Shown piece by piece: positions 1 through 64,000 of a DNA stretch of 64,000 nt (the stretch's first letter is position 1; each line of letters begins with the position of its first letter). The position numbers and the translations under genes were made by a program. The stretch lies in NCBI RefSeq assembly GCF_000150275.1, contig NW_002060943.1, positions 9,127,449 through 9,191,448 on the forward strand, written 5' to 3'. The notes under the pieces were generated by a model. The model was not told where the DNA came from, ran no database searches, and saw only the letters and a list, made by a program, of their open reading frames with translations. Source of the DNA: Trichoplax adhaerens (taxonomy: Eukaryota > Animalia > Placozoa).

Positions 1-529
1 TGTACAGTACTATAGTTTTTCTCAAGAAAACCGCGATAGAAAACTATATAATAAAAAAAAAATAATAATTTAGCCTTGAAAAAATGGCCCGTCATTACAA
101 CAGAAAATTGTCGCCCATAGTCACAGAGATTTAATATACTGTAATTATAATCTTATCATTTCTAACATAGTTCAACCTACCGGTATTGGGTACCAACGAT
201 GAAGAAATAAGTTTTAGGGACAAAATAACGATCAAAACTGTCCAGTAGTTACCCATCGAAGTCAAGCGTATGTTTACGGCTGTAAGAAAATTGAACTTAG
301 TTAATCCATTTTTTGATAAATACGGCACTTCTATTTATAAACCATTGACGGGGAAGATGGGAAATCTTTGATGATTTTTTTCCTTTAATTAATGTAATGT
401 TCCTCCTTATTCGATCTTATTTTAAACCTTTTTTTCCAATAATAACTAGGAAACCACTGTTGTAAAAATCTGAGGGTTGTAAAGACAAGACACGGTAAAA
501 AAATATTTTTTCGCTGCAAATAAGAAAGA

Positions 530-1230
530 AAGCGTACACACTGCACTGTACACTACAGTGGATAGTACACTAGGCCAGTTCTCTGTCAGGGGCTTGAACT
601 TGAAGAGTTACAAAAGTCTCTTTGCAGTGCACTGTATAGTACAGTTCAATAAATTACACTATGAGATATGAGATAGGATATCATCTAGTGGTCCACTAGG
701 CTGGTCTAGTTGTGACTGTGTACTATGTACAGTACTGTACGAAAGGTACAGTGCATTACTGTACTTTGACTGTACCGTACTGTACTGTACAGTGTACACA
801 CTAGACCACAGAACAGTACAGCACAGTACATACTGTACTGTACAGTACATACTGTACTGTACAGTACAGTACATTAGACTCCTTCAAATTTGAACTTGTA
901 CTGTACTGTACTGTACTGTACTGTACTGTACTGTACAGTGCAGTACATGTACAGTACACTCGTACAGTACATTGTACTGTAAACTATACCGTACAGTACT
1001 CGGCTATCATACTGTACTGTACTGTACAGCACTGTACGCTTTTACATCGTGACTCATATAGAGGAAGGCGTTATGCGCCGCAATCCAGAGGTACAGCAGT
1101 TCTTTTACCAGTCAGGATGGAATCACGAAATCGGGTGCGAAAAACATCTACTGTACTGTACAGTACAGTACTGTACTGTACTGTACGTACTGTAAACTGT
1201 ACTGTACTGTACTGTACTGTACCGTACTTT
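530..1230. repeat. (CTGTA)n/(TACAG)n pentanucleotide simple repeat array
   Basis: Pure run of CTGTA at 896-935 and many degenerate copies in both orientations. Confidence 0.95.
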
Positions 1231-1799
1231 GCAAATGTGTAAGTACGACACCATCAGGCTATACTTTATTATATAATTATGTTGACTTCATCTACTGTAT
1301 TACAGAATTATTATGAACATGTACGGAATTTTTTGACTGAGATAGAGTGACATAAGTCCCTGATATTAATCATGACAAATAGACGAAGTGGGGAGCGGAC
1401 ATGAGGACATCAATCTATAATGGTAAGATGGTAAGATTCAGATTTGCGATTGTTTAATTATAATTATTATTGATGTACCCCCTGACCAGCGGTACAAGAA
1501 CAAGAGGCTGAACCATGTTGTAGAAGGTCAACCACAAACCATTAGCAAATCAAAACTGTGTTATGACATGTAGTTCATTTTTAGGCTGTCAATCAAACTT
1601 TTCATTCAGGCTTGTTATTTTTGACACGGTATTTACGTCTACAAATAAACAATCAATCATCACTTTGTTCGTTTCTTAATACAATACAGTACGGTATATT
1701 GTATTTTGCTTTGTTTTACTCCTTGTTACTTTAGCTTATTGTTATCCGTAATTGTTATCACTTTATCTTTTTATGCGCGGTATTGTACACATAACATTT

Positions 1800-2060
1800 T
1801 TGTGTACTGTATTGTACCGTACAGTACAGTACTGTACGCCAAAGAAAATGTTCATTTTACTGTACAGTACACTGTACACTGTAAAGTGCAGTCGTGTGTA
1901 AAAACCTTTCACCATGCAGTAAATTATAGCTTCTCCACTGTACAGTGTACAGTACTGTACACAGTAGGTCCATGGTACTTTGTACCGTACCGTACTGCAC
2001 TGTGTGTTGTAAAACAAAGAGGTACTGTACTGTACCCTACAGTGTACAGTACAGTACTGT
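1800..2060. repeat. Degenerate CAGTA/TACTG array
   Basis: Repeated ACAGTACTGT and CTGTAC motifs. Confidence 0.85.
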
Positions 2061-4238
2061 ATGTGTTGAGTCATCTGAATCTACACACGGGAAGGAAAAG
2101 CACTAATAGGTTAAAAGCCACGCTACAAAAAAAAAAAAATGAAAAATAATAAAATAATAAAATAATAAAATAAATAAGGCCTCTGTGTTGGCACTGCACT
2201 TTATGCATACCACGCATACTGTCTAGGCAATTTGACAGTGGTCTACTCGGTTCTGACTTAGATATAGGATTATAGATAACATATACGCGTATGTTACATA
2301 CAATTTTAAAATTGGTACAAACAATTCTTGTTTTTCCTTCTTCATCATGCACACTTATTGCACAGTAGGAATTTGGGGGGCATTTCTACCCCAATGATCT
2401 TGGCATAACTTCACTTTTATTCGTAAAACAAAGTAACTTTGTGTTTTTGTTTCTTTCGCTTTGAGCAGTAGTATTATTTTCCGCAGGCTTTGTTTACTTA
2501 GCATCTCCGTTGATAAATAATGAATAGTGACCCTTTTTTGACCTAAATTAGAATTGTTATTATTTTTGAAGTCTACTGTGCGATCACACAATATCTTTCA
2601 ATTCCAAATCGCTGCTAAAGTACTGTACTGTATACATTGTAAAGTAAAAAAAAACTACAAGTACATTACGTGAACACGCAAAGTATCACGAGCGAGGGTT
2701 TGACTAGTTACAATAATTTTACCGAACGCACGTTAACCATTAACGCTATTCATGTACAGTACTGGACTGTACTACAATGTTTTAGCATTTCCTTTAAGAT
2801 TACAATGCGAAACACTATGTACACTACTGCACTTTTAATGTACTATCCTAACCAGTGGTATGGTAGTTATTGCGAAGTTTCTGAAGTGCCAAATGGACGC
2901 GCTTGCTGTTTATTCATACATGACCTATGTATGTGTCACGGGTATATATATATACAGTACATCGTTCAATTTAGCTATACAGTACAGTACAGCATGTTGC
3001 GACATGATGGCTCACATGGATAAGTATGTATAATTTAATTTAATTTTTAATATACAGTATACAGTATGAACATACGTATACATTTACATATGACTACAGT
3101 GCTATTAGTGTGCGATACATCGTAATAAAAATGATACCGGAACACCGGTAAAGTATAGCAACTGCGTGGGGTTACGCGTAGTTAAATCAATAATATAAGT
3201 AAAGCTAACGCAAATGAAGAGGTTCTTGGCTATAATATGCATAGAATCTCAACATATAATGTTACATTGACCACTTATGCTTTGTGTGTGTTAATGTATC
3301 GCTAGTTAGAGAGCGTCAGATAGCAAACACCCAAAAAAAATAACCATAATGATAACGGTCTATTCGCTTTTCTTTTTTTACTGTACAATATACTGTATAG
3401 TATACGAGCGTACAGTATACAGTTTATAAGGAGCAGCGATCTAGATATTGAACTTACAGTATATTGTACAGTATAATTTAAGTCTAGTAAAACGGAAATA
3501 TTAAAATAGATTCAAATAATATAATGCATTTGTTCAGCTCTGGATAATGATAAATAGCAGTTATATAATATGATAGACTTTAAGTATATTACAGTAGCTT
3601 GCTGTATCAGTTGGAGTACAGTATAGTAACGAATAATAATGCACAGTCGGATGTGGCAGAATTGGCTAGTATCGATATAAGGATGGATGTTCAATATAGC
3701 ATCTTTGTTTGTGGTATAGCAGCGTAGTTGGATAACATCATGAGATTTAAAAAATGAATCATTTACGACAAATACTTGGCCTTCATCAATTCGTACTGCG
3801 ATCTAAAATCGTGACTTGCTTAGATTCTAGGCTTTTGAATCGGAAAATGATAAAAGTTATATGTGTATGCGTCGTATATTCAAAATGTTAAAATAACACC
3901 AATATTTATTAGTTCCGTGTTAATATTATATTAATACTTTGTACTTTCTTTATTTTCATTTATTATATTAAAAATTAATTATTTTCTATTAACAAATATT
4001 AATATTTCATTAATATTTTAGCTAATATTTTTCGACTGTAATCATGCTTTAGTCATTTGGTATACTAAAGTGTTTGAGTTCCTGAATAAAACACATGTTT
4101 ACAAATTATATAGTTAATCTTTTCAAATGCTAAACAAACCTTCTGCTATATTATTATCATAACCTAGGAGCATTTATTAAATAAAACATAGGAATAGTCT
4201 ACTAACTATTTATAATTTATTTATTAATTAATATGAAC

Positions 4239-4263
4239 CGGGACTTTTCTCAGAAAAGTCCCG
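4239..4263. other. Perfect 12-bp inverted repeat
   Basis: CGGGACTTTTCT-C-AGAAAAGTCCCG. Confidence 0.9.
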
Positions 4264-7161
4264 AGTGAGTCATCTTTCAGCTTACTTAGAGTAGTGGATA
4301 AAATGTTACGTGATTGCGATTGCTCTGCTATTGTGATTGCTATAACTGAACAGATGTATATACTGTACACTCTCAGTATGTGCATTAACTAGTTGATGCG
4401 CCAGCTAGCATTTCTGAAATGTATCGAGACCACTCCAAAAAAGGAAATGCCCGTATAATACAGTATATCATTTCACGTATCACAATATATCAAGGGCTAT
4501 CAGCGCTCTTGACTGATATAAGAAAATTTTTCTACAAATTCCATACTGTAGTGAAAATATTATATATGACTGAATATTGATAAATATGAGCGTAAATAGC
4601 AATTTTTTGAGTCTTAGCTTAAATACAGTTAACCAGTTCTGTTTTATAGTCCCAGCTTGAGGCCTCATGGCTAACTAAAGCACTTATAAGCGGTACAAAT
4701 CACACTACCAATTACCAGAAAGTGAGCATACTGCACGAATAATTTTATCAGTATCTAAAGTAGATACGGATCATCTCATGCAACATATGTAAGCTTCATG
4801 TCCGACTCATTGGTAAATGATGCGATACAATGATGAATAAAAAGAAATTAATAGTGGTGTTCCCTATAATTTATTGGTGCTACTAGTTATTCGATAAATC
4901 AGTTAATATGGTGTCTTTTCAAAATGAGCTAATAGATCATTTATGATAGATCCCAATCAGCCATTTCATGCAATAATATGGTACTATAGATGATACTGTA
5001 AATTAGAAAATAACTACTAAGGAAGTATTCGTTATGTTGTAGTGTACGCGTATAGAGAAGTTGAAATCCGTATATAAAACAGTTTCTTCAGGTCGACAGT
5101 ATCTCGACTAGACACTACAATCTAGAGCTACTGCTATTGTTTGTTACCAATGGAAATCCTCAACATTTACTGTTATGGTTTTTTTATACATATTCACTAC
5201 ACTGTTGTAGTTAGTAGCGTAATATTATAAGCGCGACTGGTTTGCCATATAGTAACGTTGCGTGAATGTTTAAGAGTATAATTGTGATAAGTCTGTACAG
5301 TGCTGTACGCATTAGTGTATAACTGATAACGTCGATACGTGATGAAATGTACGTACTGGGAATACGAGAGAAAATATGCGGTATATAAGATGTTGAGTTG
5401 AGAAATAAAGAGGGAGATTTACACGTGCATTCGAACGAAGTCTTTACTTGTTAACATTTACAATATACGAATAGTATTTATTTCACATACTATAGGAATA
5501 ATAGAATTGATCGTACTTTTAGTGATTGAGTAATCGAGTTACGAGCAGGGACTACTCCAAAGAAGAGAGGAACTGGACACGGTCGAAAGCAAAAAATTTA
5601 TGAAGGCCAACGTTTTTTGAAGTCATTTTACAGTACGCTATGACCGTAACGGTACACCGTGCTGTGTAAAACCAACTTGTCAGCTAATTTGGAGTGCGAT
5701 CGTGTACAGTACTGTATAGCGTACGATTACCGATGGTCAGTTGACTTGAAATAACCAGCAAAAAGTCGACCTCCACGTCGCTACTATAGCCAACGATGGT
5801 GTCCTATTCCCCTTTCTCTTCTTTCGAGTAGCACCTGTTACGAGTATATAAGTGTTTATTGAAGTACGGCAATCAATACGAAATACGATATCAGCAGCAA
5901 AAGCTCATCATCACATAGAATGATAGCCTTAGTAAATTTATATTATCTTTTCACCTTCAAAAATCAGTCTTTATTACCGAAACATTAACATAGATTAAAA
6001 TTGAAGTAATCGTAAAAATGAGTTTTGTAACAACGTGGTTCCGTTATACTACTAAAATCATATATATATATATATATCATAGTTTGATGAAAACAAGTAA
6101 TTGCGTATAAATATAAACAAATATAATTTGAGGTATAAAAATTTAACATAGCGTTGACCATACAGAGAATATACAGTAAATGAGATAATAATATATTATA
6201 ATAATTAGTTAAGTGTTACTTTTCCACGGTATTTAAGGCACTGACTCCGTAATTAAAACAGTGTGTATACTGCTATCTGTGGACTTTATACTGGAATATC
6301 ACTCATAATTTAAATACGGTAACAAGTACTAAAGCTACGAAAAGCTAAAGAGCATGTATACTGTATAGTTTCTTTTTTAAGTTAAATAAATTAATATTTT
6401 AGTATGGTATAGTGCACATTTAAAAATATACTGTGTACACGAAGTGTCTTATACTCTTCCATTACAGTTTATATAACAATTATGGTCGTAATTATCCAAT
6501 GCGGTGAATCAAAATAATTAAAACGATTGCTGCCAGAATAGATGTACTAAAATCCCTATACCATAACTTTTGTAGCATTTTCATAAGAGATCAACATAGG
6601 CTGCGGTTAGAGCTTAAGATTATTGTTAATTAATTATCAATGGATACTTTGCTAGCTATGGTATAAGGTCGAGTGTGCGTGCGAACTATAACATGAGACA
6701 AAGGATACAACCGTTGAAACTATGATACAAATCTACGTTTGAAATCAGTTTAAAATATTTTTAACGAGAGCATCTTCGTGGTAATGTGGAAAAAACTGTA
6801 TATAAACCAGATCAATTTATAAAAAATTTAAAAATACATCGAGGATCAATCTCCCATGTTTTGGGCTGATTTTCTAAAATCACAGAGACTATATTTCAAA
6901 ATACAGAACATAATGATCTATACAGCATCGCTGTGAAGGTGCATACTACTCTCGGGTGCTGCTCTATAAATGCTATGCCCTGATATATAGCAAAGTTTCT
7001 TTAATTACACTATATAATAAAATGAGATTATGAAGAACCGCTTAAAAGAGGCATGAGACAATGGACTGAACACAAAAGATTTTTTAGTAAAGATGAAGTT
7101 TCCAAATAAATTTTACAATTAAGTTTGTACTGACAAGGAAGGCACAATCACCATCCAGAAG

Positions 7162-10100
7162 TTAAACAAACGTTTCTTGATTCTCTTCATTTTCACATTC
7201 ACTGCAATAACTGATATCTGACACCTTTCCAGAGGATGCATTAATATTCAGCTGAATGCTGATACTTTCGCTGTCGTCTAAATCTTCACTCTTAAAGGTA
7301 GACCCAATGCTCTCCTAAAAATACAGTATTAGAATATTTACACAAACTTTAGTAATGAGAATTAAAATTATTAGGGCTAAGATGAGCTTGGTGCGCATGT
7401 AATGTCTATAAAGAGATAAAGACGAACGAAAAAATGATAACATTTAAAACACATGCCATTAAGAGATCGAACATACAGGGTTTCACGGTTAATACACATT
7501 TATGTAGATATATAACTCAAGGTAAATAATAAATTATTTTCTCTGTGATATACTTCCTGAGAAAGAATGAATTAAATATCTATTATCTACATTTCTTGTA
7601 ACTACTTTCAGGTAGTGATAAACACAACTGACTGTATACATGTCAAAACTGTTGTTACATCCAGTTAAAGTTCTATTAAATCTAAACTGCTTAGGATCGC
7701 AAATTGTGAATTAGGTATAATAGAGATACATATTGTTTTTAGCCGTGCAAGCTTGTAATGTTTTAAGCTTCCAATTACAAAAAATTAACGATTTCGTCTC
7801 ATAGCCTAAACGCTTCTGAGTTCATTTAAATACATGACAGATGAATTGTTAAAAATCCTCGCAATTCTTAACCAGTCTGTACGGTGAGGTATATAAAACT
7901 GTATCAATACATGTTATTAGTTTAAGGTAGCACGCCACTCAATAGGACTTATTTAAATGCTCATCAAACAAGAAATTATAAAGGTTCGAATTTATAGTTA
8001 ATTCTTAAGTAAGTTTAGTAGTCGATCATTAAAAGGATTGTAAAGCGCTAAGTTCCAGCAATCTCTATAGTATAGGTATTCTATTTCACAGGCAACCACT
8101 TGCGAATTGAGAATAATTAGCCAGAGCAACTCAGTACTTTTATACATGTTTTCTATTACCTCAGTACCTCACTTCCTTGGTTGAATTTTTATAAAAAACT
8201 ACATCTTGTTGAGCAACTTCAGAAATAAAGTACGGTATGATAGTACTAAGCATATCGTTCAAGGCAATTAAATTATTTTCTAGATACCGTTTCTTCTTCG
8301 CAGTACGATTCTTCCAGCACGAAATCGTCAGTAGGAGAAGCTTCATGAGTCGCTTCTTTAAACTGAACAGGAATTAAAATTCCGCTAGAGTTGAGCCAAT
8401 CTGGTAAGCTACGGCTACGAATCAGCTTTGCTCTGATAGGTCTGATAAATAAACTACCATCACGCACTCCTTCGCGTTGGGGAAGCCATATGTGTGAACA
8501 ATCTACATTGCCTTGTCGGCAATTATCTGCGATTTAATATTAGAAGAAAATAAATTTAGGATGACTTATGTTGTACCAGCGATCAATTGATCCGCATGGC
8601 AGGAATATTGCAATGTATGGACAGAACATAAACGTAAATTTACAGAGAGTAGTTAAGCTCAGTTAAGTCCTATTCTCGATTTACAGTGCGTTCACAAAGT
8701 AAAACAATATCGCAATATTGCAAAAATGATAGTTTCTGTTTTCATCGAAAAAGCAAGCGTGTAGCTCAAACATGTTGTACATCCATCAGCCAAGTTAAGT
8801 CAAGTTGTGTGCATGTAGTATACTATGTAAGATATTTATCAATTATTACGGAAAAGACAGAGTGCAATTTATCCTCTTATATTTTCTTATTTATTGAATA
8901 CTGATTAGCTAAATCTAAGCTCCGATTCATGTTGTACAATTCTCCTTATTCTATGCACACATGATTACGCTTTTTATCTTTACTAGCATATTAGATTATA
9001 CGGTCGTTCAAAACACAGATGAAACTATATACGTAATAAAGAATATGCACATAATTTCCGTACCTTCCGTAACATTATCAACGACGCGAACATTATCGGC
9101 GAGCGATCGGAATCTCCTTTCAAAATGTAATATATCTTGTTCCGTATTAAAATTCGATTGATTACTAATGACTACCTTATTTTGACTGCTGTCAATGTGC
9201 AAACGTCGACGACTATCCCGGTAGACGACATTCTGCATACGATTGCTAATTTCGTTGCCACGAATGTCTGTATTCGCATCGGCAGTAATCTTTGATTCGA
9301 AAGAGTTTCTCCTACGCAAGTACAGAATTGACAATAACATCAAGTATCAACCACTGTACTACATAAAGAGTAATATAGAATTGGCATTCACAACTATTTG
9401 TCACCCACGAGTTTAACATTTAAATATCAAAAATAGTCAGTAAAAATCCTTTATTGCTAAGTGCTACTTGACATACTTCGTAACAACTCTGGACCGCTTT
9501 GAAGAGTACTTATAGAAGAGCAAGGAAAGTATCATTAAGATAAGGCAAATCCCAGAAATAACACCTCCAATGATGTAGAACAGAACTGACTCGCTGACAG
9601 TTTTAGAACTTCCCGTCGCTTGATAGGCTAGTTAATGATAATAGCAATATTATACTGTACAACAAGTGAATCTTGGTAGAGAAAAGAAAGCTCAACGAAA
9701 TTTTGAAAATTTAAATAATGCGTTAAGAACTTACGCTCTGTTACAGACGGGGAATATACAGTAGCTTTGAGGAATTAAATAAAGAATCGTTAATACAAGC
9801 GCCGATTTAAATCTATATTGATATAATCCCATAAACTGCCTGGCTCTTAAAGTACAATATTGATTCTAGATTAAAATAATCAAATATAAACCTTTACGTG
9901 TGACTTTTCGAATGTTTTCGGTAAATGGCCCGGCACCTCTTCCAGTGGATGCACTAACCCGGAAAAAGTATTCCGTTGACTCCGACAATTTCGTGACGTG
10001 AGCACATAAATTGCCATTATATACCGGCAATTTAACGAAATTCATCATTAATTTATCGGTTGAATACAATATAAGATATTCGGTAATAACTCCTCCGGAA

Positions 10101-13100
10101 AAACTGGGCGGTTGCCAACAGACTCTAACTGACGTTGGGCTATCATCAATGATCGTTACATCATCCGGTGATGTAGTAGGAACTAAAATAAGTATTAAGT
10201 CATTTCAAAAATATATCTATATAGCAGAAAAATTATAGCTTCGAAAATTATACCTCCATAATTTGTTTGAAATTCAGCCCATGGGCTAAATGCACTAGAT
10301 ATACCGCGCGCAAAGAAACGTACAGATAGCTGATACGTATAGAATGGTAATAAATTGGGTATTGTTAATCTCGTTTCAAAAGTATTATATCGTCGTAAAT
10401 CTGACTTGCTGCCGTTGAAATAACGAAGGTATACAACGTAGGTTTCATTTTCTTTCTTATGATCCAAACTACCAAATTCATGCCTCCAAGTTGCAACAAC
10501 AGATTTATTATTAGGATATTCTTCTGCAGAGCTTGCAGATTTAACGGAGACATGAGTAGGCGCTGAAAATACGCCGTTTCCTACAGCTGTAATATATGTG
10601 TATCAGGATAACAAAATACTTTAGCGCAAAATCAATATTATTATACGTTCCAAATATTTATTATCATATCTGATGCATTCTAAACGTACGATTCGTATAC
10701 AATTGGAAATAAGCCGGTGGTCCGTTGCGGGAAGAACTTTTTGCACATATATCAAAATTGTAGTTTTGATCTACCTCTACAAGTAAAAAAGTAAAGATTA
10801 TTTTAGAGGTTATTTAAGAATACTTTGATGACAGCATAAAATGAATGATGTCCAATAATATTATTACCTAGTTGTGTGATAATAAACTGTGATATCGAAC
10901 TGTTTAAATGCACTTCCTTTCTTCTGTACGTTTTAGTGGACTCCCACCCTAAAACGTAGCCGGATATAGTTACTTCGTACGACAATGGTGGCAACCAACT
11001 ACAAGTAACATTATTTCCCTGCAGGTATTTGCAATTAAACCGTTGCACGCTTCCAGGTATTCCGCCTATACCATAAAAATATCCAAATTTAGCAATTACG
11101 AAATCATAGAAAATATGGAGGATTAGTCATGAACCTGTGCCGGTCGAAGGCAGAAAAATTTCTTTCCATTTACTCCTGGTCTTCTGGCCGTCACGAAAAC
11201 GAACCTCAATTTGGATTTGATATTTATAATCGAGTGCTGTAAGGTTAGTTAGAGTGAAAGATTGCAACGAAGAGTTGACCTTCACGGAGTTTTTCCTTTT
11301 CGCCTTGAAAAGTTTCCAACGTACGTTATAACTCTTTATTAGCGATATATCCGACAACGGTATCCAAGTAATGACAATAGACTGCAACAATTATTCAAGA
11401 ATTACAGTAAATATATTGATACGAAAAGTCCAAATAAATAATTACTTTTGACATATTCTAGTAAGTGTTGAGTTTTTAATATATTTACAAACACATAACA
11501 TCTAATTAACTTTCTTACCAAATTTACAACTGCTAAGGTAATGTTCGTGACGCCAGGCAGGTTCTGCATAACTATAGAAATCAGAATTTAATTCCAATAA
11601 TTTGTTTAAGTTGTGGAAGTCATAATTTTTACACTTAATTAACTGTTTAGAACCTGCGCGCGATACGGTAGAAAACGATCCATTGCCATATGCATTCACA
11701 GCAGCCATCTGAACACTGACAGTCGCATCATTAGGAAGTTTCGATCTTAAGTACATATTTGCTACGTTATCGCCATAATCTTTAGGAATTAGGATAGTTT
11801 CGTAAACATTTCCTAAATTTCCATTCGACCTATACCATACAATCTTAACGATAAATGATATAATTTTATCCGATTCTGATACTGGATCCCATTGAAAAGA
11901 GACGTCTGTGTGTGTCAGAAGGGTGATCCTGAGATTTTTAATAATTCCTGGTTTCCCTTCCACAAAATAACAACAATAATTTTAATAGCAATCTACAGTA
12001 GTTGTATGAATAATGGGCATGTTATTGTTAACTTACGAGGTAAGCTAGCTAAGGTAGTTTCTGAAAAAGGCCCACAACCGAATAAATTGCACGCAGACAA
12101 TACAAATTTGTAGTTATTAGGTAGAATCAAATCATTAATTTTCTTCGATAGCTTGACAGCATCTATATTAATGCTGTAGTTTATCGATCTTACTAGCAGT
12201 CCGCCTGAGTAACACTGGATAATATAATATGAAACAGTTCGCTCATCTGACGGTCTCGTCCAAGTCAACGTTATAGATGTTGTAGATGCTTCAACTACGA
12301 AATTATACGGCTTGCCTGGTTGTTTATGAAGCACGCTCGTAAAATTTGTAAGAGATTCCCAATCCGATAGACTTTTTACCGTCGAGGTTTCTAGAATAAA
12401 GTAATTCGGACAAATATCACACAAGCTCTTAACAGTCAACAAGAATGTTTAGGAAGAAATAATGGAACTATTTTAGTAGAACGAATATTAATTGCATACC
12501 ATTGACCGGTAATACAAATAAAGAAATAGTTTTTTTGATAACTTCAATTTCATTGCTAACAAAGCATTGATATATGCCAGTATCAGTAATCCTAAGTTTA
12601 ATCAAGGTAAGTGTAGCTTTTTCCGCCTTTATCGAATATCTTATATTGCTTCGAAGGACATTGCCATTCTTATACCAAGTAATAACAGGTTTAGGAATGC
12701 CTACTGCGGCACAAGTTAGTGTGAAATTATCTCCTGATTTCTTTCGTACGTTAACGTTAACGTTCTTCGTGTTTTCGAATTTCAAAGGAGCTACAAATAT
12801 AATTTATGTCACTATCGAGCTTACAATAAATTAATTAAATTTTGCAAATTTCTTACATTTAACAATGATGGAAACTTGGCCCTGCAGGGACTGATGGCCA
12901 TGCAATATGATACATTCATATGTACCATTATCAGCTTCCTTAGCGTTAATGATGCGTAATGACGTCTTTCCAATAAAGAATCTTTGGGTATCACTTTTTA
13001 GGAATTCATCATCTTTCATCCAGACGACACTCGCATTTCCGTGAGTAGATAAGCAGGTGATGTTAATGCTATCTCCTCTGTTTATCATCTGCGAAGATGG

Positions 13101-16100
13101 CTTTACAAGCCAAGCGAACTTTACGTCTGATAATTTCAATGCTATAAAAGGTAAGTAAATGTTAATTACTATGCTATTATTTCTATGATATCAAAGATCA
13201 CTCTATTTACATTCATCAATATGTAATTTGGCGAAAGTTGACTTAGCATATCCCAGGTAGTTTTGGGCTATGCAGTGATATTGGCCAACATCACTAGCTC
13301 GTAGTTCCGATATTACAAGCTCTCCAGTTTCAGTTATGATCCTTCTAACAGTTTGACTCACTGCGGAGCCATCCTTATACCATACATACGTTGCTTTCGG
13401 ATAGGAACGTGCAGTACAGCTAAATTTAACATTAGAGCCCAACGCCGCTTTACTAATATTCTTAGGTCTTCGTTTAAGAGATGAATCGATATCTATAGCA
13501 ATCATATCGCATGTAAATTACTATTAAACCCATAATATCTTAAAATGAACTGCAGCTTAGTTTCTTAACCAGCCTACATAAAATGCAAAACTTACATGCA
13601 ACATTCACGGACGCTATGTTGCTCAAAATCGACAGCTCGGTATGGTTGGAAATTATTCTACATTGATAAAATCCACTACAAGATTTTTTTACTTGCTTTA
13701 AAAGCAGCCCATCATTTTCTATTCTAAAATCACAACTACTATCCAAGTTATGACCGTCTTTATACCACAGAATTGAATGTGCATCCGAGTTTGGTTGGCA
13801 AAATAATTTTTTAGATAATTTTCGAGCGATGACAATATTTGCAGGCGATTTCTTGAACGACATGGTTTCTAAAATTATCCTGAACATTAGATAGCTAGAG
13901 ATACTATATAATACTGCATAACTTGGCACATTGACAGTACCGACTGCTTAAACTATTGTAAATTTTACAGCCGCATTTACATACCCTCCGATTGACAAGC
14001 AATGTTACCAGAGTGAACCCATTTTCCATTAATACACGTAAGTTTATTACCGCCGCTCAAATAGTATCCAGTAAAACACTTGATAAAAACGGAATCGCCA
14101 TTATTAAAAGTCCCGTAAATGGTAGCGTATTTTAAATCCGGTTTTGAACAGTTTCCTATAACAATCGTTACACGATTGATTAATGCAGATTACAACTTGT
14201 ACGCAATACCTTGAGAGATTATCATTTTCCTACCCAAACAAAAATTTTGTGATTTCGACCAAACTCCGGATGATTTACAAACAGTAGTATTGTATGCCGA
14301 TGAAGTAAGCTGATCTGGACAACTGAGGTTTGCGTGATCGCCTACATAATAAAACCTGCGTGAAGCTCTAAGATTCGGTGAAAACCAGTTGGGCCTCTGA
14401 CATGTAATATCTATTAAAGAAAAATAAAATTTAAAAGTCATTGCAGATTAGTTATCATCAAAGTTTGCTCCATGCTTACTAGAAGGAGTAAACTGAAACG
14501 ATGTCTGGGAAACACCATAGCCATTATCCACGAAGCATTGATAGATCGCAGGGAAATACAGCTGGTCAAATCGAACCTTTACGATATAAGAATTTAAAGA
14601 GGTGTTAAGGCTTCATTAGAATAACAATAAAGATCGGTCATTTGACAGTTAGACAATTTATACCATATACTAAAAGATATCTAACCGTTGTGGTGGATTT
14701 ATTCATTCCGCTAATTTGCATAGAATGGTCTTTCGTCGTATTGATTAGCTCTCCATTTCTAAACCATTTTACAACAGGCCTTGGATTTCCGGCCAAAATC
14801 CTACAGGTCAGGTTGTAAGAATGGTTTGCCTTTCCATTTATTAATTTAGGTATAGACGTGTTTATTTCCGGCCGAACTAAAACATAAACATTGACAGGCT
14901 GTCTTACTAAACAACGACATGAGCTAAAAGGCAGCATTAGTAGAGTATTTCAAATTTTCTTACCATGAACATTAAGACGTGCAAAGTGAGCTAGTGATTG
15001 GGTTGTATTTTTGTATGGTTGCGACGCTATACAGTAATAATTTCCACGATCGCTAAGAGTAACGTGGCTAATACGTAAGTTGTTTCCATGAACAATCGTA
15101 TACTTAGAAGACTCCCGTATATGAATAGTAGCATGATCTTTCTTCCATTGAATTTTCGGTGTCGGATTACCTATTACACTACATTCTATGATAACGGTAG
15201 CGTTGATACTTGCATTGACAGCGGAAGGCTTCGATACAAATTCTAAGGCTTGATAACCTGCCAAAATACGAATTAATGCGGTTTGTTATTGTAATATCCT
15301 CCAAAATGAAAGACTAATCATGATTATCGATAAGTAACATGTATTATGCATTTATAGTACAGTGACATTTCCAATGATACTCTTGTATCATGTCATCATA
15401 TATGAAGCAGTTGATTGTTTTATGCTAACCAATTTTACTTGTGACTACCAAGTCGGTAGGTAATGAGTAGGAACGGCCAAGTTTATCGATGGCTCCACAT
15501 CTATACCTTCCATAATCTGACAGATGTAACGGATAAATTTGAATGCCATGTGGCAAGGTAGCAGTCCGATTGTTAAAATAATAAACAAATCTATCTTCTA
15601 TTTCTTTTTCCAACCAAAATTCTAGTAATCGTCCATGTGAAGAAGGATTACAACCAATATATGCAATAGAACCTTCTATACCGACTGTAACATTTCTAGG
15701 TTGCTGAGTGAAGACGGGGCCGGCATGATCTATAAGTACGTTATCGAGTAATGCATATGACACATACATGATTGTAATCTAAGTAAGTCAAAATTTATTA
15801 TTGTGTGAAATGCAACGCTTCTAAGATATCATATTTTATCTTATTTTAAAGTAAATCATGCAATAGCTGAATTATTAAAATAATGAATAACTCCCCATCG
15901 GCTATTGCTGAAAGCTAAAGTATAGAATAACTTATAACCGACAGAGCAACATACAACCCTAAAGAATGCATTGAACGTAGTCAAGATAGCTGAATTATCA
16001 ACATGCAATGGTAATAAAGAATCGCACCAAATTTCGCTTACCGACAATACGGACACGAGCAACTCGACTTAAAATTACCATCGGCTCCAAGAGGTTAATA

Positions 16101-16368
16101 CCACGATATGTAAGGCTACATCGATATTCAATCAGACCAGGCTTAGTGAACATCACTGATAGCGTTCCATTGGGTAATAATGTATGGTGAATATCTGTCG
16201 TGGATAATTTTATGTCATTACGAAACCATTGAATACTCGTATTAACATTTTCGATCAGCCCATTAGGACAACGTAAGCGTAAATGTTTTCCAGGCACTGT
16301 TACGGCATCCTCAGGATAGCGATCACTGATTTCAAGGTAAGGTAACGGCACAGCTAGTTCGGCATATA
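7162..16368 (-). CDS. Single-pass Ig/Sushi/FN3 receptor, DCC/neogenin/protogenin-like (4 Ig - 2 CCP - 4 Ig - 6 FN3 - TM - cytoplasmic tail); 5' exon(s) unresolved
   Basis: Successive, mostly phase-1 exons encode Ig domains (C...W...YxC) at ~16040-16368, 15440-15730, 14965-15258 and 14480-14876. Two CCP domains follow (14235-14410 CQRPNW...CKSSGVWSKSQNFC; 13985-14156 CSKPDL...CINGKWVHSGNIAC), then four more Ig (13600-13868, 13212-13493, 12860-13142, 12500-12790) and six FN3 (9892-12390). TM exon ~9478-9627 reads VLFYIIGGVISGICLILMILSLLFY. Cytoplasmic exons are 9064-9310, 8288-8526 and 7162-7314, ending ...ENQETFV*. No signal-peptide exon was confidently found. Confidence 0.88.
14593..14680 (-). 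other. Candidate U12-type intron in receptor Ig4 (AT-AA; AT-AC or GT-AG alternatives possible)
   Basis: On the minus strand the 5' site is AG|ATATCTTT at 14680. CCTTAAC lies at 14610-14604 and an in-frame ...TTTAAA| end at 14593. Confidence 0.5.
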
Positions 16369-19300
16369 CTGTAAAAGAAAGAGTAGCACAAAGAGCATCA
16401 GCATTTAAGGTTGTTACGTTGAAGATATCTCTAAGTTAAGTAGGTAGTAATAGGGTTTCAGCGTGTATCAAACGTTTACTACTCACACCGAGACTGCAGA
16501 CCCATGAGTTTATATAGTACTGTAGTTTAATGCAACGTTAAAGAAATCGCATTCTATCATCGAACGCTTTTCGGTAATTAAAGATGAAGGCTATAATGAC
16601 TTTCCAAAATATTACAACGATGCTATGTATTGCGCGAGCTTTAAATCTGTATTACACATTACAGTAGTAATAACAGCAATAGTTTTATACTGTACATTAT
16701 TGAGAAAGATAAGACATCAAATTCAAATTAGCATGAGATCGTTATTTTATAGGGATGTGCTTGTACAAATTGTCAAAAAAGATCTACTGCAGTCTAGATT
16801 CTTTTAAGATCGGGTTGAAGTCAACATAAGGTCGTAGTTTCACGGGTTGTATTTTGTTCCAATTGTCAACAAGATCTACTGCAGTGTAAAATTTTCAATT
16901 TTATTGCGAATCGAAGGCTATTATTACTACAGCAAGCTTTATCTAATGATACAGCAATGCGGCATAACCCAACGCACAAGCGTCAATAGGCAACTTTTCA
17001 AGATATAAAGTAAGTTATATTCACAAGTTCAAGTTAGATGACGACGTGAGTACTACAGTATATGATTCGTGACGCTTACTCGCAGAATATTACTGATAAC
17101 TTTCCTTAGATTCAAGTATTGAAAGTTATTTAGTATCCACATCACAAGTACGACTTTCGATTTCAGTCTGCCTAATCCGATTTCTAGCTAGTGTAGCAGG
17201 CCATTATAGACTTGAATCCTAATAAACTACTGTAATACGACTGCAGATCACTAGGTAGATTACTAATAAGCTACATTGGACTACAAAATAGCTGTAAATA
17301 AACCTTCACATTATTCAAGTTATAATTGTAAACTACAGTGTACAGTAGAGCGTACATCTACCAGTGTTTTGCTTGATAGAACAGCTAAAAATGAAAATTC
17401 TAAAGGTTGTATAGGTATGGACGAGCAGCCAGTGCGAAAATTATGCATTATTATGGGTTTGGAAGTAAAGCTGCTACTAATTCATCTCTCACTCTATAAT
17501 CAACGCCAATCAATAACTGGTACAGCCGTCTACAGGCTCGGCAAAGCTGTTGCAGTTTTAGTTCTACGTCAAAGATTGCGTAGTCGTAGGATACCAAGTA
17601 CTGTACACTACCATAGTACATAGTACTGTAGCAGACAGACCTCAAAACAAATAAATCATTATCATCATAATGTCATAATAAGAAAAGAATTAATCATAAC
17701 GGTTCAGTACACAAAGTCTCCAGTTCTATATTATTTTCCATAATGCATTTATTACTTATGTTTACTTTGTTTTACCAGACTATACTTATCGACAATTTAT
17801 TGACCAGAGTTGCAGCAGTTAGGACGTAAAATGTATAGAATAATGTACACTACCATTTAGCTACATTTCACTGTTGTGTGGATTACGTAAGCATGTGTTA
17901 GACAACGAATCATTTGCGTATTTGCTTAATCAATTACATGGATGCTACCTTATATTAATCAATTAATTAGGAACGAAACAGCGGCGTTTCATTGCTGCAT
18001 CACTGTAATTTATGATTTACGACTGATTAGACTGAATTGCCACTTCGTGCTGCGTGCAGTGGATGATAAAGTACAGAAAAGTAATGAAACGCAAAATAAA
18101 TCATAAATCTCCTCGATGTAGCTTTGCGTCTTCTTTCTTCTTCTAATGTAGTAATAATTTAACGTCTACTACTGATCGACTACGTGTCTACGGTTCGGTA
18201 ATCGGTAGAGATAAAAGAGAAAAAAAGATCACGTTAATCGGAAAAACCGACGTAGTACATAGATCGGAGCAGAGACCAGTAAAATCTTGACATCAAGTAG
18301 AGTCAACAACTCCGATTATACAGTACTGTACCAAAAGAATCGACGCCTACAGACAGAAGCAAAGTTCAGAGCACTGCTCAAAAAGATTACCCTAGGCGAG
18401 AATCTTATTACGTATCAACGACGTCAAGATTCCACCTGTCATACTGTAACAAAATGGAATGAAAGTCTATGATGAATCAAGGACTACTAAAACAATATTC
18501 TTTATAGTCCGTGGATAAATTTTGACATCGTTATTACTTATACGTACTGTAGACCCGCTGTGAAAAATCCTTTTTTTTTATTTATAGACAGTACGGCAGC
18601 GCGTGCAGCAGACTAGCGTATGAGTGAGACCTGCTACGTGCAGTGCTGCCAGTGTGTGTACTGTATCGTACATACAGATTGTAACTATTGATGGAAAAAA
18701 TTGGGGTAAAGGGTCATTACTACATCGGCCAGTACAGTGGTCGCTTTACATTTTTGTTTTGCAGCATGATGACAAAATGATACAGTACAGCATAAATCGA
18801 ATGAAATCTAAATAAACTCAGAAACCAATGCACGTAGAAAACTCAAACTCAATTACGGAAAGGAACTTGGGCTATTATGTTGACTTCTTATCTATTTACT
18901 TTCCTTTTCTTTATTTGAGTAGTAACTCTCTCTAAAGGAGTTTTTACTGTACGCTTTCTAATGACGTTCAATACGTCCGACCGACATCAATAATATAATA
19001 AAATAAAAATTCAAATCAATCAATTTCCTGTAACTGCCAAGCAAGTAGATTTCTTGTGCAAGTCAAGCCTGCCATACAATTACTATGTCCACTTTATCTT
19101 TCATAATAGTTGTAGGTAAGAATGATAGTATTCATTGAATTTCATCGAGTGTAATGTACTGTACATTGTGGAAGAATTTTGGGTGATTATAACTCAAATT
19201 TTTTTTCCCCTGGAAGGGAATCCCCGCTATAATTGAGAAAAAAAAGTACTGTTTACGCATATTTTCGATTTTTGACTGTTTAGAATGTTGGGTCGACAGG

Positions 19301-20159
19301 AGACTGTAGACTGCAAACAATTGAAAACTGCATTGTACTGAGATTAGCACGTACAAACGAAATCACGCTAGATTAATCATATTACATTAATCCCTATGAT
19401 TTGGAAAGGATGCGAAGCGTATAATATAATATACCTAGTAGCGATGAATAATAATAATAAATTTAATAGCTATTATCATTGGTGGTGCGTCAAAAACATT
19501 TTGCTGGTTGTAACAATAAGTTATTAACTATAACAAAAGTTACTGTACAGTGTACGGTATGGACATTAAGCTTTATTAAAAAAGAATTTAGTGAAAAAAG
19601 CGCTAGAGTTCATGTAGAAGGAGATAGGATCCGGGTTTTGTTGTACAGAAAATTTTTATCCTCCCTCCTTTTCCCCCCAAATCGAAAAGGGTTGTATATA
19701 GTGCTATTCTATTCTTGCTCGAACTATTGTACAGTAGATGGCATTCTATTTTATAACACGGAAATTCATCGCCAATTATCGTCATGCTTTAAAATATCAT
19801 AATTAATAAAATTGTTTATCTTACCAAATGTTAGCCATATTAATAGATGGATAGGAACATTCCGAGAAAATTTTTGAATCATTCTCCAAAATTATACACA
19901 GTATGATAGAACTGGTGGTGTATTTCTCTTGCAGTCTTGCTATTTTCCGTCATCGACTGTCTTGACGAACCAACGTAGAACCTATTTTTGTACTAATACG
20001 GTAATATGGGACCATGTATGGCTTGTACTTGTATTTTAACCTACAGTATGTCTTGATATATCAATTAATCACAGCCGTGCTAGGGGAGTAGAGAGAGACC
20101 GGTCTCTAGGCGGTACCACCACCGTGTCAACGGCAACAAATCTACAGTCGGAAGTACTA

Positions 20160-20810
20160 GCAGTGCGGTACTACAGTACTGTACTGTACTGTACTGTTAT
20201 CGTGTACTGAATGAGTGTACGTACAGTGCATAGGTGGCTCATAAAACAATGCGTACGAACAATGAAAATTGTACTGTAGGATAAAATGCATGATAAAGAA
20301 AAAAGGCGTTTTTCTTTTCTTTTTCTTTTGCATACTGTACAGTACAGTACAGTAGAGATAAAAAGAAAGAAAGAAAAATGGCTATGCTTTTACAGTTGCA
20401 GTGCTGTACATGCATAGTTTTACAGATTTACCGTCATTTTTTGTGCCAATTTTTAGATCTTTTACCTCTCCAAAAATGGCTTCCAGTGTGCTGTATAGTA
20501 CTGTACAGTATACTAGGGTATTAGCTCTATATGGTACAGTGCACACTGTTTACGGTTAAAAGATTAATTTTATCTCTATGTTAACAAAGATAAAGATTAG
20601 CAAAGATGTAACAAAGATGTAACAAAGATAAAGATTACTATTGATGGACTTCAGACCTACATACTGTATTGTGCAGATTCGGATCCGGACCGGACCAGAC
20701 CATGAAGACCTGTACTGTACACTGTACAGTACAGTACTGCACTCCGCAGTCCACACTCCACAGTATCTAGTGTACAATACGTACTGTAATGTACGCTGTA
20801 AAGTACTGTA
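20160..20810. repeat. Degenerate CAGTA/TACTG array
   Basis: CTGTA runs at 20175-20196, 20333-20353 and 20710-20810. Confidence 0.85.
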
Positions 20811-22799
20811 CATACGGCAAGTCACGTGATATGTACGTCTCCCTAGCATACTGTTACTCGTAAGTCGTAACATTGGTCTTAATGGTCTTAATCGTCAACG
20901 TAACTTTTAAATATTGCCTTCCGCAAACTTCAAATTGCATTGTGTGGAGATTAGGTAAAGAGATAAATATTGTACATGGTGTTGCGATTACAGTCCATTT
21001 TCAAAGACTACAAATACAGTATCCCATTTTTCGCTTTATCTGCTCGTACTTGTACCAAACTGATGTTAAAATTGGTTCATCTGCGCGCCTGTCTGTACAG
21101 TACATGAATAGAGGGTTACCCTAGTAACAACTTAAATCAATCAATGGTTCCGCGTATCGTGCACTCGCATACAGGAAAGTTCGATAAGTAAATAAAACTA
21201 ACTGAAAGTGAAATTAGTATTTTGATAAGACGACGCCTCCGATCATGTAGGAAAGCGTTGGTATTTTTTTATACTGTGATACGTAGAATAAGTTAAAGCT
21301 TGTGATACTAAAGTACGATTAATTTATATTATAGTAATGCAATGGAATTTCATTCATGTCAGTATTTGCGCAGGCAGCTAAAACATCTGTTGTGACTTAT
21401 ATCAGTAATAATGATTAATTGAATTTAATACGGTATATTATATATTGATTGTTAACACAGTAATTAGCTGATAGTTAAGTACCCCTGCAAATGGAATTAA
21501 ACCTCATCACAAATGTTTAGGTATACGTAATACTGTACTTCAAGGGCTGATCAAGGATCATGCAATGCTATTGAAACTCTAGTTGTAAAGCAAGGTATGT
21601 AGAGATTAATTATGATTTGAAATCGATGTATACTTTATAAATCTCTGAGAAAATAATGATGCGCAGTTTGAATTCTTGTAATTAGTTACTTGATGATAAA
21701 TAGGCCCGGGTAGGGTACATTTCGATATATATATATTGTATATATACAGTATATAAATTGTACAATAGTTATTATTAAAATTCTTATCTGACTTATAATA
21801 AGGAGCCAAGATTACTATAGTAACTTGCAGTATAATACATTTGACGATCAATTTCAAGTTTTCAGCCAAATGAAAGTAAAAGTGAAGTGGTACAAGTACT
21901 GTACTGAAGATATCATCAAGTTATACAAAATCTTCAAGTATACTCTTATAGAATTTAGCTAAGACTAGCAACTCAACACACTGGTATTCCTCAATCATAG
22001 GGTAGAGCCATTGCCATCAACGCATTGACAGAAGCAAATTTCTCCGCATCTACAATAATTAGTTCATTTGTTAACTATATTCACTTCTCATAGTATAAGT
22101 ATCATGAGAGGTGACTGTACATGAAATATACAGGCTTAATAGCACAAGGTATACCGGATCATCAATGATTCAAATCTTTAATCTTTATTATCAAATTCTA
22201 AGCTAGCTTTTTCAAATTTTTATACCGAATATGAGAACCTTACAAAGTTATATTCAAATATAGCCATAGAAAGCAAACAAAAGCAACTACAGTAAACATT
22301 CTAACATCACATATAGCAGTATCTAGTAAATCCAATTTCGGTACTTTTATTGCCTATTAATTGAAACCTAAGACAAATTTTTGTTAACTACTATCCTTAA
22401 GCTAAGCGAATACTTACTATCAAATTTCAAAACGAGTTGATTATTTACCTTAGCTAGTTAGTATCTGCAATTAATAAATGTTGCTGTACTGCAGGTAGTA
22501 TCATATAAATGATGATCATAGTAAAAAAATTTAACTTAATGTAAAGCAAAATGGCAGCCAAAAGTAGCTACATACTATCATAGTCCCTAATCAAAGTCTT
22601 CAGGTATCTAGCATCGCCGTAGTTAAAAATAAATCGCAACCTCCCATGCACGTATAAAGTAAGGACTATTCAATATAGTTCCAGGTACGAGCGTTATCAT
22701 GTAGGCATTCAATTTAAGCATATGGCAGTTAATATGTGAAAATAAGAGTTGTAAAATCATTGATGACCAGTTAATCATTTAATTTAATGTACTTAATAG

Positions 22800-25700
22800 C
22801 TACTCGTCTTCATAACTTTCTATACTAGAGATATTCAGTTGTTCGCCACTGAACGAAGCAGATATGGACATGGTTGGACCATCGGAGCCAGGCATTGAAA
22901 AAATTCGAGAGCTGAAAAAATAATATTGTAACTGGCTGATAAACAAAAAATCTGCTTTATCGCTAATGTTTAAAATATGATTAAAAGACACTGTAGTAGT
23001 CATCTTACAGAGATTGTGACTTTTGTTCTGGAACTTCGTCTTCGGTTCGCATTACAACGTCTACCGAAATTCCACGTTCTAGTGGACTCGTATCTAATTT
23101 CTGCCTGGCTCGAACTTTATCTACCTAAGCAAACCATTCATAAACTCTAGTTATGTTTTAGTTATTAAAGATGTCATCCGCAGTACTTTACTATTGAGCA
23201 TAGAAGTAATAGCTGAATATCGCTGTAAAGGACTTTAATCATAATATTTAAAGAAAAAAACAAATTCTTTTTAACATGAAGGTCTCTATGTCACACTACC
23301 TACCAAATTAGCTATTCCATTACCATCACCTTTGTTAGACTAAGTAAAAATTTAAAATTATCAGGCAGGTTAAAAACTAGCATTCTTACAGTTAGAGTTA
23401 GCAAACACTTAATACCTAGGCGTATTTTACGCGACACGAGTAAAAATATACCACGTCAATGCAATATACTGTTTATGTAGTTGGCTATTGCTTCAGGAAT
23501 TATAGAAAGACCCGCTTATAATGAAGTTACTAACGCTACAATCAACATCAACGAGAAGTACTTGAACACTCATATCGTTTCAGTTAGAATTTATAGTACC
23601 TTTCGAAATTCATGTTTACGGATCATGACCCAGGCTCTGAATGTTATGAAGGTATAAGACAGAAATTGATGATTTGTCCAGTGAATAACGTAGTACAAAA
23701 CAGAACTGTACTTCACACATTACTCTTTAGGTATATTTATGGACTTTACCTCTGTGCCGCTTTTCGAATCCTTTCGGTAACTTCCCCTGTCCGTAAGGTA
23801 ATACCGAAAATATCTTCATGATATCTACCCCTTTCCTGTCGTATTGAGCGCATTGGCCGTTGATTAATCGTAATTCAAGGTCTTTAAATAGTAGTTGATT
23901 TCTTACCTTCATAGTTTTTACGTATTCTATAGCATCTTCTTGGTCGAAAAGTCCGTAGTCAATTAACAGGTTCTATTAATAGCAATAGTTAACCTAACAT
24001 CAGAAATCATGACAGACAATGAAAGACAGTAACAGAAATCGCTAGCCTGAACCTGAATCGTTCTTGAGACATCAGCTGCCATAGAGACATCACCACATAC
24101 ATAGATATGTCCGTCCTCATCTAAAATCGTATGTAATAAATCTCCACCGTGATCCTTCATTAAATCTTGTACGTATCGCTGTCGTAAAGATATTAATAAT
24201 GTTATTGCAGTCAGCAAAGCCGTGTTTAAAGGGCGTGATAAAATAAATAGAGCATTGATTATTACTAAATTATACTCGTTATCAAAGAAACACGGTTACA
24301 ATCTTAACCTTTTGTTGGCCAGGTTCTCTAGAATAGGCCTTGTGAACTACATCGAGTACACCATTTGTTAAACAATCTTTCAATTCGTCCATGTAAATAT
24401 CGTCCTTAGTTGATTCTCTGCATCCAAAGAATAACGTCATTTTACCAAATCTAGTTTCTAGATCTTCGTTTTCTGTAGGTGTTAATGGGGGAGTATCAAT
24501 GCCGGTTGGAATTTCAGTATCTTCATAATCTACAGAAATATGTAGCAATTTAGAACATCATTAGTTAAGGTTTTTAATTTTAGAGCAGAAAGGTTTGCAT
24601 ACATCATCGAGTCGAATCAGAGAATATGAGGATTGGAAGATTCACTATCTAATGTTTGTAAATTCTGTATGGCTAACCATCTTTACGCCACAGCTGAATA
24701 TAATATAACCATGCACGTCAAAACATCAAGCTAGTAGAGTGTACCTTTAGTAACCGTAACAGGAAATGCTGCTTCTCTATTCTTGTCTGCTAGTCTCTGC
24801 TGCCAAAAACTTCTAAATGGAGCAATTCCGGTTCCAGGTCCAATCATAATTATAGGAACTGACTGATCAGGCGGCATACGAAAACCGTGTGCTCTATTAC
24901 GAGATTGTATAAAAGTATAATGAGCATAGCTGATATTAAGATTTCAAATCATCTACAGAAGTCTATTTGCATCTAAAATTCCAATCTGTTGATGAACAAG
25001 CACTAGCAAATGTTGAAAGGTAAATATACTCTTAACCATATCAATCGGTCTAAGAATACACTATATTTGTGAATATTTCTTGCAGAGTATTAGTAACCTA
25101 CGGTACTGAGAACCGCATAGAACCGATCAAGTAGGCAACAGGGTTTCTATGGTACTAAATAAACATGTACTTAATATACCAATTACGCGGTATGAAAGGC
25201 TAGCTTCAACTTGGCAGTTCACGTCATTTACTAAGATTTAAACACGACTGTGCAGTATAGAACCGTAAAGAAAAACTAAACTCATTAGCCTACCGTTTTG
25301 CAAACAGAAGAAGGTCTAATAATAATACATAAAAACTCTGAAATACATTTGATTTGTTGCATTAATTCTCTTCTTTAGTTAAATGAGATTCTACTAATTA
25401 AATAAGAATACATTCATTAGCAGTATACTCGATCTAATTTACTGTATTTAGTTTTATTTCTTCGGGACTAGTAACAACTTTAGTTGAGTAGGAAACATCC
25501 CGTCAAACTACATCAATAAATTCATTCAAAAATGTATATGCAAATATTTGTCAGTATCTTAAATTTTAGATTTACTCACGCTCTTATAAAACATGGAACA
25601 CTTTCTCCTTCTTTTAACGAATTAAGCCAATTCGAACAAATACCACGACGTAGCTTACCTGACTTTGTGTGATAAGCAACTACAGATACCGTAATATGAA

Positions 25701-28700
25701 TCTCATCCGGGGTCATTGCCATAGATGATGAAATTGAATAGTAACGCTAGGAAGTAACGTTAATTTTGTCAATTTCAGAGGTCACCAGACAATCATATAC
25801 TAATTAAGATTTAAAGCAAGATATATCTACTTGTTTTAATCTCGGCAGCTTCAACAGAAGCAAAGTTGCTGGTAATCGTACGGAGGGAAATTCTTCAATT
25901 ACATCAATTAAACCTGGATTTTTCCAGAATTTCCAATCTTCATACTCTTTTGAACCCTAGGGCAACAATGGTAAAACTTATCCACATCGATTACAGGTGA
26001 GATGCTGAAAATATTGAAATTCAAGATGTTACTAATATATTTTTTTAGTGGAAGTACTTTTGCTAATTCTGCAAGTTTATTCCGATCATTTTGGTCCATA
26101 GCCTATAAGAAATATACAAAAACATCAGCAGCTTTGATAAGTAGTAATATATACGGCGATACAAATGAGCGGTGAATAATCTCGTATATAAATGATAGTA
26201 TTGCTAAAAGATTAGATGCATTCTTGCCATCTTAGATCATTAACTAATTTATCGCATTACCAGACTAGTCAAACAGTGCAAAAATTGTGGCGTTGGCGGA
26301 GAAGTAATATCAATAAATCGCATAAATGCTTCTCTTAGCGTAAAAGTGGCCGGCATATGAGTGTCAACAGTCCAAATACCCTCTGATTATAAGAATGAGA
26401 TAACAAAACTTTCATATAGCGTACATCAAAATTTTTAATAACAGTTAATCATTACCGTTACTTAAATACTCCAGCTGAGTAGTAATATCTGAAGATTCTT
26501 TATCAGCTAGTTTGCGTAATAGTTGATCCACTATTTCCGGATCGTTACGTGGGAAAACTGATAAATGATCACCCGGAAAGTAGCACAAATTGGATTCGCT
26601 TGCCTTTTTCAGTTTAACAAGTACGGTAGAACGCCTAAAATAATGCAGTCAATTTTGCTCGATTGAATATTAATACATACAGTATACTAGTAGTATGAAA
26701 CACATCGATCAAGCTGTTATAATATACTATCAATGAATAATTGCGTAAGATAGATTTAAATCGATCAATAGTCAGTTAAATCTTATTACAAACAATTAAT
26801 TAATTAAACTAAAATTGTAACCGCTATTATATGAGTTTACAAATTGATATTGCTCACAGTGAAGATGATGACTGTAAATTCGTAACCGAAAGAACGGTAA
26901 GGGGTTCAATGTGTGTTGAATGAAGTTCAGATAAAGCTGATAATAGTGCCAGTAACAGAAATTAAGTAATAGAATTTAAATTAAAATTAATAAGTTATAG
27001 AGTTTTTCAATTGCAATTAATTTTTAAACATCGCGCTTAAGAATTTCTTAATTTATAACTACAAGAACTACAATTGAATCACCTTCCAAGAGTCCTGCTG
27101 CTGTCTTCTTTTTATCAAATACTAGCCGAAAATTATTCTCCGACCAAGATGGTATAGTTGTTAGTGAGGTAGTAGCATCTGAATGATCCACTGCATCAAT
27201 ACAGAATGTCTCACAAGCAGCCTTACAAGTCAATATGTACATTGGAAGTTCAATCAAAATAAGAAATTTAATGATTATTATATATTAGCAGATGTATATA
27301 CAACCGCGATAAATATTTAAAAAAGATAAATCGAATGATTATACACAAATCAATAGTCCGGTTATAACTGATTAAATACCCGAAAAGCTTTTCCAGCCCA
27401 CGACCTAAATGATTCCTCCTGCCCGCAAAGTTCATCCCCTTCCCCTAAAGGACAAATCCTCTCACCACCAAAGTCGCGCAGTAAAGTATCTAGCGATCTC
27501 CCAAATGCACAAAAATTTTCTCCGTACGCCCGGGATCCTAATGCAAAAACGGAATATCTACGCAAGCATAGTTCATTAATGCATTTCTGATATCATTTGA
27601 TCATATTCTACATCATAATAGATGCAGTACGTTCAGTGAAAGTGCTACTTTCTGCTAACTTACTTTACATTTATCATAAACGAAGAAGTTCGATCTTCAG
27701 TTTCGTTGGCGCGCAGCTTACTTTTACGTCTTGGTAAATGTAAACTACCAGTTCTAGAGGCGTTTCTATTTAAAAGTAGATAAGTGTTTTGTAGCGTTAT
27801 TATATAAATAACTATAATTTGCCCTAAGTAAACCGTTATATGATATTGAAACAAAATTTTAATCTACAATCGCTCTCGCTAACAAATCTATTGGATGTGC
27901 CCGAAAATGTAATCTTCTACCAAATTCCTAAATATTAATACGTTAATATGTGTTAAGACCTAAGACGTACTGGATAAGGCGAAAAGGAAAATTTTTATGT
28001 TAATATAATGTGAAACCTCGCCGTTATGTGGTGCTTCAGCATTACCAAAAGTGCTAGCTACAATAAAGACTAACTTCTCATAATCCAAGTTACTAAAATC
28101 ATAGTCTGCCATACAAACGACCTAAATGTTCACCAAATTATAAAAAAAATAAAGATCTAATATGGCAACAGGTCGAGTAATAGCTACAGGTCTAACTTTA
28201 TTTTCAATATCACAAAAAGTTCTAAGAAAGTTTGCGCAGCTACTCTAATTATCGATCAGCAGTTCATATCATAAATCACATCCGCCGCCCAGTAAGTCTG
28301 ACCTTAGCATCAAATTTAATATCAAGTAACTTCTTTAACATCTTAGCATATCTTTCTGAAGTTCCGGTTTCAGTAGCGTATAAAATTGTTGCCCTAATTC
28401 GCTTTGCTAATACCTTACCCATTAAGTCTGTAGAGACTACAACAAGCCTGCAGAAGTAGATGGATAGATAAAAGACGTTAATTCTGAAAGATTTTAGGCC
28501 GTTTCACGTAAAATTAAAGTGAACATTCTTTCTAATAATAACTTAAATAATGCGGTCGCTATCGGTATTCAAAATATAAATTGAGAGCCAGCGACTGTTA
28601 CATGATAATAAATCATACTACTAATTACTTGGCGATATCTTTAAATTTTCGCTGAGACCCCTTGGTATGAATTTTCCATGGATCTTCCTAAAACAAAGAA

Positions 28701-31700
28701 CATACGTTCATGATTTATCAATATCAAATAGATGGCATGTACGTTAAAGTTGGTTCTTGTATTGACTCTAGGCTAACCTGATACTCAAACGATGGCTTGA
28801 TTTTATAATTCAACATTTCCTGTATGGAAAATAATTCTACTTTTAATGATATATATGTCGAATACCTAGACCCGTCAATGTTTTTAAGATCGTCATTTCC
28901 TTTTCTTTACCTGATGATACACTTTTGTCGCTGATCCTGATATCGGAGGAACTATCCATACCCAATCAGCAGGACAGCCACCGCGTAACTTTTGCTGTTG
29001 AGCGTTAATGCATGAAATATCCATTAGCTTAATACATACTGCTCTGTAGCAGGCTTGTTATATATATATGTATCTATTGTAAGCAATAACTTAGAATGTT
29101 TTCAACCTCATTGTCTAAATGTTGCATAAACGTATTTGAAGCAGTATGATGGTCAACCAAGGTGACTTTATGTTTCTTAAGTAAACAGAACGCGGGAACA
29201 GATTATCGTTATACGAAATGATTAGTTAAATGTACACTTGTAGGATCAATGCGGCAGTTTAGGATACGATGGTAGCTATTACATTATCGCGAAATATATT
29301 GCTATTCTACGCCTTTCATCGAATTTCAGTATAAGATTTTACTAACCAGAAAGCTATGCATAACTGCACGGTTTAGTTCCACTATTGCTTTATCTCGCCA
29401 TAACGTTGTCTCACTTCGAGTATCAAGTTTTAGGTATTGAGCAACCGGCTACGGATAGAATGCAAGATTATTATCGTGTTAATCTGCTAAGAACCTACGT
29501 TCCTCTTAACAGAATCATTTATAACAGGCATAAAAGTTAATGAAATGTCAGCATATGTACTTTACACAAATTGTATCGATTAGTATCCCCTAAGTCCCTA
29601 GCGCCAATTTCGGTCACCATATACCTAAGCACACAAACGATAGATCAAATTTTTTTCACTTACACCAGCTGCACATAACCATTTTCCCCTCATAATAATG
29701 TTACTATGTAATACGTACCATCCATTAAAGGGGCAAGCTGGAAATTCCACCCCTCCAATATCGAGTAAAAGACACGAGACTGCTGGTAACGCATACCATC
29801 GCAGTTTAAGTTCCTCAAACCAATCATACCTAATCAAGTTTCAAAAAATAGGTACAAGATGTGTAGAACCTTAAACTATTTGGTAACCATCTATAAACAA
29901 CATGACTATAGATAGCTATTACCAACAGCGATGAATTAATGATCAAAGTTTTACTAGCACAATATTAAGTTCTTACTAGTTTAAGAAGACTTACTCAGGA
30001 TGAGAAATAGGCACTTCTAGAATTAATTCTTCGGGTATTTCAAATAAGTGGGGTTCGGTTCCGTTAGCTTGCAATAGAAGTGGTAACACATCGAACATGC
30101 CTCCATTACCTCGCCAACCATACGATTGGCATATCTAATATTATTCATCAATGTAACCGAATAATTATTAACTTCGCTGCATTCTTTGTATATCTATTTA
30201 TACAATTACTAGCTGGAATTAAATTGATTCTAAAGCAAAATTAGGCGAAAATTGTATCTCATCACACTATGGTAGTACTATGTACTATACACTTTAATTT
30301 GAATAGACAAGGTCATAAACTCCTATATATGAACACCATCTGGCTGATACTTGTTATTTGATGTTAGTACCTTTGTAAATTCGATATTTGAAGGATCACC
30401 TATCACAGAACCGTCAGCTTGCTCATATCCTGCGTAGCGAATTAGCTGAACATTCCAAACACGAAAATCATGCATACTATCACGTCTTGGGGGAAATACT
30501 GTGATCGACGACCTGTTTATTTCAATAAAATTACCAATATAGTTCAAAAGTGGGACTAAAATTTTTTCTACTATTTACTTTCTAAAGAAACAATTTATGT
30601 TTTAGCAGTCACAGCAAATAAATTTAAAGATCTACCAATCGCTGACAATATGTTACAATTTCTGATAATAAGGATGATAATATAAACTCTAATCTCTTTC
30701 AGGTTATGCGAATATTGTACGATATCTCAATTGGCATTGACAGGCAATCAAACATTACAATACAACTGATAAGATTATATTACAAACCTTATATTACCCT
30801 TATTGGTGGCGTACTTTACATGATCAGTGATAGCATTAAACATATCTTCTGGTGTAACTGCATCCCTTGCATCAAATACCTACAAGTTAGAATATATATT
30901 GAAAAATATAAGCAATGACAGCGATTTAATAAATTTGTAAAAAATTCTTCTTGCCTAATAAATCCTACAATACACCATGCAATGTGACTATAACATATGT
31001 GAAAGCAATAAGTAGTGATGCTTTCATGCCGGTAAATAATATGTCATATACTGTACGTGTGCTATAAAGTAGCAAGTTACAGCAAATTAATATGATACTA
31101 TAGCAGTATTAAAAAGTGTTAATCAATCTTTTTACATGTTGCACTCCATATTTTAAGAAATGAAAGATACGTTTTAGGATAAGGAAATTATGAAGTAGAT
31201 CAAGTTATGCTTTTGCAAGGTACTGTACAAACATGTAAATTCCCCCATTGAATGCGTCCAATACATCGAGAAGCATTTCTCCAAGCTAGTCTGCAACCGT
31301 AAGTTAACTCTTGCTCTGTAAGTTCGTAAAGTCCTTTGGCTTGGATTTCATCAATTACATCAGCTTGGCGCTTTAAGTGAGCTTCCGTATTTTCCCTACG
31401 AAGTAGTATTTTATTGTGAACCCATCGTTTAAATACATATCAATTGTAACAGCTTCTTAAGTTGCAATAGATTATTCAATTATTATAAACTCTATTTCGC
31501 TTCGTAGATAATAAGCGAACTACAAATTACAGTACTGTGATACGTTGTAAATTGATATACATTTCTAGTACAAATGGTCTAATTCGGTCAAGTTACTATG
31601 CTAAATTGTGAAATATTTAAATTACGTGATTACTTCCGAAGCGATGCGTAATATTCCATCAAGAAATCTTTAGCTTCTTTAATTACTACTTCTTTCGGCT

Positions 31701-32990
31701 TCAGACCATTATGTCGCTTCGTTTGACTAGGAACTTGCATTAACGATCCTAAGCATCTTCTGAAAGTACAGCCAGGGGTCTAATCCATTAAATAGATTCG
31801 TAGTTACCATTTAATTGTATACCATGGAAACAATTGGTAAGTTATTCAGATCATACAAATCGTGATTCTGATAAACAATATATACACATATTTATATAAT
31901 CTATAGATTTACGGGTATAGTCTGTAATTGTGTCGGAGGATCAAGCAATAAAATTCGGCTATACGACATACGAGTTAATTTAATTTTACATTGATTCTAT
32001 ACTAGTAGCTTTTAATTACAGCTATCAGCTTTATGATTAAATCCGGGTACGTGTAAACATCAGCAGCATGCCAATGATACGTTTCAGAGTTAAACTAATG
32101 TAACATAAGAATTCTCAATATCTCCAATGCTTTGTTTTATTACTTTTCTTTTAATACTTCTAGGGAGGGTATAAAAAAGTACTAAAATTATTGGGTGAAA
32201 GGGTAGAATTATCGTAGTTAGCTTATAACAGCGATAAATAGGCAATGACAGCTATCACCAATTCCTGTTACTACACGAATAGTCCGAATTTTTGATACGT
32301 TTCTTGGATTTTCCAATAGTACGAGTGTGAGCCCACTAATCTTATTCGTCATTGAAGCGTATTTAAGACATAGGAAATGGAACTAATAGTAGTGTATATG
32401 CAATATACTGTACATGTATCCAGAATATCAACAATTTATATGGGTTAAAGGTAAAATATATTGAACATTCATGTTATTAATGCGTCTCTTATCAAGTAGT
32501 AAATTAGCCAATCAAAACGGGATAGAATCACCATGTCCGTGATAGAAAACGGATATAACATTTTATGTATTGGAATAAATATATCTCTCTCTCTCTCTAT
32601 ATAGTATCTCTATATAAAATAATTGTGTTCGAATTATATTTTTTCTATGGTACAGTATCGCCACCAATCAAATTTGTGCAAATCACTCATAATAATATAG
32701 AATTGATTACTATGCTTTCTTGACTCACTTACTAATATACGCATATACTAGTGTTTTGTTAAATGCTAATTTCTGACTCCGACTCCGCTGCGGAAAATTG
32801 CAATCAACTTGTATCTAAATAATCCTATAATTATACTAACCGTAGCTGCTTGCTGATGAAAAGTGTCGGTATTCTGCTCGCCTGTTAGTAAATTTTGCAG
32901 GCGTATGAAGCTTGGTCCATTAGAATCACTGTTCGGTGAGGACACAGTCGCAGGACTTGGCCATAGCCATTCTTGACTCTTACCATCCAT
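22800..32990 (-). CDS. NOS: Nitric oxide synthase (oxygenase + CaM-binding + reductase), no N-terminal PDZ domain, multi-exon
   Basis: Motifs seen: Zn site [10 protein letters not shown], heme site [119 protein letters not shown] and GRYHEDIFG. Splice phases were checked for most GT-AG introns. ATG 32990 has an in-frame TGA upstream; stop at 22800-22802. Confidence 0.97.
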
Positions 32991-34213
32991 ATCTGCAGTA
33001 TGTGACTGTGTTCAGCTGTAAACATGAGCATACTATATTAGATTGTCATTATTATCCGTATTTTGTATCTGCGTACTTTAAACACATATTCCGCACTTAC
33101 GTAATCCCTATACTACAAAATATGTGTTAAGTCGGACGGACTAAGTAGTCTATGGTCAGATTAGAATTAATTATGCAATGGTGTAGAGTGAAGGGCTTTC
33201 ATAAAGGTATGTATTATTGGAATACGTATACTTTTCCGATACTCTTGGTTGTAGTAAGAGTAAAAGGGGAAAAGCAAGATTCCAGAAAATAGATTACTGA
33301 ACTGTACAGTTAAGGTGTAGTATACCAAAGATCCATTTAGTAATTCATGCTAGAGATTCTTTACCTGACTGTACTGTATTAATTAATTCAATACACTAGA
33401 ATTTTTTGGAAATTTTGTCAACCTGCAACCAGTATAATTATTGTAATCATAGTTGCGTGCTAGCAGGGATATAGTAGAAGTCAATTTTTCTGAGAAACCT
33501 TGGCACGTAGATGTCAGCAGAAAAAATAATTGATGATTAGGTTCTGATGATGTAGCGATCCCTGACATAACCAACGTATGAGTATCTAGTGTTGATGCGT
33601 TGAAGCGCTACAGGTGGTAAATGACACGTTTCAGATAAAAGAGGGATTTAAGCCTGTAAAATATGAACTAAAGCAGACTAATAAGCACCAAAGTGAATTT
33701 TCTTAATAGAGGTGGATCAACAAGTACGTACAGTATATCTACAGTATATATAACATCGATATGCGCGTATAAAAACTGTAAATAAGTTAGCCAATTGGTG
33801 AAAGTAGATTAGAGTATGGTCACGTATGACCGCCGATATTGTATAGTACAGGACTGTATGGTTCAACTATATCATACACAAGTTATCATAGGCACCGTGT
33901 CTACTAGAGTCTTAACATTTCCTATCGACCGATGTATAGTACATCCGGATATACGATGACTGCTGTATTAATAATAACTTTAAGTTTCAAATCTTTTACC
34001 GTGCGGCTGTGTAATGTGTATGTAGGTTCATTTAATTTTATTTCATTTAATGACTTGTCAATAAATACATACTGTATACGTCTACAGTAGTATATAATTG
34101 TTGCTTCATTGATCCATTAATTAAATTAAAATTAAATAACATTGTATACCATCGCGTATAGCATACCAACATTGATACAAGTTAACTTGGTTGTATTGCC
34201 AATAAAAGCTTAC

Positions 34214-34390
34214 CTGCCCCACCAGAAAGATTCAAAAAGGAAAATACTTGTATCGATTTTCAACGAATGAAACTCTTCTTGCAATCCGAGAGAGATTTTG
34301 CGTATTTCGATGAGTCGATGACTAATCCGCGATATCACACTAAATCTACCTTACAATATGATCGTGAGTTGACGTAAGCGGAGTCATTGT
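34214..34390 (-). promoter_or_regulatory. Probable non-coding first exon and proximal promoter of NOS
   Basis: Strong minus-strand donor CAG|GTAAGC with exon end 34214. A CRE-like TGACGTAA is at 34370-34377 and an AP-1-like GGAGTCAT at 34380-34387. Confidence 0.4.
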
Positions 34391-34419
34391 GACTTATGTC
34401 AATAACAGCATAACATAAA

Positions 34420-35130
34420 TACTTTCCCGAAAGCATGGCGTGGGCTGGGTCTATGGTCCGAGCGCTCTGGTTTCCACGTTTCCACCCGACTCAGAACTGA
34501 GTCAGACGTTTAGTCCAGTAGGGTACAGTGTACAGTACTGTGGAACTACAGTATAAAATACTGTAAACCACTGGACTGTACTGTAGGCCTGATCATTTTG
34601 CATGGATTTTTTTATACTGTACAGTACACTTCGTTTAAGCTGTCCTACTGATATACTGTACAGTACTGTACTGTACTGGCGTGTAGAGTACAGTTCCTTC
34701 CAAATACTTTTCCGAAAGCATGGCGTGGGCTATGGTCCGAGCGCTCTGGTTTCCACCCGGCTCAGAACTGAGTCAGACGTTTAGTTCAGTAGGGTACAGT
34801 GTACAGTACTGTGGAGACTACAGTACAGAGTACTGTACAGTTCCTTCCAAATACTATACTTTTCCGAAAGCATGGCGTGGGCTATGGTCCGAGCGCTCTG
34901 GTTTCCACCCGAGTCAGAACTGAGTCAGACGTTTAGTCCAGTAGGGTACAGTGTACAGTACAGTACTGTACACTATACTATACACTGTACATGCAAAGCA
35001 TGGCGTGGGCTACAGTATGGGCCGAGCGCTCTGGTTTTCACCCGACTCAGAACTGAGTCACAAGTTTAGTCCAGTAGGCTACAGTGTACAGTACTGTGGA
35101 AACTACAGTACAGTACACCACTGGACTGTA
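34420..35130. repeat. Complex tandem repeat, 4 copies of a ~130-nt core
   Basis: AAAGCATGGCGTGGGCT...GGTCCGAGCGCTCTGGTTTCCACCCGACTCAGAACTGAGTCAGACGTTTAGTCCAGTAGGGTACAG recurs near 34430, 34715, 34867 and 34996, separated by CTGTA-rich spacers. Confidence 0.95.
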
Positions 35131-37284
35131 ATGGCGTGTACTGTATACAGTACTGTACAGTACAGTACGTACAGACGGTACAGTACAGCTCCTTTCAGAC
35201 CAGACGGTGAGTCGGCGACACTCATAAGGGAAGGACTGTACTGTCTGTAATGCACTGCATGGGCACTGGCACGGACCACTAAAAGAAGGCCTTTCTACTG
35301 TGTAGCCTGGGGCAGTGGGGAGGGACTTGTTCTTCAATAAAGTCTCTACGTACAGTTTTACTGGCAAAAGCAAATGTCCATGTCTGAAATATTTTGCACA
35401 AAATACAGTGTAGAACATGTACACTAGAGACCGTTGGACATGGACTACTCAATATACTGGCCAGAGAAGTATTTTTTGTAGTCCATGGTACAGACAGTAT
35501 GTACATCTCTTCACTACCGAACAACTGCAGTATCAAGCTACAGTTGTTATGCCTACTTTATTGAGCTCGTTTTGACACACCAACATTCTATTTTGTACTG
35601 TACAGTGTATAGTGTACAGTAGACGTAAGCGTATTTCACATTTGATTGAATTTATTTATTTACTTACAGTTAATTCAATTTATGTCAAGTTGGAACGCCT
35701 TCTCTGATTGCCGTGCAATGAATATAGTTTACAGTTGCACATATAGCTAATCCAGCTAATATATTCTACAGTAAGTGAGGACTTAGGAGAGTGGGAGAGG
35801 CTCTTTTCACTTTTCGACGCTCTGCATCAACTGCAGTTACAGTACCACTCAGTACAGTACAGTACTGCGCCGTACTGTAGGTTTTCACTACAGTACTGTA
35901 TGGAGAGGTTTCCAGGATCGACTAGTCATTGACACTGCATGGACTAGTCCATAGAACAGTATACTAAGTACAGGCCTTATTTCACTTTCTCACACAGTAC
36001 ACTACTACAGTACTTTACGCTACTGCACTACAGTACAAGGCGAAATTGCATTTTTCCAAATGCTTGCTTGATATTACAGAGAGAGTATTTGTAAACCTTG
36101 CACATAGCACTTTACGGTAAGCTGAGAAGTAATTTACCCAAGTTAATTAACGTAAGTTCAATTAGATATCGATTTTTATTGGTATGTTTTAGCTATCAAT
36201 TAAGCTACCTGTTCTTCAACATGAAATCGATTGACACCATAACAAGGATTGGGGTTTGTAATTGTGCTGCAAGTATAGACTGCAACTGCAGTGCGTTCAA
36301 ATCGGTTCACCAATAAATTTCTTTTTCAAAATGTCCAACATCAACATGTTATAACTAGACTTGTACTGCTGTACTGTATAATGTACGTTAATGGAAAATT
36401 TCAACCACTCCCAAAATTCTTGACTCATAGAAAAGAAAATGATTAGCTTTTTAATGAATTTCTTTGCTTGATGAATTAAAATCGTATTTGGATATGCGTT
36501 ACATGCTGACATTTTGAAATACGAACTACTGTATGATGGTACACGCAGCCATTTCAGCGCATAACCGGAGTAAAGACAGTCATTTATCAGTGAATTAAAG
36601 TATCGATGACACTTTGTTTTGTGATACTGTGCAAATGAAGTGTTCCAGTAAAAGATAACCCAACTTTTGGTAATGATAGTTTATAGCACATTATATCACG
36701 CTGCTTGCTAATTCTTTCTGAAATTCTTGGTCAATCAGCTCATATCAGGAAGATAATGAACAATAATGTCACCACACATATCCAGTAATTTATAGATGAT
36801 CCGAGTAATTGGATCGATCTCGATCTCTGACTCAAAGCGAACAATCCACAATCAGTTTATGCCAAAGATTAGAAATTCCCATTATGCTTTTTTTTACTAT
36901 CAAAGACTGGACTCTTCATGAAGTAGATGAATAGAGTACTAAGTGCCAAACACTGACTGCAGTGTATTTTAATAACGCAATATCGTAACTCTTTAGAAAC
37001 ACTTTACACAACGTATGGTACAATTTAGTGATCGGGGTAAAAATACCGTAAGAACAAAATTCGAGCAGTAAACATTGATCCATGTAGGAGTATAGTATAC
37101 GCGTACGCATGTACGCACTAAAAGACTTACAATATTTACATACCGTTAATCATATTGTCGGCGTTGGTGATGCCAATCAATGCCATTACTAACAAAAATA
37201 ATATAAAATACAGTAATATATTATCTTTCTTTAATCATACATATTATTATTATTATTATTATTATCAGTCAAAGTGGTAGCAAT

Positions 37285-40200
37285 ATGAGTTCAAGCGAAG
37301 ACGAAGCTTTATTGCAGCAATTAACAACAGAAGAGCTAAAGGAGCTAGGCGAATACATTGATCCGGAGGTAGGAATCAATATTTCTAAGTACCGCTTGAT
37401 AAAAGTAAGATTTAGCGTCAGGTTCAGGACTATTGCGTATTTCGTTCTTTTCATGATGAAAAGTCCTCTGATAAAGTAAAACGTAAATTGCTAGTAAAAA
37501 TGATATGTTACAGTTGCTAGTGATTATAATTTTTTAGATACGATACTTTGGATATCCAAAATATAATATTATGCAATTAGCGGCTGAAAACCTATTAAAA
37601 TATGAATACCTTGTCATCGCAATAACATGTATTAACAGCAATAATATAGGTACAGTATATCAGGGCTACGTACACTGTTTGTAGCCTGTGTAGTAGCGGG
37701 CTATATCGAGTCTCGAAATTCGATGTTAAGCTGTAGTTTAAGTCGTTTGTAGATGTTTTAGAGTGTAACATGTAATCAACAAGAGCAAACGTAAATCATT
37801 AAAATTTTTGGATTGTGAAAGCTTCCTAATTTGAAATAGTCTCTAATAATTCCCAAGTGTACGCGTATTGCAAAAAGAATGGACTTCTTAGCAGCCTGAT
37901 GTTGTTTAACCCATATTATACAAAATTCTATATTTACGCTACAGGCCTCAATGCAGCAGTTATTAGTAGTAGACTTAGGAAATATTAATAATTAGCACTT
38001 CATGAGGGTGCTAGTAGGATAACGTTGTACAGTTTGCATTAAAATTACTACAGATGCATAAATATGGTATACGATATCATCGACTTCTAGAAGTCCATGA
38101 TGATATATACGTAATTGCGTGTTTCCGCCATCACTATCCAGTATGCTATATACTGACCTACATACAAGATATAGTTAGCTTTATTTGGTATAGTCTAGGC
38201 ATGAAACAAAATTTGAATTGCTTTTATAAATGAATTTTAATTCGGTTCCTAGGATCAGCTGCTACCTGCTGGATACCGCCAGCCTGATCAAACAGAAAAG
38301 GAATTAACTGGAGCTTTTGATCGTCAGCATCTTTTGGACTATATGAAGGAAGAAGCGTACAAGTATGAAGACGATGAAGAAGTTGTTCCATACGAAAAAA
38401 ATGTTAAAAGAGGAAAGGTGTTTATTAACAAAAATAAACCTGAAATGCCTTCAAACAAGATTTTAGACTTTTCTGATGAACTATTAGCTGCCCTAGACAA
38501 TGCTACCGATGCTGAAATCGCAGACTTAGCCAGTTAGTTCACTATATTTACGTTTTAATCAATTTTTATTGTCTTATGAAGATTAGATTCCGCGATACTT
38601 ATCTGTTACAATATACTGCATTGTGTAGGTATTGTTGAATCAATTAAATTCTACTAACTATATTATGCGTATATTGGATCTTAATTATTAAAGGTTTAAT
38701 TGGTGTCCATGGGATAGTGTATCATCGTGACGATGATAGTGAAAGTGAAGATGAGCTGTCCAAAGAGAGACGCAAAAAAGGTATCTTATTAAATTAAAAT
38801 GGTAGCTACAGGACGTCGTATTTTATTTACTACTTCATGATAGCCTTGATGAACTTGGCAATACAATGGAATACAACTAATTAGAAATAGAGATTTCAGT
38901 AGTCCTTAGCCATACTCATAAGTAATGTGCCATGAAATGTCAATTTCTGACTCCGATTACGTAACAATTTAACCGTAATGTAAATATAAAGCTCAGTACT
39001 CCTCAATTACTCACAGAATCTATCTTATTTATAATGATTAAGCCACAGAAATGCGGCAATAGCTGAACAGTTTCAACGATCAATATTTGCTTGTACACTG
39101 TACATTATCACTAACGCTACAAGCATAGAATTAAAATCATGGTTTAGCTATATTAACTTTATGAAAAAATTCGGCATATTAGCTTAACAGTATATCTTTA
39201 ATAACCGAAAATAGCGTACTTACTACTATAACTGAATAGAAAGTGCATAAGCTTCATGTATTATGTATGCATATGGTTGATACCTATTGATTAATGTGAC
39301 ATCAATTAATTTCATCAAAAGGTATTGTGAAATATGCAAAGTCGCGTGTTGAAGTACCAGATGAGCCTGATAATGATACTGATATAGATGAATCTATCGA
39401 AATGTTGAGAAATAATGATCCTAACTTGCGAGTACTGAACTTAAATAATCACAAAGAGATTAACGACAACAAGTTATTGGAAGTTATCAAAGCATTGGCC
39501 AATAATACATCCGTAAAAGTAATTGCTTTAGTTAATACTAAAATGCGAGATCATGCGGCCTTGGTAAGTAACTCTAATTTTAAAAATTTGTATGTAGGAT
39601 GTGAAGATAAGAACTAGATCATCTCACTATTTACGAATACAATAATGTATAATAGTTATATAATATAATTAATTTATAACAAAGTTAATAGCGTGTACTA
39701 TACGATTATGTCGTATCTCTATTATGACTTAGCGATGCATTTGCGTTATTGCCTTCTTTAGGAACTTAGTAAGGCTTTGATAAAAAATTCATCGATAGAA
39801 GAGTTGAACATCGAATCGAATCACATTTCTACAATCGGACTGTCGGTATATGCACGTTTGTCTTGTTGCGATAGAATGATATTAATGACCAAAAATACTA
39901 CATTAACCCTCGATATCACTAATCCCACGAACGATACTAAAAAGGATTTTTTATTTATTTCACTTGGAAGGCCGTTGTAGCAACTTTAGCTACTAATACA
40001 ACTCTGAAATGTCTTAAATTAAGCAATCAGGTATGATTGCATAAAACGTCATTTAAGTATAGTTTCCGTTCTCTAAAATCTTGCCCTCCGTATTTGAAAA
40101 TTTTACGAAATGGAAGTCAATTTTTAGTAATTTTAACACGACATAATCACCTTTTAGAGTCAATCCTATGGAGCGAAGCTAGAAGAAGAGTCTGCAAAAG

Positions 40201-40459
40201 TTCTAGAGAATAACAAAACTCTACTAAAATTCGGTTTAACCTTTGGCTCTCCAGGCCCAAGGCAACTCGTGCATCAATACTTGTTAAGAAATAATGATTT
40301 CGGTAAGCCTAATGGAGTAAATAGTATCGTTTGAAAGCAACAACGATGAATTCGCTTAGATGCACTCACTACCCACTTCCAGAATGAAATGCTAAATTTC
40401 TCTTTTAATTTTATCTCAATCTAGCTCGAATCAGAAGAGTAGAAGAGGAGCAAGGTTAA
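37285..40459 (+). CDS. TMOD: Tropomodulin (actin pointed-end capping protein)
   Basis: N-terminal LTTEELKEL...DPE|DQLLPAGYRQPDQTEKELTGAFDRQHLLDY, KRGKVF and AEIADLA. LRR region EPDNDTDIDESIEMLRNNDPNLRVLNLNN, LNIESNHIS, LKLSNQ, NKTLLKFG and LLRNND. Ends RIRRVEEEQG* at 40457-40459. An upstream coding exon cannot be excluded (acceptor at 37267-37268). Confidence 0.95.
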
Positions 40460-40964
40460 CTATATCAGTTTGGTTTTTATACATTCGAATTTTTGACTGT
40501 AACCTCGGTTACTGTAACTGACAGTGATCTATAGAATCATAGATAGATTGCAGTTTACCCTATTTTTATTTTCTGTAAACGATTAAACCATCAATTTGAC
40601 ATATCTATACATCTATGCCGCTGAGTTTTATTTTTTAACATAGTTTACAATTTTGCCGAAGTACCTTCTCTTAGACGTGTATGCGCAGGATAATTCGTAA
40701 ACACTACCATATCGTAACTGGGTCTATAAATATTGGAACGTTTTATTTAATCTAACGTCTGCGTTATAAAATATGAATTCCTACGATATTCTAATGTAAC
40801 TGGTGTCTAGGAAGCTAATACTATCTGTAATTATAATAAATCATACTTTGTCAATTAAAAATGGTTTAGACGAAGGCATGATCAATCTGACTAGGAAAAC
40901 TGGAATAAAAAAACGCAACATTGCATCTTCATCTACGTAATTCAATCTACACTTTTTAGTATTT

Positions 40965-42484
40965 CTACGTCAATTTTTCATTCTTTTGACGATAAATTTC
41001 TTCGGTATATGGCCTGTATTTAATCGAAAGAAGACATTAATTATGCTATAGTGTAATGTAGTGTAGTACTGCTCATAAATTCTTCAAAATGCAGAAGGAC
41101 GTTACTTACTCTTCCAGTAGTAATCCTATCCAGTAGACCAAGTAAACAAATCCTGACATAATAATACCACATGGGCTAGCGGATCTAAAAGATAAATTAG
41201 CATTGCTATTACAGTAAATCAGCACTTGTCTTTACAGCTAATAGAGCAACAGCGGCTTAAAGAGTGATATGGATCAAGCATACAAACAAAAAATTTTTAA
41301 TGATTTTATAGGCTATGTATGTCTTTCTATTTACCGTAAAGCTAATCCCAGGAAATTTGAAGTTGACCCAATATACATTGGGTTATCAAAAATATTAAAT
41401 GGAAATGTTGTAACTCTCTCCTCCAGTAAGATTCCGAAATAATCACCTATATATATATATATATATATATAAATCAACAATTCTTTCAATTGTCGTTGGT
41501 ATAAAGTTTAGATTTTAGCTATCCAAATTTAACTATTCTTATTAATGAATTACTTTAAACTATAACTGTATAATCGTAATGATAGTAATACACTAAGAAT
41601 TCCAAATGAAAGTACAGTACGATGAACATTGAGCAATATAGTTCTCAGTGATTCAGCACTACAACGATAAAACTACTGCGGCTTAAAATATTGATTCATC
41701 AATGCGTCAATGATAGAATTATTGGTATATCGCGTTAATACGATATAATATAATAGCTAACCCAAGAAGGTTCCAGTAAATCCAAGCCTCCAATAGGACG
41801 TTAGTACTAAAATAGTACCAACTACCATTAGGGCAGTTCCAATAAATTTAAAACTTTCCTGATCCAAAAAGTCTGATTTCGGTTGAGCTTCAATTAGATC
41901 ATAAAACCTAAACAATAGCAAAATGTATCATATTTACAGTACTGTATATGGTACACGTTTGCATCAATTCATCCATAATTAATACAAATACAACTAATAT
42001 AATTTAAATTGAGACACTGATAGTATTAACACTGCCGCTTCTGTGGAATGAAAATTGGACCTCATCCAGAAAATTAAATTTACAAAATACTGAATTTTAA
42101 TGTCTTCAGCACATCACTATTTACCGATAGTCCCTATGAAAGCCTAACATTAATATAGTTAATCCAATAAAATAGCATCCAATATAATTTGAACCAAAAA
42201 TGCTCGTAAAAAACTTGGTTTTCATCTCCAAACGACCAATCTGATAAAATAATGTAATCAATGAAAGAAAAGATAAGGAAGAGCACCGCATCAGAAGTGA
42301 ATCGCGGGATCTTTTCAAAATTTAAAATGAACTGACTAGGAAAAGGTGATATGGTACTGTACTGTACTACAGTCTATTATTTTTTACTCACAACATTCCA
42401 ATAAAGAGGGCTCAATATGATAGTGCCCATGGCATATAACAAGCGCCAATCGTTAACGTCCATATAGCCATTTAAATTCTCCAT
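40965..42484 (-). CDS. PEMT: Phosphatidylethanolamine N-methyltransferase
   Basis: Six exons: [31 protein letters not shown]|IGRLEMKTK...|...[17 protein letters not shown]|[37 protein letters not shown]|SASPCG...LLLEE|[15 protein letters not shown]. These match the PEMT motifs GTFLGDYFGIL, FPFNxxDNPMYxGS and EEPxTxEIY. Confidence 0.95.
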
Positions 42485-44509
42485 TTGCGTCTACATGACA
42501 TAAAATAATATTACGTTGACTTTAGCTGTTTGCATGACCTAGCAATATTTCATTTAATTCTTTGCAATAAATCAGACGAGCCAATCTTTGCATACAGTAT
42601 ACGGCTAATAATTAAGTTATCCGTTTAATTAGAGAGATTAAGATTTCTATGGGTATTGCAATGTACTGTATAGAATCTGATTATTTTCGATGGCACTCTG
42701 TCGTTAAAAAATCAAAGTTGTATTCCGTTGAAATTCCTGTACAATATTTATATACAAGTATACCCGTAATTAGGCTACAACTACATACAGAATTTACCTA
42801 GTTATGGCTTCATTGAACTTCCATAATTTTATTTTTTCAGGGTGGCATAGAAATTAATCAGACTGTCGATGATACTGTGCAGTGTGGAATGTGCACAGTA
42901 CAGTGCAAGTATGTATACGAGCATACAGTATACTCGTGCATGCAGTAGCAGCAGTACAGTAATTATCGTTTGAGTATAACACGTATATAAACATATAAAG
43001 CGCAAAGAACGAATGAAACGAGAGTATAAACAGTTAAATGCATATCAAAATAAAGGATTTATTCAAAATTGTAAGTGTTTAGACATTGCAATTTCAACGC
43101 ATACTAGTATTAACTGTGACTTGAAAGGTTAGTGAACAATTACACTGTTTTTACCGCTAACGGTAGTCATTCAAGCAAGAGGTTTCAATAAAATTTGAAA
43201 TCTTGATTTCGCTATTACTATACAGTCTTGATACCACCAACTGTATTTATGTATTATATTTATTTTTTTAAGTTTTCAATAGCTCCGATAGTTGAAGATC
43301 GATCTGCAATGCAAATTCAGCATTCATTGCAGCATTGTAAAAATGCCGCTGCGTAATGCACCGTGGGCAGTAATGGTAATTTACAGTATACTACCTCGTC
43401 ACTGCGTCAGTTTGTCGATGTTGTATTCCTGCAATTTAAATTACTATGCATCTTGGATATGTGCTCAGGCAAGCGAAGATCACAAAGATTAGTCCAGTCA
43501 TTGTAGGTGCTATTAATATTAACAGTTGAATATAGATTATAGTACTCGTATACTGTAGCAATGACTGAGCTTGCTCAAGCTATTGATTAGTTTTCGTTTT
43601 AATGAACCCCCCAAAATGATACGATCCTATCTGGACTAATTGTCATTTTGATGGTCATCATCATCATCAAATGATGACGGCTATCCATGGTGTTGCTTTG
43701 TACGAGCAGTTTGTGCATTAATTTTTGCCTAGTCGATGGGTAAAGCAATCATCAGTCGATCAAGTTCGATCACAATTAAAGATGACTTGAGAAATAACGT
43801 TGAATGTTACTCCAATACCGAGAATGGCACATGATTGATTTGACGTTGTGAACATTCATCTCATGGTACAAAGCGTTGGCTGATACAGTACACTAAAATA
43901 CGACCATGATAAAATGCTCTACTTTAATGGCGTATTGTTACAATGAAAGGCTTTACCTTTTTAAGATTCAGCAATTGAAATGGTTGGCAGCAATCCAGTT
44001 GGACCGAGGTGCGTTTTAGATAGTCCTGTACTATTTCGAGCGACCTTTTCAACTCGAGCGGTGCTTTCGTCTACTGAATATTGTTGCAAGTTGTAACGTA
44101 CTGTACAGTTGCAGTGCCTCCACGAAAGGTCATCGGAAGCGCGACACGCCGAACCAAACGTGCAAACGTGGCAACTTTTACAATATTTATTTTAATATCA
44201 TTACTATTATTAATTAATTACTATTATTTTTTATTTCTATTCTACTGTATAGGATATACATATGTATTCTATTTGATTTTATTTCATTTTATTTTTCTAT
44301 TTTATCAGCTTGACATTGAGCCATCCAATGAAATTGCGTCTTCTTGCTCATTTAGCCAAGCTTTAAATCAGGTGTTCACCATTGTGCATAATTGACTGAT
44401 AGGAGGTAGTCAAAAATCTCTCTAGTTGAAGCTCAATCATCAAGGTCACGCTTCGTCTTCCAGATAGTGTCCACCAATGTTAGGAACACTGACATTTACA
44501 GTATATCGT

Positions 44510-45690
44510 ACTGTACAGTACTGCACAGAGCCACCAAGAACTTGCACTGTACACTGTACAATACCACGTGATCTTACCCATTGCAGATACAACCATTTTT
44601 GTATCAATTTGTACAAAATTGATCGCAAATGCATGGTTTTAATACTTTCGGTAAGTTCATGACGATTGGTCAGTACATTGTACTGTACTGCACAGAGCCA
44701 CCAAGAACTGTGCACTGTACACTGTACAATACCACGTGATCTTACACATTGCAGATACAACCATTTTTATATCAATTTGTACTGTACAAAATTGATCGCA
44801 AATGCATGGTTTTTTACTGTACTGTCGGTAAGTTCATGACGATTGGTCAGTACATTGTACTGTACTGCACAGAGCCACCAAGAACTGTGCACTGTACACT
44901 GTAAAATACTGTAGAACAATTTTTGCATCAATTTGTACAAAATTGATCGCAAATGCAACTGTCGGTAAGTTCATGACGATTGGTCAGTACATTGTACTGT
45001 ACTGCACAGAGCCACCAAGAACTGTGCACTGTACACTGTACAATACCACGTGATCTTACACATTGCAGATACAACCATTTTTGTATCAATTTGTACTGTA
45101 CAAAATTGATCGCAAATGCATGGTTTTTTACTGTACTGTCGGTAAGTTCATGACGATTGGTCAGTACATTGTACTGTACTGCACAGAGCCACCAAGAACT
45201 TGCACTGTACATTGTACAATACCACGTGATCTTACCCTTTGCAGATACAACCATTTTTGTATCAATTTGTACAAAATTGATCGCAAATGCATGGTTTTAA
45301 TACTGTCGGTAAGTTCATGACGATTGGTCAGTACATTGTACTGTCTGTACTGTACTGCACAGAGCCACCAAGAACTTGCACTGTACATTGTACAATACCA
45401 CGTGATCTTACACATTTGCAGATACAACCATTTTTGTATCAATTTGTACAAAATTGATCGCAAATGTATGATTTTAATTAGACCTGACTTTTAATACTGT
45501 CGGTAAGTTCATGACGATTGGTCAGTACGTACATTGTACTGTACTGCACAGAGCCATCAAGAACTGTGCACTGTACACTGTAAAATACCACGTGATCTTA
45601 CACATTGGAGATAGAACAATTTTTGCATCAATTTGTACAAATTGATCGCAAATGCATGGTTTTAATAGGTAAGTTCATAACGATTGGTCT
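44510..45690. repeat. Tandem repeat of ~7 copies, unit ~136-189 bp (mostly ~175 bp)
   Basis: GAGCCACCAAGAAC anchors lie at about 44528, 44696, 44873, 45009, 45186, 45362 and 45551. Units carry CCACGTGATC, ATTGATCGCAAATGCA and GACGATTGGTC. Confidence 0.97.
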
Positions 45691-45864
45691 TTTCAACCGT
45701 TTTACTTACAGTATAGAAGTTTTTACTAGTCAAGTATATCGAAGAAAATAGGATCACATGGTAACAGTACTGTCTTCTTCCTGTACTGTAGTCCAGTAGT
45801 CCATGATCCACTCCATTACGATGTTATACTGTACTGTACTAGTAGTCTAGCACACGAGTAGATC

Positions 45865-45900
45865 GCGCACGCGCACTGCCATCTGATGTTGCATAGCGAC
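45865..45900 (+). promoter_or_regulatory. Candidate NRF1-like site and RFX X-box upstream of TTC23-like gene
   Basis: GCGCACGCGCA at ~45865 and GTTGCATAGCGAC at 45888-45900, about 350 bp upstream of the predicted ATG. Confidence 0.45.
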
Positions 45901-46252
45901 CAGAATGAAATTGCCCATAGCTTTATCGGTGGCTTTATGATGCCAAATGATACAAGCTACTCAAGATTGCAATATTGCAGTGCGTATGTAAATATACACA
46001 CAACTACATTTAAATTGATGGCATCGTTGGTGTATCTATGAGACACTGGTATTATAAGTAAATTTGTACATTTCTGCCTACTACTACTGGAGTTTTATAT
46101 CATACTATATATTTCTCTCTTTTTTACTCAGAAGTTGTAATATTGCATAAAACTGTATTAAAGCTTGCAAGGGATAATATGTGTTTCTACGCTTATAGAT
46201 GTTAATTGATAGTGGAAATCAAGAGGAAATTAAACGTGTGACAAAAATTTAA

Positions 46253-49200
46253 ATGATGGAAGAGCGACGAGATGTAGGGAGTGACGAAAAGGCATATAAT
46301 ACCGAAGAAAAAAATGATGTAATACTGTTGCCATTTATCCCCAGAAAAGGAGGTGATAATACTCATATGATAGCAGTCAATATTTTTATCAGAACATAAT
46401 ACCAAAATATTCTTATTTTAAAATATGTAGTCCTAATCGTAGCATTAATGATCGTAACCAATGAATCGATGAGAACATGCTGATTAGATTCTAATTACAT
46501 GATTAAGAAATAGTCATAGCTTTGTTCGACATACCAAGCACTTCTACAATTTCCTCTTAGAAGTTTTTGGACATACCGTTAATTATATCACTAAACTCAA
46601 GTAGTTTTTAGGATTTACTAAATTCGTATTTTGGATCGATGAAATCTAGATAAATTCATAATACATTTTTAAATTTCCAACAATTTTCACAATACGCACT
46701 ATATTAATTATTAAAGCATTCAGGTATCAAATAACATTCAAAGAAATATTCATAATATGCAAAAAGATAACCTTAATATCAAATTAGAAAATATATGAGA
46801 TAGGCGAGAATTATATCTGATATCAAAGCTTACTGTAGTTTTTATTTATGTAGCTGCTTATAAGACAGAAAATACCAATTCGCTAAAACCTAGTGACGAA
46901 GCCATTGATCAGAAAAGTCAGAAAAAAGGTATCATCTAATGTAAAAATTAATGTTAACTATCTTGCATTAACTTGTAGAATCCGGAGCCAAGATCAATAA
47001 GCTCATAAATTGATAACATAAAACTTTTACTGACACTAGTGTAAACATTATTCAATTTTATCTATAAATACTAATTCCACTGAATTGATTTATAGTAAAG
47101 AAAGTGAATATGATACCACCCCTGGATTTGCTAATAGACTTGGAGCGGAAGATCTTACATAATTTGAAGGATAGAAAGGTTATTATAAGCGAAGAAAGAT
47201 TCAAAATATTAATTTTACGATTAGCGAAATTAAATCTGAAGTTTAACTGTAGCTAGAGAATTATATTCTATATCTTCATATTTCACTATTGGACAGGGTA
47301 TTATCATGAGCTCAATTCACTGAAATTGTATTGTAAATTTGTTGTAGAATGATACCTTAATAGACGATTTAGTCAGGTGTTGTGCACTAACAAGGATAAT
47401 ACATGGTGATGACAGCTATGAGCTTGCAGAGAATTACGTGCGATTAGCCCATGTATATTTGCAACTTAAAGGTACTATAACGAGATCATTTGTAACTATT
47501 TTATATGTGATAAGCCCGTAAAATTTTATTCTCTAGCCTGATCTTTTCTTGTTTTATATCGTTACTCTTCAATTCAAAGTTGACTGATTCGAACTAGCTA
47601 TTGTATACTTAATCCAGTTTAAAATTGAGATCTTATTTATCACTCTGCAGCAGCGTCTTTAATTAGCCCAGATTAAACTTTATTAATAGCGGTAAGTATC
47701 ATGTCTTGCTATTACAATTTAGTTTGATTTTAATATTAGGACTAGTGCAACAATCTATAATGCACGCGCAACGAGCAAATGATATCATTGTCCGTGGAAA
47801 ACAACTCGGTTTAAATTTCAATGATGATCGTAAATCGGTCCTACCCTTAACAATTGGAATCTACTACGTACTTGGAGTTGCATATTTACGTCGAAATAGA
47901 TATCTGTGAAAAGGAATGATAAAAAATTTTAAATTTAAAGTTACTTGTTAATATTTTCAATCGATTAGTAACAAAGTTATATTATATTGCAACATTCCGC
48001 CTGTTTCGTACTTTCCTTGATTTATTGATAACTATAAGGAAGCTAAGCTTGCTCTATTAAAAGCCGAAAGAGCCAATGGTGAATACAATAAACTAATAGA
48101 AGATAACGGCAGCGAATTCTGTGACGACATGGACATTAAGATCGCTAATACTTTAGGACGGTACGTAATTGTCATTGACTATAAGTACTATTTTAAATTC
48201 ATTTCTGTTACTTTTTTAAGAACGTAGCCAGTAATTTAATTAAAGCTGAAAATCATATTAATACCTACTTCTTTTATAACAGATTATGTGTGGCGCAAGG
48301 AAATGTAGGATTGGCTTTGGAATGTTATGAAAAGCTAGTCGATATGATCATTAAACTTAAAGGAGACGGCGCTGTCCAGCTTATTCCTATTTACTGGGAG
48401 ATTGGAAATATATCCTTAAGAGAAAACAATGTATTTGAACTTGTTCTCAAAAATATATATTGTTAATGAAAAATTTTCTTAACATGCGCCAAGCAGAGAA
48501 AATGCTCGCTAAGGGAAGTGGTAATATGAAAAAAGTGACAGAAGCTTATTTACAAGCTTATAACGTTGCTGTTGCACGGTAGGTTCTAAATTACTCAACT
48601 TTCCTTTACTTCTAAGATTTGATATTCTTTTTTACAGCATTTACGACTTACGATAATTACTTAGCAATTTGTATATAAATACCTTATAACTGTTTCAAAT
48701 ATTACAATTAGCAGATACATGTAAAGGCATTTAAAATTAGATAAATAATAATTATCTACGGGAATAAATATTATATGCTACCCCATACTCGTATGATTAA
48801 GTATGCGTTCTATAACGACGTAACCTGAAGACTAGTAGAAATTACTTATTAAGAATTTGAATACATATTTTACAAATATTTCTGTAGTTATCCAGCTAAA
48901 TCTCCTCAGATCGCCGACGCTTCTTATCGATTAGGGAAGGCATATCTATTGGAGAAGTCTACTGAATCAGAAAGTAACGTTCTAGAACTTTATTATCAAT
49001 TATTGTGGATCGCTTTAACAGCAATTATATAAGTTTAGATTTTAAGACATTAATACAATTCAGCTTTAGCAGATGAATATCTTCAGCGAAGTTATGAAAT
49101 TTATTCCAAACATGATGGATCAAGCTCGAACAAGTGCATAAAAATCCAGGTAATATTAGATCGTTGAATCTAATAATCGAATGATCAGCCTCTTTAAATA

Positions 49201-50240
49201 ATTGAGTATTAAGCATGAAATACAACTACAATTTATTGATAATTAAATTTTCTTCCGTTGTAGGATGATATATGTCAACTCCTAGTGAAAAAGACGAAAT
49301 ACGGGGTAACCTATTATTGAAATTACTAATCTATAAAAATCGAAAGCTATCGTACGTACATCAGCTAAGCTATCAACCGATCCTGCTTGTTCCTAGGAAG
49401 CGATTGTGAAATTGAGGCCCCTCGTCGAGACCAAGCGCAAAGCTTTCGGAGAAGATAGCATTGAGGTGAAAAAATAATTAATACTTTGTGATGTTTTTGC
49501 CATTTTTAAATATTAATATCATATTTCATGAAGCTTACAGTATACCCTAAGTTTCAGCTAATTTTTTACGTATACTGGCAGTAAAACTCTTCACATATTG
49601 CAGGTTCAAATTTAGCATGAGATAATCAAAAATATTATTTAAACACTTTTTAATATTGGACTTCATTAGGTAGCAAATTCATATAAACTACTTGGAATAG
49701 TAAATCTGTCTCAGGGTGAAATGTTAAAGGCAATTAAACCACTTACTAAGGTTTTGTTTAAACTTTAAAAATAATATTAAAATCATAAATATTATAGTAA
49801 GAGACTTTGGTAGGGATCAAGACTACCACTGCATTAAACGGTAACATAAAAGAATTAAAATTTCTTTAGTGTCTATATATATATCGAAATATCCTCGGAT
49901 CGACTCACAAAAAGACCGAAGAAGTCGAAAGTATGGTCGAGATGATTGCTAAGTAAGTTTATATTGGAACACTCTGTATTTAGCAGATAATTTTGCACAT
50001 CCTCAACATGAATATTATGTGTAGCTTGAATTATATTTGAAAAAATGTACAAATAGGTACAAAACAAATACAGTCTAGTGATTTTAATTATTGTCAAGCG
50101 CTCATACATGCGGGAACTGCTGGATATTTTATTTAAATTTGCCTATGTTTAGATCACCGATCGCACAAGCGAAAGGACTGAAATCAACCAAGAAGGACGT
50201 TTTAAAAGATAGACCTAGGTTTCAAAATATAGTAAAATAA
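46253..50240 (+). CDS. TTC23: Tetratricopeptide repeat protein 23-like (TTC23/TTC23L)
   Basis: LVRCCALTRIIHGDDSYELAENYVRLAHVYLQLKGLVQQSIMHAQRA closely resembles vertebrate TTC23 ([36 protein letters not shown], from memory). About 15 exons reconstructed in frame to KDRPRFQNIVK* (50238-50240). The first exon is less certain. Confidence 0.85.
47900..48031 (+). other. Candidate U12-type AT-AA intron (TTC23)
   Basis: AG|ATATCTGT 5' site, TTTCCTTGAT branch at 48012-48021 and ...GATAA|C end; restores RRNSYKEAK. Confidence 0.65.
48410..48492 (+). other. U12-type AT-AA intron (TTC23)
   Basis: Perfect ATATCCTT 5' site, TTTTCTTAAC branch at 48474-48483 and ...GCCAA|GCA end; restores EIGN|AEKML. Confidence 0.8.
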
Positions 50241-51930
50241 GAGATATTCGTTTTATCGAGCATAAATCGAATTGGAAATTTTGCAAACAATCACAAAACG
50301 CGTAGATCTCGATTTGCAATCTTTTGATATGGCCAAATTTTATTGCATTTTTAGCTAATTAAACATCTTGATTAGTTTTATGTAATGCATATATCAGCTA
50401 CAATTATAAATTTGACAACTAAGCTTATATTGTAATAAATTCGAATACGCACCTCCTTTCAATTTTAAATAAATAATAATAGTAGATAGTACTGTACATT
50501 CAGATCATCAATTCTAAAATAACGTATTTATGTTACTTTAGATTGCGTAATAATACATTTGTTAAGATGATTCCAGATCCGAATTCGCATGGAAAAATAT
50601 AAACGTAGTTGATATCCGATTATTAATTATTTTATGGAATTACTAGAACTAACAATAAGTTATTTAATTAGAATAAACTGCTAAAGTAAATAAATTTTAT
50701 TCGTTGTAAATAGATATACTTGCTATAGCAATCCGTTATCTGCTTAATAAATGAAATTGAATTACAGCTTGCAATTGCGATACATATCAGTGCTTCAGAT
50801 AATCGCATTGTATAATATCTATTTACAACTAAAACTGTAGACTTTCACCATTAGTGATACATTAATCGAAATAATTCTTAATTAAGGTAATAATTATATG
50901 CAAGCTATGATTTAAATGTTGTTGCCATATAATTATGACGAAGGCGCAATCATGGCTTTCTTAATTAACGATAATAATGGTAATGACAATGAGCGCAAAT
51001 GATATAGTTTAATAATGTTCGAGTATAATAACGTATGATAGATAAATTCGGGGATACGGGATGATCATTATTGCGTTAGCTGCATGTTTTACTTTTCAAA
51101 GTTTAGTGATACTACTGTGTCAAGTATTAATACTTAATTATATACATGTCATTGGCACTGCCGCAAAAATCCTGTGAGTATGCAAGATAAATATGTGATA
51201 CAGTATTCGTATGTACCATATTTTAAGATGGCAAGTTTACCGTAATTCACAACTGTGCATATATAGGTGTTAACTCCTACAAAAGTATTTTCTTATACAA
51301 AAATTTAAATATAATGTAAACCCTTATAATTCTTCTCGCGCAACTGTCACTGCACATAATTGCGGTAATACTGTATGAAATTTTAAATAGAATAACAACG
51401 ACTTTCACATCATCAAGAACTCGAAGTACAAGTCAAGAACAGCGATAAATAATCTCAATAGCTATTTGTGGCTAATCACAAATTAAAAATTAAACGAGAG
51501 GTTCTTGCATTTCATCGCTATCGCTTTCAATACAATTATCGACTTCTTGAGTCTGAATGATGCTATGATCTTTCTTTATTGGCTTCCATGGTAATTCATC
51601 TTTGCTGGAGTTTTCCTGGTATCTTAATCCATAAGTAATTCAGTGTATCAAAAAATATTCCGATTAAAATTTTATAATTCTCAAATGCCTCCTAGTTTAC
51701 AAAGCACTACAAGTAAGGTGCTCCTGAACATTTCGTAAGGTAATATAAGCAGGTATTTGCTGCCGTAGCAACAAGTGTCTTTTAAATAGATCGAAAGTAG
51801 ATTGACACAAGATGAGTTGTATTAGTTTTAGAAATTGTCAATTCATTGATTACGTTACAATATCATTATTATTATTTGGTAGAAAATTGATGGAAACTGA
51901 TCATACTACAAGGACTAAAGCAAGGATCTG

Positions 51931-54331
51931 TCAGTCTCTAAAAAAATCACTCAGAATAGCATGATAGGTGTGATATATATTATTTTCATATCATTATTAC
52001 TGTTTTTTAATGCGATTTCAAGCTCTGTAATTCATAAGAATGGCAAAATATGTAACTTAATGTATGCTAGCTTACCTTCTAACCGGATCACTTAAATTCT
52101 TTTCCATTTTTACGTTAAACTCTTTACAGGCTTCTAATTGTTGATCTACCTTACTTAATAGATCAGTAATACCATCGGACTGACTGTCGGAATATCCATA
52201 TTTCTTAGAATCTACCGACTTTTCGTGATGTTTGTTACATTCTTCTTTCTGGGAAGAAGTTTTATTTATGATGGCTTCATTTGGATTTTTATAGTCATAG
52301 TTGGCTTTGTTAATTGGTACTCTCAGTACCGCACCAATAACCAACCGATCTTGGGCCCATATTTTGTTATGCCGTCTTAGATTTTCGATCTAGGATATAT
52401 TATGAATATTGTAGATTTTATTTAGAACGGCTTGAATGAATATGGTTAACAAAGATCAGAATTGTATATTAAGAATTATACGTTGAAAGATTGAAAGACT
52501 TTAAAGAGAATGAAGATGAGGATTCCGTCTGTAATACTCGTATAGGAAATATTGTTTTAAAAATATTTTACGATGAGCTATGTTATGGTTTAATATTCAT
52601 TCAAGATTTACGCGGTATATATTACTTTATTATGACACATTCTTGCATTTTATAGTCAATACATGTATATCATGGCATTCCAAGTATGGGATTTGCTAGT
52701 TCAGGAAATTCGGATTTTGGGACTAAACTTGGGTCTTTAAGCGAGATATGCGTAGTTGTTTGCCGCAAGATGTAATGTATTGACTGATATCGTCAGTTTC
52801 ATCCAGTTACGCTTGAAGATGCTTGTCTACTGCATCATGACGTTCGAGACGTAGCAGTAATCGATTTCGCCTTAGAATCAAACCTTGAATGCGGCAATTA
52901 TAGTAAGATCACAAATACCGTCCAGTTTTTACTGTCATCATACAGAAAGTAAATTAGTTCAGTCTACATATTTTAACCAGATGATCGAACATATGCAGCT
53001 TTCGAGCCAATGGATACGATCAGATAGCGACATACTGGTAACGGATAAAACAGGGAAATGGGAATATGTATACACTGTACAGTAGTGTTCTACAGAAATG
53101 TAAGAGATTTCTGGGTTGGATAGCAAAATAAGCGCTACGGTTCAATTGCTGTACACATCTTCGTATTATTACAGCAGATTTTTAAAGTTTATCGTTACCT
53201 ACTTATAGCATAGTATGTTATAGTATTGATTTTTACCTTATTTTTATCTTCCTATAGTCAGTATACAGTACAGTATAGTAATTTCCATATGTGATAATAA
53301 CGTATATAAACAGTTGAGACTTCAGGATCGAGCAGAGATTTACACGGCAATCAGCCCCAAATTTTTGTTGCTTTTAAGTAATGATATCCGTATACTATAA
53401 CTGTACAATAATTGGCTAACACCGCATTTCTAGATTAGAAATAATGGAACTCACTGAGGAGTGTAATACCAGATAGTTGATCTATTCGAATTTGAACTGG
53501 AGATTTAGTAGTGAAATAGAAAGTAATTGGTGAACTTTCAATACGTTACGTATTCGATGTGATCTGTCACCTTTGGGCGACAAGTCAAGAAATACCAGAA
53601 AACTGTGATATCTATGGACAGGTGCTTGGTTGTATATCAGTACATTAAAAGTTTGATGATCCATTGATTGGGTTATTTACCCCATAATACGGCTAGGTAC
53701 TACTCTGTTGTATCGTATCTTCAGGTGGTTGATTGGTAATTTCGTTTGTCAATTATCGCCCAAAACTGCGTCACAATTAATTGATTACCGTAGAAAAAAA
53801 AAACTGCTCGTCCTGATTGGTAGTAAGAATAGAATTCATTGATAAAACTGTATCTCTTTTTCTACGTGTATGTAAGCTTGTACGACTGCAGCTCAAAATT
53901 GCTGGCATCGTCAACGGTCGATTGCATTGCCATCATCGACGCCTAACGAAATTCTCCAATAGATAGTTAGCTCTACAACACTGTAGACCAACGTTTTGGA
54001 TCAATGGATGTCATTCAACGTATTGATATTTACGGGATTACTAATGCATTATTGTAATCATAATCATTTTGGGGGTCAATTAAAGAATTCAATATCATTT
54101 TCAATGAACATATTACTGTATTCTTTATGATCTATATCCTACCGTAGCGCCATATCGTAAAGCGATTCCTTGTAGTGTATCGTACTTGGAGATGGTATGT
54201 TGAACTATGACAGTCGATTGATTGGACTCCTGACTTGAAGTGCTACCGTAACATGTCCTCCTAGATCCGTTTGCCAATGCTAACGATGTTTGCTCTGAAG
54301 CGCTAATTTGTGATGTGGTTAACCCATCCAT
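51931..54331 (-). CDS. LYSMD2: LysM domain protein, LYSMD1/LYSMD2-like; last exon uncertain
   Basis: RRTCYGST motif, LysM domain HTISKYDTLQGIALRYGAT|IENLRRHNKIWAQDRL...LRVPI, and a C-terminal coiled segment ITDLLSKVDQQL. No TM segment, unlike LYSMD3/4. The best acceptor (TTTTTTTAG at 51938) gives ...DPVRRD*. Confidence 0.8.
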
Positions 54332-54859
54332 GTCATAGTTGCCTTTCTCAGTAACAATTTTAGTTCAAGGAAAGCACCATCATTATGTCATCATCTCCAA
54401 TCGGAAATTTCGCCAGGACTAAGACTCTTGGCTGTTTTTTATCGAGTGTATGTACAGTATAATCTTGTGATTGAATTGTGACTCCAGTCTGGTCCGGCGC
54501 GGTACGGTACAGTACGGTAAGGCGTGGTCGCCCACCGTAACCATGATTACTATAGAAAATGTATCTTCAGAACTGCACCGGTCCGGTATTAGCTCAATGC
54601 ATTCAGACCAGTGCTCATATAGTACAGTACAATCTTATAGTTGATTGTTGAATGCTTTATTAGTGGGGCTATTACTTTCTTTCTTTCTTTCTTTCTTCTC
54701 TAGTCACATAGTAGGACAGAACGTCATATCCGGCACTCCAGTACTGTACTGTACAAGCAGTGTTTTAGACTACATCAAGGCCATGGTCTACACAAATAAC
54801 AGAATAGAAAACCAGACCCTGGTACTGCATCCAATTCCTCTGTAGGTGTTAGTCATGGC

Positions 54860-55152
54860 TGCTACTCCCTAGTACAGTGTACAGTGTACAGTGTACAGTA
54901 CTAGGGAGTCAACTGCAACTACAGTATAAAACAAATTTCCAAGTTGCACGATACATCGTACTGTAGTCTACCATACATACTGTAGCATTGTACTGTAAGG
55001 TTGTACAGTACAAGACTGTATGTTCAGCACTGCACCATACAGTACTGAACAGTACATACTGTACTGCACCCTTGAACGGTGCAGTACTGAAATGTACCGT
55101 ACAACCGCACAGTACTGTACACTGTACACTGTACACTGTACAGTACTGTACG
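54860..55152. repeat. CAGTA/CAGTGTA array in the LYSMD-WDR61 divergent promoter
   Basis: (ACAGTGT)n at 54874-54898 and (ACTGTAC)n at 55114-55141; the array ends about 45 bp before the WDR61 ATG. Confidence 0.9.
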
Positions 55153-55196
55153 CTGAATAGCGCCCATCTTCAACTCCAAAGCAAAGTCGAGGAGAA

Positions 55197-58083
55197 ATGG
55201 CTGCCACGGTCGGTATTAATTCCAAGCTTACATTATATTTACATAACGAATATGCCCTCTGTAATATAGCTTACACGTATTTTACAGCAGTACTATTCCG
55301 GACAGATGTTTCGAAAATACGCGCACACTTTACCTTTAAATTAGTTATTTAGGCTCATACATGAAATACTAGAATATTTCTTTCTTTCTCTTTCGTACCA
55401 GTATGATTATAACAGCTTAGCACCATCACTGGTCCATCAGGCTATACAACTTGTTACTTCTCTTGACAGTCCGCCTTATTAAAGTAGACTACTGTACGTT
55501 CATAATTTTTATCCAGAGAAAAAGTGATTGCCTGTTATAGCAGTAATTGTATTAAACTATGCCCATTTGACCGGACTCTTGTTAGGAAAGGATTTCATTT
55601 GCACTAATGCCGATGAAAAAATCTTCTATATACACGTAAATCCTTGATGATCTTCATTGTATTTAGTTGTAGTCGTCAAAAATGTACATCCTACAGTATA
55701 CTATTTCCAGAATAATTTTTCATTTTTTACCATTGATTACTATCATCTATTTGGTACGATCACGCTAGTTTAAAAATAGTAAATAATCGATTACAGTACT
55801 GTGTGTTCGATCCTTGCCAATGTAAAAAGTCTGGACATGATAGCTCCATTAAAGCGTTAACTGTTCCATGATGGATCGATCATACGTGTGCAATCTTGAT
55901 GTATAATCAAATTACTAACTCAGATCATTTTCTTAATATTTTAGTATTCGCTATGTTATAAGAAGGAAAATGGTATGCTAAGAATATTCCTATTACTAAC
56001 TTTCGCAAAACTTTACCAAATTTACAATAAAACTTTCCTAAAAAGTCTAAAGTAGCTAATAAATGGCATGCTATGATTTAAATATTAGCTCATGAAGATA
56101 GCATTTGGACTGTGGCATGGGCGAGAAACGAAAAAGATCATTATGAGAATGTTGTCACTGGCTCCGTGGACGATAAAGTAAAGTGTTGGCGTTGGTAAGT
56201 TTTTCAAATATTGACTATGTATACGTTTTTGACACAACCAATGCTGCTAGGCTATTATGGGAAAGATTTTGCTCCTGTGTTGCAATGTTTCAATAAAACT
56301 TGATACATTGATGGAAACAGTTGCTAAACCGTGTTACCTTTTCTAGGCAAGATAATAAACTAGAGCTGCAATGGATCTTTGAAGGCCATCAACTTGGAGT
56401 AATTTCCGTGGATATTAACCAAGAAGGCTCATGTAAATTAGCTTACTACATGACTCCATAAGTTGTGCCTACAAGAATTAGTTGATATTTCTGTAATTAA
56501 CAATTTGGCTATATACATTTCGCTTTTATAGTAGCAGCAAGTAGTTCTTTAGATAGCCATATTCGAATTTGGGATCTAGAATTTGGTAAACAAATAAGAA
56601 GTATTGATGCTGGTGCAGGTATACTTTCAAGAATTAACGCAAATAACTAATGTTGATGTTACTATGAGATTACACTGATATTGGCACTCCGAAACTACTA
56701 AATTTGTTAAAAAGCATTAAATTATCTCTTAGTCGTGCTTGATTTGTAATTATTTTAGTGAAACAGCAATATTCGCCTTTATTTAATTACCTTAGTTGAT
56801 ACTTGGACATTAGCGTTCTCTCCGGATTCAAAATTTATTGCAACTGGTAGCCATTCTGGAGCAATTAACTTATATGCCGTGGAGAATGGAAATAAAGATA
56901 ATACTTTGGAAACTCATGGAAAATTTACAATGAGCGTAGCTTACGTAAGTGAAATCTCAAGATTTCGAGATTGTAACGGATTCTAATATCACCTGTACCA
57001 AGGGACGTTATCTAGATCTATATATGAAATGATAGCAATAATTTATAGAATAGGGTTCTTTAGTTTCATTAAGCCTCAGTATAAAGCCGTTATTGAATTT
57101 ATTGCTCACTCAAAATACAACTATTAATTACTGTATTTAATTGTCACCAGCCTTATCTGTTTATAGAATATTAAACAGGTTCTACTATATTATCAATAAA
57201 GTATCCCAAATAACTATTTCAGAGTCCTGACGGACGCTACCTAGCAAGTGGGGCTATCGATGGTATAGTAAATATTTTCGATCTTCAAACAGGAAAACTT
57301 GCACATAAACTTGAAGGTAACGATTTCGAAGATTTTACATATCTGTAATATGACCTCATCTTGTACTAGGCTGTTTTCGCCGTTAAGATAGCATTACTAA
57401 ATGATCATCTTAAGTAACGTTGTTTTACATTAATTTCTATTTGCTGATTATCTTTAAACAATCTGTAGGTCATGCTATGGCAGTTCGTAGTCTTCAGTTT
57501 TCATTTGATTCGCAGTATCTCGCTACGGCATCAGATGATACTCATATTAAGTTGTATGATATCCATCAGGCTGCCTTAGTAGCTACATTTTCTGGCCATT
57601 CATCGTGGGTCCTAAGTATAGATTTCAATCCAGATAATAAACAATTTGTTACTAGGTAAATGCGTGAATTTAGCCAAGAATGCTTGCTTCAATTTGTACT
57701 GTAATAGGATATAAATTTACATTCGCTTGAAAGTAACCGTGCTGTCTTTATTCTGATAAAAATTAAAAAAAAGTTCTAGTGATAAGACTGTTAAAGTCTG
57801 GGATCTGGGCAGGCGACAATGTATCCATACCTTTCATGATCATACCGATCAGGTAAATTACTTGATTATTCAATCTTTTCTGAAATCCTGTGCTGGAAGT
57901 ATTAATAGATAGACTGTTCATTGTTAAAGACATTACTTCTCCTTTACTATCTATAAGGTAACTTACAATAGCATCTTTATCATTCAGGTATGGTCTGCCG
58001 CGTACAATGACACTGGTAATAAGATTGTTTCCGTCTCTGATGACAAAAATATTCATATCTATGAGTGTCCTAGTAATGTATAG
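55197..58083 (+). CDS. WDR61: WD repeat protein 61 (SKI8; SKI and PAF1 complexes)
   Basis: MAAT|[20 protein letters not shown]...[103 protein letters not shown] and [16 protein letters not shown]. Confidence 0.95.
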
Positions 58084-58919
58084 TAAAATATCTGTTACAT
58101 TCGCTTACGATTATCACTTTAACATATGGTTATTACAAATTATTTGCAAGATATTAAAACTTTTCCCCTTGTACCTAGTTCATATTCTGTTACCGCAGGA
58201 TTTTGATTGTAAATTATTGATAGATGGCAAATTCTATCGTTTTATTTTTGTTAATTGTAATAGGGTAGTTTGAATAAAACCAAGCAGTAACTATAAATTA
58301 CTAATAATGACCTAGTTATAAAAATTCTTCTTGATATGGAGTAACGTGATTTTAAGCCAATGCAATGCAAAGTATTAATTGATTAGCTACAGTAAGTATT
58401 CCAGAAATAAGAAAGCTGTAACCTTGTAATTATACATATGATCAATTCAGGGCTAGCCAGTGCCAACACAGTACATTTTTCTATATTAATACTTACAAGG
58501 GCTCTCTGCTCACTATAGTTCATCATTTTTATTTCGTTATGAGCAGCATAAACGTGGATTTGAACTCATAACTAAATTCAGAGCTAACCTCAAAGTAAGA
58601 TGTGTTCATCTGGCATTTTAATAATGACATCAAGGATGATTTAATCTCCACTTACTATTTGTCACTCACTTAAAGCAAGTATAAGATATACTCTACTAAA
58701 TGACTACAATCCACCCGGTCTACAGTACAGCAAATTATAAAGATTTTGCACCGAGCATATTTAGTATAGCCTTTGCAGCGGCAGTAAGCTGATTAAGAAG
58801 TTAGCAATGCAATTTTATTTCGCCCAAAAGCCGTTGTACCAACTGCACAATTATAATAGGGCGGTTGCTATGATACCGTTCTCTTCGCATAACGCTTGGA
58901 AATTGTGATGGAGGGTTAG

Positions 58920-58943
58920 ATGAGTCCGCCACTGCGGACTCAT
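58920..58943. other. Perfect 10-bp stem, 4-nt loop hairpin between convergent WDR61 and APC 3' ends
   Basis: ATGAGTCCGC-CACT-GCGGACTCAT. Confidence 0.85.
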
Positions 58944-59978
58944 TGCCATTCAGAGAATTACACGAAGGTTTTAGTAGAAAATTGATACTGTACTTTATTG
59001 TAGATTAATTATTTTTTATTTGAGTACAATGTTGTAGTATCTGTAGAGCAGCGTGTAGGCTGTCGCACAGTAACGTAAGAAAATAAGAACACTGCGACTA
59101 TTGCAATTAGCAAAATCTGAGGTAGAAATCGGTAGTATTTATAGTATTAGAGATAGCATATAAGCGTACGCAGAGAGCAGCATTGTAGAAGTAGATACAA
59201 CGTATGCTATAGTAGTTGATATAACAGTAAAAACTGTAGAAAATAGCGAAGACTGTAAGTGCTATAAATAACGAAACATGACAAGCTATACTTGAATATG
59301 CAGTAGTACTGTACAATAAGACCGTAAAGGTATCTACTGCATATTTAAGAACAATATGAAATGCCTATATTTAAAATATGCTAGAGCATAAAAATAAATA
59401 AATAAAATAGTATAAGTAACAATTTCCTGAATAGTGTAATACATTTACAGTAGCATTGTAATCGTTTTAATAAATCTGAAAGTCTGACTGACTGTTTACC
59501 ATGTTATGATAACTCAATCGCCGATACGAATCGATGAATTAAATTCCGATACTTTCATCTAAATTTAAATTATACAGTATTATTAAGCTGTATCAGGGTT
59601 CTGTTTGTTAAATGTACATCAATTGAGTGTCTACTGAAGGAAAATGACTGTACTAGTGAATGCCAATCCATTCATTATTAATTTTTAGGGATTACCGGTC
59701 AATGTAAGCTTTTCAATAAAACGATTAATTACGCCACTGATAAATAACTGCCAGTGCTTTTTTATTGCTGTATAATTATCACTTTTAGTTTGACTCTTAA
59801 CTGAACCGCCCCACACCTAATTTTTTTAACCTACACATGACAAGTGAACAGTAAAAAATAATTATACATAAAATATAAAATAAATATTACAGTACTACGC
59901 TGTGCGTACGCTTATACAGTTAACGATAAATAGTAAAATTCGTAGCCATTATTGCCAGTTACAGTACTGCTCTGGCGG

Positions 59979-62829
59979 TTAGGCCTTAGATTCTCTATAC
60001 TTTACCGACTTCTGAGCTTTACATGAACTATTTCCTGAATTCTTTATTATTACACCATTTCTATGAGAACTATTTGTTATGACACTAATTTTTGAGCACG
60101 ATTCGCTATCGATCGCTCTATCAGTTACTGACGGAGAAGCTGAATAAATTTGAGCTAATTTATTAGGAGTTTCACATATACTCGTTTCAGTGATATCACT
60201 ATTGTTCTTTATATTAGGCTTGGCCGTTATCTGACTGTTCACCAAGCGGCTGCTTCTTGCTTGTAATTGATGATAAGATTCGGCGGTTTTCGCTGTACCA
60301 GTTACGGAGATGGATTGATTATTGCCATCAGGTTGTCTCATTCCTTCTTTACTTACAGAAACAAGTTGATTACAACTTTCATAATCACGTAATGATACCG
60401 ATGTGACGACAACCTTACGCTTCTCACAGCGAAAAGATCTATTATCTTTTAACTTTTTTCTATCAGCTCTTGCTAACATCAAGTTGTTTTGTATAGCATA
60501 AAATGCCTTTAGTAAATCCTTTCTGTTAAGGAAGTTTCTTTTACGTGCTAACATTAAACCATCCAATAACTTTATTATCCCTAAGTCAATTAGTCCATCT
60601 TGAATTTTTTTATCGTGTGCGGATAAGTTCCAGATTATTCCGGCGGTATTGACAACAATATCCAAATTGGAATGCAATAGCTGCTGCACTAATAATTTCA
60701 GGCAATTGCCTTTAAGTAATTTTTCACAATTTTCCGAGCTTTGTGTTAGATGTGTAGAAAGATTTCTCAGTAAGCCAGTTACGTATATAATTAGCTTTAC
60801 TTCGTTGCTACAAATCAGTGACATTATTAGGTCTATTCCGTTTACATAAGAAATTATCGTTTTTTTGCCCTCCTCATGTGCTGAAAAATTCCATAAAGCT
60901 GCCAGTAAACTTTTATGAGGGCTAGAGTCGGTAAGGCTTTTATTATTCAAGTATTCTAAAGCTTGTAAGAGGCTGGTCGCGATTCCAGCATCGTTTAGTG
61001 CTTGTCTCATGCAATCATTCGATCCTTTCGCTAAGTTACAGCAAACAGTAGCCGCTAAAGAGATCAGTTTTAAGTATTTACAGTTCAGTTGAGCTTTTAA
61101 GGCATTCAGAGCATGTTTCGATGTACAAAACTGCTCCTTACTCCATTGGTTCTTACATGTTAAGCTTATAGCGATCCTGTCGGCATACTAAGACGGTCAA
61201 TGATATAAGACAGGTGAGTCTAAAATTTAGTTACTAAACGATATTGTTCAGATAATAAAAATTAATTACTATCTTACCGAATATATAGTTCTATTAAGTT
61301 CAGGTGAAGCCATCTTTTCGTCGAAAGGATGCATTTCGAAAAGTTCCAAAATATAATAGCTAGCACCAAGCTGTCGCATTCGATTTACTTCATTATCTTG
61401 CTGCAGAAAACCGATTAATTGCTGTAGTGCCATTTTGGCTTTCATTCTACATTCATTTCTCGGTTCATATGGTTGTTCGCCTCGAAAGTGACGTAAAGCA
61501 TCACAATAAAGTCGTATTTGATCCAAATGACGAAGGATTTGCGAATCAATTAAGCATGATTCATCTGACCGTGACTGCAAGTTAATGATATAGTGTAAAG
61601 CCTGAGATACTTTATTTCGAATTACTTCTCTTTCATCTGGATCGTTGAAATAAATAAGAGCTTCAAAAATTAAATGGGACAATACAGTTTTTAGCATAGG
61701 AATCTCTGAACGGGAAAGGTTGCTTTTATCTGCCATTCTAAGCATATAATGTACTAATTTTTTACCATCATCATTGCCACGCATTTGCTTGCTAATAATT
61801 TCATCAGTACTAGTGCTAGTTTCATGGTTAGGTATTATTGAGAAGTCTCGTGTTTCACGCCGGCTGCGAACGAACGCTGTTGAAGTTTCATTTGTAGTCG
61901 TTTTTAAGTGTGTGATCGAATCTTCCGGAAAACAACTAGTAGTAATCTCCGCAATATTATCACCGTGTGTATCGATTCCAGATACAGCACGGAGTTTATG
62001 TTCTACTGATACGCTACTTAAATCTGAGACATAATTATCTGGCTTACTCGCGCTAGGATAGCGAAGATAGTGATCGTTTCCTGATAAATCTTGATCTTGA
62101 CTTGTGATATTAGTATCACTACTTTCTTGTAATTCTTTAGATTTCGAATGCAATTCATAATTCATGCACTTTCCATAATATGGATCATTTGATCCTGCAT
62201 GTCTGTGATTGCTATCCGTAATATTGTATTGCCAAACACTGCTATTGCTCCCATGCAAGGCAACATCGCTCAGAGTAGATGTAACGCGTGCTTTACCAGG
62301 CGGATATATTTCGTGGGAATATGTCGCGTTATAAGTTTCATTGCTACTGTAATTATCATTTCCATATAAACAAGTCGTATTTTTGAGGGGTAGTATATTC
62401 TTATTATCTTTACCATTACTTTGGTGGCATCCAGGGCAATAATTCCGATATTTGTATCGATTTCCCCCATCGATATAATTGAATGATCCTTCTACTTCTG
62501 CGTATATCTTCATTTGTTCCCTTTCGGTTGGATCTCCCGTTGCCAAGTGCCGTTTACCTATCGAATGTAATTCCTCCTAATTTTAAGAATCAATTAACAA
62601 ATCTAAATTAGTAAGATAAAGTTGATCTTAAAATATAACAGCTTTCAAGATAACAATCCTAAAACATTAAAATATACATATATGACGTATTCATATTTAT
62701 GAATTATGAGCAGAGTTGAAGTTGATATTACGTTAAGACCGTGATTTGTCTATACTAAGGTTGTTTGTTGATCGTAGAAAAAATTACCGATTGCAACGAA
62801 TCACTCTCCCACTCTTTTGCGTTTTGCAT
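59979..62829 (-). CDS. APC: Short APC-like armadillo-repeat protein
   Basis: Pre-ARM segment SQALHYII...QILRHLDQIRLYCDAL and ARM repeats KSLLAALWNFSAH, GLLRNLST and NCLKLLVQQLLHSNLDIVVNTAGIIWNLSAH resemble APC. Exons are 62789-62829, 61278-62576 and 59979-61187 (approximate). The start exon is moderately supported. Confidence 0.85.
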
Positions 62830-64000
62830 TGAGAATTTTTATTTCGCCTTCGGTTCTGCTACAAAAATTGAAAACGTTAGTACGATAGAGGTGTTCGCCC
62901 AGTGCTAATAGTACATACGTATAGTTTCATGCCGTTCAATTTTTAACGAAACATCAGATAGTTATTACAACAGGCGTTGTACTGTATTATAATTAGTCAG
63001 CTTCGGAAATCAGTTCTTTTTTTGATATGTGGAACTACCCTAGCACACTTTACATACTGTACAATAAGTAGTACAATGTTATTACGATTATAATTTTATA
63101 AGTATTTGAATTAAATTGTGCAATGCAAAATTGACAGGGTAGTTTGTCACATTGAGTTTATAATTGCCACAAGATCAAACTAAATACTCTTAGTCCAGTC
63201 ATTTTGGGATCGCAGTGAATTATACAGTATTACAGTATCAGCTGTAGCTCTTAAGTCAATGTACAAAGTTAAGTGTTTGTCTATCTATTTACGCAAATAC
63301 TTTATAAATTTACTTCTTGAAAGCTAACTGCACTGCATGCTCTCATACTGTTATTTTGAAGCAGATTCAATCTGATACCCGGTTTCTAGACAATTCTTAG
63401 GTGATAGGGGTACATACTGTGCAGTTTTTTTAAAGTACTCAACACAGGCTTGCAACTATCGAAATGTACAATGCAGTATTGTATGTGTTTGAGTTCTTCC
63501 AAGTCGAGGTTATCATACTCTGGTTTGTTCATATGTCAAATAAACAATAACATGGACTACTAAATAATCCAGCATTTAGTAGTCCATGGCAATATCAGGG
63601 ATTACTAGAATAGTATCCGTTTTGGCTTCGTAAAAGATTGCAACACTAGACCGGAAATTTCACCTCACAGTGTCAGTTGCTACAAGCAAGGCAGTACCAT
63701 CAACTTTCAATTTTTTTTCAACTTAGAAGTCCATGGTCGTACATTGCAATCAGTTAATTATAGATCAACTCTTCCCACTATCTCACGTAACAAACTCTGT
63801 TTATCGCATGATATTGCGATTGTATTACCGTAGAATATAGGGGAAAATATAGAAAAATGACACAGTTAAATACAAACATAATAAATAGTTATATTATTAT
63901 ACTATTATTACTCTGTAAATCTCGATTTTCTAAAGCTAGTTCAAAAACACAGTCGCTGATATAAATTAGGCACGAAGTAATTAATATTTCAAGGTATCAT

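Follow-up and report, generated by a model that had tools for sequence, protein, structure and literature searches.

A stretch of 64,000 nucleotides of the Trichoplax adhaerens genome (contig NW_002060943.1, positions 9,127,449 to 9,191,448 of the forward strand; hereafter the window) includes three putative introns which start with AT, carry signals of the minor spliceosome and end in AA. The locus raises the question of whether such termini are the rule in this genome, and whether the selection of 3' splice sites has been altered to accommodate them, as the original prediction held. A single AT-AA minor intron is a known rarity, ordinary by itself, and AT-AA is the commonest non-canonical terminus of minor introns in both kingdoms (PMC10639083). 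What is new is the frequency.

Two AT-AA introns are excised from transcripts of a TPR-repeat gene

The three introns and the gene hosting two of them are the following.

46253..50242, plus strand: TPR-repeat protein gene, exon joints taken from RNA contigs
47900..48031, plus strand: putative U12-type AT-AA intron 1 of the TPR gene, 132 nt, placed by RNA joint and frame
48410..48492, plus strand: putative U12-type AT-AA intron 2 of the TPR gene, 83 nt, placed by RNA joint, phase 0
14593..14680, minus strand: candidate U12-type AT-AA intron 3, 88 nt, placed by U12 signals and frame

The TPR gene is made of 15 coding exons, separated by 12 GT-AG and 2 AT-AA introns, and the other joints listed in the RNA contigs are all of the GT..AG type (13 of 13). 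Translated along the RNA-defined exons, the gene starts with the ATG at 46253 and meets no stop codon before the one near 50240. The gene is the one originally called TTC23; weak TPR-like atlas matches were obtained for the exon at 47742-47897, and a comparison of three of its exons to Pfam gave no match.

Introns 1 and 2 are removed as AT..AA in real transcripts. The joint 47899/48032 is found in RNA contigs of X18 and X16 as AT..AA and can be placed in one way only (both=0), and the N-S-Y frame is preserved over the junction; X19 carries the same product, its alignment being shifted by one base with a mismatch. The joint 48409/48493 is AT..AA in X18, X16 and X19 alike (both=0), and the intron is inserted in phase 0 (GN/AE). 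Both junctions had been predicted at these very positions, and are borne out by contigs from three studies, filed under two organism labels. Since the Logan contigs from which the joints were drawn lose rare variants, the neighbouring AC or AG may also be used at a low level in the two introns. In intron 1 the dinucleotide AC is found at 48031-48032, and in intron 2 AG at 48492-48493, in either case 1 nt past the AA end and out of frame.

The sequence of both introns points to the minor spliceosome. The 5' site of A-type U12 introns is ATATCCTT, placed right at the intron start, where one of the residues C5 and C6 may be T, and the three introns of the window conform to this type. Intron 2 begins with ATATCCTT, a perfect match, intron 3 with ATATCTTT, which has one departure (C6 to T), and intron 1 with ATATCTGT, which has two (at +6 and +7), and yet is spliced there in RNA. 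Each intron also carries a branch box resembling TCCTTAAC at the distance from the 3' end typical of the class (10-15 nt, with an optimum at 11-13), in which no polypyrimidine tract is expected. The box is TTCCTTGAT at 48013-48021 in intron 1 (branch A at 48020, AA end 11 nt downstream), TTCTTAAC at 48476-48483 in intron 2 (branch A at 48482, AA end 10 nt downstream), and CCTTAAC at 14610-14604 in intron 3 (branch A at 14605, AA end 12 nt downstream). The 5' sites, the boxes and the AA ends at 10-12 nt had thus been described correctly for all three candidates, and excision at exactly these ends is seen in three RNA data sets for introns 1 and 2. The minor spliceosome tolerates non-canonical termini, and chooses the 3' site by distance, with an optimum of 11-13 nt (PMC3584512). 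We infer that introns 1 and 2 are ordinary A-type, U12-dependent introns.

A candidate third intron in an immunoglobulin receptor gene

Intron 3 lies on the minus strand, in a large Ig/FN3 receptor gene where it falls inside one of the Ig domains, and the exon flanking it matches positions 6-56 of the Pfam I-set profile. Its removal between 14680 and 14593 would join the flanking frames as V-S-SYIVKV, and the element is probably an AT-AA intron like the two found in the TPR gene. The estimate is not higher because, in spite of the strong U12 signals, an in-frame GT-AG intron overlapping the candidate fits both the spacing of Ig domains and the donor found in a relative. The competing intron would span 14685-14577 of the minus strand, with a donor at 14686/14685 (ACG/GTTAGA) and an acceptor at 14577/14576 (AAAG/GTT). 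The AT-AA intron may compete with, or be replaced by, this overlapping one.

With a smaller though sizeable likelihood, the intron is of the major GT-AG type, and ATATCTTT and CCTTAAC occur there by coincidence; or else both overlapping introns are used, in a twintron-like fashion. The GT-AG model keeps the frame, and sets 40 residues between the Trp and the second Cys of the domain, against 47 in the AT-AA model and 35-39 in seven sister Ig domains. The spacing from position 56 of the I-set profile to the second Cys, which we take to lie at position 73 of the consensus, is also that of the GT-AG model. A related genomic ORF reads M/V-S-L at the homologous GT, implying a GT donor, and no ATATC, at that place. 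GTT donors are found in 2 of the 12 introns of the neighbouring gene, and CCTTAAC, located 27 nt before the AG, could double as a branch site of the major type. Against all this, the chance that an in-frame ATATCTTT, CCTTAAC and an A-N end 9-13 nt further on would come together in a major intron is, by a rough estimate of ours, in the order of 2 per million. Moreover, the GT-AG model needs an AAG acceptor, whereas the neighbouring gene uses TAG or CAG at 12 out of 12 acceptors, and it places a Thr in strand E, where the AT-AA model places a Val and six of the seven sister domains have Leu or Ile. A shift of splice sites during the conversion of a U12 into a U2 intron is, in addition, not without precedent (PMC2846911).

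Frequency of AT-AA termini and state of the minor spliceosome

All three candidates of the window end in AA, and AT-AA was accordingly proposed to be a major, or the default, class in this genome. The frequency of the terminus was assessed in a genome sample of introns selected by ATATC(C/T)TT and (T)CCTTAAC only, regardless of the 3' end. Flanking reading frames and homology served to place the junctions, RNA support being confined to the window; several of them were set by motifs which we take to be conserved in established protein families. Compared to a reversed-pattern control, the strict patterns gave no enrichment (10 versus 13, 51 versus 40 and 24 versus 40 matches), hence real introns were picked by coding context, which is partly a matter of judgement. 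The sample includes four AT-AC introns, plus two assigned by reading frame only, three AT-AA introns, one AT-AT and one ambiguous case.

AT-AA: PPP6C-like phosphatase, ...GAFC-D-LVWSDP, downstream piece matching PP2A positions 197-224
AT-AA: Rab-like GTPase, Ras profile positions 59/60 continuous over the junction
AT-AA: DEAD-box helicase
AT-AT: BMS1, upstream piece ending at human residue 838 (...MFDA)
AT-AC: VPS16
AT-AC: NHE and its paralogue
AT-AC: ALG3
AT-AC: CCCH zinc-finger gene
AT-AC: two further introns, by reading frame only

The distance from branch to end is 9-11 nt in the sampled AT-AC introns, while the AT-AA intron of the Rab-like gene has an unusual 20 nt between the branch box and the end. 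A further AT-AA intron, identified in LIPT1, joins K/ISGSA and ends 10 nt from the branch A.

In conserved animal minor introns AT-AC accounts for 21.8%, AT-AA for 1.12%, AT-AT for 0.95% and AT-AG for 0.89% (PMC10639083, Table S1), from which we computed a baseline share of AT-AA among A-type introns of 4.5%. Here AT-AA makes up 3 of 8-10 sampled A-type introns, or about 30-38%, a small sample in which the share clearly exceeds the baseline (P = 0.004-0.009), with a 95% interval reaching from about 7% to 75%. AT-AA does not outnumber AT-AC in the sample (3 versus 4-6). The proposal thus holds in part: AT-AA appears to be enriched in this genome, yet not to be its default A-type class. Many A-type minor introns are shown by the sampling to have exchanged their final base: about one in three now has AA at its end and some have AT, while AC is retained in about half or more. 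On the whole we lean to the view that placozoans surpass all other animals known in the proportion of minor introns with AT-AA (and AT-AT) termini, which would make up one third or so of the A-type against less than 5% elsewhere, and that the last base is effectively unconstrained in the lineage, AC, AA, AT and even GT-AG switching at the same position among paralogues and relatives.

The enrichment could be only apparent, the AT-AA introns of the window being rare variants brought together in one gene by chance, and their proportion in the sample being inflated by small numbers or wrong junctions. Two of the three window cases do sit in one gene, the sample is limited to 8-10 introns, no excess over the control is seen for the strict patterns, and the junctions outside the window were placed independently of RNA. 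We nonetheless regard this explanation as unlikely. At a baseline of 4.5% the two RNA-proven introns together have P = 0.002, besides the low P of the sample, and the three sampled AT-AA junctions, as well as that of LIPT1, have their positions dictated by invariant protein motifs or the continuity of a profile match.

Alternatively, AT-AA may have become the default A-type class of placozoans through changed 3' site recognition, involving ZRSR2, Prp8, U5 or the U6atac context. In favour of this stand the AA ends of 3 out of 3 window candidates, and the fact that both RNA-proven introns have a canonical AC or AG 1 nt downstream which is not the dominant site. The genome encodes U6atac (104.8 bits), U12 (97.3 bits), U11 (99.2 bits) and U4atac (58.7 bits), all above the Rfam cut-offs, along with a homologue of CENATAC/CCDC84. 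The branch-binding stretch of U12 is the unchanged consensus. The sole peculiarity of the snRNAs, which may also be read in favour of altered recognition, is found in the stretch of U6atac pairing with the 5' site, which reads GCCGA in place of AAGGA. This CC variant was published in 2008, and is common to cnidarians, a sponge, Acanthamoeba, Physarum and others (PMC2396436); it is not specific to the lineage, and bears on the 5' site rather than on the 3' end. AT-AC is at least as frequent as AT-AA in the unbiased sample, and AA ends are already accepted by ordinary minor spliceosomes (PMC3584512, PMC8280824). Because the minor spliceosome is known to choose by distance and to be lenient about the last base, nothing in the parts inspected requires an altered 3' site machinery. 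The claim of altered recognition is not supported by these snRNAs and CENATAC; a lineage-specific change in the reading of the 3' site may nonetheless reside in ZRSR2, Prp8 or U5. A default class produced in this way seems improbable. The companion remark, that no GT-type U12 donor was seen among the other introns traced, holds for the window, where a motif scan for G-type U12 donors found a single GTATCTT, at 38781, devoid of coding context. It does not extend to the genome, since a G-type U12-like intron resides in an NHE gene.

That one-base assembly errors turned true AC or AG ends into apparent AA can practically be dismissed: no unspliced contig covers the ends of introns 1 and 2, whose last bases are therefore known from the assembly alone, but independent one-base deletions would be needed at both TPR intron ends and in the PPP6C-like, Rab-like, DEAD-box and LIPT1 genes, and the exon-side RNA sequence equals the assembly with no ambiguity.

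We hold it likely that these are A-type minor introns, in which AT-AA has been enriched by relaxation of the last base on standard machinery. U11 and U12 would jointly recognise two elements, ATATC(C/T) at the 5' site and a branch box like (T)CCTTAAC, and the 3' cut would fall at an A-N dinucleotide about 10-12 nt past the branch adenosine. Reading of the final base would be loose, so that A can replace C. The genome is AT-rich (about 34% G+C). Judging from the snRNAs and CENATAC inspected, relaxed constraint and AT-biased mutation would have acted on a standard apparatus, rather than on a re-engineered recognition of the 3' site.

Should AA close about one third of the A-type minor introns throughout an animal phylum, gene finders that accept only GT-AG, GC-AG and AT-AC would mis-model dozens of conserved placozoan genes, among which the TPR gene and those for the PPP6C-like phosphatase, the Rab-like GTPase, the DEAD-box helicase, BMS1 and LIPT1. 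Surveys of minor introns built on such annotations would count too few of them in placozoans, and arrive at wrong estimates of their conservation. Many natural AC, AA and AT variants at homologous sites would in turn be available to test how the 3' cut is set, and the roles that branch-point distance, ZRSR2 and the contact between first and last base play in it. With an unconstrained last base, Trichoplax would represent a natural experiment on the choice of the 3' cut by the minor spliceosome.

Relation to known minor-intron systems

Close to the AT-AA introns described here stand the canonical AT-AC U12 introns, which share with them the signals, the short distance from branch to end, the genome and the gene classes (VPS16, NHE, ALG3). 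Only the last base differs, A or sometimes T standing for C, and intron 1 passes over an AC located one base further on. AT-AA minor introns found elsewhere have the same ATATCC-like 5' site, a branch box near the 3' end and the AA terminus, but represent 1.1% of conserved animal minor introns (PMC10639083), whereas the share sampled here is about 30-38% of the A-type. In human cells AT-AC, AT-AA, AT-AG and AT-AT introns are treated as one CENATAC-dependent class, AT-AN (PMC8280824). A CENATAC homologue occurs in this genome as well; the human members not ending in AC are few, unlike those described here.

Intron 3 recalls the Drosophila prospero twintron, in which U12 and U2 introns overlap (PMC3584512), as it likewise nests U12-like and GT-AG sites, both in frame. 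At variance with prospero, the sites of intron 3 are candidates known from sequence. A broader parallel is offered by Physarum polycephalum, reportedly endowed with a transformed minor-spliceosome system and with minor introns multiplied on a massive scale (Larue, Elias and Roy, 2021). There too, the statistics of minor introns are not the usual ones, and U6atac is of the CC-variant type (PMC2396436). In contrast to the Physarum expansion, minor introns seem to stay rare in Trichoplax, as the strict motifs do not exceed the control, and relaxation appears to be limited to the last base of the intron.

Introns 1 and 2 of the TPR-repeat gene

The original prediction held that three introns of the window start with AT, carry U12-like signals and end in AA. 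The sequences of the three candidates are exactly as it described them; introns 1 and 2 are confirmed by RNA joints, and intron 3 is probable on sequence grounds. Introns 1 and 2 both lie in a TPR-repeat gene.

Intron 1: 47900-48031, + strand; starts with ATATCTGT; branch box TTCCTTGAT, branch A at 48020; ends in ...GATAA, 11 nt past the branch A
Intron 2: 48410-48492, + strand; starts with ATATCCTT, a perfect 5' site; branch box TTCTTAAC, branch A at 48482; ends in ...GCCAA, 10 nt past the branch A

The run search returned DNA data sets as well as five RNA-like ones, whose word share (0.22-0.27) fits exon-only content. X16 to X19, four RNA data sets each from a separate study, were aligned to window positions 46000-51000. 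A joint 47899->48032, skipping 132 nt with AT..AA termini and no positional freedom (both=0), occurs in X18 and X16 contigs, and the same intron 1 product is found in X19, aligned at 47900/48033 with a mismatch. A joint 48409->48493, skipping 83 nt and likewise AT..AA with both=0, occurs in contigs of X18, X16 and X19. The other joints listed for the gene in RNA contigs are GT..AG in 13 cases out of 13. Walking the RNA-defined exons, with split-codon bases alone carried over, yields a frame that starts with the ATG at 46253 and stays open until a stop near 50240. With AT..AA joints in RNA and no interruption of the frame, introns 1 and 2 are thus real AT-AA introns, two of the window's three. 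In the sequence, an out-of-frame AC lies one base beyond the AA end of intron 1, and an out-of-frame AG one base beyond that of intron 2. The RNA evidence consists of assembled contigs, in which minor use of the adjoining AC or AG could go unseen, and the final bases of both introns are covered by no unspliced contig.

An A-run at 46248, 5 nt before the start codon, is one base shorter in X16 and X19 contigs and is kept in an X17 contig; the difference, in the 5' untranslated region, most likely reflects an indel between strains. Just upstream of the gene, a tandem repeat (44512-45666) is made of roughly 6-7 units of ~176 nt, 85-93% alike. Additional U12-like sites in the window (13535, 38781, 47270, 58689, 21913 and 10079) were discarded, being devoid of coding context or located inside a proven GT-AG intron.

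Intron 3, AT-AA or GT-AG

The third candidate resides in a large receptor gene (9478-16435, - strand). In this gene, which also has two Sushi-like exons and FN3 exons, seven Ig domains occupy a single exon each, and the one at 14876-14482 alone is split by an intron.

Intron 3 candidate: 14680-14593, - strand; starts with ATATCTTT; branch box CCTTAAC, branch A at 14605; ends in ...TTTAAA, 12 nt past the branch A

Intron 3 is probably a U12-type AT-AA intron. Its U12 signals, ATATCTTT, CCTTAAC and a 12-nt spacing, are strong, and the end has been set by the frame keeping the Y-x-C motif of the Ig domain. By a rough estimate, such an in-frame combination would arise by chance in a major-type intron in about 2 cases in a million. 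The locus may alternatively host an in-frame GT-AG intron, with donor ACG/GTTAGA at 14686/14685 and acceptor AAAG/GTT at 14577/14576. This alternative, even when taken jointly with the use of both overlapping introns, is the less probable one, but several points favor it. The distance from Trp to the second Cys would be 40 residues with GT-AG and 47 with AT-AA termini; in the gene's seven sister domains it is 35-39. Positions 6-56 of the I-set profile are matched by the upstream exon, and the remaining 17 positions correspond to the GT-AG spacing, if the second Cys lies at position 73 of the consensus, as we assume. A protein search with the Ig exon, whose hits were mostly giant Ig proteins, yielded a single useful match, a 79-aa ORF, 54% identical, in ENA metagenome contigs (P0142/P0151). 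This ORF, evidently genomic in origin, continues past the exon as M/V-S-L, that is GTA-(AGT or TCC)-TTR; the relative has a GT donor, of a major or G-type minor intron (U12-type, starting with GT), where the intron 3 locus has GTTAGA, and no ATATC within 33 nt. GTT donors are no rarity, being found in 2 of 12 GT-AG introns of the TPR gene. These 12 introns, however, all end in TAG or CAG, while the acceptor would here be AAG, and the strand E position, Leu or Ile in 6 of 7 sister Ig domains, would be occupied by Thr rather than by the Val predicted by AT-AA splicing. A splice-site shift in the conversion of U12 to U2 introns has precedent (PMC2846911), and cases of overlap between U12 and U2 introns have been described (PMC3584512).

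A-type introns in the assembly

A-type introns (U12-type introns starting with AT) were sampled in the whole assembly (105.6 Mb, 1414 contigs) by searching an A-type 5' site followed by a branch box, leaving the 3' end unconstrained. Matches to ATATCCTT N40-70 CCTTAAC were 10, against 13 in the reversed-pattern control; ATATCCTT N71-160 CCTTAAC gave 51 against 40, ATATCTTT N30-160 TCCTTAAC gave 24 against 40. Over the whole assembly, no enrichment above the reversed control was observed for ATATCCTT...CCTTAAC, ATATCTTT...TCCTTAAC, ATATCCTT...TTCTTAAC or GTATCCTT...CCTTAAC. It follows that most matches are due to chance, that minor introns are rare here as in other animals, and that the size of the class cannot come from motif counts alone. 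Real introns were hence chosen by flanking open frames and homology; a codon-usage score derived from long ORFs contributed little that stop codons did not already show.

A-type introns with fixed junctions (termini; gene and search locus; distance from branch A to intron end; support)
AT-AA; PPP6C-like phosphatase (L029); 10 nt; ...GAFC-D-LVWSDPEE, downstream piece matches PP2A 197-224
AT-AA; Rab-like GTPase (L043, G000:C1410:8258751-8258616, - strand); 20 nt, unusual; Ras profile 32-59 upstream and 60-99 downstream, continuous at E/R
AT-AA; DEAD-box helicase (L053); 11 nt; single open frame, motif VI upstream
AT-AT; BMS1 (L084); 10 nt; upstream piece ends at human residue 838, ...MFDA, next exon E-YDEG
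AT-AC; VPS16 (L009); 10 nt; Vps16_N downstream, VPS16 268-287 upstream
AT-AC; NHE and tandem paralogue, counted once (L031, L030); 11 nt
AT-AC; ALG3 (L041); 10 nt; ALG3 profile 293-340
AT-AC; CCCH zinc-finger gene (L062); 11 nt
AT-AC; two introns (L058, L085); 11 and 9 nt; reading frame alone
AT-AA, not in counts; LIPT1 (C1414:3250519-3250416); 10 nt; ...NGTSK/ATATCTTT...TCTTTAAC CAGCCGGAA/ATATCTGGTTCAGCT, read as K/ISGSA

Eight sites lacking homology (L003, L006, L010, L026, the second site of L030, L035, L050 and L074) were left out of the counts, and 34 matches of one further motif search are outside the sample. Matches inside coding exons of midasin (L036, DEISLADD) and myosin (L007, TK-HILNYL) are false positives, and a RhoGAP intron (L063) is ambiguous, since it may end with AA at 10 or 13 nt, or with AC at 16 nt. 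That paired one-base assembly errors fall at exactly the ends of introns 1 and 2 is very unlikely, all the more since similar AA ends recur at these other loci.

The Rab-like intron has a single good branch box, and its end, 20 nt past that box, falls far outside the customary 10-15 nt. Besides its AT-AC intron, the NHE gene contains a G-type candidate (L031 rc 2125, G000:C1404), GTATCCTTG...CCTTAAC, with AG 12 nt past the branch A. In the myosin gene (L007, G000:C1412, ~592 kb, - strand; locus rc 1942-2183) a GTATCCTAC donor follows ...GGKITD, and coding resumes with a 14-nt microexon, AT TTG TTA GAG AAG (Y-LLEK). The AG of the microexon is 28 nt past a CCCTTAAT box, so that the intron could be of the major type, or could pair a U12-like 5' site with a distant 3' site. 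L001 and L003 (G000:C738, C1397) share one identical ATATCCTT...CCTTAAC candidate, possibly AT-AT, owing either to gene duplication or to a duplicate in the assembly.

Splicing machinery and frequency of AT-AA ends

The genome search identified snRNA genes above Rfam cut-offs for U6atac (104.8 bits), U12 (97.3), U11 (99.2) and U4atac (58.7). The stretch of U12 pairing with the branch box, AUGAGUAAGGAAAAU, matches the consensus. U6atac carries GCCGA in place of the AAGGA of most animals, within the segment believed to base-pair with the 5' site. A 2008 paper already reported this "CC variant" in Trichoplax, cnidarians, a sponge, Acanthamoeba, Physarum, a moss and oomycetes (PMC2396436); the variant is not confined to placozoans, and bears on the 5' site. 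The altered 3'-site recognition originally surmised finds no hint in the branch-pairing stretch of U12 or in U6atac. The genome also encodes, at C1414:1382722-1385706, a homologue of CENATAC/CCDC84, which in humans promotes A-type (AT-AN) minor introns (PMC8280824). The full-length U6atac gene heads an array (G000:C1402:438491-439592; L011 528-1629, - strand) in which five 5'-truncated copies follow head-to-tail, starting at model positions 29-70 and extending to 116-126.

RNA cuts at AT and AA, U12-type boxes, 10-12 nt spacing, a full set of minor snRNAs and mixed AC, AA and AT ends genome-wide are direct observations. The U11/U12 di-snRNP reads the 5' site jointly with the branch box. It is mostly the distance, best at 11-13 nt, that determines the 3' site; introns with non-canonical termini are functional, and the 3' choice is error-prone (PMC3584512). 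In an AT-rich genome (G+C is ~34% in the window), the weakly constrained last base may have changed from C to A, and sometimes to T, in many A-type introns, plausibly with no change of mechanism. Sampled AT-AA introns are cut after the first AA at least 9 nt past the branch A, in a sample too small for a rule; in intron 3, the second of two overlapping AAs would serve as the end.

No reports on the termini of placozoan minor introns were found in the literature searched, and the share of AT-AA among placozoan A-type introns deserves a transcriptome-wide count. Conserved animal minor introns are GT-AG (74.2%), AT-AC (21.8%), AT-AA (1.12%), AT-AT (0.95%) and AT-AG (0.89%; PMC10639083, Table S1), figures by which AT-AA makes up 4.5% of A-type introns. 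In the genome sample the share is 3/8 among homology-supported introns, or 3/10 including frame-only ones (95% interval ~7% to 75%), and the probability of at least three AT-AA introns at the animal baseline is 0.004 (n=8) or 0.009 (n=10). The notion of AT-AA as the default class does not hold, as AT-AC introns are four, plus two frame-only, against three AT-AA and one AT-AT. What is left of the lineage-wide AT-AA "system" is a matter of quantity, a peculiarity of A-type minor introns in placozoans: AT-AA ends are not as rare as in other animals but strongly enriched, with AT-AC at least as common (n=8-10).
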